DNA of 64,000 bases from a virus. The position numbers and the translations under genes are program-made. Numbering within the stretch: position 1 is the stretch's first letter; every line of letters begins with the position of its first letter. Shown one piece after another: positions 1-64,000 of this stretch. The notes under the pieces were generated by a model that saw only the letters and a list, made by a program, of their open reading frames with translations, was not told the DNA's origin and did not search any database. The stretch spans positions 110,042 to 174,041 of the IMG/VR virus record IMGVR_UViG_3300042887_005324; one strand, 5' to 3'.

Positions 1-1
1 C

Positions 2-331
2 ACATTTAGAGACAAAATATTGGTAAAGGGTTTATCACCAAAAACATTAAGTAAGAAAGCATATCATCCGGGTAGAATATATTTGGGATTTAATCTTCTG
101 ATAACTAAAAATTTAGCTTATCAGTTTGAATATAAAGGAGAATATGTCTTATTTGAAATCGACACAGAAAAAATAGGAGTAAATAATCTAAAATTAAAAG
201 ATTATATTCAGATCTATGATGATCCAGATTTTCCTAAAAATGGCTGCTATACAAATGAAAATATACCTCCAAATTGTATAAAAGAAATTTTAAAATTTAA
301 AAATACTAACGATGAAACAAAAGGTTTATAA
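2..331 (+). CDS. 5'-truncated protein with ADP-ribosyltransferase-like (Tpt1/KptA C-domain-like) fold
   Basis: Frame is open from base 2; pattern I-L-x-K-GL-x-P...RIYL...VLFEID...NGCYTNENIPPNCI resembles the NAD-binding ART domain of Tpt1/KptA-type proteins. Confidence 0.45.
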   Translation, partial: TFRDKILVKGLSPKTLSKKAYHPGRIYLGFNLLITKNLAYQFEYKGEYVLFEIDTEKIGVNNLKLKDYIQIYDDPDFPKNGCYTNENIPPNCIKEILKFKNTNDETKGL

Positions 332-509
332 TATTTTGCGAGAAAAGAATATTGACTATAAAAAATTCAATATTGATACATTATGTGATGCGGGTATTAA
401 TAACATTGTAAACAACATAGAGTTTTATTTTGATAAACCTTATTCATGTGAGTCAGTTTTCAAAGAACTATTTACAAGGGGAGTAATTAATTATATAAAT
501 TCTAAGTAA
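312..509 (+). CDS. hypothetical protein (65 aa)
   Basis: ATG ORF overlapping the upstream gene and followed by a terminator. Confidence 0.6.
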   Translation: MKQKVYNILREKNIDYKKFNIDTLCDAGINNIVNNIEFYFDKPYSCESVFKELFTRGVINYINSK

Positions 510-513
510 AAAG

Positions 514-543
514 AAAACCTCAGATTAATCTGAGGTTTTTTTT
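514..543. terminator. bidirectional intrinsic terminator
   Basis: AAAACCTCAGAT-TA-ATCTGAGGTTTT inverted repeat with A/T tracts between convergent genes. Confidence 0.8.
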
Positions 544-995
544 ATTGAAGATATTTTATGTCTAAATATTATAAAAGACCAGAAAAATACTAAAAGTAAA
601 TTATAGAAATAATTAAACCATTCTATATTATAGACTGTCTTCAAAAAAATATCAATAATTAGAAATGAAATTATCAGAAATATAAGATACTTAAAGAATG
701 TATTAAAGGTATCTTTAAGTAAGTATAATTTTAATTTATTAATCTTTGAAAATAAACTATATTTTGTAAGAGTGTCGAGTTTTTGATGTCTATAACATTT
801 CTTACAAAGTTGATAGTTACTTTTATTCTGAGATAATATCAAGAGCTTTTGATGTATATCCAGTTCAATTATTTCTTTACAAGAATAACACTTTTCGCCT
901 AATTTTAGTTCAAAAGTAATATATTCACTTTTACGAGCAAGCATTGAGTAATAAATAGCAAAGAATAAAGGAATTAAAATAGTAAGGATAATCAT
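525..995 (-). CDS. membrane protein with CxxC...CxxC zinc finger
   Basis: N-terminal and two C-terminal hydrophobic helices; CYSC and CKKC. Confidence 0.65.
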   Translation of the reverse strand: MIILTILIPLFFAIYYSMLARKSEYITFELKLGEKCYSCKEIIELDIHQKLLILSQNKSNYQLCKKCYRHQKLDTLTKYSLFSKINKLKLYLLKDTFNTFFKYLIFLIISFLIIDIFLKTVYNIEWFNYFYNLLLVFFWSFIIFRHKISSIKKTSD

Positions 996-1444
996 TTCAA
1001 AAGTGAATTTAACAAATGATTTCTTTTTTCAACTTTATTGATAGTCTTAAAACATTCTGGTCCGAATCCTGTTTCAATAGATTCTGGAACAGTTAATTGT
1101 CTACCACATTTACCACATTTACCATCGTGGTAAATCTCAATTAGTTCTGATAGTTGATTTTTTTGTAATTTATCAATTACATAAGTAAAAACTTTAACAG
1201 ATTGTGAGTCTTGTTTAATATGAGATTTAATTGAATGTTTATAAACATTGTTTTTAACTGATCCGATAAATGTATAGGTATCGGGATTAGTCAAAACATT
1301 GACAAAGTAAAGATCGTATATTTTATGTTTGACTACTTTATAGGTGAATCTATTTTCGGTACTAGTATTTAAGAAAGTAACAAAAGATTTACCACCAAAG
1401 ATAAAGTTTAAGGCTGATTCGTGTTTTATTATTCCAGATACCAT
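992..1444 (-). CDS. DUF6011-like zinc-finger protein
   Basis: C-terminal CGKCGRQLTVPESIETGFGPEC; start reassigned to ATG 1444, downstream of a TATATTTG promoter. Confidence 0.7.
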   Translation of the reverse strand: MVSGIIKHESALNFIFGGKSFVTFLNTSTENRFTYKVVKHKIYDLYFVNVLTNPDTYTFIGSVKNNVYKHSIKSHIKQDSQSVKVFTYVIDKLQKNQLSELIEIYHDGKCGKCGRQLTVPESIETGFGPECFKTINKVEKRNHLLNSLLK

Positions 1445-1463
1445 ATTATTTATGATTAGATTA

Positions 1464-1471
1464 CAAATATA
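1464..1471 (-). promoter_or_regulatory. Bacteroidota sigma-A -7 element (TAnnTTTG)
   Basis: TATATTTG on the minus strand 19 nt before ATG 1444. Confidence 0.6.
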
Positions 1472-1524
1472 ACTAAAATTTTTCAAAGAAAAAAGGAAAA
1501 CATGAGAAGTTTATAAATAATATT

Positions 1525-2223
1525 ATGAAATATAATCTTATTGGAATTGACCCTTCATTGATTTCTACTGGTGTAGTTATTAATGGTAAAATGTTTAATT
1601 ATTGTCGTGAAAGTGATGCTACTTTATCTAAAGGAGGATTTAGTAAATGGTTCAAGCTTTGTGAAGGCAAAATAGAGTTAAGATATATTAAATATCGTGA
1701 ATTTGAAAATTATTCAGAGGGTGAACTAACTAAATTAAAAGATTATGATTTTATAACTGATATGATCATTTCTGACATTGAAAAGAATATTGATAAGTCT
1801 TTAGAAAGTAAAGTAGCAATTGAGGGTTATAATTTTGGAGCACAAGTAGGTGATTTAATTGATTTAGTTACTTTTTCAACATTACTCAGAAAAAAGATTT
1901 ACGATTATATTACTAAAGACATTACTGTTTTATCGCCATCTACCTTAAAACAAGAATCATGTAAGTTAACTTATAATCCAGTTGATATTGGTAAGAAAAA
2001 ACCAAAATTAGAATGGAGAAATCATTTTGGGATTTCTGGAGGTAATTTCACAAAAAGAGAAATCTTTTTATCAATTGTTGAAAATAGTAATTGGACAGAT
2101 GAATGGGCACTACATTGTAAGGATATACAAGTAGATTTATTAGAAAATAAGACTATTAAAAAACCTTATGAAGATGTCAATGATGCTTATATTCTTTGGC
2201 AGTATTTAAATAAAATCAGTTAA
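1525..2223 (+). CDS. RuvC-like Holliday junction resolvase
   Basis: IGIDPSLISTG, VAIEGY and C-terminal DVNDA acidic RNase H-fold motifs. Confidence 0.75.
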   Translation: MKYNLIGIDPSLISTGVVINGKMFNYCRESDATLSKGGFSKWFKLCEGKIELRYIKYREFENYSEGELTKLKDYDFITDMIISDIEKNIDKSLESKVAIEGYNFGAQVGDLIDLVTFSTLLRKKIYDYITKDITVLSPSTLKQESCKLTYNPVDIGKKKPKLEWRNHFGISGGNFTKREIFLSIVENSNWTDEWALHCKDIQVDLLENKTIKKPYEDVNDAYILWQYLNKIS

Positions 2224-2249
2224 AAAGTTAATAACTTTTTCGACTTCGA

Positions 2250-2555
2250 CTAAAAGCCATAGTCATTTAATAGTTCGATTAATCTATCTTTAAAATCTGT
2301 TTTACCATGTTGAGAAGACAGTATACCTTGAATAGTTCTATCAGCTAAAACTTTTCTTTCTTCGACTTGCTCATCTAGCTGTTTTTGTTTCATAGATTTT
2401 TCTTCAAGTTCAGAAAGGTATTTACCAGAAGTTTCTTTTCTTCTTTTTTCGATTTCTTCCAATCTTGCTTTTTCGAAGTCTTCTCTTGCCTTTTGTTGAA
2501 GTTCAAGTTGTCTTTTATAATCGAGTTCTTCGTTGAATTTAGATAAATGTTTCAT
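2250..2555 (-). CDS. coiled-coil protein with capsid-targeting-like N-terminus (putative internal head protein)
   Basis: MKHLSKFNEE start; charged helical body; AAATATATA motif 4 nt before ATG. Confidence 0.55.
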   Translation of the reverse strand: MKHLSKFNEELDYKRQLELQQKAREDFEKARLEEIEKRRKETSGKYLSELEEKSMKQKQLDEQVEERKVLADRTIQGILSSQHGKTDFKDRLIELLNDYGF

Positions 2556-2586
2556 ATTGTATATATTTAGTTTTAATATTAAAAAA

Positions 2587-5082
2587 TTATCGTCCTGGTA
2601 CTACAAAACTTGGATCTACTGGAGTATTACCAGTTAAAGGAGTTGATAGGAAATGACCGTGTAAAAGGCCTTTAGGTGATCCGTTTGGTAGATTATTGTA
2701 ATAATAAACTCCTTGTAAGTTGAAATTGGTTCCAGTAAGAGAAGTAATACTTTCGTTATTATTAATTATTAATCTACCTGGCTGAGCATCAATATTTCTT
2801 ACAACAGAAACATTTCTTACATTTACAAATTTAGCAAATTTTTCACCACCGTTATTTTCTTCTTCTTGAAACCAAACATAAAAGAAACTTGCACCAGTTG
2901 TAGTAGTGATGTTGCAAAATCTATCTGGTCTTCCAGTAAAAAACTCATCCATAATAAGTGTAGCACCAGGAACTACTAAAACATTTTCTAACGGACATCT
3001 GTTGAATCCAATTAGTCGAGTTGAGTTAAGTCTAAGAGTAGCGTTTCGACTAATAACTCTACCTCTATTATAAGTTAAAGTACCACTGTAACTAAATGTT
3101 TTACCAGCTTGAAATGTCACTGATTCAGCGTCTATTATAATAGGTAAACTAAAACTTGGAGTTGAAGTAGCTTGATTGTCTATTGTAACTTCACCAACTA
3201 AATAGATTGATGATGTTCCAGAAAAGCTTGGAGCACTACCAGTAAGTATTAAACTTCTAAATAAGTATATTGGATTAACATTAATACTAGTTAGTGTGGT
3301 TGTTACACCCATAGAAAGTGTCCTAGCTTTTACTATTGATGTAAAATTATGTACACCATTTATCAATGTCAAATTGTTTAATAATATTTCACCTGGACTA
3401 AAAGTTACTATATTATTGGCATATTTTGTCATTGTATTGTTATTAGTAAAGGCATCAACATACCCTTTTATCCATTCAAAATTGTGAACAGCAAAATAAC
3501 TACCACCCAGTGTTATAACACCATTGGTATCAATTACAACACCTTGTGTTGCTCCGTATCCAGTCAGAAAACTAGAAATAGTAAGTGTTCCAGTACCAAC
3601 CATTCGAATGACTGTTTGATAAATATTTGATGACCCAGTGACTTGGAAACTACCAGCAACATAAATAGTATTATTAGAACTTGTTATTCCTATTATTGAA
3701 CTTGTAAGTAAGCTACCAGTCAGATAAAGATCACCTCTAGTTATTAACTGATGTGAACCACCGCCACCAGCGTATGTTATGTTAGCAAAAGTCATACCTG
3801 GAGTATCAAAAATTGTAGTATTAGTAGTCATAACTATTGTACTATTAGTGGTAACAAGGTTTCCCGCAACATATCGTAATGTTCCACCATCAAAGTAAAC
3901 TGTTCCGGATATTCTTCTAGTACCTGATGTATTGAATTCGATTAAACCTCTATTTCTAAAAGTAGTACCACCATTCCCCAAAACACTTCCAACACTCCAA
4001 GTACCTGTGCCAACAAGTTTTATATCCGCTCCTCCTGCTAATCTTGTAGCGTTCCCCCATTGTTGTAGATTTTGATTGACCGAGATTGTTAAACCAGTTG
4101 GTAAGAGACTACAGTTCAGAGTTGTTGAGCCAATATCAAAATTGAGAACATCTAATGAGTTTGGTAAAGTAAGTGTTTGACCAGTATTATTATAATAAAG
4201 ACTTCCAGTGAGATTATTATTAGCATCAGTAAAAAGTAAACTATAAGTTCCAAGAGAGAATGAATGTAAAGCTCCACTGCTTCCTAAAGCTAAGTAACCA
4301 CCGATTCTTATATTATTATTCGATGTTAAAACTCCTCCCAGGTTCCAGTTAACTATATTAAAAACTGGATTAAAATTTACAAATGACATAGAACCATATA
4401 AGTGAAAAGTTGTAGTTGTTGGTGGTGCTATTGTACCAGAAACAACAGTAATGGTTGGTCCACCATATCGAACAGTTGAACCAAAAGAAAAAGTACCAGA
4501 AGAATTTATATTTACCGGTAATCGAAAATAACTTGTACCAGAAGTGTGTGACCAGCTACTACTTGCTACAATTCGTGTGGTTCCAGATGGTACTACACCA
4601 GCGGATGGTTGACTATCAATATTGGTACAAGATATTGTAAATCCATTTATTGTGGCACCGGATACTTGACTTGATATAGTGAGTGTTGTAGTTCTCCAAT
4701 CATCTAATAAATTACTGTTGGTACCACCTCTAAATTGTAATGATGGGAAAAAAACTCTATTTGACCTAAAATTACCGCTACCATTTATAGTAAAGAAATT
4801 TGCACCAGCTATACTCATGGTTTGACTACCGGTGAAACCATTATTCACAGATAAAGGTTGTGTTAAAGTGAGTGTACCTGAATAACGAGTACAATCTAAA
4901 GTTCTGACTGTGAATCCTCCTGCGACATTGCTTGTAACATTACCACTTGCTGCTTCAAATATGACATCATCTGTTGATACAGGTGTGCCAGTCACTCCAG
5001 TATAGGTAGGAGATGGTGTACTACTCCAACTTGAGGTAGCGTTCCAGTTTGTAGATGTATTTCTAAGGTAATATAGTGCCAT
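2587..5082 (-). CDS. putative beta-helical virion/tail-spike protein (831 aa)
   Basis: T/S/G/N-rich beta-repeat sequence; N-terminal WNATSSWS...PVSTDDVIF; lies in the fibre gene cluster. Confidence 0.55.
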   Translation of the reverse strand: MALYYLRNTSTNWNATSSWSSTPSPTYTGVTGTPVSTDDVIFEAASGNVTSNVAGGFTVRTLDCTRYSGTLTLTQPLSVNNGFTGSQTMSIAGANFFTINGSGNFRSNRVFFPSLQFRGGTNSNLLDDWRTTTLTISSQVSGATINGFTISCTNIDSQPSAGVVPSGTTRIVASSSWSHTSGTSYFRLPVNINSSGTFSFGSTVRYGGPTITVVSGTIAPPTTTTFHLYGSMSFVNFNPVFNIVNWNLGGVLTSNNNIRIGGYLALGSSGALHSFSLGTYSLLFTDANNNLTGSLYYNNTGQTLTLPNSLDVLNFDIGSTTLNCSLLPTGLTISVNQNLQQWGNATRLAGGADIKLVGTGTWSVGSVLGNGGTTFRNRGLIEFNTSGTRRISGTVYFDGGTLRYVAGNLVTTNSTIVMTTNTTIFDTPGMTFANITYAGGGGSHQLITRGDLYLTGSLLTSSIIGITSSNNTIYVAGSFQVTGSSNIYQTVIRMVGTGTLTISSFLTGYGATQGVVIDTNGVITLGGSYFAVHNFEWIKGYVDAFTNNNTMTKYANNIVTFSPGEILLNNLTLINGVHNFTSIVKARTLSMGVTTTLTSINVNPIYLFRSLILTGSAPSFSGTSSIYLVGEVTIDNQATSTPSFSLPIIIDAESVTFQAGKTFSYSGTLTYNRGRVISRNATLRLNSTRLIGFNRCPLENVLVVPGATLIMDEFFTGRPDRFCNITTTTGASFFYVWFQEEENNGGEKFAKFVNVRNVSVVRNIDAQPGRLIINNNESITSLTGTNFNLQGVYYYNNLPNGSPKGLLHGHFLSTPLTGNTPVDPSFVVPGR

Positions 5083-5087
5083 ATCTA

Positions 5088-5510
5088 TTAGTAGTCACCC
5101 GCATAAGCTAAGGCATCAAATTGGTCTTGTGCACCAGCATAAATAGATTGACCTACTAACATTGATTGACCAGAAAGTAAGATTATTGGTTGATCGAAAG
5201 TAAATATTGAAGTTGCTCCAACAGCTGTTGTGCTTCTTGTAGCGGCAGAAGTAACAACTTCACCCACTAATCTGTTATTACTTCCAGTTGTACTATTAAT
5301 AAAAATTCTATGAACCATGTTAGAAGAAGCAGTTGCTGATGATGCTTGTGAGTTTCTAAATCTGACTCCATCAATTCTAGTACCATCGACACCTGATGTA
5401 ACTACTGTAAAAAGTGTACCACTACCGTCAGATGCTGTATTAGCAGTTGTTAATCTAGCTGGTGTAAAGTTACCTTGTTTGATGAAAATTGGTGATGTAT
5501 TAGCTGGCAT
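5088..5510 (-). CDS. small virion/fibre-associated protein
   Basis: 140 aa, T/S/A-rich beta protein in the fibre operon. Confidence 0.55.
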   Translation of the reverse strand: MPANTSPIFIKQGNFTPARLTTANTASDGSGTLFTVVTSGVDGTRIDGVRFRNSQASSATASSNMVHRIFINSTTGSNNRLVGEVVTSAATRSTTAVGATSIFTFDQPIILLSGQSMLVGQSIYAGAQDQFDALAYAGDY

Positions 5511-5515
5511 AATTT

Positions 5516-5767
5516 TTATCTATTTCCATTTATGTAATCAATTAATTCTTGATCACTACTTTCTCTTATTGTTATTGTCATTATTTCATTTTCAACGAAT
5601 CTTAATATTCTGATTTGTTGAATACCTATTGGTTTAGCAGAACCAGTTGTTTCAATCGATTCATATCTACCTTCTGGTAAAAAAGTACAACTAAGTGAAT
5701 ATGTCACTTCTTCAGGATAGGGTCTTGACTCAATCACAAACCCATCAGGTGCGGTATATTTCATCAT
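5516..5767 (-). CDS. hypothetical protein (possible fibre assembly factor)
   Basis: 83 aa ORF in the fibre cluster, AATATATA motif upstream. Confidence 0.55.
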   Translation of the reverse strand: MMKYTAPDGFVIESRPYPEEVTYSLSCTFLPEGRYESIETTGSAKPIGIQQIRILRFVENEIMTITIRESSDQELIDYINGNR

Positions 5768-5793
5768 AACTTATATATTGTATTTTTTATTTT

Positions 5794-7179
5794 TCATATA
5801 AAATTATAGTAATTAAATAAATTTGTTGCTGGTGAAACCCCTGCTGGGCCGATATTTCCTTGAGGACCAGTAGGACCTTGAGGACCAGAACCTTGAGGAC
5901 CAGTAGGCCCTTGAGATCCAGTTGAACCTAAACCAGATGTTCCTTGTGGTCCAGTTGGACCTTGTGAGCCATTGGCACCAGATGAACCTTGAGGTCCAGT
6001 AGGACCCTGTGTGCCTAAACCTTGTGGTCCGGTTGGTCCTTGAATACCGGTATCTCCTTGACTACCCTGAGATCCTGTTGGTCCTTGGAATCCTTGGAGT
6101 CCTTGAGGACCAATGACACCAGAAGAAACGATTGATAAGATAATTGGGTGATTTAGTGGTACAGAATAGGTTCCGCTTACTAAATTAACTGGAAAAGTTA
6201 AATAACTATTATAGATTACAGAGGGTGTACTAGAAATTATCCATTGTTGAAAGTTTGCAGAATCGTTTGAATCTTGGATTGTTAAGTAATCATTTATTTT
6301 AAGTAAGGCCAAGAAAATATCAACATCAATATTGTCGACAGTAAGATGTGAAACATAAATTGTGTTTGAAGCAGTCTGTGTTGAATTACTCCAAGAAATA
6401 GAACCAGTTGCAGGTGGCACAGAGGTAGCACCACCTACATAATTATAAAATGAAGTTGATTGTCCATTTGCTCCTTGAAATCCTTGAGGTCCAGTTGGTC
6501 CTTGAAAACCTTGGTATCCCTGATCACCCTGAAAACCTTGAGGACCTTGATCACCTTGAAATCCAATATCTCCTTGTGGTCCTTGATCACCCTGAAAACC
6601 TTGAGGACCTTGATCGCCTTGAAATCCAACATCTCCTTGTGGTCCTTGATCGCCTTGAAATCCAACATCTCCTTGTGGTCCTACTGGACCTTGATCTCCC
6701 TGAGGACCTTGATCACCTTGTAAACCTTGAGGACCAACATCACCTTGTACACCTTGAGGTCCTTGATCACCTTGTGGTCCTGGATCACCTTGTGGACCTT
6801 GAAACCCTTGATCACCCTGAAATCCCTGAGGGCCTTGATCGCCTTGTGGTCCAGTTGGTCCTTGACTTCCCGAACCTGTTCCACCACCTGCTGGTCCCTG
6901 TGGACCCTGAAATCCTTGTGGTCCGGTCGATCCCACACCAGTCGGACCTTGAAATCCCTGAGGACCGGTTGTTCCCTGAGGACCAGTTGCTCCTTGACTA
7001 CCAGAGCCAGTCCCACCTCCACCACCTGAACCCTGAGGTCCAGTCGGACCCTGAAAACCCTGTGGTCCCGAAGCAGTAGAAACAGTCAAAACCCAACCAT
7101 ATCCATTAAAAATAAATAGATTTCCATTGAATGAATATGTTTGACCAGATGAAGGTGGATTCGGGAAATTAATTGCCAT
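5794..7179 (-). CDS. collagen-like fibre protein (461 aa)
   Basis: MAINFPNPPSSGQTY N-terminus; long G-X-Y tracts (GPQ/GFQ/GDQ/GPT) around a globular domain. Confidence 0.85.
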   Translation of the reverse strand: MAINFPNPPSSGQTYSFNGNLFIFNGYGWVLTVSTASGPQGFQGPTGPQGSGGGGGTGSGSQGATGPQGTTGPQGFQGPTGVGSTGPQGFQGPQGPAGGGTGSGSQGPTGPQGDQGPQGFQGDQGFQGPQGDPGPQGDQGPQGVQGDVGPQGLQGDQGPQGDQGPVGPQGDVGFQGDQGPQGDVGFQGDQGPQGFQGDQGPQGDIGFQGDQGPQGFQGDQGYQGFQGPTGPQGFQGANGQSTSFYNYVGGATSVPPATGSISWSNSTQTASNTIYVSHLTVDNIDVDIFLALLKINDYLTIQDSNDSANFQQWIISSTPSVIYNSYLTFPVNLVSGTYSVPLNHPIILSIVSSGVIGPQGLQGFQGPTGSQGSQGDTGIQGPTGPQGLGTQGPTGPQGSSGANGSQGPTGPQGTSGLGSTGSQGPTGPQGSGPQGPTGPQGNIGPAGVSPATNLFNYYNFI

Positions 7180-7211
7180 ATCTTATTTATTAATTAAGTG
7201 GTTTTTCATTT

Positions 7212-10200
7212 TTAAGGTATAAATTGACTATCCCCGGTGATTGTAAATATTGTATATAAACCATCAGTTGATGTAGTATAGGTTCCAATGACAGTACTAT
7301 TTTGAGAAGTCAAAACACGTAATATAACTACACCATTACTACCATTGCCACCTTGACCGGTATTAGTAGCACCACCACCACCACCCATACCATAACCACC
7401 AGCACCATTTGTACCAGCACCTCCAGTTGTATTACCACCCTTACCACCAGTATTTCCAGTACCACCGGATGATTGAACGGATCCGTTACCCCCACCACCA
7501 CCACCACCAGCAGAGTAATAAGAAGATGTTCCGGTAATTGAACTTGTTTTACCAGCACCACCATCACCACCGGCTTGTGAAGTTTGTCCCTCTGTACCAA
7601 CTGCACCAGCACCACCTCCACCACCACAACCGAAAGTACTCAATCCTCTTGACTGACCACCACTGTTGTATGAATTAATAGTTTGAAATTCTATAGTTAC
7701 ATTATTGACACCAGATCCACCAGCAACTGTTCCACCAGAACCTGGAAAACCTGCTCCTCCACCAGAACCATTACCGTTTGAATTCCCAACAACTGCTGTA
7801 GATCCACTTGAGTTGAATCCACCACCACCACCTCCAGAACCCGTGATAGTGAAATTACTAGAAGTATATTTTACACCTTGTATATATGATGTACCACCAT
7901 TACCGCCAGCTCCTGTAGTAGTTGCTCCAGCTCCACCAGTTCCAACAATAACATCATAAACAAATCCTTTAGCAAATCCAGAAGTTCCTTCTACGAAGGC
8001 TCCACCACCTCCGCCACCACCCCAGTTGCATCCACCTCCGCCACCGCCACCAATGACTAGATATTGAACTGAAACGTATGAGTAAATTGGTGGCTTTACA
8101 AAATTACCTTGTAAATATGGACCAAATTGTTGACCTGTTTCAGTTGTAACATTACCTCCAGAACCTTGTAGACCATACATTTCAATATAATCAGTGATAC
8201 CATCCATAAAAATCATTGCACTAATCATTGTTCCAACACCATTAGTATTACAAGGAACCCTAACACCTCTTTTAAATTCATATCCATTTTTATAAAGTGA
8301 CATAATTTGTGAGCCAGCATTTGAGGCGTATGTGACAACACTGATATGACCATGAAACAGATAATAGCCTGCTAAAGTTGGCGTAAATCGATAGGTTGAA
8401 GTGCTGAATGCGTTATCAGAATCAAATTCTTCAGTATCTAAAGTTATTTTAGTTACTACATTGTTATTTAGTGTTGTCGCAACACTTCCATAAGCTGAAA
8501 ATGCAGGACCATCAAGTGCTTTGAAAGTGGCAATTTGATAAGTAGCGGCATTAAATGTAGTAGCGGATGCTAGATTGATTACTGAAATAGTACCAGCTGT
8601 GAGTGTATTGGTTATTGTTGCATTATTCGTTACTGATAATGAACCAGTTGCAGATATATTACCTAGAATAGATTGTGTACCTGAAGATAAAGTTCCTCTT
8701 AGATTTGAGTTTCCAGTAATAGTCAATGAACCAGTTGCACTAATATTTCCTAATACAGATTGTGTACCGGAAAATACATTACCAGTCAATATTGAGTTTC
8801 CAGACACATTCAAATTACTACTAATTGTAGTTGGTTGGAATAACAAAATTGAGTTTGTTCCAAATGTCGACATTGTGGTAGAACCAATACCACCAGTATA
8901 TAATGATATATTAGTGTTTGAACCAACTGATATTCTTCCATTACCAGTGATGAAGTCTGTAACGATTCCATTTGTAAAACTACTAGAATATGTAGAAGTT
9001 GACAGTAATCCACCTATGACACTATAGTTGCCATAACCATCCAAAGTAGAAACTAAAGTTGTACCAGCATACCATTTGTGTGAAGATCCTTGAGTATCAA
9101 CACCATACCATAATGTAGAAGGAGCCACACCAAACGCGTAACCAGCACTAGCAGTACCAATTGTTTCATATAAGACTATTTTACTACCAATACTTCTTGT
9201 CGTGAAGGTAGGTGGTGCAGAACCACCAAAATTAGTCATATTAATCCAGCCACCGTTTGCATTGTTACCAGTCAATGTAACTAAAGCTCCACCACTACTA
9301 GATGTTATAGTTATTGGTGAATTTATATTGACCATATTTGTTGTAAATGTGATACTACTTGTACTTGAAATAGCTGATGTTCCAGAATAAAAAGCAATTT
9401 GATTAGTAGTTCCATTATTTACAGTGTTTATAGATGACCAAGTTGTACCATTATAAAAACTATAAAGTGATAGATTTGTATCAAATACTAACAAACCAGC
9501 AGTAGCTGATACAATTGCATTTTTTTCAGAAGATAACATTCTTGGTGGTAAGAAACCTTTAGTTGTTGAATTTAATGTCAAAATAGAACTTGTAACTCCT
9601 AAGAATGTTCCCCCATTTTGCAACATCAAACTACCATCCACAAACATTAACATATTCGTTGTGGTGCTGTTTCTCCATTCAAAAAGTGGTCTTGTTGTGA
9701 CTAAACTACTACCATTTAATCTAGATTCAAATCTAGTTATTGATGTTGTCCCAATATCAGTGCCCGTCAATAAATCCGAAAGAATCCAAGTTGATGGATA
9801 ACCATTTGTATTAGATCTAGACCATATCGTTGGTGCAAAAATATTTGCTGTTTGAACTCCATTTGTAAAACGTACATATCCGTCTGTCGATGATACACCA
9901 TTTCCATACATTACAATAAAACTATTACCGGTTGAAGTCACTTCCAATGAATATGTTGAACCAGTACCGGTGATTCTTTGTCTACCAACTACATCTAAGT
10001 TAAAAGAAGGTGCAGTCATACCTATACCAACACTTCCAACAGAATCCACAACAAAAGGACTTGAATCTGGATTACTAGAGTCTTCAACAATAAGTGCATT
10101 TCCTGAACCTGTTTGTGTTATTCTTACCAAATCTGTTGAGGTCTCACCTGAAACTCTCAAACCAATTGTTGAACCGGTTGACGCATCTATATCTAATTTT

Positions 10201-13200
10201 GATCCAGGTGTTATTGTACCGATACCTAAGTTACCATTATTAAAATATGAGTCACCGACTGTTGCAAAGTTTATGAGAGCTCTTCCAGCAACTGAATTTT
10301 GAATTGATCTATTAGATGTACCATTTATAAAGATGTTTCCATAAAGAAGTGTATTGCCACTTACATTAAGAACCGAGGTAGACGAAGTTGTTATTCCAAT
10401 ATAAACCTTTCCATCTGCAGCTACAAGAAATGGACTCGAATCTGGATTTGTGGAATCCTCTACAAGAATCGCATTTCCATCACCTAACTGTGTTATTCTG
10501 ACCATGTCAGTTGAACTACTACCCGATACTATTAATCCAGAACTAGTAGAATTATTTTGAATCTCAAGTGATGCAGTTGGCGATGCAGTTCCTATTCCGA
10601 CTTTTCCATCACCACTTATTGTTAGTCTTATACCTTTACTACCTCCATTATTAGTAACAAAATGATGACTCTTATTTTGATAGTTATTTACATAAATAGC
10701 ATCATTTCTATTCGCGAATAAATTGTTCCAAGAAGGCCCAGTAGCTCTATCTAATGAGATATAAAAAGAATTGTTTATGTTATAAGCATCATTTCTGTCA
10801 CTTAATACAATAAATGGAACTTTGGTTGTTGTGTCTGCTCTAGTCACTAAATTAGCATTGGCTAAAGTCCCACCATCAAAAAACATCACAGAATCAACAC
10901 CACTTGTTGATAGTGCATGTAATTGGTATGATGGTGCAGTTATACCTAATCCGAGTCTATTGTTAGTTTGATCCCAGTAGAATTGTGAGCTTTGTTGTAA
11001 TACATTACCAGATCCCTGGAATAATACATATCCGACAGTACCACTCAAAATAGAAGTAGAACCAACTGTCAGACTATTTGGACCAGTAGGTCCTTGGTTT
11101 CCTTGAAATCCCTGATTTCCTTGTGGACCAGTTGGTCCTTGATTACCTTGATTACCCTGAAATCCTTGAGGTCCAGTTGGTCCCTGATTTCCTTGTGGTC
11201 CAGTTGGTCCTTGAAAGCCTTGGTTACCTTGAAATCCTTGAGGACCGGTCGGACCTTGATTACCTTGATTTCCCTGAAATCCCTGAGGTCCAGTTGGTCC
11301 TTGATTGCCTTGGTTTCCTTGAAAGCCTTGAGGTCCAGTTGGTCCTTGAAATCCCTGATTACCTTGAAAGCCTTGAGGTCCGGTCGGACCTTGATTGCCT
11401 TGGTTACCTTGAAAACCTTGAGGTCCGGTTGGTCCTTGACTTCCTTGGTTACCCTGGAATCCTTGTGGTCCAGTTGGTCCTTGGAATCCCTGATTACCTT
11501 GAAATCCTTGTGGTCCGGTTGGTCCTTGTGAGCCAGTAGCGCCATTTGAACCTGTTCTACCTTGAAATCCCTGATTACCCTGGAATCCTTGTGGTCCGGT
11601 TGGTCCTTGAAATCCCTGATTGCCCTGGAATCCTTGAGGACCGGTAACACCACTGCCTTGAAAACCCTGAGGTCCAGTTGGTCCTTGATTTCCTTGAACT
11701 CCTTGTGATCCGGTTGTTCCTTGAGCTCCTTGTCCATTAGTAATAAGTACTGCACTAAACCAAGTACCCGAACCTAATGTACTACCTTTCAAAAGAGTCT
11801 GAGGTACCCCAGTATAAGCAGTAAAATCTACATAATCTGTAGTTCCGTTTAGGTATATAAGTTTAGTACCACCTGATGAAAATCCAGAAAATGTAGCTGA
11901 AGTTATTTGAGCTTGACTTATTAAGAAAGTACCACCGTTTTTACGAGCTTGTAAATTATGCTGATTATTAACACTATATGTACCTGACCACCAGCCATTT
12001 AAAGTAATTTCATAATATCCAGCTATTGTTGGTAAGAATTGTTTAGTTGATGCATTCCACCAATTTTGAGGATCAAAATCACTCACAAAAGCAATTAAAA
12101 CATCACTAGCTGTAAATGGTTGGTTAGCACTTAATATGCCTTGAGAAACATAATTAGATACAGACAAGTCAGCAGATGGACCAGTAACTCCCTGAAATCC
12201 TTGTGGACCAGTAGTGCCCTGTGGGCCTACTGAACCCTGATTACCTTGAAATCCAGTTGGTCCTTGAGGTCCTTGAGCACCAGATCCTTGTGGACCAGTT
12301 GTACCTTGTGGTCCAGTTGGTCCTTGGTTACCTTGATTACCTTGAAAACCAGTCGCTCCATATCCTTGTGGACCAACAGAACCTTGAAATCCTTGTGGAC
12401 CAGTTGGTCCTTGATTACCTTGATTACCTTGAAATCCTTGTGGACCAGTTGGTCCTTGAAATCCTTGATTGCCTTGAAACCCCTGAGGACCAGTTGGTCC
12501 TTGTGATCCAGTAGCACCATTAGAACCCGTTCTACCTTGAAATCCTTGATTACCTTGAAATCCTTGTGGACCAGTCAATCCCTGAAATCCTTGATTACCC
12601 TGGAATCCTTGTGGACCAGTTGGTCCTTGATTACCCTGGAATCCTTGTGGACCAGTTGGCCCTTGAAGTCCTTGAAAACCAGTCGCTCCATATCCTTGAG
12701 GTCCAGTAGATCCTTGAAAACCTTGAAATCCAGTTGGTCCTTGAAACCCTTGAAATCCCTGAGTACCTTGGAATCCTTGAAATCCCTGAGGTCCAGTTGG
12801 TCCTTGATTACCTTGAAATCCTTGAAACCCAGTTGGTCCTTCAACTCCTTGATCACCCTGGAGTCCCTGAGGACCACTTGGTCCCTGATCACCTTGATCA
12901 CCTTGAAAACCAGTTGGTCCTTGAAACCCTTGATCACCTTGAAATCCCTGAGGTCCTTGATCACCTTGATTACCTTGAAAACCTTGAGGTCCAGTTGGTC
13001 CTTGTCGACCTTGAAAACCTTGAGGTCCAGTTGGTCCTTGTCGACCTTGGAAACCCTGAACTCCTTGAGGACCAGTTGGTCCTTGTCTTCCCTGAAAACC
13101 TTGGAAACCTTGTGGTCCAGTTGGTCCTTGATCACCTTGAACACCTTGAAATCCCTGAGGACCAGTCGGTCCTTGAAATCCCTGGTCACCCTGAGGACCA

Positions 13201-13946
13201 AGTATACCAGTTAAGTTGACAGTCCATTCTGAATATGTAATACCAAATGTCGCGCCAAGTTCATTACACTCAACAATCATTTGTCCAGTACTTGCTGAGT
13301 AAGCAAGAATGTCTCCATTAAACTTATCAAGTTTATTACTAATTGGTGTTACTATTACCTGTTGTGTTTCAGTGTAAGCTAATAATGTATCAATTGTAAA
13401 TGAAACAGTAAAACCTAAATCTGGAACAGCGAAAGTATCATAGGTAAAGGTAGAATACTTATCACCTTTTGTTCCTTGAAACCCTTGAGGACCAGTAGCA
13501 CCTTGATTACCTTGAAAACCTTGATTACCTTGAAAACCCTGAAATCCGGTTGGTCCTTGAAAGCCCTGGTTACCTTGAAAACCTTGAGGTCCTTGAAATC
13601 CCTGTGCTCCCTGAAATCCTTGCGCACCTTGAAATCCTTGCGCACCCTGAAACCCTTGATAACCCTGTGGACCTTGGGATATAAAAGGAGTAACCCATTG
13701 AAAGCTATCACCATCACTGAAATAAACAAACTCAGTACCAGTACTTAAATCATACCATCTGTCACCGGTTATAGCATCAGTTGGTGCTGGTGGTTCTTGA
13801 ACAAAGTATCGGTTACTTACTGCAGCACCACCTACATCTAAAACATTACCACTTCCATCATAAAAAACGCCGTTGATATATTGAACTATTCTCGGAAATA
13901 ATTCCGGTACTATTTGTTCTATCTTATTCGGATTCTGCCTAGCCAC
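7212..13946 (-). CDS. large collagen-like tail fibre with C1q-like domains and Gly-rich C-terminus (2244 aa)
   Basis: GTG start; hundreds of G-X-Y triplets; two C1q-like domains (FLPTIAGYYEI, PAFSAY...FTPTLAGYYLF); GxVGIGTxxP repeats; terminal Gly-rich domain. Confidence 0.85.
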   Translation of the reverse strand: MARQNPNKIEQIVPELFPRIVQYINGVFYDGSGNVLDVGGAAVSNRYFVQEPPAPTDAITGDRWYDLSTGTEFVYFSDGDSFQWVTPFISQGPQGYQGFQGAQGFQGAQGFQGAQGFQGPQGFQGNQGFQGPTGFQGFQGNQGFQGNQGATGPQGFQGTKGDKYSTFTYDTFAVPDLGFTVSFTIDTLLAYTETQQVIVTPISNKLDKFNGDILAYSASTGQMIVECNELGATFGITYSEWTVNLTGILGPQGDQGFQGPTGPQGFQGVQGDQGPTGPQGFQGFQGRQGPTGPQGVQGFQGRQGPTGPQGFQGRQGPTGPQGFQGNQGDQGPQGFQGDQGFQGPTGFQGDQGDQGPSGPQGLQGDQGVEGPTGFQGFQGNQGPTGPQGFQGFQGTQGFQGFQGPTGFQGFQGSTGPQGYGATGFQGLQGPTGPQGFQGNQGPTGPQGFQGNQGFQGLTGPQGFQGNQGFQGRTGSNGATGSQGPTGPQGFQGNQGFQGPTGPQGFQGNQGNQGPTGPQGFQGSVGPQGYGATGFQGNQGNQGPTGPQGTTGPQGSGAQGPQGPTGFQGNQGSVGPQGTTGPQGFQGVTGPSADLSVSNYVSQGILSANQPFTASDVLIAFVSDFDPQNWWNASTKQFLPTIAGYYEITLNGWWSGTYSVNNQHNLQARKNGGTFLISQAQITSATFSGFSSGGTKLIYLNGTTDYVDFTAYTGVPQTLLKGSTLGSGTWFSAVLITNGQGAQGTTGSQGVQGNQGPTGPQGFQGSGVTGPQGFQGNQGFQGPTGPQGFQGNQGFQGRTGSNGATGSQGPTGPQGFQGNQGFQGPTGPQGFQGNQGSQGPTGPQGFQGNQGNQGPTGPQGFQGNQGFQGPTGPQGFQGNQGNQGPTGPQGFQGNQGNQGPTGPQGFQGNQGFQGPTGPQGNQGPTGPQGFQGNQGNQGPTGPQGNQGFQGNQGPTGPNSLTVGSTSILSGTVGYVLFQGSGNVLQQSSQFYWDQTNNRLGLGITAPSYQLHALSTSGVDSVMFFDGGTLANANLVTRADTTTKVPFIVLSDRNDAYNINNSFYISLDRATGPSWNNLFANRNDAIYVNNYQNKSHHFVTNNGGSKGIRLTISGDGKVGIGTASPTASLEIQNNSTSSGLIVSGSSSTDMVRITQLGDGNAILVEDSTNPDSSPFLVAADGKVYIGITTSSTSVLNVSGNTLLYGNIFINGTSNRSIQNSVAGRALINFATVGDSYFNNGNLGIGTITPGSKLDIDASTGSTIGLRVSGETSTDLVRITQTGSGNALIVEDSSNPDSSPFVVDSVGSVGIGMTAPSFNLDVVGRQRITGTGSTYSLEVTSTGNSFIVMYGNGVSSTDGYVRFTNGVQTANIFAPTIWSRSNTNGYPSTWILSDLLTGTDIGTTSITRFESRLNGSSLVTTRPLFEWRNSTTTNMLMFVDGSLMLQNGGTFLGVTSSILTLNSTTKGFLPPRMLSSEKNAIVSATAGLLVFDTNLSLYSFYNGTTWSSINTVNNGTTNQIAFYSGTSAISSTSSITFTTNMVNINSPITITSSSGGALVTLTGNNANGGWINMTNFGGSAPPTFTTRSIGSKIVLYETIGTASAGYAFGVAPSTLWYGVDTQGSSHKWYAGTTLVSTLDGYGNYSVIGGLLSTSTYSSSFTNGIVTDFITGNGRISVGSNTNISLYTGGIGSTTMSTFGTNSILLFQPTTISSNLNVSGNSILTGNVFSGTQSVLGNISATGSLTITGNSNLRGTLSSGTQSILGNISATGSLSVTNNATITNTLTAGTISVINLASATTFNAATYQIATFKALDGPAFSAYGSVATTLNNNVVTKITLDTEEFDSDNAFSTSTYRFTPTLAGYYLFHGHISVVTYASNAGSQIMSLYKNGYEFKRGVRVPCNTNGVGTMISAMIFMDGITDYIEMYGLQGSGGNVTTETGQQFGPYLQGNFVKPPIYSYVSVQYLVIGGGGGGGCNWGGGGGGGAFVEGTSGFAKGFVYDVIVGTGGAGATTTGAGGNGGTSYIQGVKYTSSNFTITGSGGGGGGFNSSGSTAVVGNSNGNGSGGGAGFPGSGGTVAGGSGVNNVTIEFQTINSYNSGGQSRGLSTFGCGGGGGAGAVGTEGQTSQAGGDGGAGKTSSITGTSSYYSAGGGGGGGNGSVQSSGGTGNTGGKGGNTTGGAGTNGAGGYGMGGGGGATNTGQGGNGSNGVVILRVLTSQNSTVIGTYTTSTDGLYTIFTITGDSQFIP
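11080..13680 (-). repeat. collagen-coding degenerate 9-bp tandem repeats
   Basis: Arrays of CCTTGAAAT/CCTTGATTA/CCAGTTGGT-type 9-mers encoding GFQ/GNQ/GPT/GPQ. Confidence 0.9.
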
Positions 13947-13969
13947 TAAAATTCATTAAGATTTAACTT

Positions 13970-13978
13970 TATATATTA
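13970..13978 (-). promoter_or_regulatory. TAATATATA putative late promoter of fibre operon
   Basis: Same 9-mer precedes many virion genes in the window. Confidence 0.6.
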
Positions 13979-13997
13979 AAAATATAAGTGACCACTA

Positions 13998-14026
13998 TAA
14001 ACCAAATGAACATATTTAAATATAAA
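13998..14026 (+). promoter_or_regulatory. TAAAC-N18-TATAAA putative phage-sigma (middle) promoter
   Basis: TAAACCAAA-14nt-TATAAA, 4 nt before ATG 14031. Confidence 0.45.
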
Positions 14027-14030
14027 ATTT

Positions 14031-14525
14031 ATGAAAAAGAAGAAGCTTAAAAAAATAGCTAAATTTATTTTTGATAGTGTTGAAAAAAAACAACTTAGAT
14101 CTTCAGAAATAAAAGAAACATATGAATCTTCACTTGCTCTTTCATATGACGAAGAAACATCGAATAAAATTTCAGATTTTATTCTCAATCTAATTACACT
14201 AGACTCTAAAATAAATCTTGAGATTAACGAAAACTATATAAACATCTATTGTAACTTATCTCAATTCTCAAACCATTCAAAAGGAAATACTTTGACAAAA
14301 GATGAATCACTAGAATTAAACATAACAGACTCATCTCTAAGAATTAGAAAAGATTATGGTACTTATATTGTTTATAAAGATTCAGTTACTTTCAACAAAT
14401 TAAAACCTATTCTTTTAGAGAAGCATCAAAAGAATTCAAACGAAGAGTTACAGAAAATCATAAATGATGTAATGATTGTAACAAAATTATCAAGAGATAG
14501 TAATTTAAATATTCTACTCGATTAA
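14031..14525 (+). CDS. hypothetical protein with C-terminal RDxxLxxLL motif
   Basis: ORF ends LSRDSNLNILLD. Confidence 0.65.
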   Translation: MKKKKLKKIAKFIFDSVEKKQLRSSEIKETYESSLALSYDEETSNKISDFILNLITLDSKINLEINENYINIYCNLSQFSNHSKGNTLTKDESLELNITDSSLRIRKDYGTYIVYKDSVTFNKLKPILLEKHQKNSNEELQKIINDVMIVTKLSRDSNLNILLD

Positions 14526-14542
14526 AAATTAAAAATACTTAA

Positions 14543-16279
14543 ATGATTATAAGTGAAATAGGAATTAAAGGATTCAAGAGTTTTGGAAACAATGAGCAAA
14601 CTCTTAAACTAAATAATGAAAAAGGTGAACTAATTTTATTAACTGGTTCTAATGGTAATGGTAAGTCATCATTCATTGAATCATTTGAATATGTTTTATA
14701 TGGTAAAGTAAAGTCTATGAAAAAAAAGAAATGGGCTACCCTATCAACTTTACCTAACAGAATAAATAATGAGTTACAAAATAGAATCAAATTCGTTTCT
14801 AATGGTACTGAAATTGAAGTAATAAGAGGAATCAATCCAGGTACACTTAAACTAATAGAAAATGGTTTAGAAAACGACAGAGCAGGTAAAGCAAACTTAG
14901 ATGAGAAAATTGAAAATTATATCGGAATGGATATTGAAACATTTAAGTCTTTTATTTCTATGTCAATTAATGACTTCAAAAACTTTATAAGTCTATCAAC
15001 TGACGAAAAACAGTTGCTATTAGATAAGTTATTTAACTTAGAAGTCATAAATATTTTGAATCAAATTCTTAAAGACTTGAATAAAGTTAATAAAATTCAA
15101 TTAGCAAAGTATGATTCTGAGATTTCTACACTAAATGATTCAATCTCATCTATACAAAGGTCTATTCAAAAAGCTATTGAAAAAGAAAAGTTGAATATTC
15201 AATCAGAAATTGATGAGATAAAAAAACAAATTGATGACAGAAAATCTGAATATCAATTACTTAAAGAAAAAGTAGAAAAAATAAAAGTTAAAGAAAATGA
15301 ACTTAAAACAGAACTTGATTCAGAAAAAGAACAATATATTAATCTCAACTCTGAGATTAAGTCTGCTCAAAAAGACATTGATTTATATGATTCAGGAAAG
15401 TGTCCTACTTGCGGAACCGATTTTGATAATGATCATTTCCACAATCTTAAAGATGTATTATTAGAAAAAAAGAATTCATTAGAATCTCTTAGAAATGAAA
15501 TAGAAGCAAACATCAGAGGCATTAAAGAAAAGCAAGTTAAACTTCAAGGTATTTCTGATACAACTACTAAGTCATTTAATGATATTACTTATTTGCTTAG
15601 AAACTATAAAACACAAATAGAAAAACTACAGTCTCAGAAAGATAGAGAATCTGGTCAATCTAATGTCAATGTTGTCGAATTTGAAAATACAATAAAAGAA
15701 TTAGAATCTAAAAAAGAAACTAGTGTTGAATATCAGACTATTTCTAAGGAAAAAGAACTCTACTATAAAGAACTCTCGAAAGTATTTGGTGAAGATGGTG
15801 TCAAAAAAACTATTATCTCAAGTATTATAAAGCCGATTAATCATTTTATCAACGATAATGTTAAAAAGATGAGTCTTCCTTTTCAAGTTCAATTGGATGA
15901 AACATTTACGGCTCAAATCAAACAATTTGGCGGAGTAATTGAACATGATTCTTTATCGACCGGTGAAACCAAAAAGATAAATATTAGTATTCTGATTGCT
16001 TATCTAAAGTTAATTAGAACTAAAAAACATATCAATATTCTTTTCTTAGATGAGATATTTTCAAGTATTGACATCGAGGGTTGCGAAGACATTCTAAACT
16101 TGTTAAAATCATTTGCAAATGATTACAATATTAATATCTTTGTAGTTCATCACGCTATATTGAATCAAGAAGTTTTTGATAGAATCATACATATTAACAA
16201 AGATGTTTTTACAACAATAAATGAAATGAATATAGAAGGTGTAGAAGAAAATAAAATTGAGGAAAATGATTTTGTTTAA
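14543..16279 (+). CDS. Rad50/SbcC/T4 gp46-like recombination ATPase
   Basis: Walker A GSNGNGKSS, coiled coils, CPTC zinc hook, LSTGE signature, Walker B LFLDE, H-loop VVHH. Confidence 0.93.
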   Translation: MIISEIGIKGFKSFGNNEQTLKLNNEKGELILLTGSNGNGKSSFIESFEYVLYGKVKSMKKKKWATLSTLPNRINNELQNRIKFVSNGTEIEVIRGINPGTLKLIENGLENDRAGKANLDEKIENYIGMDIETFKSFISMSINDFKNFISLSTDEKQLLLDKLFNLEVINILNQILKDLNKVNKIQLAKYDSEISTLNDSISSIQRSIQKAIEKEKLNIQSEIDEIKKQIDDRKSEYQLLKEKVEKIKVKENELKTELDSEKEQYINLNSEIKSAQKDIDLYDSGKCPTCGTDFDNDHFHNLKDVLLEKKNSLESLRNEIEANIRGIKEKQVKLQGISDTTTKSFNDITYLLRNYKTQIEKLQSQKDRESGQSNVNVVEFENTIKELESKKETSVEYQTISKEKELYYKELSKVFGEDGVKKTIISSIIKPINHFINDNVKKMSLPFQVQLDETFTAQIKQFGGVIEHDSLSTGETKKINISILIAYLKLIRTKKHINILFLDEIFSSIDIEGCEDILNLLKSFANDYNINIFVVHHAILNQEVFDRIIHINKDVFTTINEMNIEGVEENKIEENDFV

Positions 16280-16562
16280 AATCAAATCTGGTTATTATTA
16301 TAATTTAACTTATTCAACTAATGACCAAATTGATTTTGATCCAACACTTTTATTGACTTCTGATATTGAACTCATAAGAGATTTAGAAGGAAAAATTGAC
16401 TATAAGTCAATGATTGATATTGAAGACATATTAATAAATGAAAACAAAATTCAAGGTTATTTTGTATCAAATTCAAGAGTTGATAAATGTCCAGTTTTTA
16501 AGATAGATTTAGAAAAAGAAATTAGAGATAATAAAATAAAAAATATAATAAATGAAAAATAA
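16266..16562 (+). CDS. hypothetical protein with C-terminal RDNKIKNII motif
   Basis: Overlaps flanking genes; ends EIRDNKIKNIINEK. Confidence 0.65.
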   Translation: MILFKIKSGYYYNLTYSTNDQIDFDPTLLLTSDIELIRDLEGKIDYKSMIDIEDILINENKIQGYFVSNSRVDKCPVFKIDLEKEIRDNKIKNIINEK

Positions 16563-16803
16563 AAAAAACATACTAAGATTTTTATTAATCTTTTTGATCT
16601 CGTTCATATTGTTTGAGATATTAGAACACTCGGTTGAATATATTTTTGATATAGATTTTCATAACTTAGAATGGGGTTGGGCAGGATTTATTGTTGTATA
16701 TGGATTTAAGTACCATATATTCTGTTGTTTATTACCTGCAATATGGGCCGGATATAAATGTAGACATAATAATTGTGAGCATGAATACTGTGAGCATAAA
16801 TAA
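16552..16803 (+). CDS. small membrane protein with Cys/His-rich tail
   Basis: Two hydrophobic segments; HIFCC and CRHNNCEHEYCEH. Confidence 0.6.
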   Translation: MKNKKNILRFLLIFLISFILFEILEHSVEYIFDIDFHNLEWGWAGFIVVYGFKYHIFCCLLPAIWAGYKCRHNNCEHEYCEHK

Positions 16804-17011
16804 CAAATCATCGTTCGATCCAATAACATCATCTGGCGTAAATATTACTACTGCCTCATCAATCACAATTGATAAAAACTTGATTGAATATATAGATTTA
16901 TTATATCAATTATTAGGAGTAGATATTGATTTTGAAAGGTGGAAAAATATGAATCTTAGTGATCGAATCAACCTAATTAGAGATATAAAAATTAAAAAAT
17001 TAATTGATTAA
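16781..17011 (+). CDS. hypothetical protein with C-terminal RDIKIKKLI motif
   Basis: Ends LIRDIKIKKLID; start uncertain (16781 or GTG 16790). Confidence 0.55.
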   Translation: MNTVSINNKSSFDPITSSGVNITTASSITIDKNLIEYIDLLYQLLGVDIDFERWKNMNLSDRINLIRDIKIKKLID

Positions 17012-17014
17012 ATT

Positions 17015-17209
17015 ATGATTATTATTGAAATCGAACAAGGAAAAGATGGACTTGAGAAGTCGTTGAAAAAGTATAAAAGAAAATTCGACAAGCTTAAAAT
17101 TATGAAATCTCTTAGAGATAGAAAATATTACAAAAAGAAATCTGTCAAAAGAAGAGAAGAGATTAATAAAGCTATATATGTTCAACAAAAATTTAAATCA
17201 GAAGACTAA
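17015..17209 (+). CDS. rpsU: ribosomal protein bS21 (phage-encoded, Bacteroidota type)
   Basis: 64 aa basic protein; LEKSLKKYKRKFDK...LRDRKYYKKKSVKRREEINKAIY matches the bS21 pattern. Confidence 0.9.
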   Translation: MIIIEIEQGKDGLEKSLKKYKRKFDKLKIMKSLRDRKYYKKKSVKRREEINKAIYVQQKFKSED

Positions 17210-17616
17210 TGGGATTTTTCAAAAGGTTTATTACTAAGGACTTAATACTTGCACAAAAAAATTGTGAGAGTGTATTGAATTTATTAGAAGCAGATGCAGT
17301 AGTCTTTGATACTTGGTCATCTAACTTCTTCAAAAGATTTGATGACAATTATAACGATTATCAAGAAAAAAGACAAAAAAAGATTGAACAATATCAGTTC
17401 TCATCTTCTTATGCAAATATACAAGAATTTGACACACATCATATTTCTAATATTTTAATAAATCTCAAAAATGAACCTTGTTGGATCGATATACATGTTT
17501 GTCTCGAAGCATTTAAGCCGGTTGAGATATCATCTAGAATAAGTGGTCAGTTTGAATTACTTCGTGAATTTTGTATAAATCTGATTGAAAATAAACTCGA
17601 GAATGGATTTCAATAA
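17209..17616 (+). CDS. hypothetical protein
   Basis: 135 aa ORF coupled to rpsU (TAATG overlap). Confidence 0.65.
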   Translation: MGFFKRFITKDLILAQKNCESVLNLLEADAVVFDTWSSNFFKRFDDNYNDYQEKRQKKIEQYQFSSSYANIQEFDTHHISNILINLKNEPCWIDIHVCLEAFKPVEISSRISGQFELLREFCINLIENKLENGFQ

Positions 17617-18325
17617 AAATTATTATTCTATTTTAGGATTGAATTCTAATTCAACTGAAAAAGAAATAAAGAAGTCTTACTATAAATTATCTTTTACACA
17701 CCATCCTGACAAAGGTGGTGACGAATTAATTTTCTCTGAAATAACAGAGGCATATGATATTTTGATGGATGAAAAATCTAGAGAAGAATATGATAAAAAA
17801 AGTAAATGGGGTTCAAATTATGATGAATCAATTGAACTTTTGAACTATGAGTTTAGTAATACAGCAAAAGGATGGGATGAAGAAAAACTAACTGGTTGGA
17901 TAAATGAGAATCAATTAAATATTTTAATATACATAGATGATTCATTTGATGGTAAAGTTGAATACGAAAGATGGGTCACCTGTAAAAAATGTGGAGGAGA
18001 TGGTAAAGACACAACATCTAAAATTCAAATAAAAGATGAAAATGGAAACATTTTAAAACTTTTTGATGGATCAGAAGGATGTGATTTTTGTGAAGGAACT
18101 GGTAAAAACTGGAAGAACGAATCTTGTTATTTTTGTGCAGGTAAGGGTAAAGTAGGTTTTACTGATTGTCAATCCTGTAATGGTGAAAAAAGAATAAAAG
18201 GAAAACAAAAACTAAAAGGTATAAAGTTTCCAAAAAAAGAAAAGGCACACAAGATTGAAGCAATGGGTCATGTGTCTAAATTTGAAACAGGCAAAGTTGG
18301 TTGTCTTTGGTTAATTAAAAAATAA
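17603..18325 (+). CDS. dnaJ: DnaJ-like co-chaperone (J domain plus zinc finger)
   Basis: NYYSILG...HHPDKGG J domain; four CxxCxGxG/K repeats; lacks most of the C-terminal domain. Confidence 0.85.
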   Translation: MDFNKNYYSILGLNSNSTEKEIKKSYYKLSFTHHPDKGGDELIFSEITEAYDILMDEKSREEYDKKSKWGSNYDESIELLNYEFSNTAKGWDEEKLTGWINENQLNILIYIDDSFDGKVEYERWVTCKKCGGDGKDTTSKIQIKDENGNILKLFDGSEGCDFCEGTGKNWKNESCYFCAGKGKVGFTDCQSCNGEKRIKGKQKLKGIKFPKKEKAHKIEAMGHVSKFETGKVGCLWLIKK

Positions 18326-21300
18326 TTATACGCCATCTCCACCAGTTGGAGCGTCTTCTGGACTTCTAGATGCTTGACTATAATTATTAAGTTGACTTGG
18401 ATTCCAAGGACTTGGTTGAGGTACTGACGAAATTCCACCTTGTTGGCTTAAAGGTTGTTGTTGAACAATACCTTGTGTATCAAAATTCAAATTTACATTA
18501 CCAATAAAGTCAAAATTAGAATCAGTATAATCAATATAAGGAGCAGTTGCTTTTAATGGTATCTTAATTCCTTCGTATATACTAGTAGCAGTTGCATATT
18601 GGAAGAAAGGAACCATATCAACTTCAGTAAATGAAATATTTCTAAATGAAATTCTAGTAGTAAGATTTGAAGTCGGTGGATAATTACTTGTATCAAATGT
18701 TCCTATTGAAATATTTTCGTTTAATATACGATTATCTATTACAAGATCCAAATTCTGTCTATTATAGAAGAATTCAACTTTTTTTGTAAGTGAAGTTTCT
18801 TGATGATTAAAGTCAGTAAGTAAAATTTTAGAGTATCTATTTATAGTTTTAGAACTCGTAGCACCACTAAAATCAGAAGAAGCAATATCAAGTTCAATTG
18901 CATAGTATCTGTCTACTAAAGTTGTTATATCATTGTTTCTCAACTCAAAACTATGTCTTTTTGAAACTCTATATTGACCAAGACCAGGACCTACACCACT
19001 TTTCGTCTGTGCTCCACCATCCGAAAAAGTGAATACTAATCTACCAGCTGTTTGTGAACTTCTATTCGAATCGATTTTAATTCCTTTAGCAGGTGTTATT
19101 TGAATTTCACCGACACCATAGTTGAAACTATAAGTTGCAATTCTTGAAGTAATATCATTTACTTCCCATCCATCATTTGTGAAATTAGTAATAGTAAGTT
19201 GTGGACCGAAAAGTTGATTTGAGTAGTTGTTACTGAACTGTTTAAAGAAAAATCCATTATCAGGCATTAGATTTTCAAATCTAGAGAACTTTGTACCAAG
19301 TTTATAATCTCTACTAACAGTAGCAGCAAAGTCTCTAAATGTTGATTGACTTTCTAAGACATCTAATGTTACAAGTCCATCTAAATTTGGTAGATTTTTG
19401 ACAACAGATTGTGTTGTGCCATCAACTTGAGGAACTTCAGAAAAGACTACTTCAGGTAAATTCAAATTACTTTTTGAAAAATTCTCATAAACAACATCCA
19501 TGAAGCTCAAATATTTCTTCTCATTCTCTAATCCAACATTATTATCCACAAAACTCATTTTCTGAACTAATCCGGTGTTGTAAATTGAATCTGGATTTAA
19601 TGGATTAGAAGATTTATTTGAAGTAAATCTACCACCATCAATCTTACCATCAATCATCTGAGACTCATACATCTGTGTAATTTTCGGATATCCTTTAAAT
19701 AAACCATTATTCCAAACTCCTCTGAATCCGCCATTTAAGAAAGCTCCTGATAACCAAATATTTTTCGTAACATATATTAAGTGATTAAAAGAATCTCTTA
19801 CTATTCTTCTTATTGGGAAGTTACTCACTAATTTAAGAACCACAATGTTATTTGTATAATCAATATTAATAATTCTAAACCAATCCTTAATTAATTTTCT
19901 TTGTTCATTAACATCAATTGCTACTATATTACCGACTGAAACTTTATCACCTAAGGAAAGATTTGTTATTTCATCTATTGATTTCAATGCGACATTCCAA
20001 GTAATATCATCGATTTGTACCGTACTTAAATTAGTTGTTGGTGTTAAACCATCTATACCAATCACATCAGAAAATAAGATATAATCTTGTTCGTCAAACC
20101 ATTCGGTATTGCCTCTGAAACCATTGTTCCAAACACCATTTTCCCAAATACCGGACCTAAACACACCATTACCATAATTAATACTTACTAAATTACCGTT
20201 ATCTGAGGTTGCAGTTGGTCGTAAATAAGCATCATTTGGAAGTGAAGCGGTGTTCCCAACTACTAAGTTCTGTATAACTACATTATTATATGAAGGGTGA
20301 TATTCAGTTGATTTCTTTGTAACTTGAGCCGAAAGAATTCTTAATATACCTTGTGTAGCTTTTCTTATCCAGAATTTATTACCTATAACCTCACCATCTG
20401 AGTTCTCAGCAAGTAATTGTTCAGCAGTTGGTGTGTAGTTTAGTGTAATTTCATAAATTTTTGGATAGTAATTTCTTTTTATTGTACTACCACTGCCTGT
20501 TGTGTAACTATCACTATCTAAATAAGCAGTATATGGAGTTAGAGCGCCGATACCGAACTCAACACCAACCTGAGTTATTAGTTCAACCGATAAGACTAGA
20601 TTAATTTCGTAGGTTGTTGAAGCATCATCAAATATTTCTAAACTCGTAAGATTAATAACATTACCAACATGTCCATACAATCTCCTACTAGGAGCAATGT
20701 CAGGTCGTTGTGTTGAGTTGTATCCAGCTACAACTGCAGGTGATGCTACTTCAGGTAGATCTCCGCCTTTTGTAAAATAGTGAGTATCACTGATAGTAAA
20801 TATTTGATTATTGGTTTGTCTAAGTGAAAAAGTAGATCCTTTATTCCAATAAGATCTATCCAATTCCCCAAATACTCTCGTTTTTGAGGCGTTGGTTCTG
20901 ACTTCGTTATAGGTATAGACGGTACTACTTCCTGGAATTGTGTAACCAATTACTCCATTATATTTTAGGTCGTCATTATATATGATTGTGTTAGCATCAG
21001 CTCCGTACATAACCATTGAAGCAGTAGGTGTGGTGAAGAAAAAATCTATGTTCGCGGTCAAATTCGGGTCAGTCAGTAGACTCTGAGGCGCGATAGATGA
21101 ACTAAAGGCATTTATAACATGTAATGAAGAAGTACCAATAAATCTTGAAACATTTCTTATTAAGTCTAATTGTTTTCCTTTCAAAACATACATTGCTCTT
21201 GTATTAGACCAAGTTGCTAAAGAAGTATAATCAAATGGTGAACCGTTCCAGTTACCATTTCTCCATAAACCATCTTCCCAATAAATATTCTCGGCAGTTC

Positions 21301-24300
21301 CATAATTCCAAGTACCATTCGTCCATTTTGCACCAGCCATATATCCGGAATTGAAAGTTCCTTTCTTCCACTCAGCGTGATAAAAAGAACCAGTACCGTA
21401 GTTCGAATTAAATTTACCATTTTCCCAAACAATTGATGCAGTTGAAGCAAAAGATGATTTCGAGAAAGAACCTGTGAATGTTCTATCAACATACGGATTA
21501 AATATACTGCTATCAAAATTACCATCTTGGAATGAACCAGATAAAAATAGAGAATTTTTAAATGTTCCTTGAACATGACTAAAAGTACCACTAAGCCAAA
21601 GCATATTATCAAAAAGAGCCAAATTATTAGTTGATACTTTTTGATTGTCTTTAGTAAGCTCAGTAAATATTATACCATCACTTTTGATTTTCTCTGGTGT
21701 ATCAATAACATTACCACTTCTCCAAAGACCATAATAACTTGATGTGAAAGAATTAGCAAAGTCAAACTCACCTGTTGTATCAGTTGGTGAATCTGAAAGA
21801 CTAAAAGTTCCACTTCCTAAGAAACTACCTTTATTAAAAGTTCCACTGTACCAATATCTTCCAGCAAAAATACCATCATTAAACTCACCAGTATACCAAA
21901 CTGAGTTAGTCGCAGTACTTGAATTACCAAACTCACCGCCATTAAATTTACCATTTTCCCATCCATAAAAAGAAGCTGTCAAAGCAGTACCAATGGGTTT
22001 AACATTAGTGTAACCATATTCAGAAAGGAATTTACCTTTATTAAAATTTCCGTCTTTCCATCTAGCTTGTAAAGTAAGTTTACCACCATTAAAATCTCCA
22101 TTATACCAAATAGACTCATTTGTTGATTGTGACCCAAAACTAGTGAACTCACCATTGTCAAATTTACCATCTAACCAATATACACTACCAGATCCACCAA
22201 CCAAAGCATTTTCCACGATACCATTCTCCCATGTTGTGAAAGTTGCTGCAGTAGGAATATATCTTTGAAGACTACCAAGTGTAGTATTGGTATAATTTAA
22301 ATTTCTGGATCCAAGTATACCATTTTTCCAATCACCACCATACCAATCTGAATTATAAAATCTACCATTCTCAAATGTACCATCTGACCAAGCTGATTTG
22401 TAGAACTCTCCAGCTGAGAAAGTACCTTCAATCCAAGACATATATTGACTAGTTAAGTCATAGTTATAGTTAGAACCAGCTAAATATGTAGAAGTAGTAA
22501 GTCCCTTAGAATCAATGAAACTACCGTTGTTGAATATACCATCTAACCAATATGAACTTTTGAAAATTCCATTATTGAAGGTACCTTTATTCCAAATTGA
22601 GTTAAAAAATATACCATTAGTCCAAGTATCATTTATGAAATGTGATTTGTAGACTAATCCAGACTTGACATTGTTGTTTGAGTTTTTGAAAAAATGATTA
22701 ACTAATCTTAAAGTATTTGTATTATCAACATCAAGATTTTTATCTCTATTGTTAAATTCTGAATTTTCGATAGTAGAATTTTTAATAAGATTTCTTTTAA
22801 ATAATCCAGATACTATTTTAGAGTTATCTATTAGTAATGGATGTATAGAAATATAATTTGCTTTTTCTCCCTCATTAATTGATATTTCGTCGAACGTATC
22901 TGGCCAAACTTGGTTTGATTTTCTAGTGAGTGTATATCTAATATATCCAGTTTGTGAAATTTCTAGTCTACCACCGACCTGGTATCTACCAGATAAATCA
23001 TAAACAACTGGGTCATTATTCTTTCTAACTGAAACTCCACTCAACCAAACATCTTTGTTATTAATTTCAAAGTCAAAATAATTAGAAGCGACAATTTGTT
23101 GTGTTGGTGGAGTGCGGTGAGAGTAGAAAAACTTATCAGAAAGATATATATATATTCTATTCTCATCAGAACGTGATATTTTAAGAAGATTAGTATCCGG
23201 ATCAGTCGACAAAGCTTGATTTCTAGTAATTATATTTTGACTAATATTTACATTATCTCCACTCAACCAAGTTGAATTATAAAAAACACCAAATTTAAAG
23301 TCTGCATTATGTATATAAGTATTATTGAAAACTTTACTCAAAGTAGTAAAAGTTACTGGACTAAGTAAAAAATCATCACTGTATACTGTAGTGTTATTTG
23401 TGCTATCTTTCCAATATCCTAGTAATTTATGATCTATATCAATTGATGAGTAAACTGTCGTGTTAGTCTCAAAGGTATTATTATAATCAGTACCATTGTA
23501 ACTAACATAATATTTAATTTTATTATCATTTTTACTCTTGAAAGTAACAACAATTCTTTCATCTTCTTTTAATTCGTGATCAACATATGAATCTAAAATA
23601 TACTTAGTTTCAAAAGGTAAAATTATTTTTTGTTGTTCATCTAAGCTAGATAAAATATATTCTTTATTTACTCTTGAAATATAAAATGAGTTACTTATAT
23701 TTAATCTTAAAATATCATCATCTGAAATGTAAAGCTTAAGTATTCCTCTTACATAGTCAGTACCAAGAGATGATTCGTCTCTATTATATGACCAAATATC
23801 ACTTGCTAAAATTTTGATACCACTTTTATCACTATATTCACTAAGATTAGCTGTTGATTTAGTTATTTGACTGTTAATTAATTTTGAATTGTTTATATTT
23901 GATTCACTAATTTGACAATCTTGCAAAGTTGCATTATTAACACTTGAAAATTGAATATCACCAAATTTGATTTTTGCTTTATTAATTTTTGAAGGATAAG
24001 AGAAAGTTAATCCATCATAAAAATTATCTATTGCTTTACTAAAATTAGATAGAGAGTATCCAAAATTAACCCTTTCAAATACTCCATTATTAACCTCGGA
24101 TGCAAATAAATTTGTGTCAACTACTAAATTTCTACCAAATCCTTTATTATTAGTAAAGTCAATACTCTGAGTTCTAACTTTTTGATTCGTAGTCTCATTT
24201 AATGAAAGCTTAGAATAATAAGTTTTTTCATTATCTGCAGATTTAGAATTCATTATACCAAAATTCCAGTTAGAATTAAGAAATATACCACTTTGCCAAG

Positions 24301-25306
24301 TAGCACCTAATGATCTATAACTACTACCTAGCTTCTTACCCCAATTATTTATTTTAAGATTTGTTCCAAAGACACCATCTTTATGATCACCTCTAAAAGT
24401 ACCATATCTAAAGTTTAGCTTTGATATAAAAGGATCTTTATAAAGAATATCAGTTTTCCATGTTGTGCCATCAAAGGTATAAATACTTCTTTGTCTAAGT
24501 GTTAGATTAGTAGTAAATGAGGGTGTTTGAAGAACTATATCTTCACCAACAATTAATATTGAATTGTTTAGATTATTTCTTGGATTTATTGATATTACTC
24601 TACCTGCTAAAAACTCTTCAGTTACATCGATCCACTGTGGTGGGGAATTTGAGTCATCTCTCACAAAAAAACCACTTCCTCCACTAATACCTCCGTTTAT
24701 GGATAAGTCATCAACTGGATCTGGTGGAAGGTAGTCTGTTAATTGCAAAAAGACTAGTGAATCACCAAAGAGAACACAATACTGATCACTTGAACCAGAT
24801 ACCATCGGTAGTTTTTTTCCGAAGAATTTACTTGCAAATCCTTGTGGTTTAGTGAATAAAGGAATTCCTATATCGTTTGTTACAGTAATTTCATCATAAG
24901 CAATTTGAAAGGTATTAATATAATCGAATTCTCTTGGATTATTTACTCTTACTACCTTTATGAAATCATTATAATTAGATTCAACAAACGGCAATGTACC
25001 ATCATAGTCTATGTCTAATATTATTCTACAACCATCACATGCTAATACACGATATCCATCAGTGTACCTTGTAAACTTATTATTAGATATTAGCACATCA
25101 GAATCGTAATTACCATTTACAATAAATACTCTATCACCAACATTGAAATTAGTATTATTTTCAGTATAAAATACTGTTTTTCTAAAACCACCTATTTCAA
25201 CTGGTTCTGTAAAATTTAACAATCTAGAACTATAAAACTTATCTGATTTTTTTGTTTTCAAATAAGTAGGATTGGAACTTAGAACTTTTGAAGTAGGTGT
25301 TGCCAT
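18326..25306 (-). CDS. giant virion protein with W/F-x-x-G pentapeptide repeats (2326 aa)
   Basis: Long runs such as WTNGIFFNSIWNKGTFNNGIFKSSYWLDG; TAATATATA upstream. Confidence 0.65.
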   Translation of the reverse strand: MATPTSKVLSSNPTYLKTKKSDKFYSSRLLNFTEPVEIGGFRKTVFYTENNTNFNVGDRVFIVNGNYDSDVLISNNKFTRYTDGYRVLACDGCRIILDIDYDGTLPFVESNYNDFIKVVRVNNPREFDYINTFQIAYDEITVTNDIGIPLFTKPQGFASKFFGKKLPMVSGSSDQYCVLFGDSLVFLQLTDYLPPDPVDDLSINGGISGGSGFFVRDDSNSPPQWIDVTEEFLAGRVISINPRNNLNNSILIVGEDIVLQTPSFTTNLTLRQRSIYTFDGTTWKTDILYKDPFISKLNFRYGTFRGDHKDGVFGTNLKINNWGKKLGSSYRSLGATWQSGIFLNSNWNFGIMNSKSADNEKTYYSKLSLNETTNQKVRTQSIDFTNNKGFGRNLVVDTNLFASEVNNGVFERVNFGYSLSNFSKAIDNFYDGLTFSYPSKINKAKIKFGDIQFSSVNNATLQDCQISESNINNSKLINSQITKSTANLSEYSDKSGIKILASDIWSYNRDESSLGTDYVRGILKLYISDDDILRLNISNSFYISRVNKEYILSSLDEQQKIILPFETKYILDSYVDHELKEDERIVVTFKSKNDNKIKYYVSYNGTDYNNTFETNTTVYSSIDIDHKLLGYWKDSTNNTTVYSDDFLLSPVTFTTLSKVFNNTYIHNADFKFGVFYNSTWLSGDNVNISQNIITRNQALSTDPDTNLLKISRSDENRIYIYLSDKFFYSHRTPPTQQIVASNYFDFEINNKDVWLSGVSVRKNNDPVVYDLSGRYQVGGRLEISQTGYIRYTLTRKSNQVWPDTFDEISINEGEKANYISIHPLLIDNSKIVSGLFKRNLIKNSTIENSEFNNRDKNLDVDNTNTLRLVNHFFKNSNNNVKSGLVYKSHFINDTWTNGIFFNSIWNKGTFNNGIFKSSYWLDGIFNNGSFIDSKGLTTSTYLAGSNYNYDLTSQYMSWIEGTFSAGEFYKSAWSDGTFENGRFYNSDWYGGDWKNGILGSRNLNYTNTTLGSLQRYIPTAATFTTWENGIVENALVGGSGSVYWLDGKFDNGEFTSFGSQSTNESIWYNGDFNGGKLTLQARWKDGNFNKGKFLSEYGYTNVKPIGTALTASFYGWENGKFNGGEFGNSSTATNSVWYTGEFNDGIFAGRYWYSGTFNKGSFLGSGTFSLSDSPTDTTGEFDFANSFTSSYYGLWRSGNVIDTPEKIKSDGIIFTELTKDNQKVSTNNLALFDNMLWLSGTFSHVQGTFKNSLFLSGSFQDGNFDSSIFNPYVDRTFTGSFSKSSFASTASIVWENGKFNSNYGTGSFYHAEWKKGTFNSGYMAGAKWTNGTWNYGTAENIYWEDGLWRNGNWNGSPFDYTSLATWSNTRAMYVLKGKQLDLIRNVSRFIGTSSLHVINAFSSSIAPQSLLTDPNLTANIDFFFTTPTASMVMYGADANTIIYNDDLKYNGVIGYTIPGSSTVYTYNEVRTNASKTRVFGELDRSYWNKGSTFSLRQTNNQIFTISDTHYFTKGGDLPEVASPAVVAGYNSTQRPDIAPSRRLYGHVGNVINLTSLEIFDDASTTYEINLVLSVELITQVGVEFGIGALTPYTAYLDSDSYTTGSGSTIKRNYYPKIYEITLNYTPTAEQLLAENSDGEVIGNKFWIRKATQGILRILSAQVTKKSTEYHPSYNNVVIQNLVVGNTASLPNDAYLRPTATSDNGNLVSINYGNGVFRSGIWENGVWNNGFRGNTEWFDEQDYILFSDVIGIDGLTPTTNLSTVQIDDITWNVALKSIDEITNLSLGDKVSVGNIVAIDVNEQRKLIKDWFRIINIDYTNNIVVLKLVSNFPIRRIVRDSFNHLIYVTKNIWLSGAFLNGGFRGVWNNGLFKGYPKITQMYESQMIDGKIDGGRFTSNKSSNPLNPDSIYNTGLVQKMSFVDNNVGLENEKKYLSFMDVVYENFSKSNLNLPEVVFSEVPQVDGTTQSVVKNLPNLDGLVTLDVLESQSTFRDFAATVSRDYKLGTKFSRFENLMPDNGFFFKQFSNNYSNQLFGPQLTITNFTNDGWEVNDITSRIATYSFNYGVGEIQITPAKGIKIDSNRSSQTAGRLVFTFSDGGAQTKSGVGPGLGQYRVSKRHSFELRNNDITTLVDRYYAIELDIASSDFSGATSSKTINRYSKILLTDFNHQETSLTKKVEFFYNRQNLDLVIDNRILNENISIGTFDTSNYPPTSNLTTRISFRNISFTEVDMVPFFQYATATSIYEGIKIPLKATAPYIDYTDSNFDFIGNVNLNFDTQGIVQQQPLSQQGGISSVPQPSPWNPSQLNNYSQASRSPEDAPTGGDGV

Positions 25307-25420
25307 CTAAAGATAATTATAACATTTTGTTTATATATTAAATACTTTGGTACATCTATAATTAATAATATTAAAAAAGACACATCAACTTAAATTTTTT
25401 TAAAATATATAATTGTGATT

Positions 25421-25636
25421 ATGTATTTAATATGTAAAAATAATTTTCAAACATTGAATTCATCCGAATTTACTTTTGAAAAAGGATTAACATATAAAAT
25501 AGAAGTCAACAATTTTTATTGTGATGAGAACATAACATTCCTAATAAATGACATCGAGATATCACTTTCTGTTTTAAAAAATTATTTTGTTAATATCGAA
25601 ACTTGGAGAGATTTACAAATAAAAGAATTATTATGA
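25421..25636 (+). CDS. hypothetical protein with C-terminal RDLQIKELL motif
   Basis: Ends TWRDLQIKELL; ATGA overlap with rpe. Confidence 0.6.
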   Translation: MYLICKNNFQTLNSSEFTFEKGLTYKIEVNNFYCDENITFLINDIEISLSVLKNYFVNIETWRDLQIKELL

Positions 25637-26283
25637 TTCTATCACCTTCAGTCTTATCAGCAGATTTCGCTAATCTACAAAATGATATTGAAATGTTAAA
25701 CAATTCTAAATGTGATTGGCTTCACATAGATATAATGGACGGTGTATTTGTACCTAACATATCTTTTGGTATTCCAGTATTAAAATCAATAAAAAAACAC
25801 TCTAATAAAATTCTGGATGTTCATCTAATGATTGTTGAACCAGAAAAATGGATAAGTGAATTCAGAGACGCTGGTGCAGATATTTTAACAGTACATTACG
25901 AATGTTCACCACATTTACATAGAACTATTGATGCAATCAAAAAAAGTGGTATGAAAGCTGGTGTAGCTATCAATCCACATACACCAGTTAGTGTATTAGA
26001 AGAGATATTATCTGAAGTTGATTTAATTTTGGTTATGAGTGTGAATCCTGGCTTTGGCGGCCAATCCTTCATAGAAAATACATATAATAAAGTTTTATCT
26101 CTAAGTAAGTTGATTGATTCAAAAAACACTAAGACAAGACCAATAATTCAAGTAGATGGTGGTGTAAATTTAGATAATGCAAGTAAACTAATTAGTAGTG
26201 GAGCTAATGCATTAGTAGCTGGAAATTCTATATTCAATACAAAGAACCCAATAGATGTAATTTCAGAATTTAAATCGATTTAA
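25633..26283 (+). CDS. rpe: ribulose-phosphate 3-epimerase
   Basis: SPSVLSADF, HIDIMDGVFVPN, DVHLM, MSVNPGFGGQSF and VDGG motifs intact. Confidence 0.95.
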   Translation: MILSPSVLSADFANLQNDIEMLNNSKCDWLHIDIMDGVFVPNISFGIPVLKSIKKHSNKILDVHLMIVEPEKWISEFRDAGADILTVHYECSPHLHRTIDAIKKSGMKAGVAINPHTPVSVLEEILSEVDLILVMSVNPGFGGQSFIENTYNKVLSLSKLIDSKNTKTRPIIQVDGGVNLDNASKLISSGANALVAGNSIFNTKNPIDVISEFKSI

Positions 26284-26340
26284 TCTATATTATTTTTCAA
26301 AAAATTAACTTTTCTCTAACACAATACTAATATATAATTT

Positions 26341-26973
26341 ATGTTAATCCCAACCGCTAATGACAAAACCAAATTTTCAAATTTCATAATTCCGAATATA
26401 CCTAAAAATATTTCTAAGTATATTGAACCATTTGGTGGAATGTTTGGCATTTTCTTTTGTTTAAATATTGAGGATTTTAACAAAACTAAATTCATCTATA
26501 ACGACATTAACAAAAGAAATGTTAATCTATTTGAAAAATTTAAAGAACACTCATTTATTAGTGAAATACTTAATTCAGAATTCAATAATGATAGAGAACT
26601 TGATTTAGAAAAGCCGTTAGATTGGTTGATTTATCTTCTTTGTTTTAGAGATGATAAATTTACTAATTGTTTTGAATTTGAAATATTTAAAATGAAATTA
26701 AAATTTAGAAAAAATCATTTTAATAGAATTACATCAATTCAAAACTTTGATTACAAAGATATTCTAAAAAAATATGACAGTAATTCTACTTTCTTTTTTA
26801 TCGATCCACCAAAAGAAACACCAATAGAGGAAATTCTAGAAGAGCTTAAAGATTCAAAGTCAAAATTTGCAGTAGTGTTTAATGGTAGTCCAAGTTTTGA
26901 AATTTCAGACAAATTAAACATCATCAAAAATAAAACTTTGATGAAAAGTGAGTTTTTGATAAAAAACTATTAA
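26341..26973 (+). CDS. degenerate Dam-like (D12 class) adenine methyltransferase
   Basis: YIEPFGG and YNDIN motifs present, but catalytic DPPY reads DPPK and the target-recognition region is short. Confidence 0.6.
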   Translation: MLIPTANDKTKFSNFIIPNIPKNISKYIEPFGGMFGIFFCLNIEDFNKTKFIYNDINKRNVNLFEKFKEHSFISEILNSEFNNDRELDLEKPLDWLIYLLCFRDDKFTNCFEFEIFKMKLKFRKNHFNRITSIQNFDYKDILKKYDSNSTFFFIDPPKETPIEEILEELKDSKSKFAVVFNGSPSFEISDKLNIIKNKTLMKSEFLIKNY

Positions 26974-27542
26974 TAGTTTTCTTCAACCCAATCAATTAAC
27001 TTCAACAAATTATCAGAGTTATTAGGATATTTATCTAAAAGAGATTCGAGATAGCCAATTCTACCTTCTATATAAGTCAACTCACCAAAAACAGGAACAT
27101 ATTCAGATCCGATCCCTTTTTCCCACTCAACTAATCTATCAAAATTACTTTCACAGATACTCATATCTAACTTGTTAAACATTTCAGATAAAGGAAATTC
27201 ACAGTTATGTTCTTTTGTATCTAAAATAGCAATTTTGACTGTTAAAATGTCTTTACTTGCTTTATCTTCACACAAACTTTGAAAGAAATCAGCAGATCTC
27301 TCTTCATTATCAAATCTACCTGGTTCATATATTATATCATGAAAAAGTGCTACTAAAGAAAGTAATTCTTTTTGTTTTTCATCAATCTTATTTGATTCAT
27401 ACTTCTCGTTAATTTGAGAAACTAAGTCATTTAAGTGTTCAATATTGTGATAATGTCTATGTGATTCACACCACATATCTAGTAACATATTTATGTCCGC
27501 TTTGATTTTGTATTTGTTTAATAAGTTTTGAAAGTCAACCAT
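26970..27542 (-). CDS. HD-superfamily metal-dependent phosphohydrolase
   Basis: RHYHNIEHL...ALFHDIIYEP...NEERSA. Confidence 0.8.
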   Translation of the reverse strand: MVDFQNLLNKYKIKADINMLLDMWCESHRHYHNIEHLNDLVSQINEKYESNKIDEKQKELLSLVALFHDIIYEPGRFDNEERSADFFQSLCEDKASKDILTVKIAILDTKEHNCEFPLSEMFNKLDMSICESNFDRLVEWEKGIGSEYVPVFGELTYIEGRIGYLESLLDKYPNNSDNLLKLIDWVEENY

Positions 27543-27568
27543 ATTTTGTGTTTAGTTTTAATTATATA

Positions 27569-28681
27569 TTATTTTCTCTTAAATTCTTCTTTATCATATG
27601 ATAAGTGAAATTTGTCAAAATCAAAATATTTATCATATACATTTCTAACTTGATCTAGAGTGATTGTAGAAATAATATTTTCAATAATCCAGTTAGGTGG
27701 AGAAATCCACTTTGTTACATTAGAATATCTATTGATTTTATCTTTTTTCATTTTAATCTCATAAGCTTGTTTTATAGTATCAAATCTTTCTTGAGTTAAA
27801 TATTCATCTGGATTATTTATTACCTTTCTCACTGTATCGTAAACTAAGTCAACATTACTAGATGATGTTTGAGTTCTTATTAAAGAAACACCTTGATTAT
27901 TCATTCTTTCTTGATTTGCAGTAATGTGATAAACCAAACCCATTTTCTCTCTAACTTCTTTATATAAAGGAGAAGACAAACCAGAGGCTAACATTGCGTT
28001 AATAAATGTGATGTAATTAAAGTCCGATGTGGCAACAGGTGACATCATAATAAGAGAAGCCTTATCACCAAAGTCATTCATTTTTTCTAAAACAACATCA
28101 GAGTAGTCACCAAATTTATATTCTTTATCTATTTGTCTATCTTCAAAAGGTAAATCATATTTAAAAGCAGACTTAGGTGAAACATTAATTATTTTTGTTG
28201 GATTTGCATATTGAAGATCAAAGAAATTCAAACAATCCATGAACTTTAGATTTTCTAAATCTTCTTTTAATCCTATTGGTTCATAGAAACCAAACAATTT
28301 TCTATTCAGATTTAGTAAATGTGATTCAGTTTGGTCACTAAAATAATCAGTATATTCTTGTAATACAATATTTCTCTCGTTTTCAAATTGTTCTTTTGTC
28401 ACATTGAATTCTGACATTAAATCCATTATTTCATACTTTCTTTTAGAAAGATATTCTTCTAATCCAGTAAAATAGAAAACTATTTCATTATTTGAAGTAT
28501 AGGCATTCCAATCAATTCCTTCTCTTTTGAAATCTTCTCTAAGATGTTCAAAGTTCTTGCACATAAGGTGCTCTAGAAGATGGCTTATCCCATACCAGCC
28601 TGACTTTTCAAGATTTGTTGAGCCTTCATAAACGATGTAAAATCCAGCTAAATTTGTTTGTGATTTTAAATTTATTATCAT
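27569..28681 (-). CDS. M16 family zinc peptidase
   Basis: Inverted zincin HLLEH, NAYTS, ERNIVLQE, SSPLYKEVREKMGLVY. Confidence 0.9.
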   Translation of the reverse strand: MIINLKSQTNLAGFYIVYEGSTNLEKSGWYGISHLLEHLMCKNFEHLREDFKREGIDWNAYTSNNEIVFYFTGLEEYLSKRKYEIMDLMSEFNVTKEQFENERNIVLQEYTDYFSDQTESHLLNLNRKLFGFYEPIGLKEDLENLKFMDCLNFFDLQYANPTKIINVSPKSAFKYDLPFEDRQIDKEYKFGDYSDVVLEKMNDFGDKASLIMMSPVATSDFNYITFINAMLASGLSSPLYKEVREKMGLVYHITANQERMNNQGVSLIRTQTSSSNVDLVYDTVRKVINNPDEYLTQERFDTIKQAYEIKMKKDKINRYSNVTKWISPPNWIIENIISTITLDQVRNVYDKYFDFDKFHLSYDKEEFKRK

Positions 28682-28777
28682 AGTAATTATATATTAAAAA
28701 TAGTAATTGTTAAAAAACAATTCTGGTATTTTACATATGTAGGAACATAATTTTTATATATAAAAATAAAAAATAAT

Positions 28778-29734
28778 ATGGATTTATTTGAATATTTCAC
28801 AACAGATAATATTTCAGGTAAAAAATGTAATCAGAAATGGCTAAAAGTAAATAACCCAGATTTATACATCGAGATAACCAATTGGTGTGATAGTTATGAT
28901 AGTCTCAGAAATATCGAATTTAAGAGAAAAGTTTATCATTATATAAATAAATTAGTTGAAATACCGACTTGCAAGACCTGCAAAAGTTCAGTAAATTATT
29001 CTAGACTAAAAGATGGGTATAGAACATATTGTTCTGATAAATGTGTTAAGAGTTCTGAAGAATATTATAAAAAATGGCTTATTAGTGTTTCAAAAACTCT
29101 GAGCTCCGGTGATTTTATTAAAAAAAGAGAAAAAACCTGGAAAGATAAGTATGGTGATGACTTTTATAAGATAATACAAGAAAAAAGAAGAAAAAATATT
29201 ATAGATAAACACGGCTGTGAAAATGTTTTTCAATTAGAATCAACAAAAAACAAACGTAAGGAATCATTATTAGAAAAATATGGTTCAGAAAAATATAATA
29301 ATCCAGATAAAACAAGAGAAACTCGAATCAAAAATGGAACTCAAATAAATGATGAATCGGTGGATAAATTTATTGAATATAAAAAAGTTGTAATTAATAG
29401 AACAATTACAATATATCGAAATAACAAACACTTGATAAACTCAAATAATTTAAAGAGGTCAAAAAGAACATATCATATTGACCATTTATTCTCTATAAAG
29501 CAGGGGTTTTTGAAAAATTTACCAGTGGAAATAATTTCACACCCATGTAATCTACATATGATTCACTATAAGGAAAATTTAATTAAACAAGATAGTTGTT
29601 GGATTACCCTAAATGAACTTTTAGAAAAAATTATCTCTTATGAAAAAGATTTAATTTTCACACATGAACATCTTAAAAATAAATACTCCAAGGTAAAAGA
29701 AATATCAGAGAATTTACTATTAAGTTTAATATAA
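28778..29734 (+). CDS. putative free-standing homing endonuclease (HNH-like)
   Basis: CKTC/YCSDKC zinc motifs, KYG repeats, C-terminal YHIDH...HPCNL. Confidence 0.6.
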   Translation: MDLFEYFTTDNISGKKCNQKWLKVNNPDLYIEITNWCDSYDSLRNIEFKRKVYHYINKLVEIPTCKTCKSSVNYSRLKDGYRTYCSDKCVKSSEEYYKKWLISVSKTLSSGDFIKKREKTWKDKYGDDFYKIIQEKRRKNIIDKHGCENVFQLESTKNKRKESLLEKYGSEKYNNPDKTRETRIKNGTQINDESVDKFIEYKKVVINRTITIYRNNKHLINSNNLKRSKRTYHIDHLFSIKQGFLKNLPVEIISHPCNLHMIHYKENLIKQDSCWITLNELLEKIISYEKDLIFTHEHLKNKYSKVKEISENLLLSLI

Positions 29735-29749
29735 TATATATATTAAATA

Positions 29750-29956
29750 TTACTTGTTAAGATTCTGTGAACCAACACAAATATTCTTTTTTGAGATTTC
29801 ACTTTTATATCCCCACACATCATCAGTAATCATATGACAAGCATGTTTGTCTTTACCGATAGATTTCATCTTATCGACATAAGTTCTGAACTTTTCACTA
29901 TGTTGATTATTTAGATTCCAAGGACACTCTTTACAAGGTTTACGACATTTTTTCAT
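29750..29956 (-). CDS. small Cys-rich protein (DUF6283-like)
   Basis: PCKECPW...ACH...ICVG; TATTTTTG promoter 4 nt before ATG. Confidence 0.55.
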   Translation of the reverse strand: MKKCRKPCKECPWNLNNQHSEKFRTYVDKMKSIGKDKHACHMITDDVWGYKSEISKKNICVGSQNLNK

Positions 29957-30000
29957 AATACAAAAATATAAAATAAATTTTTATTATCAATAATTTTTCT

Positions 30001-30008
30001 TATATTTG
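30001..30008 (+). promoter_or_regulatory. Bacteroidota sigma-A -7 element
   Basis: TATATTTG 15 nt before ATG 30024; divergent TATTTTTG at 29961-29968. Confidence 0.6.
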
Positions 30009-30023
30009 TGAAAATAATTATCT

Positions 30024-30641
30024 ATGTATAAAATTGGACTATCAGGAAACTTCTATTCTGGTTATGATCAAATCTCAAAAATGTTTCAAAGTCAAGGAAT
30101 ATTAGTATTTGATGCAGATACTATATTAAGGTTTATGGTGAATTACTCACCTAAACACATCAAATTAATAAAACAATCATTTGGTGACTCAATTTATAAT
30201 TTTGGATTGCTCGATATGAAACTACTTCAATCAAATAAAGACTTTGATAAAGTATTAGATATTCTACAAACTGACTTAATGAAGGCTTACGAAAAGTGGA
30301 GAATTAATAACTGGAATGCTGTTTATACTATTTTCAAATCTCAAATCTTATTTGAAAGAAAAATAAATCAATCTATGGACTTTAATATATCAGTCTATAA
30401 ACCATCAATTGAAAGACGATATGAGATACAAGAAAAAACTTCTATTCCAATATCAACAATTGATCATATTCTTAGAAATGAAATGAGTGAGCTTGATAAA
30501 AATCAAAAATCAGATTTTGTAATTCACAACTATTCTTTTCATGATATAAAGAAGCAATTGGAGAATATTAACAAAGCAATTCTGAAAAAGAATTACCACT
30601 CTGATGATTCATATCAAAGTGTTAAAAGTATGTTTACTTAG
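30024..30641 (+). CDS. dephospho-CoA kinase-like protein with degenerate P-loop
   Basis: MYKIGLSG...VFDAD...FGDSIY...LFE...K..SDFVIHN follows CoaE, but the Walker A GKS reads GYD. Confidence 0.7.
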   Translation: MYKIGLSGNFYSGYDQISKMFQSQGILVFDADTILRFMVNYSPKHIKLIKQSFGDSIYNFGLLDMKLLQSNKDFDKVLDILQTDLMKAYEKWRINNWNAVYTIFKSQILFERKINQSMDFNISVYKPSIERRYEIQEKTSIPISTIDHILRNEMSELDKNQKSDFVIHNYSFHDIKKQLENINKAILKKNYHSDDSYQSVKSMFT

Positions 30642-30894
30642 TCTTTAGAACAATATCTTCTCCTTTGTCGGTCAAATCTTTGAAACAAGATAATGACTTA
30701 GCGATTAGATATCTATCTAAATCATTAAAATGTTCTTTATCATAAGATACTTGTACAGCATTGATAAGTATATTCATTGCAGTAGTTGGATCTAGTGATT
30801 CTGCTTTTAATAACTCATTAATTTCATCTAATCTTTCTTTATCTTCTTCTGTTAATTGAGATAAATCGAATTCATTGATATTTTTTTCTACCAT
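30634..30894 (-). CDS. hypothetical acidic protein
   Basis: 86 aa ATG ORF. Confidence 0.6.
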   Translation of the reverse strand: MVEKNINEFDLSQLTEEDKERLDEINELLKAESLDPTTAMNILINAVQVSYDKEHFNDLDRYLIAKSLSCFKDLTDKGEDIVLKTK

Positions 30895-30946
30895 TTTCTT
30901 TAATTATATTTTTATTTTATATTTATTTTAATTATCTTTGTTCATT

Positions 30947-31405
30947 ATGTATAATATACACATCATAGAAAATCAGAAAGAAAATACTGTACCAGTAACA
31001 CTCACTATTGTAAAAAATGGTAATAAGTTATTGATGGTTAAAGCAGTAAAGTGGTTCACTGGTTTTGGACTTCGTGAATCTAAAGATATAATTGATATGG
31101 TGGATAAAATTCCACAGATTATAAAGAAATATGCAACAACTGAAGAAATAATCGAACTACGAAAAGATTTATCTACCAACTCTGAGTGTTTATACACAAT
31201 TGATACGGTATCTGAATCAAGAAATAAGAAGTTGATTGAACTTGGTCTTGGCACAAAACAAGACTATATAGATGATTTAGTAGAAAAAGATTTACATACA
31301 CTTATCTCAAAAAGGTTTGATTATAGTGAACTTAAAAAGGTTTTAACAGAAAGATATAGTTTGATTAGTAAAGAAAATTTAGAAAAAATATATGAAAGTA
31401 ATTAG
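30947..31405 (+). CDS. ribosomal protein bL12 (L7/L12) C-terminal-domain protein
   Basis: NKLLMVKAVKWFTGFGLRESKDIID...PQIIKK matches the bL12 CTD (KIxVIKxVRxxTGLGLKEAKxLVE); no dimerisation NTD; TATCTTTG promoter at 30933. Confidence 0.7.
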   Translation: MYNIHIIENQKENTVPVTLTIVKNGNKLLMVKAVKWFTGFGLRESKDIIDMVDKIPQIIKKYATTEEIIELRKDLSTNSECLYTIDTVSESRNKKLIELGLGTKQDYIDDLVEKDLHTLISKRFDYSELKKVLTERYSLISKENLEKIYESN

Positions 31406-32129
31406 TCTTAAAAACACAACTAAACTCGTAAAAGGTGGTATTTACGATGTACTAAAATTACAGAATCAAAACACATCAACATCTCGTTACTTTAGACCAA
31501 GAGTTTTAATAAAACTTAATGACTCACAGTCTTTTTGGTTTAATGTCAACAATTTCAAATTAGAGAATGGAAATGACTTACCAGAGACGAATTGGGTAGA
31601 TTCATCCATTGATACAACGAACTATTCTGATCTAAGAATGACATCGACATATAAACCAAAAGTTGGTGAATATGTTGTTTACACTGCTAACTCACATAAA
31701 ACACTTAATTATAATAGCATCTATAAGATTGTTGATGTTAGAACTCAAGAAAAAACAAACTACGGAAGAACTTATACTTGGTTTGAAATTAAGGTAGAAG
31801 GCTCAAGTAGATTTTTAAGAACATACTCTTTTAGAAGATGCTCTGCACAAGAACTAAGAGAAATAAGTTTGAGTGAAGTCATGGAACTTCCTACTGGTGT
31901 TTCAAAAGTAGATAAATCTATCAGAAACATAGACAAACTAAGTGAAACAGATAAACAGAAACAAATCGCTAGATTGTTTATGTGGTCTTGTATTGACACT
32001 ACAAGAAATAATCTATCAATTATTGACTGGGCTTGTACAAAATTAGGCACTAAACTTTCAGTAAAACCAACTGACTTTGAATTCTTGAATACAATGACTT
32101 TCAAAGAAATATCCGAAATATTTGATTAA
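31392..32129 (+). CDS. hypothetical protein (possible tandem SH3-like beta domains)
   Basis: 245 aa ORF coupled to the upstream gene. Confidence 0.6.
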   Translation: MKVISLKNTTKLVKGGIYDVLKLQNQNTSTSRYFRPRVLIKLNDSQSFWFNVNNFKLENGNDLPETNWVDSSIDTTNYSDLRMTSTYKPKVGEYVVYTANSHKTLNYNSIYKIVDVRTQEKTNYGRTYTWFEIKVEGSSRFLRTYSFRRCSAQELREISLSEVMELPTGVSKVDKSIRNIDKLSETDKQKQIARLFMWSCIDTTRNNLSIIDWACTKLGTKLSVKPTDFEFLNTMTFKEISEIFD

Positions 32130-33721
32130 AAAATTCTATTGATTTCAGATTGAATGTATTGCTCATCAATCTGAATATCTTTTGATTTATCATCAATAGA
32201 CTTTTCAATTAGTTCTGTAATATATTTTTTATCAGAGTCTTTTACCCATATTGGATAAGGTAGTCTTTCGATATCTTTATTTTGAATATTTTTTGTATGA
32301 TTTATTACCTTTTTAAGAATAGTATTACATTTCTCACTGAGTGTCCAGGCAATAATAAAAAACAACTCAGACTTATCAACATCTTCTTTTAAGATACCAA
32401 CTGGAGAACTATTATCTATGATATAATTCTCTGGTAAGTATCTAGATTTAATTCTACTTGATATTAATTGCCAGGTCATTCCTTCTTTATTATAAAATTT
32501 CTCACCACCCATACCACCTAAATACCAATTCCCATTCTTTTTGAATGTTCTTAAAGTAAGTCCATCATTATCCCAGAATATTACTTTACTTGGTTTAGAA
32601 AATAAAAAATCTGAAGTTGCAACATTGTAAAATCGATAGTAATCGTGTGGAAGATTAATTTTCTTAGGTGTTTTAGATTTTGTTATAATAACATTTAATT
32701 TCTTTTCGCCATTATTTTGTTTTTCTTTTAACTTTCTCAGCTTTGATATTGATACTTTTTTATTTTTAGATCGATTAATTTCATGATCAACTGATATAAA
32801 CTCTTCGAATACTTCAAATTCATATTCTTCTACAATAGAATTATCTGGTAAAATATCTCTAACAAAGTATTCATTCTTACCAGTTGTTAAACCACCAGAA
32901 CAAATCATGTAATCACCAATAAATTTATCACTAAACATATCAGAAAAATGTTCATCAACAGACCAACTATAGTTCGGTGTCTTCTCAATACTTTTTAGTA
33001 AAACTTTATGATCATCTACAATAATATAATCTTTGTGCTCACTCATAGAAAATTTGAGTATTACCATTGGATATTCAGTTTCTTCTGAGAAACTATTAAT
33101 TGAAGTAATTTCGATTGAACCGTTTGATATCATCCAAGTTCTCAAACCTTGCATAGTTTTGATAGTTTTAAATGTATCAGAACAAATAAAAATTAATTTT
33201 CCATCTGATGTAAGTAACTCTATTGACTTCACGATAAAATAAGAGTAGGTTTCTTTTTTTATCTTGAGTCCATTTCTTCTTCCATAAATTTTCTCTAAAT
33301 CTGATTGATATTGAATATTAATTGTACCACCGAATGGGGGATTTCCAATTATGTAATCAAATTCAACTCGGATATCTGCTATTAAAAAGTCAAAACAATA
33401 TAGATTATGTTTAAGTGGTAGATATCCCCATTTTTCGTGTATTTTAGTTAAACAAGAGTCATAATATTCTTGATCGATCTCATATCCCCAGATATTATAG
33501 TTTAGTATGTAATCTAACTTTTGTTCAATTGTACCGTTGTATAGTGATAAGAACTTTTCAATTAAAAAAATAAGAAAAGAGCCGTCTCCAAAACAAGGTT
33601 CGAGTACTTTATCAGACTTTGAAAAAGATAAATTATTTAAGATATCCTGAGATAAATTAAGTGGTGTCATATACTGACCAAATTGTTTTTTCTTATCAGA
33701 TAGGTGTTTTGTTCTTGCCAT
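32126..33721 (-). CDS. N6-adenine DNA methyltransferase (Eco57I/TaqI-like, orphan)
   Basis: GQYMTP, LEPCFGDGSF, GYEID, IIGNPPF motifs plus C-terminal TRD-like region. Confidence 0.88.
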   Translation of the reverse strand: MARTKHLSDKKKQFGQYMTPLNLSQDILNNLSFSKSDKVLEPCFGDGSFLIFLIEKFLSLYNGTIEQKLDYILNYNIWGYEIDQEYYDSCLTKIHEKWGYLPLKHNLYCFDFLIADIRVEFDYIIGNPPFGGTINIQYQSDLEKIYGRRNGLKIKKETYSYFIVKSIELLTSDGKLIFICSDTFKTIKTMQGLRTWMISNGSIEITSINSFSEETEYPMVILKFSMSEHKDYIIVDDHKVLLKSIEKTPNYSWSVDEHFSDMFSDKFIGDYMICSGGLTTGKNEYFVRDILPDNSIVEEYEFEVFEEFISVDHEINRSKNKKVSISKLRKLKEKQNNGEKKLNVIITKSKTPKKINLPHDYYRFYNVATSDFLFSKPSKVIFWDNDGLTLRTFKKNGNWYLGGMGGEKFYNKEGMTWQLISSRIKSRYLPENYIIDNSSPVGILKEDVDKSELFFIIAWTLSEKCNTILKKVINHTKNIQNKDIERLPYPIWVKDSDKKYITELIEKSIDDKSKDIQIDEQYIQSEINRIF

Positions 33722-33746
33722 TAGATTTTATATTTATTTAAAACAA

Positions 33747-33773
33747 AAAAGTCCTGAAATAATCAGGACTTTT
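33747..33773 (-). terminator. intrinsic terminator after rpsA
   Basis: AAAAGTCCTGA-AATAA-TCAGGACTTTT. Confidence 0.8.
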
Positions 33774-33794
33774 AATTGTAAAAACTAAATCTGT

Positions 33795-34883
33795 TTATTT
33801 AGCAACTGAAAGAAAAATCTTTCTTGCTGATCTATCAACAGCGATAATTTTTACTTTTACATCATCACCAGCGTTGAACTTCTTTGAAGTCTTTTCTAAT
33901 TCAGATGTGTGAATCAAACCGTTTGTTTCTTCATCAAGAATAACAAGAGCTCCAAAAGGTTTCATATCTTTGATTTTACCATCAATTGTTTGACCAACTT
34001 TGATAGTGTCCCACAAAGACTCACGAAGAATTTGTGTCAAGATAATCTTATCTTTAATGATTTCTTTGATGTAGAATTGGATTTGGAATCCAGGTGTGAT
34101 TTGGTGAATACGATCTGCCCATTCTGGAACGATATTAGTCTTGTGAATCATACCAGTCAAACAATCGTTGAACTCAACGAATACTCCGAACTGAGTTGTA
34201 CCAGTTACATTACCAGTGTAAACAACTCCATACTCAAGTTCTTTGATAGCTTGTGGAATAAGAGTTTGTAGATATTTTCTACGGCTCACAATGTAAGTTC
34301 CTTCTTCTTTAGCAAAAGATTCGATCATTACTTCAAAAGTTTGACCAACAATTGTCTCAGGTGATGATAACTTATTGATACCAGCTAATGTATTTGGCAT
34401 AAATCCTGGTAGAGTAACACCTTCATACTGAATTTCAACTGCGTATCCAGCTGGAGTAAGTTCTTTGACATGAGCAGTGACTGAAACTCCTTCTTCTAAG
34501 TTAGTGAGGCTAGCTCTTGCTTTAGACTCATAAAGTTCAGATAAACTTCCTTTGATTAAATAATCGTTTTCATCAACTTCACTAATCAAAACATCGATTG
34601 ATTCACCGATATTTGTATTTTTCAAATATTTAGCTTCACTTGGTCGGTTTTCAATTCGAACATAATCTTTGAATCCACCGTCAAAAGTGAAAGAATCACC
34701 AGAAATACCTACATATTTCACATTCATTACAGCACCTTGTATTGGTGTTCTCATTTCATAAGCATCGTATAGAGATGCCATTTTTTGTCTTTCTTGTTGA
34801 TAAGCTTCGACTGCATTTACATCGAGAACATCAACATCATCAAAATCCATCATTCGTGGATCGTACTTTAATTTTTTACCCAT
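33795..34883 (-). CDS. rpsA: ribosomal protein bS1-like (about 4 S1 domains)
   Basis: Tandem S1/OB motifs: GNVTGTTQFGVFVEF...GMIHKTNI; GKIKDMKPFGALV...GLIHTSEL...VKVKIIAVD..RKIFLS; IVSRRKYL linker. Confidence 0.88.
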   Translation of the reverse strand: MGKKLKYDPRMMDFDDVDVLDVNAVEAYQQERQKMASLYDAYEMRTPIQGAVMNVKYVGISGDSFTFDGGFKDYVRIENRPSEAKYLKNTNIGESIDVLISEVDENDYLIKGSLSELYESKARASLTNLEEGVSVTAHVKELTPAGYAVEIQYEGVTLPGFMPNTLAGINKLSSPETIVGQTFEVMIESFAKEEGTYIVSRRKYLQTLIPQAIKELEYGVVYTGNVTGTTQFGVFVEFNDCLTGMIHKTNIVPEWADRIHQITPGFQIQFYIKEIIKDKIILTQILRESLWDTIKVGQTIDGKIKDMKPFGALVILDEETNGLIHTSELEKTSKKFNAGDDVKVKIIAVDRSARKIFLSVAK

Positions 34884-34911
34884 ATATTTTTTTTTAAGAG
34901 AGTTATGAATA

Positions 34912-34939
34912 TTTCTATTCGTTTAGTGTTAAAAGTTTA
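34912..34939 (-). promoter_or_regulatory. putative phage-sigma promoter of rpsA
   Basis: TAAACTTTT-13nt-TAGAAA on the minus strand. Confidence 0.5.
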
Positions 34940-34946
34940 TTATTAA

Positions 34947-35339
34947 TTAAAAATTATTTCTTGGGATGTTATTCTTAGTCATATAATCTCTAATTCTAAT
35001 TGCATCCTCGTACTTTTCTTCTTTAAGACATTGATCCAATTTTTCATTGAGTTCTTTAGTAATTACATCTTTTGATTTCTTTGAGTCTGCTTTCTCATCA
35101 GTCAAAGAGTTGAAATAATCTGTCATTTGAGAAATATCAACAAAGTAAAGTGTTTTAACAGATGATTTTAACTCATCTTTACTTAACTCACCTAATTTAT
35201 CACTTTTTTCTAATTTGACTTTAAATTCATCAGTAAAAGCGTTATTGTCAATAAGATATTTAGCTAAATGATAAGGTCTGTTCTTAAATAGTTTAAGAAT
35301 TATAATTAGATTTTGATAAATTTTTTCATTATTCTCCAT
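34947..35339 (-). CDS. protein with C-terminal UVR (UvrB/UvrC) coiled-coil motif
   Basis: LNEKLDQCLKEEKYEDAIRIRD. Confidence 0.7.
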   Translation of the reverse strand: MENNEKIYQNLIIILKLFKNRPYHLAKYLIDNNAFTDEFKVKLEKSDKLGELSKDELKSSVKTLYFVDISQMTDYFNSLTDEKADSKKSKDVITKELNEKLDQCLKEEKYEDAIRIRDYMTKNNIPRNNF

Positions 35340-35362
35340 AATGGGTATATTGAAAGTTCAAA

Positions 35363-36052
35363 TCAAAGTTTTTCAAAATAAAGATTAAAATAATAACTAA
35401 AAGCAAATCTATTAGCTGGTTTATCCTGATAGAATTTTATTCTTATATCCAGTTCGTTTGCATCAGTTTCAGTCTCGAACTTTGTTAATAAAGTTTCAGG
35501 TGTTTCAATACTAGCATCATACTGATTATTATATTTAATTCCATCTAATGTCAGTAAGTCAGCACTTTGATAATAAATCTCAACTTTAGAAAACTTATAT
35601 CTGTTTAATACATTATTGTCTATATAACTTCTTATTGCAGCATTGACATTGTTATTTACTGTCATGTTATTTCTAACACCTTCAAATGTTCTGTAAGTTT
35701 TTAATGTAGCAAACAAATAATTTCTCAATATTGATTGAAGTTCAATGTCTAAAATCCACCTTGCTTCTGCATTTTTCTGCTCTTCGGTTTGAGCATCGTC
35801 TAAAAATAATCTATGATTCGTTTGTTTTTCAATGACAGTATCAAATACAATTTGTGGTAGATTACTTTCAGAATTTAAATCTAATTGTTCACCATTATCT
35901 AATTGATAATAAACAAGATTTTCATCTTGTATCATAATCGAATCTTCAATTTCTAACATTTTAGATCCAAAAAATGAACTTTCTTCAACCATATTAAAAG
36001 TACCATGTACTTTTACATAATCAAACTCTGGACTTATATACTTTCTTCTCAT
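35363..36052 (-). CDS. putative virion structural protein
   Basis: 229 aa, last gene of the overlapping 43556-35363 operon. Confidence 0.55.
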   Translation of the reverse strand: MRRKYISPEFDYVKVHGTFNMVEESSFFGSKMLEIEDSIMIQDENLVYYQLDNGEQLDLNSESNLPQIVFDTVIEKQTNHRLFLDDAQTEEQKNAEARWILDIELQSILRNYLFATLKTYRTFEGVRNNMTVNNNVNAAIRSYIDNNVLNRYKFSKVEIYYQSADLLTLDGIKYNNQYDASIETPETLLTKFETETDANELDIRIKFYQDKPANRFAFSYYFNLYFEKL

Positions 36053-39000
36053 TATAATAATTTATTATTGCTTGAATTTGAACCAGTTTGTGGTAACTTA
36101 AATATTAATGATTTATTTGCAATTGCTGGTTCAACTTGTGGAACTTCTACACACTCATAGTGATACTCATAGTCCCAAGTAGATTTGAATATAAAGAAAT
36201 CAACCACATGATATCCGAATTCATCTACCATTGGATAAACAGACTTTTTATCAGGATTGTTCTTTAGTTTCAAAATATTTTGGCTTCTATTTACTTTACT
36301 TACAATTCTTTCTCTTATTTGACCAAAAGCTGTCAATTCTGTATCAAAAAGATAATTACCAAAACTTTGTGTTAATGATGGTGCTTTAAATAAAGGAATA
36401 TCATTAAAAATTGGTGAATAATAACCACTATGTCTATAAAGTCTATTATAGATTTCATTTTCCAAACCAGAATAATTAGGTATCTTCAAAGGCTCGGTAG
36501 TTTTCTTTTTAATCTTAACACCAAGATTTTTGTCAGAAAAATGATTTAATTGTGAAAGTGAATTAATATCACCATCATCTAATTGTCTCTTAATTTTAAT
36601 TTCACTCTTACTAAGACTCACTGGTTCAACTTCATTCGACTTTATATAAGTTAATAATTCGTCTGGACCTTCACATGTTAGTAGTACAGGTAGACTACCA
36701 ATACTATTTAAGTTATTGAAGTCGTAAATATTTAAGCTTGAGTCTTCGTTTACTATAACATATTTAACTAAATCAGAGAATCCATATTTGTTAGTTAGAT
36801 CATTAAGTGATGACATGAAATTCTGTGCAGTAAGTTTTGAAAACATATCATTGTATAAATCATCTCTATTAGTTCTTGATATTTCATCTGAAACAGTTTG
36901 AGCAGCACCAGCACTAATTATGTATTTAATATATGTGTTATCATCTATAAATATATTTACGAGCACATTCTTGTATTTTTTATTTATATAGATACAAATA
37001 CCATTCTCGAGAGATCCCTGACTTGCAATATAGTAAAACCTATTATTCATGAATATTATTGAATTCTTAGCAATACCAGTAGTATAACTATAATTAGTAT
37101 CAGGTACCATACTATAAAATCTTTTCCAATTAGGATCAAGTGGTGGTATAACACCGATTTGTGTAGTTTGTGATGTTGTAAGGTAAACAATATCTTCATA
37201 TATTACATAATGACCAAAAACAAAATTCAAACTCCAACTAGATGATAAATTGTAATCCTTAGTAGAATCCCAAAGTGATACTAGGGTCCATAAACTAAGT
37301 GAGTCAGGAGACTCAGACCAGTATTGTGTTATATTAGAATTTTCATCCACATAAGAATTACCAGTCACCGGTGGTTGACTTGTTGGTTTGTTAGCTTTCC
37401 AAATTTTATTTTTATATAAAATAGTATCATCTTGATTATAGGTGGTATTTGGAGTCCAGAAATTACATCCTGATGCACATGAAGAGTAGTAATACTCACC
37501 TTCATTATATACTAGTGGAGGAAAATCACCATTAGTTCCACCAAAAGCAGAATTAGACGGTACGGTAAACATGTTATTAGCACTGGACTCATTTGAACCA
37601 TCTCTAGTTGGAGACCAAAATATAGTGATAGTTCCTTCTATAACCCAATCAGAAGAGTTATATGGAAAAATATTTGGATCAGTTATTTGTGATGTTGTTG
37701 ATTGACATTCATATATTGTATTGTTAAATAAAACCCAATCGTTTTTAAGATAAAGTTTGTCGTGTTTCCATTCTTCAATTATTTTTGGAACTAAGCTAGT
37801 ACTACCTCTAAATGTTAGTTGACCAGTATTAAGATTAGATTCACTTGAACGAACTGTAAAGTTATTCTTACTCAATAAAATAGAAAATTTGTAACCATCA
37901 TAATTATTATTACTTTTAATATTAATCGCATCAATTTTACCATCAGTAATTTTAATACCGTCTACATCATACAGATTAAACTTCAATCCTCTAAATAAAG
38001 TCGTGTTGGGTGTGTAGTTATCACCAGTGTTAAAATAAGACCATTTTTTTGAGTTTACTATGTCATTTCCTGAGTCAAAACTCATTCTTTTACCAAAAAA
38101 GTAAGAAAAATAATCTTGATCATAACTAAAATAGTTGAGATATTTTTCTACATTAAAACAGCTTCTTGCTGTATTTACTAATTTACCACCTACTGGACTG
38201 TCATTTGGTCCACTTGGTGTGACCTTTGCAATTATACTATATCCACCATTTTCAAAAATCATTGAATTGACAAAACTATATGTATTGTAATTTCCATTAG
38301 TATAACCTTCATTCTGAATTATTTGAATCTGGTCTCTAGCACCGAATGATCCCGGTGAAGAGATCCCAGTAATTTTAATCTGAGTACTAGAGTATGTCAC
38401 AATGTCTAAAAATGTAATTTCTTGATCATCTATAACATGTAGACTATGATGTGTAAAGTCATTTGACTCTGGATCAATAGTTAAAAAGTAATCTAAGTTT
38501 CTTTCGACTCTACTTGGTACAGGATCGTAAGGATTTGTAGTTCTATTAAAGTCTTCTGCTGCAAAAGAGTTATTTAACAAATAAGGATAATCATTTGATG
38601 AAATAGAATTCTGATATCCCCATTTAACTCTTTCTGCATTTTTTCTCCAAAGAGTTGTTAATTCATCATCAAGTATTTGAAATGTTTCACCATTAGCAGT
38701 GTATTCACTAGATGCTGGAATATTAACAACTTTACCATTGATTTTGAAATCATCAAAAGTCTTTGGAAAAGAATTTGACTGTTGATTAACACTATACATT
38801 TTAGTTTCATCTGTAAATGTAAGTTGGTCTTTCTTAATATATTCGTGTTTAGAAAACTGAGTATCTATAATATCTAAGTCAAAGTCTTTTATATCAGAAA
38901 ACTTCAACTTGTATATGCCAAACTTCTTAATATCATTTTCAGCATCAACAATCAAACTTATAGATTTTCTATAATTAGGATCTGGATCATTTACATAATA

Positions 39001-40359
39001 GTCAAACTTATCTAAAGACTGTTCGAAAGCATAATCTGAATTAATATAATATTCACCATCAGTTTTAATTATGTTATGATAAACACCACCTATCTCAATC
39101 ATCCAAACATCTGCATCATCGAAATTTTCAATGTTAAAAACAGTTCCATCATAGAATTTTAATGAATTTACACCTAATGAACTTGATATAGAAACTAAAT
39201 TTTGATTTAGCTCAGATTGTCTTCCAGCTAATCTAATATTACTAATTATTTTATACTTTGTTAGAGTAGGAGTAACTGACTCTTCAACAAATGAATTCGG
39301 TGAAACTTGTACAGGTTGAGTACTAGTTGTTTGAAATTCTAAAAACTTCTCCAGTTTGTAAAAATCACCAGCAATTTCAACATAAATAATTTTGTCGTCT
39401 GGTAAAATTTCATTAAATGGATATATTTCACTTTGACTATAAAGTAGATTATACTGATCTATAATAACATCGGGTTTCAGGCTTGGAAGAGTGTAAGGAG
39501 CAACATACTTAACGAATTCTAAACTATCTAAATAAAATCCTAAGTATCTATTAAGCGACCACTTTCTAATCGAAGTAGGACTTGCTGGCGTGTCATCAAA
39601 TAAAAAACTGAAGTTTATTATATGTGGAAAAACTAACTTATTGTTCTTAAAGTTATCAAATACAAATTTTTCAAAATCATGAAATGTTTGCTCATACTGT
39701 AAAGTTGATTCTAAAAGAAAAGACTTTTCGCTATAACCACCATCTTCATAATCAATACCAAAGAAGGAAGAAAACTCTAACTTTCTAAAATCCATATATA
39801 CAGGACCAACCGGATAAGATTTATTTTTAGTAATATTAGTATCAAGCCATTCACCAAGTGGTGAATTCCTCGTAAGGTCAAAAATCTTAACACACTTTAA
39901 TTTTTTAATGATTTCTTCTTTGAAGTTATCTTTATTAATTGTTGTTAGTCCTGGACCATCGATTCTGAATATTATAAAGTTAGTTGGTAGGTTATTTTTA
40001 TAAATATAAAGTGGTGCAAAATACTCATACTCTTCACTATAATCTTTATTTTCTATAATGTTCCTTGCACCATACTGGTACAAGTCATCATACTGATTAG
40101 AAAAGTCAGTATACATATTATCACTATCATTATCATATTTTATATGAAAAGCGATATCATAAGGAGTGTCTCTAAAGAAATAAGGTACGATTTCATCCCA
40201 ATAGTTATTCTTATTGAATTGCATCTTTCTATATTTAGTAGAAGATAATTCAGTATTTGATATGATAGCATCACAATATAAGCTATAAGTACTACCTACA
40301 ACCAATTTAACATTCGTTGTTAGACCAACATTAGTTCGAAGTATTGCGTGACTCTTCAT
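36052..40359 (-). CDS. large structural protein with CBM5/12-like repeats (1435 aa)
   Basis: Three W-x5-Y-x3-D-x-V-x-Y-x4-Y...P...W-like modules; coupled to neighbours. Confidence 0.55.
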   Translation of the reverse strand: MKSHAILRTNVGLTTNVKLVVGSTYSLYCDAIISNTELSSTKYRKMQFNKNNYWDEIVPYFFRDTPYDIAFHIKYDNDSDNMYTDFSNQYDDLYQYGARNIIENKDYSEEYEYFAPLYIYKNNLPTNFIIFRIDGPGLTTINKDNFKEEIIKKLKCVKIFDLTRNSPLGEWLDTNITKNKSYPVGPVYMDFRKLEFSSFFGIDYEDGGYSEKSFLLESTLQYEQTFHDFEKFVFDNFKNNKLVFPHIINFSFLFDDTPASPTSIRKWSLNRYLGFYLDSLEFVKYVAPYTLPSLKPDVIIDQYNLLYSQSEIYPFNEILPDDKIIYVEIAGDFYKLEKFLEFQTTSTQPVQVSPNSFVEESVTPTLTKYKIISNIRLAGRQSELNQNLVSISSSLGVNSLKFYDGTVFNIENFDDADVWMIEIGGVYHNIIKTDGEYYINSDYAFEQSLDKFDYYVNDPDPNYRKSISLIVDAENDIKKFGIYKLKFSDIKDFDLDIIDTQFSKHEYIKKDQLTFTDETKMYSVNQQSNSFPKTFDDFKINGKVVNIPASSEYTANGETFQILDDELTTLWRKNAERVKWGYQNSISSNDYPYLLNNSFAAEDFNRTTNPYDPVPSRVERNLDYFLTIDPESNDFTHHSLHVIDDQEITFLDIVTYSSTQIKITGISSPGSFGARDQIQIIQNEGYTNGNYNTYSFVNSMIFENGGYSIIAKVTPSGPNDSPVGGKLVNTARSCFNVEKYLNYFSYDQDYFSYFFGKRMSFDSGNDIVNSKKWSYFNTGDNYTPNTTLFRGLKFNLYDVDGIKITDGKIDAINIKSNNNYDGYKFSILLSKNNFTVRSSESNLNTGQLTFRGSTSLVPKIIEEWKHDKLYLKNDWVLFNNTIYECQSTTSQITDPNIFPYNSSDWVIEGTITIFWSPTRDGSNESSANNMFTVPSNSAFGGTNGDFPPLVYNEGEYYYSSCASGCNFWTPNTTYNQDDTILYKNKIWKANKPTSQPPVTGNSYVDENSNITQYWSESPDSLSLWTLVSLWDSTKDYNLSSSWSLNFVFGHYVIYEDIVYLTTSQTTQIGVIPPLDPNWKRFYSMVPDTNYSYTTGIAKNSIIFMNNRFYYIASQGSLENGICIYINKKYKNVLVNIFIDDNTYIKYIISAGAAQTVSDEISRTNRDDLYNDMFSKLTAQNFMSSLNDLTNKYGFSDLVKYVIVNEDSSLNIYDFNNLNSIGSLPVLLTCEGPDELLTYIKSNEVEPVSLSKSEIKIKRQLDDGDINSLSQLNHFSDKNLGVKIKKKTTEPLKIPNYSGLENEIYNRLYRHSGYYSPIFNDIPLFKAPSLTQSFGNYLFDTELTAFGQIRERIVSKVNRSQNILKLKNNPDKKSVYPMVDEFGYHVVDFFIFKSTWDYEYHYECVEVPQVEPAIANKSLIFKLPQTGSNSSNNKLL

Positions 40360-43300
40360 TATCTATTTGAGATTAATTGTGTTGGTGTAGAAGCTATTGT
40401 TTTCTTCAAAGCTACTTTAGCTCTATTTATATTGAATCTAACTGTGAAAACAAATGGTCTATTATCTACCTCATTCTCTAACAAGAATTTTAGTTTCTTA
40501 ATATGTCTTACTGTTGTAGTCGATCCATTCAAGTTGACATATTGATAGTTTAGTCCACTTGTTGATGGGTCTAAAGAGTTCATTTTGAAATAGATATTGA
40601 TTGGAATATCAATATCATTCTGTTCCCCACCACTAATCGATTTAGTTTTCTCAAAATTAGTTTCTTGTATTTTATCAAAACCTTGAATTTGTGGATGCAC
40701 TGAAGTAAGCAACTTTGTTGTAGACGCAACACTAACATTCGTATCGATCCATTTAGCTGGATCTAATAAAGAATTATTATTACCAATAAACGATAGAATT
40801 GAATTTTCAGAATAACCCATGTTATATTCATTAGATGATAAAACATTTGTAATTGAGTTCTTACCAGCTGTAGTAAAGTTGTTACCAATATTATCAGCTA
40901 ATTTAGTCAAAGTAGTTTGATTTACTGAATCAAAATTGACAGCCCATATAAACTGATTATCTTTTTGAGTTCTTGTAGTGCCAGTTGAGTTATCTATAAC
41001 TAGTTCATTTAACTGGTTAACCCAGAAAACTTGTGGACTACTTGTGTTATAAACATCTGAGTTAGAAGTTGAAGCATATGTTCTATTTGATAAAAGACCA
41101 AGTGGACTCTCAACTGATTTATTTCTTATCTTTAATAAGAAATCTTTAACTACATAAATGTTGTTTTGATAAACACGACCAGTTGGTACACCAGCAGCAG
41201 TAAAATTATCTAAGTAATCCTCACACTCAACAAAGAATGTCATCTCAGCACCGTTTTTAACAACAAACTGTTCATTATTTCTGAAAATGACAACTTCAAG
41301 TTCACCTTTAGTTCTCTTGATTTTCTCTTCAAGTGATCTAACTCTAGTTTCAAGTTTATTTAGATATTGGAATAAATCAATGGCTATGCCGTTTTCATCT
41401 CTAAATCCAGATAATATCTTATCTGCTGAGTGATGATAAGTAACATTATTAAGTGTTAACTGTTCTGATAAATGCTCATCTAATCCTTTGGCTGATAAAT
41501 CATTTTGTACAGTAACTCTTAAATCTTCTTTAGTAGCCTCTTTTAATATGAAGTCATTCTCGTTAAGAACATTATTCAAGTCATCTGGAAACTCAACTGT
41601 AAGAGTCGAACTCCAATCTGACTCAACTGGTGACTCTGGCCATCCAACTTCAGAAATCGATTTAATTCTTATTTCTACTTTTTCACCAAATCTAATTGGA
41701 ATATCTAATTGATTAATATTTGGCGTATCAGCATTTGTAACATCTTCAATCTGCCATAAATATTCATTTGTAGCCGCATTGAAAGTTCTTTTTCTAGCAT
41801 CTGTTTTGAATTCCTGCCAGTTTGAGAAGGCTCCAGATTTTGGTCCTTTAACAGCATCTGCTAATTTGAAAGTCTCTACTGGGGTTTCTTTACCATCTTT
41901 ACTTAAATATCTATATTGAACTCTAAATTGAACCACTTCCTGTGGTTTTGTACCTCTTGTTAAAACTGCTTCTGGCATAGACCAGAAACCTCGAACTCTA
42001 AAAACTGGTTGAACTTTTGTCTGAGGAGATTTAGATATATCAAGAATTTCTGTTGTAACAGATGATAAAAGTTTTGACTTAGATTCTTTGTTCTTATTCA
42101 ATAAGTCAATTTCGTTTGAAAATTGTTTCTTTTCTGACTCAGAAGTAAATCTTTTAACTTTTAATTGTTTATTCTTTTCAGATATAGCGTCTAAAAGTTG
42201 TTTAACTTCAGACTTCAAATTCTTTTGTTGATTGTGTTTATTTTTAATTAAATTTGAATCAGGTGTATCTGTTAAATGTTTATTTACTTGTACAACTTTG
42301 AAGTTTTCCAAATTTAATGTCACACCGTTTGGTGTACCAGCTAACTTAGTTGGTGTCTTTTTTGCAACTAAATCTTGTAAAACATCTCCATAATCATAAA
42401 CAGTATCAATATAAAACTGTTCCATTGAGATACCAGATTCTAATTCTCTCAAATCATTTGTCCAATAACCTAATCCAGGACTCCAATTTTTAGACAAGAT
42501 GTAGTTGTCCATATTTAGTGCTTTAACAAAAACAACATTTCTTTCGTTATAACCAACACTAACAGACACTTTTTTATTGTAAAGAACCGGAGAGTAAATC
42601 TTCAAAGTTTGAACACCAACTGGTATTGGTTCGTTACCCTCGACTCTCTCAAATCTTAATCTTGGATTTGAAGTAAGAGTCGATATCTCGAGTATTTTAT
42701 ATCTTGTTGTTGATAAAGGTGTATTTATAATAAGTTCGTTATTAACAGCTAACTGTCTGGTTTCTTGAGTTTGAACACCATTCACAACAGTATTTCTGAT
42801 ATAATTAAGTGTATTAACATGATACCATAACTTTCTATTAAGTGTATCTTCTTCAATTCTTATAACTGTGAAAGCACCATCATACTGTAAAACATTTGGT
42901 TCTAAGTCAAACATCTGCTCGTCATAGTTAGGGTTAAGAGGTTCAATCAAACCTGGTGTATTTTGATGCCAAGTTTCATATTCTTCAACTGTAAATCCAG
43001 ATTTATTTCTAAATAAATTATTGAAAGAATTAAGAGCTGACTGACCAAGTGGTGTGAAAGCACCTGTAGAATCTTGAGCAAACTCAGGTATGTATCTTCT
43101 ACATAAAACTTTTCTAACATTATCCTCGACTTGACCAGATAAATCTAATTCAACGAAAATTTGAGGATTCAACATAGAATCAAAAAACCAATTTCGTTTA
43201 GTAACAAAATTAGTCACCGGAGTCAAATTAGCGATATCATTTGGTTCTTTGTTTAAATCGACCGTTACAATTTTTCTAAACTTCGTTCCATTTGTTGGTT

Positions 43301-43556
43301 GAATTAAAGCTCCAGCATCGTTAATACTATAAATAGAGTTAATGTTATTATTTAACCTATCAATCTCAGATTTTAGAAAACCAAAAGATGGTAAGTTAAA
43401 TTGTCTTACAACACCGGTTGTATCTGTTACATTTACTGTAACTGATGGATCAGTCGATGTGACCAATTGATTAATTTTTGAAAGTAAATCAACAACATTA
43501 TTATTGAAATTTATTACTTGCTCTGCTACTGTATTATAAGAACTTTGAACTCCCAT
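40359..43556 (-). CDS. large putative structural protein with coiled coils (1065 aa)
   Basis: Long ORF with two coiled-coil segments; TAATATATA at 43578-43586. Confidence 0.55.
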   Translation of the reverse strand: MGVQSSYNTVAEQVINFNNNVVDLLSKINQLVTSTDPSVTVNVTDTTGVVRQFNLPSFGFLKSEIDRLNNNINSIYSINDAGALIQPTNGTKFRKIVTVDLNKEPNDIANLTPVTNFVTKRNWFFDSMLNPQIFVELDLSGQVEDNVRKVLCRRYIPEFAQDSTGAFTPLGQSALNSFNNLFRNKSGFTVEEYETWHQNTPGLIEPLNPNYDEQMFDLEPNVLQYDGAFTVIRIEEDTLNRKLWYHVNTLNYIRNTVVNGVQTQETRQLAVNNELIINTPLSTTRYKILEISTLTSNPRLRFERVEGNEPIPVGVQTLKIYSPVLYNKKVSVSVGYNERNVVFVKALNMDNYILSKNWSPGLGYWTNDLRELESGISMEQFYIDTVYDYGDVLQDLVAKKTPTKLAGTPNGVTLNLENFKVVQVNKHLTDTPDSNLIKNKHNQQKNLKSEVKQLLDAISEKNKQLKVKRFTSESEKKQFSNEIDLLNKNKESKSKLLSSVTTEILDISKSPQTKVQPVFRVRGFWSMPEAVLTRGTKPQEVVQFRVQYRYLSKDGKETPVETFKLADAVKGPKSGAFSNWQEFKTDARKRTFNAATNEYLWQIEDVTNADTPNINQLDIPIRFGEKVEIRIKSISEVGWPESPVESDWSSTLTVEFPDDLNNVLNENDFILKEATKEDLRVTVQNDLSAKGLDEHLSEQLTLNNVTYHHSADKILSGFRDENGIAIDLFQYLNKLETRVRSLEEKIKRTKGELEVVIFRNNEQFVVKNGAEMTFFVECEDYLDNFTAAGVPTGRVYQNNIYVVKDFLLKIRNKSVESPLGLLSNRTYASTSNSDVYNTSSPQVFWVNQLNELVIDNSTGTTRTQKDNQFIWAVNFDSVNQTTLTKLADNIGNNFTTAGKNSITNVLSSNEYNMGYSENSILSFIGNNNSLLDPAKWIDTNVSVASTTKLLTSVHPQIQGFDKIQETNFEKTKSISGGEQNDIDIPINIYFKMNSLDPSTSGLNYQYVNLNGSTTTVRHIKKLKFLLENEVDNRPFVFTVRFNINRAKVALKKTIASTPTQLISNR

Positions 43557-43637
43557 TTTAGAGGATATATTTTTGTTTATATATTAATTATTTTAGTGTT
43601 CTCATTTATTATTTAGTAATGATAAAGAGATTTGAGA

Positions 43638-45518
43638 CTAAATAGACAAAATAGAACTGTTTGACAAAACATTAAAATTATACTCTACCTTTTTGTCAAA
43701 TTCAAAAATATAATTTACAAATCCCTCATCATCACCAAATCTACTTTCAACAACTAATGGATTTAGAGGATTAGAATTATATGCCCAATCTTCTAAACCA
43801 AGTTCAACGAATCTATTTTTAATAGACTCATTATAGTGATTACTAATGGTTCGAACTCTTCTTTGTATATCTTTTCTTGTAAGATTTTGAGTATTAGAGT
43901 TGTGATAATATTGTAAGTACAACATCTTAGGTATTTTGACCATTTTTGTATGTAAAAATGTACGAACAATCAGTTCATAGTCATCAACGATAGTAAGTCT
44001 TCTGTTGTGCCCACCAATAGATAAATAGAATGACTTTTCCCAAGCTCTAAAGTGATTTGGAACTCCTACAATATGTCTAATAGTTTTAGGGTTAATATTA
44101 GCACAATCTACTGAATTGTATTTTCTACCAGCATAGTATTCTTCTTTATATTTACCATATCCAAATGAAAAGTTATCACCATAATTGAGTGAATTATGTT
44201 GCTCATCTATTTCAGCACAATTTGAATAAACAAATTTAGCGTCTGGATATTCTTTGAATGCTTTTACCATTAGACTTAAAGCTTCTGGTAATAAAAAGTC
44301 ATCGTGATCAAGTTCCATAATATACTTACCACGAGATAAAGTAGCTGCTCTATATTTTGATTCACCAACAATACCTCCAGACTTTTTCTTAAATTCATAC
44401 ACACTAATTCTAGAATCTTTTTTAGACAACTCTTCAGCAATTCTTAAAGTTTTACCACCATCGTTTGAATCATTGACTAATACCCACTCCCAATTTGTAT
44501 AATTCTGACTTCTCATACTTTCATATGTTCTCAGTAATTTTTCACCAATGTTATAGATAGGAGTAAAAACACTGACAAGTGGAGTCTCATCATTTGATGA
44601 ATTTAATATGTAATTCATTGCACAGAAATAAGAAGATTCACCAGTTTTCTCTTCTATCTCATTAAAGTGTAACCATCTACCTCTAACATCTAGGCAATGA
44701 TGACTGAGTTTCGGAAAGTTAGCGAAACTATCAGAAACAGTAATAATCGAATCAGGATTAAAATCTTGAATTACATTATCGATATTTTCATCAGTCAATA
44801 CCGATAGTGTATTGAGTTCGGTTGATTCATAATCGACTATAAACCTTGAGTTTAAATTTACATCACTATTTGTACCAACTATAAGAATTCTTGGTAAAGA
44901 ATTTAATTTTCTCTTTTCTATAAAGTTATAATAACAAAGGACTTTTTCTATAAAGAAAAAATCTTCATTATTCTCATTGTACAGTTTTTCAATAAAGTTA
45001 CCGTCAGCAATATACTTCATTGGTTCTAATCTAGATTTTCCTATTAAATCTCTTCTTAATAGAAATTGAGCCATATCTATATGTTGAACTCTGGTATTTT
45101 CCGGTTTTGCTTCTCTTATATCAAGTCCTGTGAAATCTTTACCTCCAATCTTTTGACTAAAAATAAATCCTCTTTTTTCTGGATTTTTCTCAATAGATTG
45201 GTAAATAGTGTCATAAAAGTCTTCGTGAATTATATTATCATCGTCTAAAACATAAACAAATCCTTCTTCAATTTGTTCTAAACAAGCATTGATCATTAAA
45301 TGTCCATGATCACCAGGAACACTTTTAATGAATTTGATTATGACTTCCTTATTATATAATTCAGTAAGTAAATCTGAATTTATATCACTAAGTGAATTTG
45401 TGTCAAATACAACAAACCAATTTATTTTGAATTTTTCAGACTTACTATAAATTGATTCTTTAACTTTTGATAGATTTTCGGGTCTTGAACATCTTGTGAT
45501 AATGTTAATAATATTCAT
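43638..45518 (-). CDS. tandem GT2-family glycosyltransferase
   Basis: Two GT-A domains: IITRCSR...YVLDDDNII and VSVFTPIYN...VNDSND...ELDHDD...DDYEL. Confidence 0.88.
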   Translation of the reverse strand: MNIINIITRCSRPENLSKVKESIYSKSEKFKINWFVVFDTNSLSDINSDLLTELYNKEVIIKFIKSVPGDHGHLMINACLEQIEEGFVYVLDDDNIIHEDFYDTIYQSIEKNPEKRGFIFSQKIGGKDFTGLDIREAKPENTRVQHIDMAQFLLRRDLIGKSRLEPMKYIADGNFIEKLYNENNEDFFFIEKVLCYYNFIEKRKLNSLPRILIVGTNSDVNLNSRFIVDYESTELNTLSVLTDENIDNVIQDFNPDSIITVSDSFANFPKLSHHCLDVRGRWLHFNEIEEKTGESSYFCAMNYILNSSNDETPLVSVFTPIYNIGEKLLRTYESMRSQNYTNWEWVLVNDSNDGGKTLRIAEELSKKDSRISVYEFKKKSGGIVGESKYRAATLSRGKYIMELDHDDFLLPEALSLMVKAFKEYPDAKFVYSNCAEIDEQHNSLNYGDNFSFGYGKYKEEYYAGRKYNSVDCANINPKTIRHIVGVPNHFRAWEKSFYLSIGGHNRRLTIVDDYELIVRTFLHTKMVKIPKMLYLQYYHNSNTQNLTRKDIQRRVRTISNHYNESIKNRFVELGLEDWAYNSNPLNPLVVESRFGDDEGFVNYIFEFDKKVEYNFNVLSNSSILSI

Positions 45519-45591
45519 TATTATTTGATTACTTTTTTTTATTTTATACAAATTGACATTGAATGTTGAATTTTATCTTATATTTGTAATA

Positions 45592-45885
45592 ATGACAGAT
45601 TTAGAAAAAATATTAGATTCCAATCCTCAACTCTATAGTATTTCAGATTCACTTATCTGTGAAATTTGTGAAGAAATATTTAAAATTAGATTAAATTATG
45701 ACAAGACTTTTGTAGATAACGGAATGGACGAATTAGACTCTATTGGGCTAGTAATGCAAATTGAAAAAAGATTGAACATTTCAATACCGGATGAAGTCAT
45801 TGAACTGATATTCAATCTTGAAGAAAAACCTATTAGATTTACTCAAATTATTAGAAATAAAAAAATAGAAAATTTAGGTATTTAA
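45592..45885 (+). CDS. acyl-carrier-protein-like protein lacking the canonical phosphopantetheine Ser
   Basis: DNGMDELDSIGLVMQIEKRLNISIPDE versus ACP DLGxDSLDxVELVMxLExxFxIxIPDE; TATATTTG at 45579. Confidence 0.72.
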   Translation: MTDLEKILDSNPQLYSISDSLICEICEEIFKIRLNYDKTFVDNGMDELDSIGLVMQIEKRLNISIPDEVIELIFNLEEKPIRFTQIIRNKKIENLGI

Positions 45886-45910
45886 ACTTGTTTTTTTAAG
45901 AAAAATCACT

Positions 45911-45918
45911 TATATTTG
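45911..45918 (+). promoter_or_regulatory. Bacteroidota sigma-A promoter of ligase
   Basis: TTG...20 nt...TATATTTG, 5 nt before ATG. Confidence 0.6.
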
Positions 45919-45923
45919 TAAAT

Positions 45924-47762
45924 ATGATTAAACAATTAATTGAAAACATAACAAAAGCTAACGAAGCCTATCGAGTTGGTAGTCCAATAATGTCAGATCA
46001 AGATTATGATATTTTAATTGATAAACTACAATCAATCGATCCTAATAATGACTTACTAAAATCAGTTGGTCACAAAATACAAGACGATTCCCGAAAAAGA
46101 AAGTTGCCAATTCCTATGGCTTCTATGAATAAAGTAAAAACCATAGATGAAATAAATGATTGGGTAAGATTAAAAATGATAAATCCTAATCAAACTGTTG
46201 TAATTACTCCTAAATACGATGGGTTGTCTCTTTGTGTAAACGAATTAACAAAAGAAGCTTGGACAAGAGGCGATGGTGAATTTGGACAGAAATCAGATAA
46301 TCACTATAAACTAATTGGTAATAAATTAGGTGAAGTACTTATGTATTCATTCAAATTTAACTTCACATTTGGTGAAGTTATGATGCCAAAGAAAGTATTT
46401 ACAGAAAAATATTCTCAAGAATTTGCTAACCCAAGAAATCTGGTTGCTGGTCTTCTTAATTCAAAAGAAGTTACCGAAGCCTTAAAAGATTGTGTCTATA
46501 TTAAATATGGAGCAGTAAGTGACTCTAAACATTTCTTTAATACAAAAAGTGAAATTCTTAAAGAGTTAAATGTTGGTCAAGTTATCAAAGTACCATTTGA
46601 AGTAATTCCAATTAATCAAATCACTTCTGATTTACTTAATAATCTATTCAAAGCTTGGTCTGAGGATTTTGAAATCGATGGTTTAATTTTAGAAATCGAT
46701 TATCTACCTACTCAGGAACAATTAGGTCGTGAGACATCATCTAACAATCCTTGTTTTGCAAGAGCATTTAAGTCTCCAGATTTTGAACAAACTGCAGAAA
46801 CTACAATAACTGGTATTACTTGGAACATTTCTAAGCAAGGTCTTCTTAAACCAACTCTTCATGTTGATCCAATAAAATTAGATGGTGTAACTATTTCTAA
46901 TGTAACTGGAAATAACGCAAGATTTGTAAAAGACCTTCAGTTAGGATCTGGTGCTAAAGTAAAAATCAAGAGAAGTGGTATGGTTATTCCAATTATCTAT
47001 GAAGTGATCGAAGGAGTCGACTTTCAAATGCCAAACATTCCAAACATTGATTGGAATGAAAATGGTGTAGAACTAATTACTCTTGAAGAAACAGATGATC
47101 AAAAGTTCAAACAATTGGTTTCTTTCTTTGAAATTCTTGAAACAGATAATTTTGGAGAAGGTGTAATTAAACAATTATGGGAAGCTGGTCATAAAACAGT
47201 TAAAGACATTTTATCATTAACACAATCTGACTTAGAACAAATTGATAGATTCGGTAAGAGAAAATCTCAAATAGTCTTGAAATCAATTAAACAAGCTACT
47301 ACTGATGTAAGTCTCTCTAAGCTTCAACATGCCACTGGATTATTCAAAGGTTTAGGTAGTAAAAAGTTAGCATTGTTAGAAGGTTTTAAAAATAAACCAA
47401 CAATCGATCAAATCTTAGAAATTGATGGTTTCGCTGAAATCTCAGCTCAGTCATATATTGATGGATATGATAATTTCTTCCAGTTTATTAGTGATTTACC
47501 AATCACAATTCAAGAAAAAGTTGAGTCAGTAAAGGTATCAAATGATTTAGATGGATTGAATTTTGTATTCACTGGCGTAAGAAGACAAGAGCTTGAGGTA
47601 ATTATTGAGTCTCGTGGTGGGAAGATTGGTAGTAGTGTAAGCAAAAACACAACACATCTTGTAATGAAATCAGTAGGTTCTGGTTCTTCAAAGGAAAAGA
47701 AAGCAATGGATCTTGGTGTAAAAATTATGACTGTTGAACAATTAGAGGAGTTATTAAAATAA
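45924..47762 (+). CDS. ligA: NAD-dependent DNA ligase
   Basis: Ia domain (Y...MSDQDYD), KYDG adenylation motif, TRGDG, NPRN, DG, OB domain, HhH, C-terminal BRCT. Confidence 0.95.
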   Translation: MIKQLIENITKANEAYRVGSPIMSDQDYDILIDKLQSIDPNNDLLKSVGHKIQDDSRKRKLPIPMASMNKVKTIDEINDWVRLKMINPNQTVVITPKYDGLSLCVNELTKEAWTRGDGEFGQKSDNHYKLIGNKLGEVLMYSFKFNFTFGEVMMPKKVFTEKYSQEFANPRNLVAGLLNSKEVTEALKDCVYIKYGAVSDSKHFFNTKSEILKELNVGQVIKVPFEVIPINQITSDLLNNLFKAWSEDFEIDGLILEIDYLPTQEQLGRETSSNNPCFARAFKSPDFEQTAETTITGITWNISKQGLLKPTLHVDPIKLDGVTISNVTGNNARFVKDLQLGSGAKVKIKRSGMVIPIIYEVIEGVDFQMPNIPNIDWNENGVELITLEETDDQKFKQLVSFFEILETDNFGEGVIKQLWEAGHKTVKDILSLTQSDLEQIDRFGKRKSQIVLKSIKQATTDVSLSKLQHATGLFKGLGSKKLALLEGFKNKPTIDQILEIDGFAEISAQSYIDGYDNFFQFISDLPITIQEKVESVKVSNDLDGLNFVFTGVRRQELEVIIESRGGKIGSSVSKNTTHLVMKSVGSGSSKEKKAMDLGVKIMTVEQLEELLK

Positions 47763-47774
47763 CTCATAAAAAAT

Positions 47775-47803
47775 TAAACTTTTAATATATATAATCATAT
47801 AAA
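47775..47803 (+). promoter_or_regulatory. putative autoregulatory promoter of phage sigma
   Basis: TAAACTTTT-14nt-TATAAA with an overlapping TAATATATA at 47783. Confidence 0.5.
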
Positions 47804-47895
47804 TTAAGTATATTTATATACATTAACGGCAATTAGAGAGAATTAAGAAATTGATATATTGATTATATATCAAAAAACAAAAATAAACGGCAATT

Positions 47896-48507
47896 ATGGC
47901 AGAAGAAAAAGAAAAAACAGTCACAACATTCTCAGAACATGAAATCATTTTCAGAGAAAGAACAGGAAATGATTTTACATTTTTTTACAAAAAGTATTAT
48001 CCAAAGTTAATCTACTACACACAAAAAATGTGTGGAGACTCACAAAAAGCAGAAGATGTCACAGTAGAATCTTTTATGACAGCTTTTGAAAAAATCGAAA
48101 AGTACGAAAAAGAAAAAGCTCAATTCTCAACTTGGCTATTCACTATTGCTCGTAATATAATGTTACAAGACATCAAATCAACTCGTAAAACAATTTCAAT
48201 CGATGTTGAATTAGACGAAGAAGGTACAACTCTTAAAGACTTCATCGAAGAAGAAGAAGATAATTCTCACCTTACAAATCTTAATATCAAAAAAGCTGAT
48301 ATTATGAAAAAACACATTTCTGAACTAAAAGAACCTTATAAATCAGTTATTGAAATGAGAGAAATTCAGAAAATGGCTTATAAAGATATCGCAGATAAAT
48401 TAGGAAAAAATTTATCCACGATAAAAAGCCAAATTCGTAACGGTCGAGCTATACTTATATCACAGACTCAAAAAGAATTTGACATTCTTGAGAATATGTA
48501 TTTATAA
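47896..48507 (+). CDS. ECF-type sigma-70 factor
   Basis: Region 2 (AEDVTVESF...FSTWLFTIARN) and region 4 HTH (YKDIADKLGKNLSTIKSQIRNGR). Confidence 0.9.
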   Translation: MAEEKEKTVTTFSEHEIIFRERTGNDFTFFYKKYYPKLIYYTQKMCGDSQKAEDVTVESFMTAFEKIEKYEKEKAQFSTWLFTIARNIMLQDIKSTRKTISIDVELDEEGTTLKDFIEEEEDNSHLTNLNIKKADIMKKHISELKEPYKSVIEMREIQKMAYKDIADKLGKNLSTIKSQIRNGRAILISQTQKEFDILENMYL

Positions 48508-49269
48508 ACTTAGTTTTAAGAAAAATGTTAGTGTATGATCGAGTGGTTTAATTGAACTATTTATTGAAGATGAATAGGTTTGATAGACCACTTGGTCATT
48601 CACACCAACAGAAACTCCTTTTTTTAACAGATATTCTAAACTGGTATTAAGCCTACCATTTATATTATCTTTGAAATCAATTATTTTCCCATTACTCTTT
48701 ACAGTATAGAGAGAAGGCTGAAAAAATCCAATTGATGAAAATTTAATACTGTTTTTCTTATATACAAATTTCAGTCTCGTTGAAGACCTTAAAGCAAAAT
48801 TGTTAAATTCGTCACCAAAGTTTGATAAAAGATATTCTGGCAAAAACAGTTGAGATAAATCAATTTCAAGATTAGAATTTTTAACTAGTTTATGTCCCAA
48901 TCCCAATCCTAAAGATCCTCTCAAATCTATTTTTCTCAAAAAAGATTGTTCAGACTCATTGAAAAATATGAGTCTCCATTCATTTAATCTTCTTGTATAA
49001 TTAATTGAATTATAAAATTCTCTTTCTCTTATTTTGTAGACTTGATTTGTATTTTGAACTTGTGAGTATTGAAAACTAGAATTAACTGAGAGTTGATTTT
49101 TTTTGTTTTCGGCTATAATTTCAGGCTTTATATTCAGTGAATAGAAGTTAAAGTTTCCAGCTGTATAATTACCACCAATATTTAAGTTTTTTTTAACTAC
49201 TAATGAATCTGTTTGTGATAATAAGCTAAGACTGAAAATTGTGAAAAGTAAACAAAATAGATTTTTCAT
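48502..49269 (-). CDS. outer-membrane beta-barrel protein (DUF481-like)
   Basis: Signal peptide MKNLFCLLFTIFSLSLLS|Q; GNYTAGN, alternating beta strands, GLGLGHKL, terminal beta strand. Confidence 0.65.
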   Translation of the reverse strand: MKNLFCLLFTIFSLSLLSQTDSLVVKKNLNIGGNYTAGNFNFYSLNIKPEIIAENKKNQLSVNSSFQYSQVQNTNQVYKIREREFYNSINYTRRLNEWRLIFFNESEQSFLRKIDLRGSLGLGLGHKLVKNSNLEIDLSQLFLPEYLLSNFGDEFNNFALRSSTRLKFVYKKNSIKFSSIGFFQPSLYTVKSNGKIIDFKDNINGRLNTSLEYLLKKGVSVGVNDQVVYQTYSSSINSSIKPLDHTLTFFLKLSL

Positions 49270-49302
49270 ATACAATATATATTAAACTTAAAAAAATAAA
49301 TT

Positions 49303-49632
49303 ATGAGTATGATTACATATGCTACTGAACTAAATTCAGATAATTTTAAGACCACAATTAGTAATAATGAACTAGTTGTTGTTGATATCTGGGCTAAATG
49401 GTGTGGTCCGTGCAAAATGATATCACCAATTATTGATGAAGTTGCGGCTGAATTCGGAGAAAAAGTATTAGTCGGGAAACTTGAAACTGATCCTAACAAA
49501 GAATTAGTTGGTGAATTAGGTGTTAGAAATATCCCAACAATTTTAATCTACAAAAATGGCGAAGTTGTTGATCGACTTGTTGGTATGAAAAATAAAGCTG
49601 ACATAACAGAAACAATAAACAAATACATCTAA
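49303..49632 (+). CDS. trxA: thioredoxin
   Basis: WAKWCGPCK active site, cis-Pro IPT. Confidence 0.95.
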   Translation: MSMITYATELNSDNFKTTISNNELVVVDIWAKWCGPCKMISPIIDEVAAEFGEKVLVGKLETDPNKELVGELGVRNIPTILIYKNGEVVDRLVGMKNKADITETINKYI

Positions 49633-49660
49633 AAAAAACCACTCAAATGAGTGGTTTTTT
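49633..49660 (+). terminator. intrinsic terminator
   Basis: AAAAACCACTCA-AA-TGAGTGGTTTTTT. Confidence 0.8.
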
Positions 49661-49685
49661 AATTTAATATCACTATATTTGTAGA

Positions 49686-50114
49686 ATGATTGTTAATAGA
49701 AAAGCGAGATTTGAATATCATATTCTCAAAGAATACACGGCTGGTATACAACTTTTAGGGTCTGAGGTTAAATCTCTACGGTCTTCTAATGCTAATATCT
49801 CAGAGTCTTATTGTTATATTTGGAATAATGAGATTTTCGTAAAAAATATGTTTATTTCAAAATACGAAGAATCATCTTGGTTGAATCATGATGAAAGAAG
49901 AGACAGAAAATTATTACTCAATAAGTCCGAAATAAGAGAGATTGTTAAATTGAATCAAGATAATGGTGTTACCATTATTCCACTTGAATTATTTATTGTT
50001 AATGGTAGATTCAAATTAAAAATTGGTGTAGCAAAAGGTAAGAAGAATTTTGACAAAAGGCAGTCTATAAAGGAAAGAGAAGTTAAAAGAGAGATTTCAA
50101 GAGACTATAAATAA
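49686..50114 (+). CDS. smpB: SsrA-binding protein SmpB
   Basis: NRKARFEY...AGIQLLGSEVKSLR...RKLLL...GKKNFDKRQSIKERE; TATATTTG at 49674, 4 nt before ATG. Confidence 0.95.
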   Translation: MIVNRKARFEYHILKEYTAGIQLLGSEVKSLRSSNANISESYCYIWNNEIFVKNMFISKYEESSWLNHDERRDRKLLLNKSEIREIVKLNQDNGVTIIPLELFIVNGRFKLKIGVAKGKKNFDKRQSIKEREVKREISRDYK

Positions 50115-50139
50115 ACTTTTTAGATTTTTTGACTATAAA
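50112..50139 (+). promoter_or_regulatory. putative phage-sigma promoter of ncRNA
   Basis: TAAACTTTT-13nt-TATAAA directly upstream of the structured RNA. Confidence 0.5.
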
Positions 50140-50144
50140 ATCAA

Positions 50145-50260
50145 CTTAATGTTCGAAAACCTGTGAACCACCTTATATTAAATATCATATAATATAATAT
50201 ATGAAGGGAGTTTTTAGATACAATGAACCTCTTAAATTTTTATTAAGAGGTTCATTTTTT
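50145..50260 (+). ncRNA. candidate 6S-like RNA (Flavobacteria 6S type) including its terminator
   Basis: Non-coding; nested pairings GUUC/GAAC, GAAAAC/GUUUUU, CCUU-AUAUUA/UAAUAU-AAGG with internal bubbles; own promoter and terminator; from memory resembles 6S-Flavo. Confidence 0.55.
50222..50260 (+). terminator. intrinsic terminator of ncRNA
   Basis: AATGAACCTCTTAA-loop-TTAAGAGGTTCATT followed by a T-tract. Confidence 0.8.
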
Positions 50261-50304
50261 AGACAGATAAAAATTTGATATATAAACAAAAAACCCGCTA
50301 AAAA

Positions 50305-50460
50305 ATGTCAAATGAAGAATTAATTGAAGAAATTCTTGTTAGTTCCTATAAATTAGGTATTGATAAAGATGTATTTGAACTATCAAGAAAGTATGAAAAA
50401 AATCTACCAAGAGTTGATGCTTTTCAAAAAGCTTTTTACGAAATAAAAAAAAATTTATAA
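50305..50460 (+). CDS. hypothetical 51-aa protein (not in ORF track)
   Basis: MSNEELIEEILVSSYKLGIDKDVFELSRKYEKNLPRVDAFQKAFYEIKKNL; abuts the next ATG. Confidence 0.6.
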   Translation: MSNEELIEEILVSSYKLGIDKDVFELSRKYEKNLPRVDAFQKAFYEIKKNL

Positions 50461-50461
50461 T

Positions 50462-50659
50462 ATGATTAGACCAATAAGTGAAAGAGATTATGTCGGACTT
50501 ACTTTAATAGAAGCTGATGTTCAAGCTAGTGCAGATGGATACGAAATTAGAGTAGTGGAAGAAGATGGTGTATCTAGAATGCTAGTCATGGATGCAAAAT
50601 CAAATCGTCTAAATCTTAGATTAAGAAACAATATTGTAACCGCTGCTTATACTGGATAA
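50462..50659 (+). CDS. serine protease inhibitor-like protein (potato inhibitor I / I78 fold)
   Basis: YVGLTLIEA...IRVV...G...LVMDAKSNRLNL...IVTAAYTG fits the VG...EA...RV...TMD.R..R..L.....V.....G pattern. Confidence 0.6.
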   Translation: MIRPISERDYVGLTLIEADVQASADGYEIRVVEEDGVSRMLVMDAKSNRLNLRLRNNIVTAAYTG

Positions 50660-50661
50660 AA

Positions 50662-51345
50662 ATGAAGACTAAATTTTTATTTCTATTTTTATTGTTGTCG
50701 AAAACAATACACTCTGGAAGTTCAAATAATAGTTGTCAGTATTTTAATTGTTACTACACTGGTATAGATATATCTCACTATCAAGGTGATATAAAGTGGT
50801 CAGAAATTGACTCTACATTAGATTTTGTGATAGTTAAAGCATCTGAAGGTGAAAGCTTAGTTGATTGTAAATTCGAAAAGAATTGGAATTCAATTAAATG
50901 TTTAAAAGGTGCCTATCATTTTTTTAGACCACAATATTCTGGTGAAAAACAAGCTAACTTATTTCTTAATGTAGTTAATTTTAAGCCAGGTGATATAAAA
51001 CCAATAATAGATGTTGAATATTCCCATTACTGGAAAGATACAATAAATATTAAAAAATATATTGATAACTTAGTTTGTTTTATCTCAGTAATCAAAGAAA
51101 GAACTGGTGTTATGCCAATTATTTACACTAATCCTCTTTTTTGGTCTAAGTACATAGAAAATCATTATCACTTTGATCACATACTTTGGGTAGCAGACTG
51201 GAGAGATAGAGAAGAACCCGAAATACCATCTAAATTTCATGATTGGACACTTTGGCAGTATTCTGATAAAGGAACCGTAAAAGGAATTAAAGGTCCAGTT
51301 GATTTAAACTACTGTAAAGATTTGGACACACTATTAATTAAATAA
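50662..51345 (+). CDS. GH25 muramidase (endolysin-like) with signal peptide
   Basis: GIDISHYQG, VKASEG, GAYHFF, DVE, WQYS...VDLN; hydrophobic N-terminus. Confidence 0.9.
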   Translation: MKTKFLFLFLLLSKTIHSGSSNNSCQYFNCYYTGIDISHYQGDIKWSEIDSTLDFVIVKASEGESLVDCKFEKNWNSIKCLKGAYHFFRPQYSGEKQANLFLNVVNFKPGDIKPIIDVEYSHYWKDTINIKKYIDNLVCFISVIKERTGVMPIIYTNPLFWSKYIENHYHFDHILWVADWRDREEPEIPSKFHDWTLWQYSDKGTVKGIKGPVDLNYCKDLDTLLIK

Positions 51346-51374
51346 AAAAACCTCTCAAATGAGAGGTTTTCTTT
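51345..51374. terminator. bidirectional intrinsic terminator
   Basis: AAAACCTCTCA-AA-TGAGAGGTTTT between convergent genes. Confidence 0.8.
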
Positions 51375-52003
51375 TAGTATGTTAGAGGTACTTTATACTT
51401 TAATTTCTTTTCTAAATCACCGATAGATAATTCTTGACAATATTTATCTGCATCTTTAGGTACATTTGCAAACCAAAGAGCATGTGTTACTTTTTTTGTA
51501 GATAGTGAGACTACAACTTTCCAACAATAATCTGGTACATAAACATTATTACCAATCTTTTTATTTGAAAATACACCACCACATATAACTAAAAGTGAGT
51601 CTGTTTGTGATTCTTGTCTGATTTGTGTTTCCCACTTCTTCCAGATTCCTCTATTTAGATTTGGGTATTGAGGTAAACAATTATAAAATCTGAATGTTTT
51701 CTCATCTTTGACACAATCAAAAGCAAAATCAGCAGCGTTTGCTAAGTGACCCATATCAAAACCACTACCAGCATAATCTTTATCAGTAGCCATAGGTATT
51801 TTTGTATCATTCTTAAACTTAAATCCAGCTCTACTACAATTACCACCACCTTTGTAAACTTTATAAGCTAAATAAACTGGTTCTTTAATATCAATATCAA
51901 AGTAAGACTTGTAAAAACCAGTATTGATTACTGTATCTATTCCTTGTGAAAAGGAAATTATGGATACAAAAATAGTAATTAAAAGTGAAATTATTTTTTT
52001 CAT
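51374..52003 (-). CDS. exported DNA/RNA non-specific endonuclease (NucA/EndA-like)
   Basis: Signal peptide ...IISFS|Q; DMGHL...TFRFYNCLPQ...LNRGIW..WE; VPDYCWKV. Confidence 0.88.
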   Translation of the reverse strand: MKKIISLLITIFVSIISFSQGIDTVINTGFYKSYFDIDIKEPVYLAYKVYKGGGNCSRAGFKFKNDTKIPMATDKDYAGSGFDMGHLANAADFAFDCVKDEKTFRFYNCLPQYPNLNRGIWKKWETQIRQESQTDSLLVICGGVFSNKKIGNNVYVPDYCWKVVVSLSTKKVTHALWFANVPKDADKYCQELSIGDLEKKLKYKVPLTY

Positions 52004-52386
52004 ATTCTTCTGTTGTTATTTATTGGCATATCAGAGACAACTTGAACTTGTATTCCGAAATTATGACCATCTACATCTAAATCTCGATATTCAGTATTAG
52101 AATAGTTGATATTATTATTATCAAAAGTTATTGATTTTGGCCCATATCTTCTTTGATGTTCTCTTGCTCTTTGAGATTCGATTTCTCTTTGTTGAGCTGC
52201 AAACATCTCATCTACCGTCATATTATTATACGGGTTATCTAGCTGTGGATTTGGTATTGGATTATTAAACTCAGTTTTATAACCATACTTAGCAAGAAGA
52301 TTTGCTGCTTCACTACTTGTAACTTCAGTTGATTTAGTATCAACTTGTTGTGGCTCGATTAGTCTTACTTCAGGTCTATTATACAT
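52000..52386 (-). CDS. hypothetical protein
   Basis: 128 aa ORF; TAATATATA 5 nt before ATG. Confidence 0.65.
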   Translation of the reverse strand: MYNRPEVRLIEPQQVDTKSTEVTSSEAANLLAKYGYKTEFNNPIPNPQLDNPYNNMTVDEMFAAQQREIESQRAREHQRRYGPKSITFDNNNINYSNTEYRDLDVDGHNFGIQVQVVSDMPINNNRRI

Positions 52387-52462
52387 AGAACTATATATTA
52401 AATAATTTTTTTATGTAAAATATCAAAACAAAGGATTATTTTTGTAATATATACACATACAT

Positions 52463-52534
52463 TGCGGGATAGAGCAGAGGTAGCTCGCCAGGCTCATAAC
52501 CTGGAGGTCATTGGTTCAAATCCAGTTCCCGCTA
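52463..52534 (+). tRNA. tRNA-Met(CAT), initiator (fMet)-like
   Basis: Cloverleaf: acceptor (T)GCGGGA/TCCCGC(T) with 1:72 mismatch, D stem GAGC/GCTC with A11:U24, anticodon arm CCAGG-CTCATAA-CCTGG, T loop TTCAAAT; CCA not encoded. Confidence 0.92.
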
Positions 52535-52542
52535 CAAGATAT

Positions 52543-52570
52543 AATCCAATCAAATTGATTGGATTTTTTC
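52543..52570. terminator. intrinsic terminator after tRNA / fibre gene
   Basis: AATCCAATCAA-A-TTGATTGGATT followed by a T-tract. Confidence 0.7.
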
Positions 52571-52612
52571 TTTATTGATAGTTATTAGCAAAGCTGTAAA
52601 GTCTGGAGACAC

Positions 52613-55600
52613 TTAAATTTCAGGGAATTTTCTTTCAAATGGTTTATTAATTGTTAAATACTTTTCTAAAAATCCATATCCAGAAACACCGAGATCTGTG
52701 AGAGAACTTGGTTGACCCGTAATATAAGTAACATTCAAAGTGTCAGTCGCATCAAAATTATGTATACTTCTAGAAACTAAACTCACATTTGAAAGTGTAT
52801 CTGGAGAGGACAAAACCTCACCGAATCTCTCAGTATCAATATAAAATATACAATCATCTATCGTCACTTGCTCAGTAGAATTTCCATCCGGATCTCCAGA
52901 ATACAAAACATATGCCTGTGGTGCAGGATTACCTTCAACCTGATTCAGTAGGTAGACTGCTTGACTATTTCTAAGTTTAAGTCTGTTAGAATCAGTTGTC
53001 AAATTTTTATAGTAAAAGAATCCAATTAATCCAAAAGATTGTGGTCTTAAATTCATCAGAAACTGACAATTATCAAAAGTCAGATAAACCGAACCACTGC
53101 CATTATCAACATAAAAACCAGTATATTCAGTCTGACCACCATCTGATGTTATTTCATCATTAAAGTCAAAATAACAGTTTTTTGCAGATAGAGTTGCGAG
53201 TGTATTTTTACTACCAACTTGAAAGTAAAAACAACAAGTAGGACTGATAGCTGCTGAAATATTCTGATAGACAGATACATTTTCTAAATAAATACTTGAA
53301 CCAGATCCAGCTGATGAGAATCCTCTTCTGTCAACAAAAATAGAAGAGTTTGAGTCATCAGAAATAATCTTTAGTATAGAATTGTTTAAGATGAATGTAA
53401 AAGAACCACCTGTAAGTTTCAGATGGACATTTGGCTTTAAGTATATAGTCAAATTTTGATTAGTTAGAGTAGTCGTACCGAGTACATAGTCATAAGTCGG
53501 TGTTGAGGTTTCAAAAGAAGTACCTGGATAGACTTCAACTACAGAATTTGTAAAAGAAGAAGCAGTAGCAATCGCAGCATCAAGTGTTCTAAAAGGTAGA
53601 TTGATATTACCCACAACAGCAGTTGAGTTATCACCGTTAGGGTGAACATAAATAATATTTCTATAAAGAAAAGATGAGCCTCCAGCACCAGCAGGACCTT
53701 GTGGACCAGTAGGTCCTTGAGTGCCTGAACCAGTTCCGCCTCCAGCAGGTCCTTGAACACCTTGTGGACCAGTTGGACCCTGTGTTCCATTACTTCCATT
53801 TGAACCTTGTGGTCCAGTTACACCCTGTGGACCAGTTGTACCCTGTGTTCCATTAGTTCCATTCGAACCTTGAGGACCAGTCGCACCTTGTGTACCACTT
53901 GTTCCTGACGGACCAGTTGGTCCTTGTGGACCTTGAAATCCTTGATCCCCTTGAGGTCCAGTTGGTCCTTGATTACCTTGATTACCTTGAAATCCTTGTG
54001 GACCAGTTGGTCCTTGACTTCCAAGTGTAGACCAAGTGGTTCCATCAAAATAACTAAATCCAATTAAGTCAGTATCATAAACAAGTAAGCCAGATGTTGG
54101 TAAAGATATTAAATACTTTTGACTGGATGTCATTCTTGGAACTAAGAATCCTTTTGTAGTTGATTCTAAAGTTAAAATTGAGCTAGTTGGACCACTAGAA
54201 GTTCCAACTACAATGTTTCCTATAGAATTAATTCGTGCTCTTTCTAAAGGTGTACCAAGTGGATTACCGGTTCTGAAAATTATATCTTTTAGATTTGTAG
54301 CTGGACTAGTATCTCGTGTTTGTATGTAAAGGTGGTCATCTGTATTTGGATAAATTACAAATGCTTGTAAAGTTGGAGTTATAACTGAATTATTAACGAC
54401 TGCAGTTCCATTTACAGTAAGTGCAAAACCTGGTAAAGGATCACCTATACCAACTCTACCATCTGCAGTAACAATAAAAGGTGTTGAATCTGGATTAGCG
54501 GAGTCTTCAACAACTAAAGCACTCCCTGTCCCAGTTTGTGTAACTCTAAGCATATGTGCTGAACTACTACCTGAGACAATTAAGCCAGATACAGAAGAGT
54601 TATTATTTAATACTTCTAATTTTGATGAAGGCGAATTTGTACCAACTCCTAAACGACTATTAGTTTGATCCCAGTACAAATTAGGACTCTCTTGGACAAC
54701 ATTACCTACTCCTTCAAAGACTATCTGACCTGATGTGCCATTCAGAATTGAAGTTGAACCAACTGTTAAACTATTTGGACCAGTCGCTCCTTGACTACCA
54801 GTTGGACCAACTTGAGTATACATTATCTGTTGAGCAGTTAATATAACTGACGGTACTGCTGGTCTTACTGGGTTCGACTGTGTACCAGTAGACAAAATTG
54901 AAATACTAGTATCAGCTGAACTCCAATATAATTCAACATAGTCATTCGAGTTTAATGTATAGATAAAGTTCCAAGATACTACCTGATCTGTGTTTCCAGA
55001 AATAGAAAACTCAGTATTGGAAGCTGTTGTCGATTGTCCGTTTTTGGCAAACCAAACACTAATTAGTTCAGCATTAGCTGTGCTCTTTGTAAATACTGTT
55101 GAAAATTGAATATTGTAGGTTCCAGAATGGGCAAAAGTTAGTTTTGTACCATCAACTATTGAAACGCCGTTTGATTCATAAGTATATGATAAAATCATTG
55201 GTCTCGCGATACTCGCAGTTGGATTTAACTGATTAGACAAATCATAGAATGATCCATAATAACCCAAAGCCCCACCAGCTCCTGTTGGTCCAACAGGACC
55301 AGTTGCCCCACTTCCACCACCAACTATAGTTGTTTGATAAAAAACATCTCCTGAATCATTAACAACCATATATTTGGTCGCACCAGATGTAAGTCCAATA
55401 TTATTTATATGCAAGTTAGATAGCCAGGTATTACCATCACCTCTCACATAGAATGTGTTTGATGCTGATCCATTCTGCACAATTAGAACATTATCACTAT
55501 CTGAAGTAGAACCTCTTCTAAATACAACGCCGTCATTCGTTGAATTAGTTAGAATTTCTGGATCACCAGAGTTATTATAAGCTTGTTGTAAAGTAGTTGT

Positions 55601-57646
55601 TGAAATTCCACCGGCCGCTCCAACAGTTTCCCCAAATTTAGAAACTAATAAAAATTTAGCCTGCAGTGGGTCGGATAAATTAGTAGCATTAGATACAACT
55701 GATAATATACCAATCAAAATACCATTATCTCTAAAGTTTGAAAATGTATCAAAGACTTCATCTTGTACAGATGCTATAGCAGTTGTTAAGTCAGCATATC
55801 TTGTTTGACCATATTGAACTCTAAATATTCCATTTTGAATTAAAAATATTCTTTGGTTAGTTGCTTGTTTTGTAGGGCTACCAACTGTGTCTAAAACTCC
55901 TGCATTATCCCATCGACCAGGGTCGATTGCAGTTGTATTTGAATAAGTACCACCTGTTCTTGTTCTATATTGAAAAGTGACTGGTAATTTACCAGGAATT
56001 GTAATACTACTTGGGTTAAGTACATCAGTCATATAACCAATACCTAATCCCCAAAGACTACCAGCAGATGTTTGAAAAGATAGAGTAGCTCCTATATAAG
56101 AAGGGTAAACACCGTTGTTTATCAACTTGATAGGCGTAAACATATCTCTAAGCTGAGTTGCGGGTGATATATCTATATCAGGTTCAGGAAAGACATTTGC
56201 TATAGTTGCTTTATTGGCATGTCCGACTTTACCTAGATAGATATTTTCTCTTCGTTGTCTTGGTGTTGGAAAACTTGTTTGTTGAATTATTGAACCAGTT
56301 GAATTGACCAAAAAGTAAGTTTCTGTAGCAGTTGTTATATTACTTAAAGTGATACCAGTTCCACCAGCATACTCAATCAATTTAACAGTAGGTCTTGTTG
56401 AACTAGTTGGACCTGCATTATCAACTATCCAACCTTTCATAGCTGTGATGTTAATACTTGTTGAAGATGCTGTTAAAAATCCGGGTGTTTGAAAGTAAAA
56501 AATACCACCAGATATAACATTACCTTCTAATATATTTCTTTGCCTATCTGTTATGGATAGATTTAAATTTTCATTATTTACTGTAACATAAATAGAGCCA
56601 TTGGATCCAGTTGCTATTACATAACCAACAACATTTGCTCTCGAAGAAAAAGAGAGTCCATAATAATCAGCCGTAAACTTACCAGGAACAGTGTCAGAAA
56701 GATAAAGAGCATCTCCTGGTGTCACATTAGTCAATACTAATGAAGTTGTATCTACATTAGTTATAATACCATTTGTAGTTATATTTCCAATTTGACCACT
56801 TACTATATCTTCTGATGCGACAGCATTTACAGTGGCGTTTAGATCTGGGTTAGAAAGTGATAAGACAATTGTAGGCAGCCCAGCAGTTGATCCGTTAATA
56901 TGTACACATTGACCTCTACTTATTGTAGCACCAGAAATATTATATGCTCTTAGAAATAGTTCTTTACCAATGTGAATTGGTGAATTAAGTACATTATCTG
57001 AGTAGTAGGCAAGTGCTTCTTCAGATGGATCATAAAATAATCTATTTGGAGCTGGTACAACAGACTGAGTAAGAAAGTCAATATATGATAAATTTTGAAT
57101 TTTATCTGAATAAAGACTTAATGTTTCTCCTATTTGTAATTTCTGTCCATCAAAAGTCAAATTAGACTCTGCATTTGCAGAATTAGAACCAGAAGCAGTT
57201 AATATTCTTGTGGGAGCCGTATTGTATATAGAGGTAAATCCGGAACCGGTTGGTCCTTGATTACCTTGAAATCCTTGGGGACCGGTAATGCCATAACTAA
57301 TTGGTGACCAAACCGTTGGTGTCACACTTGGAGTACCAAATGGTGGACCTGGTAAAGAATTACTGCTATTAGTTGATATGTAAGCTACTCCATTATAAGT
57401 TACGATTTCAAGTGGAAAGTAAACCATAGAATTATCCCAGGTTCCAACGAAAGAAACAGAGTCACCACTAGGACCAGTAGGTCCGATCGGACCTGTAAAT
57501 CCTTGTGGTCCAACTGAGGCGGTTCCAAGTCCTAAATCTAATAAATTACCAAATCCATCATAATATGTGTCTGGAGTACCGTGAATAACTTGTACCAATC
57601 TACCGTAGGTAGATGAGGCAGTTTTACCGGTCAAACTATAAGTCAT
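52613..57646 (-). CDS. collagen-like tail fibre/spike protein (1677 aa)
   Basis: G-X-Y tracts, modules shared with 7212-13946, C-terminal beta-helix-like domain starting IYVHPNGDNS...PFRTLDAA. Confidence 0.82.
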   Translation of the reverse strand: MTYSLTGKTASSTYGRLVQVIHGTPDTYYDGFGNLLDLGLGTASVGPQGFTGPIGPTGPSGDSVSFVGTWDNSMVYFPLEIVTYNGVAYISTNSSNSLPGPPFGTPSVTPTVWSPISYGITGPQGFQGNQGPTGSGFTSIYNTAPTRILTASGSNSANAESNLTFDGQKLQIGETLSLYSDKIQNLSYIDFLTQSVVPAPNRLFYDPSEEALAYYSDNVLNSPIHIGKELFLRAYNISGATISRGQCVHINGSTAGLPTIVLSLSNPDLNATVNAVASEDIVSGQIGNITTNGIITNVDTTSLVLTNVTPGDALYLSDTVPGKFTADYYGLSFSSRANVVGYVIATGSNGSIYVTVNNENLNLSITDRQRNILEGNVISGGIFYFQTPGFLTASSTSINITAMKGWIVDNAGPTSSTRPTVKLIEYAGGTGITLSNITTATETYFLVNSTGSIIQQTSFPTPRQRRENIYLGKVGHANKATIANVFPEPDIDISPATQLRDMFTPIKLINNGVYPSYIGATLSFQTSAGSLWGLGIGYMTDVLNPSSITIPGKLPVTFQYRTRTGGTYSNTTAIDPGRWDNAGVLDTVGSPTKQATNQRIFLIQNGIFRVQYGQTRYADLTTAIASVQDEVFDTFSNFRDNGILIGILSVVSNATNLSDPLQAKFLLVSKFGETVGAAGGISTTTLQQAYNNSGDPEILTNSTNDGVVFRRGSTSDSDNVLIVQNGSASNTFYVRGDGNTWLSNLHINNIGLTSGATKYMVVNDSGDVFYQTTIVGGGSGATGPVGPTGAGGALGYYGSFYDLSNQLNPTASIARPMILSYTYESNGVSIVDGTKLTFAHSGTYNIQFSTVFTKSTANAELISVWFAKNGQSTTASNTEFSISGNTDQVVSWNFIYTLNSNDYVELYWSSADTSISILSTGTQSNPVRPAVPSVILTAQQIMYTQVGPTGSQGATGPNSLTVGSTSILNGTSGQIVFEGVGNVVQESPNLYWDQTNSRLGVGTNSPSSKLEVLNNNSSVSGLIVSGSSSAHMLRVTQTGTGSALVVEDSANPDSTPFIVTADGRVGIGDPLPGFALTVNGTAVVNNSVITPTLQAFVIYPNTDDHLYIQTRDTSPATNLKDIIFRTGNPLGTPLERARINSIGNIVVGTSSGPTSSILTLESTTKGFLVPRMTSSQKYLISLPTSGLLVYDTDLIGFSYFDGTTWSTLGSQGPTGPQGFQGNQGNQGPTGPQGDQGFQGPQGPTGPSGTSGTQGATGPQGSNGTNGTQGTTGPQGVTGPQGSNGSNGTQGPTGPQGVQGPAGGGTGSGTQGPTGPQGPAGAGGSSFLYRNIIYVHPNGDNSTAVVGNINLPFRTLDAAIATASSFTNSVVEVYPGTSFETSTPTYDYVLGTTTLTNQNLTIYLKPNVHLKLTGGSFTFILNNSILKIISDDSNSSIFVDRRGFSSAGSGSSIYLENVSVYQNISAAISPTCCFYFQVGSKNTLATLSAKNCYFDFNDEITSDGGQTEYTGFYVDNGSGSVYLTFDNCQFLMNLRPQSFGLIGFFYYKNLTTDSNRLKLRNSQAVYLLNQVEGNPAPQAYVLYSGDPDGNSTEQVTIDDCIFYIDTERFGEVLSSPDTLSNVSLVSRSIHNFDATDTLNVTYITGQPSSLTDLGVSGYGFLEKYLTINKPFERKFPEI

Positions 57647-57696
57647 TACATATATATAAACATTTTATAGGTCAACTTACCCTTAATATATATTAT

Positions 57697-58113
57697 ATGT
57701 CACTTCAGTATTCAAGTTTCCTAAATAATTATGTCGATTGGACAGACGAAGAAATCGCTGTTGGTAAAAAATACCTAAAGTGGGAAGAATTAACAGTAAA
57801 TTGGGAAGACCTTAATTTAATATGGGAGGATATTTCAATTCTTTTAGAAGTAGTTGAAACATTAAGAAAAAGAGGTGGAAGTGGAGGAAGTTACAAAGAA
57901 TACATGGAGAAAAATCCATGGAATGTGACTAAAAGAGAATTAAAAAAAGAACTCGGTGAAGAAAAAACAAAAAAATTTATAAAATTAGTTTGTAGAGTGA
58001 ATAATATAGATTTCGAAGAAGAAAGAGAATTAAAAACTAATATTGATATTACAGTTGATCATTTAGATAAGGTAATTAATGAAGCAACTAAAATAGGAAT
58101 AAAAATAGATTAA
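57697..58113 (+). CDS. hypothetical protein
   Basis: Start reassigned to ATG 57697, 4 nt after TAATATATA. Confidence 0.65.
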   Translation: MSLQYSSFLNNYVDWTDEEIAVGKKYLKWEELTVNWEDLNLIWEDISILLEVVETLRKRGGSGGSYKEYMEKNPWNVTKRELKKELGEEKTKKFIKLVCRVNNIDFEEERELKTNIDITVDHLDKVINEATKIGIKID

Positions 58114-58132
58114 AAAATAAATATATACTTTT

Positions 58133-58834
58133 ATGGAAAATAAAGGAATTATTAATTTTTCTGATTTTATCGGTGATGATAAGATTAAAAATACTGATTT
58201 CAATAGAGAAGAATTCAATGATTTTTTTCTACCTGAAAATCAAAACCAAAATGCTGAAGAATTAACTACAACAGATCTAGAAGTATCTGGTGTTTCTGAA
58301 CCTATCGAAGAAGTTGATGAAAAAATAGTCGAGTCGGTTATGGAAGAATCCGAGAAATCGACTAAAGAAATTGTAGAAGAAAAAACTGTTGAAGAAGTTG
58401 AGGAAGTTGAAGAAAGTGAAGAGACTCAAGAAGAAGTTGTTTCTACAGTAGAATCAAATGATAATTATTATTCAGTATTCAAAGATAAATCTGAAGATTT
58501 CTCTTGTGATATTTCTTTAGAAGGAGCTAACCTTTCAAACACAGAAGCAAGATTAATTTTAGAAACAGATGATTGGAATTTAGTTTTTAACGGTGAAATA
58601 TCAAAAGATGGTAAATGTCTTATTCCAATTAAGAAACTTTCTATTCTTAACGAAGGTCAAATTGGTAAAATTAAACTTGAAGTAATAGCTGAAGGAACAG
58701 TATTCACTCCTTGGGAAGATGATTTCAAAGTAAAAGTTAGTAAAAAAGTTTCTGTAAAAATAAATGAAACAAAATCAAATCCAAAGAAAACAGATACTAA
58801 AGCATCTGCAGTAAAAGTCAATATTAAAAGATGA
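58133..58834 (+). CDS. acidic protein, possibly head-associated
   Basis: IINFSDF N-terminus, Glu-rich linker, Ig-like C-terminal domain; AAATATATA upstream. Confidence 0.55.
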   Translation: MENKGIINFSDFIGDDKIKNTDFNREEFNDFFLPENQNQNAEELTTTDLEVSGVSEPIEEVDEKIVESVMEESEKSTKEIVEEKTVEEVEEVEESEETQEEVVSTVESNDNYYSVFKDKSEDFSCDISLEGANLSNTEARLILETDDWNLVFNGEISKDGKCLIPIKKLSILNEGQIGKIKLEVIAEGTVFTPWEDDFKVKVSKKVSVKINETKSNPKKTDTKASAVKVNIKR

Positions 58835-59379
58835 AAATTATAATTGGTATAAGAAGATCTGCACCTAAAGGTGGTAAGTTAGAACAATTTCAAATGGTTA
58901 GACCAACCAGTAAGAATGAAAGTCTAATTAAAAATCTTATTCTAAGAACTATTAGAAAAGATAACACCGGAAATTATCCAGGTACAGATGAACCAACTTA
59001 TGATTTCTACATCACTGATGATGGTAGAAAAAGTGTAACAAATTCTATTGAACTAGCTGGTGAATTAGTTGGAGTAGTAGATGAAACAACACTATTGGAA
59101 TTTAATAAAGATCATGATGACAATATCTTTATTTCAGAAGTTGACTCATCAGTAAATGAAGAAAGTTTACCACAAGAAAATACAGTAAAACAACTAGAAA
59201 GAATAAGAAAAATTTCTAAAAAAACCGATATTGGTGATAGAATTTCAGACATGAATAAACAAGGTGCCAATATACAATATATTCATAACCCAATTGATAC
59301 TGGTATTGAATCAATACAAGATTATTGGAAGAACAATCAAAAAAATTATAAATACTCTATAAAAAGATTCAATAAATAG
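58831..59379 (+). CDS. hypothetical protein
   Basis: 182 aa ORF, ATGA overlap. Confidence 0.6.
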   Translation: MKIIIGIRRSAPKGGKLEQFQMVRPTSKNESLIKNLILRTIRKDNTGNYPGTDEPTYDFYITDDGRKSVTNSIELAGELVGVVDETTLLEFNKDHDDNIFISEVDSSVNEESLPQENTVKQLERIRKISKKTDIGDRISDMNKQGANIQYIHNPIDTGIESIQDYWKNNQKNYKYSIKRFNK

Positions 59380-59386
59380 AATATTT

Positions 59387-59920
59387 ATGGTTATCAAATC
59401 TTATCAGACTTTCTTAGAATCTAAAAACTATCGTTATGGATGTGTGATGGTTTATTTAGATATTCCTAACTGGGAAGAAATTACTTCAATTATTGACAAA
59501 GAAGATTTATATAAACCAGAGGATAGAAAATATGGTATTCAAAAAAATCCTCATGTTACAATATTATATGGACTACACTCAGATGTAAAAGATGAAGATG
59601 TTATTAAAATATTTGATAATATTAAGTCAAGTGATTTCAAAATAAATGTTAATAAAATAGATTCATTTAATAATCAAGAATTTGATGTAGTAAAAATGAG
59701 TGTTAGATGTGATAAACTTTTTGAGTTGAATAAAGAACTAATGAAACTACCACACACAACAGATTATCCAGACTATAAGCCACATATAACTTTAGCTTAT
59801 GTGTTACCAGGAAAGTCTGAAAAATACTTACAGAACAATTACAATTATACATTTGAAAATATTAAAAATATAATTTATTCTAAATCAAATGGTGAGAAAA
59901 TTCAAATTAAACTTAATTAA
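59387..59920 (+). CDS. 2H phosphoesterase, Acb1 (T4 57B)-like
   Basis: Two HxT motifs: PHVTILYG and PHTTDYPDYKPHITLAY. Confidence 0.78.
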   Translation: MVIKSYQTFLESKNYRYGCVMVYLDIPNWEEITSIIDKEDLYKPEDRKYGIQKNPHVTILYGLHSDVKDEDVIKIFDNIKSSDFKINVNKIDSFNNQEFDVVKMSVRCDKLFELNKELMKLPHTTDYPDYKPHITLAYVLPGKSEKYLQNNYNYTFENIKNIIYSKSNGEKIQIKLN

Positions 59921-60030
59921 GATAATTAGTAATAATTACTATCCTAAATTCATAATTCAAAGATTAGAAAAGAGAAAAAATTGGTAGAAAAAATAGAAAA
60001 GGGAGAAATTATATATTTAATATATAGTTT

Positions 60031-60621
60031 ATGAAAAATTGTTCTATGTGTAATATCGAAAAAAAACTATCTGAGTTTTATAAAAAGAAATCCTCCAAGG
60101 ATGGACTTAGAAGTGAGTGTAAAGAGTGTAATAAAATCTACTCGAAAAAATATAAGATAGATTATTATCAAAAAAACAAAGATAGAATAAAACGTGAGAT
60201 TTGTGAAGATAAAGAGTTCATTGCTCTATATCTTAAAGAGTATAAGAAAAACAATAAAGAAAAGTTGAACTTATGGAGGGTTAATTATAGAAAAAATAAG
60301 TTCAAAAAAGATCCAATTTATAAACTATCACATAATCTTAGGTCTTTGATTTCAAAATCTATTAAAAACTTTGGATATGTAAAAAGTAAAAAAACAGAGT
60401 TCATTTTGGGATGTTCTTTCGAAGAATTTAAAATATATTTAGAGTCACAATTTAAAGATGGAATGACCTGGGAAAATAGAAGTGAATGGCATTTAGACCA
60501 TAAAATACCTATTAGTTGGGCAAAATCAGAAGAGATGGTATATAAACTCAACCACTATACAAATTTCCAACCATTGTGGGCTAAAGATAATATATCAAAG
60601 GGTAATAAATATGCCGATTAA
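60031..60621 (+). CDS. putative HNH homing endonuclease
   Basis: CSMC...CKEC zinc ribbon; LGCS..E...YLE.QF..GMTWEN..WHLDHKIP...HYTNFQPLW..DN..KGN. Confidence 0.75.
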   Translation: MKNCSMCNIEKKLSEFYKKKSSKDGLRSECKECNKIYSKKYKIDYYQKNKDRIKREICEDKEFIALYLKEYKKNNKEKLNLWRVNYRKNKFKKDPIYKLSHNLRSLISKSIKNFGYVKSKKTEFILGCSFEEFKIYLESQFKDGMTWENRSEWHLDHKIPISWAKSEEMVYKLNHYTNFQPLWAKDNISKGNKYAD

Positions 60622-60635
60622 AAACTACAGTAACT

Positions 60636-60785
60636 ATGGAGAAGAAAGACAAAAGAAAAATAAAAGTATATTTTTCTATGGAACCAAACAAACATAAAAT
60701 GTTTGAAAAATATATCAATGATAACCTTTTAGATAAATCAAAAGTTATAGAGAGTCTAATATCGGAATATATTAAAAATAAGTAA
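60636..60785 (+). CDS. ribbon-helix-helix DNA-binding protein (49 aa, not in ORF track)
   Basis: MEKKDKRKIKVYFSMEPNKHKMFEKYINDNLLDKSKVIESLISEYIKNK: alternating beta strand, helix, S-x-x-I helix. Confidence 0.6.
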   Translation: MEKKDKRKIKVYFSMEPNKHKMFEKYINDNLLDKSKVIESLISEYIKNK

Positions 60786-60811
60786 ACTTTTCAAATACCT
60801 TATAATATAAA
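60783..60811 (+). promoter_or_regulatory. putative phage-sigma promoter of SSB
   Basis: TAAACTTTT-14nt-TATAAA. Confidence 0.5.
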
Positions 60812-60856
60812 TTTTATCAGAGTAGAATCTGAATAATAAAATACAATTGATAAATT

Positions 60857-61819
60857 ATGGCAATTAATGAATTTGATGACTTATTTAGTGGCAATCTAGA
60901 CAGTAAGATGGATTTCCTAAATGAAAAAAAACAAGTAAATGCAGATGGTATTTACAGAATTGATCTTTCTAAGGTCAAAGACAAAAAGAAAGGTTACCGT
61001 TCAGTAGTTCGTCTTTTACCAAACTTGACAAAAGAAGGTAAAGTAGGACAAGCAGCAATTGAGAAAATTACTCACTATGTTGATATCAAGAACGCAAAAG
61101 AATTATCTGGTTGGTTTGACTCAGCTAAGAACTTCAACGAGAAGTGTCCATTAACTGATTTGTATTACAACATGGTAAATTCTAAAAACGCTATTCTTCA
61201 AGAAAAAGCTAAATGTTTGAAATACTCTAAAAAGTATTATTCTTATGTTTTAGTTATTGAAGACGAACAACAACCAGAACTAGTTGGTAAAGTTATGATT
61301 TTTCAATATGGTAAAACTATTAAAGATAAAATCTTAGCTGAAAAAAATGGTGAAATCTCTGGTGTTTCTTGTAATGTTTTTGATTTGACTCACGGTAAAG
61401 ATTTCGTTCTTTTAGTGAAAGAAATTCAAACTGGTGACGAAACTTATCCAGATTACAAAAACTCAATGTTCAAACCAGAAACATCTTCTCTTCCTATTTA
61501 TTTCGAAGACAAAGCAGCATTCAAAAATGTTCCTGTAGTAGATGGTAAAATTGATCCTAAGGCTCAGACAATGGTTAAAGACTTCTTATTAAAGAGAGAA
61601 CATGAATTGGAGGAATTTGCACCAAAGCGTTTATCTGAAGAACAACAAGCTAAAATCAATGAGATCACAGCTTACTTGACTGGTAAAGCTTCTGCTTCTT
61701 TCAACAAAGAATCAAAACCATCATCTGATGATTTTGAAATCGATGGACTTGTTTCATCTGGTAGCAGTACTTCTTCTTCTACAACTGAAGATGAAGACGA
61801 TTTCTTTGGTGATTTCTAA
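60857..61819 (+). CDS. T4 gp32-like single-stranded DNA-binding protein
   Basis: VRLLP, CP, YYSYVLVIED..PE..GKV.IFQYGKTI, G.DF.L, YPDY..S.F; acidic tail EDEDDFFGDF. Confidence 0.85.
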   Translation: MAINEFDDLFSGNLDSKMDFLNEKKQVNADGIYRIDLSKVKDKKKGYRSVVRLLPNLTKEGKVGQAAIEKITHYVDIKNAKELSGWFDSAKNFNEKCPLTDLYYNMVNSKNAILQEKAKCLKYSKKYYSYVLVIEDEQQPELVGKVMIFQYGKTIKDKILAEKNGEISGVSCNVFDLTHGKDFVLLVKEIQTGDETYPDYKNSMFKPETSSLPIYFEDKAAFKNVPVVDGKIDPKAQTMVKDFLLKREHELEEFAPKRLSEEQQAKINEITAYLTGKASASFNKESKPSSDDFEIDGLVSSGSSTSSSTTEDEDDFFGDF

Positions 61820-61831
61820 TATTCAATTTTA

Positions 61832-61864
61832 GAAAAACCCCTCTTCGAGGGGTTTTTCTTTTTT
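61832..61864 (+). terminator. intrinsic terminator
   Basis: GAAAAACCCCTC-TTC-GAGGGGTTTTTC plus T-tract. Confidence 0.85.
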
Positions 61865-61916
61865 AAACAAAAAAAACTTTTTTTATATAAATAAAAGTAA
61901 AAATCTATTTAATAAA

Positions 61917-62891
61917 ATGAACTACACTGGTAAAAAATACACTGACTTAGTTACAGGAAGAGTAATTGAAATAAAAGACCACTTTGAGGATATCGCTATT
62001 TTAGATAATGGTAGTAAAGTAAAAGTATCTAGATTGTTAGATAAAAACTACTTTGATGAATTTATAGATCCAAAATCTTTCTTCCAAAATGAAAGCTTAT
62101 TAAATACATTCGCTCAAAAAATCAAACAAATTCCAGATAGCGTTATCAACAATATAAATGAATCAGTAGATAACTTTACTCAAAATGACACTGTTGATCT
62201 TAACAACATTTCTGGATCTACTTCTATAAGACCAGCAATAAACGAATCAGCTGTAATAATGTCTGACCCAGAAATAGAGAAAGAAGAGTTAATGAGAAAA
62301 TACGGAATACCTCAATCTAATGCCGTTAATGCTGCTCAACAACAAATGGAAATGTTTCAAAACTTACTGAATGATAAACCGGTGACACAAGTTAATGTCA
62401 GCAGAGATGAAGAGCCAGTTCAAAGAATTGAGGTCAATAGAGATGAACAGGAACTCATTCAAAACTCAAGAGTAGTTTCTCAACCTAAAGTCGAAGATCC
62501 TATTATAACAATGTTCAAGAATTGTAAAAGAAACAAAGATTTCAAAATTACATTAGATATTGAGAACAAAATACCCCGTCCAGACTTTATCGAAATGATG
62601 GAAGATTCTTATAACACGAGTATCATAGAATTTTTAGCAGATGAATTTACAAATAATCTTTTATCTAATCCAAATATTATCAAAGATAAAATTAAAAATG
62701 AGATTTCTAAATTAGTTTATGGTGAGGAAAAAATTGAAGAAGTTTCATCTAAGCCATCAACAGATGTTAATTCTCAGATAACAGATTCTGTCACTCAAAT
62801 AAATAAGGAAAATAAGTCAGTAGAAGAAACTGTTGAGACTAAGAAGAAAAACACAACCAGGAAAACTAAAAAAGAATCTATTGAGAAATGA
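61917..62891 (+). CDS. hypothetical protein
   Basis: 324 aa ORF; TAAAC-N17-TATAAA at 61864-61891. Confidence 0.65.
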   Translation: MNYTGKKYTDLVTGRVIEIKDHFEDIAILDNGSKVKVSRLLDKNYFDEFIDPKSFFQNESLLNTFAQKIKQIPDSVINNINESVDNFTQNDTVDLNNISGSTSIRPAINESAVIMSDPEIEKEELMRKYGIPQSNAVNAAQQQMEMFQNLLNDKPVTQVNVSRDEEPVQRIEVNRDEQELIQNSRVVSQPKVEDPIITMFKNCKRNKDFKITLDIENKIPRPDFIEMMEDSYNTSIIEFLADEFTNNLLSNPNIIKDKIKNEISKLVYGEEKIEEVSSKPSTDVNSQITDSVTQINKENKSVEETVETKKKNTTRKTKKESIEK

Positions 62892-63280
62892 TTGATAAAC
62901 AATTAATTGAAAGTGCTAAACTCATTAGAAACGATTATTTGAATTTAACTTCAAATCTTGATAAGTATCAAGTAGAAGTTGGAAACTTAGGTAAATTTCT
63001 ACTAAATAAAGTAGAGGAACTGAAAAAGTATAATGATGAAGTGATTAAAAAGATTAAAAATAAAGATGATATTGCAAAAGTCACTAGTCATATTTTACTC
63101 GAGATACAAGAAATAGAAGTCGAAGAAAAACGAATAGCAGTTAAAGTTGAGTCAATAAACACAAAATTAGAAAAACTAAAAAAAGATGAGATGTCACTCT
63201 ATCAAACTATCAAAGATAGATATCCTAATTTGAGTGATGATCAAATTGTAAAAGAAATACAATCACATTTAGAAAAATAA
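62888..63280 (+). CDS. coiled-coil hypothetical protein
   Basis: 130 aa helical ORF, ATGA overlap. Confidence 0.65.
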   Translation: MIDKQLIESAKLIRNDYLNLTSNLDKYQVEVGNLGKFLLNKVEELKKYNDEVIKKIKNKDDIAKVTSHILLEIQEIEVEEKRIAVKVESINTKLEKLKKDEMSLYQTIKDRYPNLSDDQIVKEIQSHLEK

Positions 63281-63311
63281 AATAACCCTTCATTAGAAGG
63301 GTTATTTTTTT
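63280..63311 (+). terminator. intrinsic terminator
   Basis: AAATAACCCTTC-ATTA-GAAGGGTTATTT plus T-tract. Confidence 0.8.
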
Positions 63312-63339
63312 AATATATATTGAAAATATTCAATGTATA

Positions 63340-64000
63340 ATGAGAGTTTCGAAATTTGTTAAAGCTCATAAAGATATCTTATTAGAGTACATCTATAACG
63401 ATGGTAATAATATAGGTGATCCCTATAAAATATTAGTTAACATTAGAGACAACTCTTATTCTTATCAAGCAGGTGATTCAAGTACCACTGGGAACACAAC
63501 TACTAATCAATTGTTTAGACTTGATGGGGTAAGTAATACTTATGGATTAGTCAATACAACAAACTATTCGTTTCTTTCACTTAGAGAGTATCCATCAGGC
63601 TTTCCTACAAGACATGATACATTAAAAATTCACTTACCAGTTAATTACACATTTGGTGAGTATTTGGGTTGTTATGTTAGAATTTATGCATTTGACTATA
63701 ACAACGAAAAAACATACGATGTAAGTAACTTCTTTTTTGATGCAACTGATGTTAATCAATCTTATTTACTTGGATATAATTCACCACCATTGCTTTTTCA
63801 AGAAAAACTTTGGGGTAAAAATCTAACACTTGAAGTACCTGCGGTATTTGCTTTAGCTAATCAAAGAGTTAATAATGCGACTAAACAAAACACAATAAAT
63901 TTTAATTTGACAAATGGGGCTGGGATTGGTCTCAACACTCCAATTTTTATTGATTTTCATTTTATAACAAGTAAAAAAACTGTTAATAGTGTTACTACTT
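63340..64000 (+). CDS. 3'-truncated putative structural protein (not in ORF track)
   Basis: MRVSKFVKAHKDILLEYIYNDG..., appears open to the window end; TAATATATA at 63311. Confidence 0.6.
   Translation, partial: MRVSKFVKAHKDILLEYIYNDGNNIGDPYKILVNIRDNSYSYQAGDSSTTGNTTTNQLFRLDGVSNTYGLVNTTNYSFLSLREYPSGFPTRHDTLKIHLPVNYTFGEYLGCYVRIYAFDYNNEKTYDVSNFFFDATDVNQSYLLGYNSPPLLFQEKLWGKNLTLEVPAVFALANQRVNNATKQNTINFNLTNGAGIGLNTPIFIDFHFITSKKTVNSVTT

Follow-up and report, generated by a model that had tools for sequence, protein, structure and literature searches.

Does a phage that carries five translation components in one genomic neighbourhood rebuild the host ribosome step by step, or does it supply parts to a ribosome that stays as it is? 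The question is raised by a 64,000-nt stretch of viral DNA (IMG/VR record IMGVR_UViG_3300042887_005324, positions 110,042 to 174,041; hereafter the window), in which a first-pass annotation had read genes for bS21, bS1, bL12-CTD, SmpB and an initiator tRNA as an unusually complete set that may remodel ribosomes in stages.

The gene set is the ordinary toolkit of a phage clade

Gene order and best matches shared with genomes of 634-735 kb, the size range of Mahaphage relatives, and with Lak phages suggest that the 174-kb fragment holding the window is a piece of a giant freshwater, Bacteroidota-infecting phage of the Mahaphage clade. We compared it with Lak phages and with the relatives LR745206, LR756502, LR756504 and LR756501, which we infer to be genomes of Al-Shayeb et al. 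2020 (PMC7162821), whose available text describes Mahaphage genomes of 634, 636, 642 and 735 kb. More than 20 window genes were syntenic with LR745206 and LR756502 (identity ~30-70%). A closer relative of 658 kb has an S1 ortholog with 72% identity, and homologues of S1 and SmpB extend as far as the Lak phages. Co-occurrence of the translation genes was confirmed, with all five in LR745206 in the order and orientation of the window and four of the five in LR756502, and the combination is therefore not unusual. Nor is it unusually complete: the window holds part of what is standard in the clade. All four complete relatives encode an EF-G-size GTPase and an RF-domain protein in addition, and some further have IF3, tmRNA or a true bL12. 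A search for IF1 gave nothing in the window's contig or in these four genomes. The proposed linkage within one window likewise did not hold up: the genes are unlinked and scattered across 35 kb, and in relatives further removed they lie far from one another, by hundreds of kb in LR756504 and LR756501. This dispersal, together with the baseplate, ligase and glycosyltransferase-like genes lying between the five, led us to reject a functional gene cluster.

The set is thus an ordinary, published toolkit of this phage family. The available text of PMC7162821 reports S1, S21, L7/L12, SmpB, tmRNA, tRNAs, EF-G, RFs and IF3 in huge phages, proposes their substitution into host ribosomes, states that S1-carrying phages rarely have Shine-Dalgarno (SD) sequences, and gives a Mahaphage repertoire that agrees with the window in clade and gene order. 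A bare gene list would repeat this content and add little, and the general idea of a phage that feeds or redirects host translation is the model set out in that text for the clade. The same text does not resolve a four-domain S1, an anchor-less L12 fusion, an SmpB without tmRNA, promoter classes or leaderless transcripts. In our assessment, the window probably belongs to a Mahaphage-clade megaphage, and its five genes are components of a translation-support kit of the clade, each acquired and transcribed separately from the others.

Three promoter classes and predicted leaderless transcripts

Three promoter motifs proved to be real, namely a host-type -7 box (E), AAAC-N17/18-TAnAA (M) and TAATATATA (L), and motif and gene content together point to early, middle and late use of these classes, respectively. 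E. coli-type promoters were discarded after a generic sigma-70 scan (29 sites vs 31 in shuffles). An ECF-type sigma factor encoded by the phage (47896-48507, plus strand), with an M-class motif upstream at 47776-47802, is a candidate reader of the M promoters. Among orthologs, smpB keeps its E promoter, bS1 its M promoter and the tRNA its L promoter. The assignment of the five genes to different classes stood for these three and for the L12 fusion (E), but not for bS21, which has no promoter of its own and whose class varies.

Promoters were found 3-7 nt before an ATG in 26 of 53 host-type and 53 of 102 late cases, compared with 2 of 65 in a Segatella (Bacteroidota) control (binomial P = 3e-15 for the E class and 3e-31 for the L class; Fisher's test against the control, P = 4e-9). 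With transcription starts taken from motif spacing, about half of the promoter-proximal phage genes, including smpB and the L12 fusion, are predicted to be leaderless. SD sequences were not enriched (6 of 166 genes vs 8 in the control window), and the phage mRNAs, which have no SD signal, fall into two predicted kinds, A-rich leadered and leaderless. Much of this matches initiation in Bacteroidia (PMC9976891, PMC13000457, PMC6847099), where a Tyr54-type bS21, an N-terminally extended bS1 and SD-less A-rich initiation regions also occur and where the TAHHTTTG promoter box, used here as well, lies 4-5 nt before the start site. Leader length differs: host leaders exceed 10 nt in 87% of cases in F. 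johnsoniae and only 3.7% are under 10 nt in B. thetaiotaomicron, whereas about half of the phage messages are predicted to have none. Literature searches for leaderless messages of Bacteroidota, or of jumbo phages, brought up no work on the Mahaphage clade. The prediction of leaderless messages from about half of the promoters, missed in the first-pass annotation, is a fresher observation than the gene list. The proposal that phage S1 and S21 favour phage mRNA had no mark by which phage and host mRNA could be told apart in SD-less Bacteroidota, and a predicted leaderless share of ~50%, where the host control has a few percent, would be such a mark.

These promoters also bear on staged remodelling, according to which the early L12-like protein and SmpB, then bS1 and bS21, and finally the initiator tRNA would turn ribosomes phage-selective stepwise. 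Three real classes, with conservation of class for smpB, bS1 and the tRNA, speak for it. However, every gene of the genome falls into one of the three classes, so that differing classes need no special cause, and SD-less, A-rich leaders are common to phage and host mRNAs, which leaves little to select except leaderlessness.

A host-like bS21 and a four-domain bS1

The bS21 gene (17015-17209, plus strand; no SD upstream) encodes a 64-aa protein of the Bacteroidia type that matched PF01165 over its full length (E = 3e-9, 36.8 bits, curated cut-off 27) and TIGR00030 (34.7 bits, cut-off 28.95). Its best PDB matches were bS21 proteins of Bacteroidota, and its Tyr55 aligned to Tyr54 of F. johnsoniae (7jil_z). 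All seven clade orthologs (7/7) have a Tyr at the equivalent position. Tyr54 of bS21 stacks on A1534 and thereby masks the anti-SD. Because this masking Tyr is kept, the phage protein is expected to act like its host counterpart. Searches of GenBank phages with tblastn for bS21 and for the L12 fusion, together with an IMG/VR pattern scan, gave no match; we regard these blanks as a problem of sensitivity, since HMM searches of the same records found both.

The nearest convincing promoter lies ~3 kb upstream of bS21, where an M-class AAAC-N18-TATAA (13999-14025, plus strand; 5 nt before the ORF at 14031) heads a same-strand run of SbcC-like (PHROG), bS21 and DnaJ-like genes. In LR756504 and LR756501, bS21 instead sits directly behind a late-type promoter, and its promoter class is not conserved among relatives. 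Host rpsU genes of Bacteroidia often have a strong SD for autoregulation, whereas the window gene has none and that of LR756501 has one. The Bacteroidetes phages of Chen et al. 2022 (PMC9723584), which like the phage of the window are large, T4-like and from freshwater, also encode a Bacteroidetes-type bS21 with the Tyr54 aromatic. In those phages of 293-331 kb, however, bS21 is late-expressed amid terminase, portal and capsid genes and is accompanied by no other ribosomal protein, unlike the window gene, which lies between SbcC-like and DnaJ-like genes behind a middle-type promoter.

Alignment and a structure model give the 362-aa bS1 (33795-34883, minus strand) an N-terminal helix followed by OB domains 1-4. 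It is collinear with residues 20-345 of E. coli bS1, which span domains 1-4, and its predicted model, a helix with four OB folds, had bS1 on the 30S subunit as top Foldseek match (E = 2e-22). S1 of Bacteroidia hosts has six domains and about 588-610 aa. Identity was 25-28% to the six-domain Bacteroidota bS1 and 60-80% within the clade, the family counts at least 120 full-length members (61-96% identity), and the rpsA equivalog cut-off was missed (TIGR00717, 105 vs 577 bits). Judged by its sequence, the protein is a truncated, diverged paralog of bS1. Its helix 22-41 aligns to the host N-terminal helix, and the aromatic motif of Bacteroidota S1 is not clearly kept. Given this motif and the low identity to host S1, the phage S1 could act off the ribosome, a caution also voiced in the available text of PMC7162821. 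A degenerate M-class promoter, AAAC-N17-TAGAA (34913-34938, minus strand), lies upstream and predicts a leadered transcript; cleaner M-class copies precede the orthologs at loci L002, L006 and L009. A terminator-like hairpin with a T-run (33747-33773, minus strand) follows directly 3' of the gene.

Both proteins lend staged remodelling something, as the phage S1 is far diverged from host S1 yet conserved in the clade, and E. coli ribosomes take up a phage bS21, an incorporation shown only for the pelagiphage protein (PMC6375957). Against this stand the switch of bS21 promoter class between relatives, the hundreds of kb between the genes in LR756504 and LR756501, and an L12-like protein that is dispensable and has no anchor domain. 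With the genes scattered, the class of bS21 varying and its host-type Tyr retained, the staged remodelling put forward in the first-pass annotation is unsupported, and we consider it improbable.

An L12-CTD fusion without the uL10-binding domain

Whereas the identities of bS21, bS1, SmpB and tRNA-fMet held, the L12-like gene does not encode a bL12. Its 152-aa product (30947-31405, plus strand; start most likely the ATG at 30947) combines an L12 C-terminal domain (CTD) fold at ~12-88, an R-N-x-K-L tag helix at 92-100 and a three-helix tail. It passed the PF00542 cut-off (33.1 vs 25.9 bits), and its fold aligned to 8yeq (VIA Z 8.2, rmsd 3.1, 70 aligned), with the invariant K32 and K46 and the near-invariant K35 mapping to the factor-binding helix of L12. 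The uL10-binding dimerisation domain and the hinge are absent: just 14 helix-free residues precede the first CTD strand, and TIGR00855 matched over profile positions 57-116 only (30 vs 84 bits). Fold searches for a circularly permuted L12 N-terminal domain in the C-terminal helices gave no match, with residues 99-152 barely covered. Of nine syntenic loci, four (L002, L004, L005 and L172) have no copy of the fusion. By this absence and the lack of the uL10-binding domain, the protein is most likely not a stalk subunit; it is an L12-CTD joined to an unrelated helical tail, and the GTPase recruitment ascribed to it as a ribosomal subunit does not fit an accessory gene without an anchor domain. 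Its family comprises ~50 representatives of 129-176 aa with a fixed layout, in which the CTD is followed by the R-N-x-K-L tag and then by the three-helix tail. The phage bL12-domain proteins of Mizuno et al. 2019 (PMC6375957) similarly hold an L12 domain inside a larger polypeptide, keep the factor-binding residues and were independently gained and lost; they belong to small podoviruses of Proteobacteria, whereas the window family has a fixed architecture and a leaderless early promoter. That promoter, a host sigmaA-type -7 box TATCTTTG (30933-30940, plus strand), lies 6 nt before the ATG and predicts a leaderless early transcript; in the ortholog at L023/L170 the box lies 4 nt ahead of the ATG.

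These features invite a reading in which bS21, SmpB and the tRNA alone belong to translation proper, while the S1-like protein works off the ribosome as an RNA chaperone or transcription cofactor and the protein with the L12/ClpS fold as an adaptor for a protease or scaffold. The fold comparison is a tie (Z 7.2 for ClpS, 8.2 for L12), the R-[DN]-x-K-[IL] tag recurs C-terminally on 7 unrelated small proteins of the contig, and S1 domains are frequent in RNases and transcription factors. Identity nevertheless favours L12 (23-28%, vs ~10% to ClpS), the conserved K32, K46 and K35 lie on the L12 factor-binding helix, and the S1-like protein follows bS1 through domains 1-4, N-terminal helix included; we therefore find this reading doubtful.

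SmpB behind an early-type promoter, an initiator tRNA behind a late-type one

SmpB (142 aa; 49686-50114, plus strand; PF01668, E = 3e-54) exceeded the equivalog cut-off (185 vs 130 bits) and has an intact C-terminal tail with GKK and DKR motifs, aligned to residue 140. A host sigmaA-type -7 box, TATATTTG (49674-49681, plus strand), stands 4 nt before its ATG, predicts a leaderless transcript and is kept in LR756502 and LR745206. Searches for one-piece tmRNA found none in the window's contig and none above cut-off in the complete LR745206, LR756502 and LR756501; tmRNA scored above cut-off in LR756504, Lak-A1 and LR756500. A weak tmRNA-like stretch in LR756501 was not called by ARAGORN and was dropped, and the SmpB loci L035 and L036 were left out as their context looked unrelated.

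Counter-defence offers another explanation, in which the genes replace or shield targets of abortive infection (tRNA nucleases, ribosome-dependent mRNA interferases, proteolysis of S1 or bS21) and a free L12-CTD soaks up stalk-docking effectors. SmpB and the L12 fusion, under host-sigma leaderless promoters, would be made at once on entry, the patchy presence of the fusion suits an arms-race gene, and the contig and its relatives encode an NFACT-R domain protein and a GGQ RF-domain protein, respectively. By its title, PDB entry 8phj shows a CRISPR effector solved on a 70S ribosome with bL12. Neither host nor defence system was identified, and homologues of S1 and SmpB are clade-wide, unlike typical anti-defence genes; we think the explanation unlikely.

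The tRNA-Met(CAU) (52463-52535, plus strand; no encoded CCA end) is of initiator type, with a U1.U72 mismatch, G2-C71, C3-G70, A11-U24 and A73. Its anticodon stem (A29-U41/G30-C40/G31-C39) has G-C at two of the three initiator positions, and we take the A29-U41 arm for a common natural variant because the identical arm recurs in at least 120 stretches of bacterial DNA, those of Prevotella, Alphaproteobacteria and Verrucomicrobia among them. The L-class promoter TAATATATA (52445-52453, plus strand) lies 9 nt upstream and also precedes the LR745206 ortholog; no initiator tRNA was found in LR756502. A second tRNA-Met(CAU) of the contig, at genome 93,381-93,454, was rejected as an initiator because its positions 1 and 72 pair (G1-C72).

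A proposed supply kit for SD-less and leaderless messages

The reading we favour, and hold to be fairly probable, is that the genes serve as a supply kit, sustaining the translation of SD-less and leaderless messages of the phage, instead of rebuilding the ribosome in stages. In F. johnsoniae, bS1 stimulates SD-less initiation only with bS21 present (PMC13000457), and since this pair jointly starts SD-less leadered mRNAs, bS21 and the four-domain bS1 may serve as interchangeable platform proteins, either supplementing the host pair or taking its place, with bS21 keeping the anti-SD masked as host bS21 does. The initiator tRNA, from its late promoter, would lift the fMet-tRNA supply as late mRNAs, half of them predicted leaderless, flood the cell; in E. 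coli, leaderless translation rises strongly when more fMet-tRNA is supplied (PMC9031893). Early SmpB would add ribosome-rescue capacity, working with host tmRNA in the sub-clade that has none of its own, and the L12-CTD fusion may be an optional non-ribosomal adaptor or decoy displaying the factor-binding surface. Host ribosome output would thus be maintained and biased to phage mRNA, with an ordinary three-class transcription programme setting the timing in place of a cascade dedicated to remodelling. In E. coli, bS1 has a mild inhibitory effect on leaderless translation, so that the effects of S1 and of the initiator tRNA may differ in direction.

A bolder version, to which we give little weight, is that Mahaphages run a leaderless-biased expression programme in hosts that rarely use leaderless mRNA, and that the translation kit makes this programme pay. 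The late initiator tRNA and early rescue would then enlarge the pools of free 70S and fMet-tRNA, six-domain host S1 would be displaced by the four-domain S1, and the anchor-less L12-CTD would tether or titrate translational GTPases, including the phage's EF-G-size protein; the combined effect would be to shift ribosomes from host leadered to phage mRNA. The L12 fusion family is a candidate decoy or adaptor, and automated 'L7/L12' calls in Mahaphages include such anchor-less fusions, so that counts of phage ribosomal proteins are probably overstated.

Identity and translation genes of the phage

The window is the final 64 kb of a linear 174,041-bp IMG/VR record (30% GC). The best GenBank hits for its S1-like protein lie in LR756502 (642 kb, 62%), LR745206 (635 kb, 60%), LR756504 (636 kb), LR756501 (735 kb), and Lak phages. 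The window shares synteny with LR745206 and LR756502 over more than 20 genes, and a 658-kb contig encodes an S1 ortholog with 72% identity in the same gene context. The four LR genomes coincide in size with the four largest genomes of Al-Shayeb et al. 2020 (PMC7162821), all of which were assigned to the Mahaphage clade, with Bacteroidetes as predicted hosts; the record probably represents about one quarter of a Mahaphage genome.

The first-pass observation of the translation genes was mostly right. bS21 (17015-17209) scored above the Pfam and NCBIfam cut-offs, its nearest PDB entries are Bacteroidota bS21, and comparison with these sequences revealed that it retains the Tyr that masks the anti-SD (PMC9976891). 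The S1-like protein (33795-34883, minus strand) aligns collinearly with E. coli bS1 residues 20-345, and its predicted model comprises an N-terminal helix and four OB domains; the top match to this model is 30S-bound bS1. Sharing 25-28% identity with six-domain Bacteroidota S1 and 61-96% with at least 120 same-length proteins, it is, as judged by these alignments, a truncated, diverged, and conserved paralog. SmpB (49686-50114) exceeded the equivalog cut-off and has its C-terminal tail, and the tRNA (52463-52535) bears the initiator marks U1.U72, G2-C71, C3-G70, A11-U24, and A73, with A29-U41 replacing the first G-C pair of the anticodon stem, an arm common in bacteria.

Elsewhere in the record, a second tRNA-Met(CAU) of elongator Met or Ile2 type (93,381-93,454, minus strand; paired G1-C72) sits behind a host-type -7 box. 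Just after smpB, window positions 50113-50260 (plus strand) hold a self-contained unit in which a middle-class promoter is followed by ~100 nt that end with a long terminator hairpin; this element had no Rfam match and was not found after smpB in LR756502 or LR745206. In LR756501, two tandem CUA-anticodon tRNA genes (L009:25586-25739) lie ~5.6 kb from the S1 gene.

The set had been described as unusually complete, which comparison across the clade contradicts. All five genes occur in LR745206 in the same orientations (bS21, 296.7 kb; L12 fusion, 313.1 kb; S1, 315.7-316.7 kb; SmpB, 333.0 kb; initiator tRNA, 364.9 kb, 88% identical), while four of the five were present in LR756502, where the initiator tRNA was searched for and not found. 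Moreover, each of the four complete relatives has a translational GTPase of EF-G size (665-726 aa) and an RF-1-domain protein with GGQ (174-180 aa frame), the GTPase/GGQ entries being at 583.8 kb (LR756502), 31.2 kb (LR745206), 67.0 kb (LR756504), and 184.3 kb (LR756501), and two of the four encode IF3. tmRNA was found in LR756504, Lak-A1, and LR756500, and none exceeded the Rfam cut-off in the complete SmpB-bearing genomes LR745206, LR756502, and LR756501. In LR756504 and LR756501, hundreds of kb separate the genes of the set. Al-Shayeb et al. (PMC7162821) report S1, S21, L7/L12, SmpB, tmRNA, EF-G, RFs, and IF3 from huge phages and propose a substitution model for phage ribosomal proteins; phage bS21 (Chen et al. 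2022, PMC9723584) and L12-domain fusions (Mizuno et al. 2019, PMC6375957) have also been reported. The five-gene combination is thus the established kit of an already described clade, and it is less complete here than in published relatives. The record also encodes a stand-alone NFACT-R domain protein related to ribosome quality control (12,131-12,523 of the record; PF05670, E=8e-16), which follows a gene with a late-type promoter.

Promoter classes and leaderless transcripts

Three promoter motifs can reasonably be named late, middle, and early. The late motif (TAATATATA) is ~50-fold denser outside coding cores and is found before large structural-type genes; the middle motif (AAAC-18 nt-[CT]ATA; 17 occurrences in gaps vs 3.5 in shuffles) precedes the genes for an ssDNA-binding protein and a phage ECF sigma factor and an SbcC-like operon; and the early motif, TAHHTTTG, is the -7 box of housekeeping promoters in Bacteroidota (PMC6847099). 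The classes assigned at first pass were conserved in orthologs for smpB (early, three genomes), S1 (middle), and the tRNA (late, two genomes), but not for bS21, which has a middle motif 3 kb upstream here and a late motif directly before it in LR756504 and LR756501. The ordered ribosome remodelling originally proposed appears quite unlikely. Upstream of bS21 in LR756501 (L013:1470-1492), the late-type promoter is accompanied by a strong SD (AAGGAGGA) resembling the host rpsU autoregulation signal, which has no counterpart before the window bS21.

Across the whole record and loci L001-L007 and L165-L172 of related, hence non-independent, phages, motif-to-ATG distance was bimodal: 26 of 53 early and 53 of 102 late boxes lay 3-7 nt before the ATG, one early and three late boxes at 8-14 nt, and all others at 15 nt or more. 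By comparison, 2 of 65 early boxes lay at 3-7 nt in ~320 kb of Segatella, a gut Bacteroidales control that is not the true host (Fisher P = 4e-9). Because transcription starts 4-5 nt past the box in F. johnsoniae, leaderless transcripts are predicted for approximately half of the promoter-proximal genes of the phage, smpB and the L12 fusion among them, assuming the same spacing for late boxes. Leaders exceed 10 nt in 87% of cases in F. johnsoniae and are shorter than 10 nt in 3.7% in B. thetaiotaomicron. SD enrichment was not found (6 of 166 genes vs 8 in a control window). The remaining interest rests on this predicted programme and the anchor-less L12 family, neither of which was found described in the literature searched.

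Possible roles in host translation

A supply-and-bias model is, in our view, rather probable. S1 stimulates SD-less initiation in F. johnsoniae only if bS21 is present (PMC13000457), so the phage pair, as presumably exchangeable platform proteins, would most simply sustain initiation on leadered phage mRNAs. The late-promoter initiator tRNA may be explained by the strong boost that extra fMet-tRNA gives to leaderless translation in E. coli (PMC9031893). SmpB produced at entry would add rescue capacity, depending on host tmRNA in a sub-clade apparently lacking its own. The same genes could instead serve counter-defence, which is unlikely, or the S1-like and L12-like proteins could act off the ribosome, which we consider improbable; these readings, remodelling and supply-and-bias included, partly overlap.

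The L12 fusion protein

The L12 fusion most likely starts at ATG 30947, and its residues 12-88 fold like the C-terminal domain of L12 (Z 8.2 against L12 and 7.2 against ClpS; identity 23-28% vs ~10%). K32 and K46 are shared by all 50 family members compared, and L28, K35, and L42 by nearly all; in the alignment these residues fall on the helix that binds translational GTPases (V66, K70, R73, L80, and K84 in E. coli). Nothing resembling an N-terminal dimerisation domain precedes the fold. The gene is found at one syntenic position in this record and in L001, L170, LR745206, and LR756502, and is missing from that position in the related loci L002, L004, L005, and L172, although its two neighbours are still in place there; LR756501 carries a full-length bL12 elsewhere, within a tRNA cluster. 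The protein is not bL12, and may be an optional adaptor or decoy displaying a factor-binding surface without the N-terminal anchor.

C-terminal to the fold come an R-N-x-K-L tag, whose R92 is invariant, and then three helices. This tag (R-[DN]-x-[KQ]-[IL]-x-x-[LI]), internal and invariant here, ends seven unrelated small proteins of the contig, four in the window (16257-16562, 16691-17011, 25415-25636, and 45553-45885) and three outside it. An acyl-carrier-like protein (window 45592-45885, plus strand; PF00550) with a predicted leaderless host-type promoter ends in this same tag.
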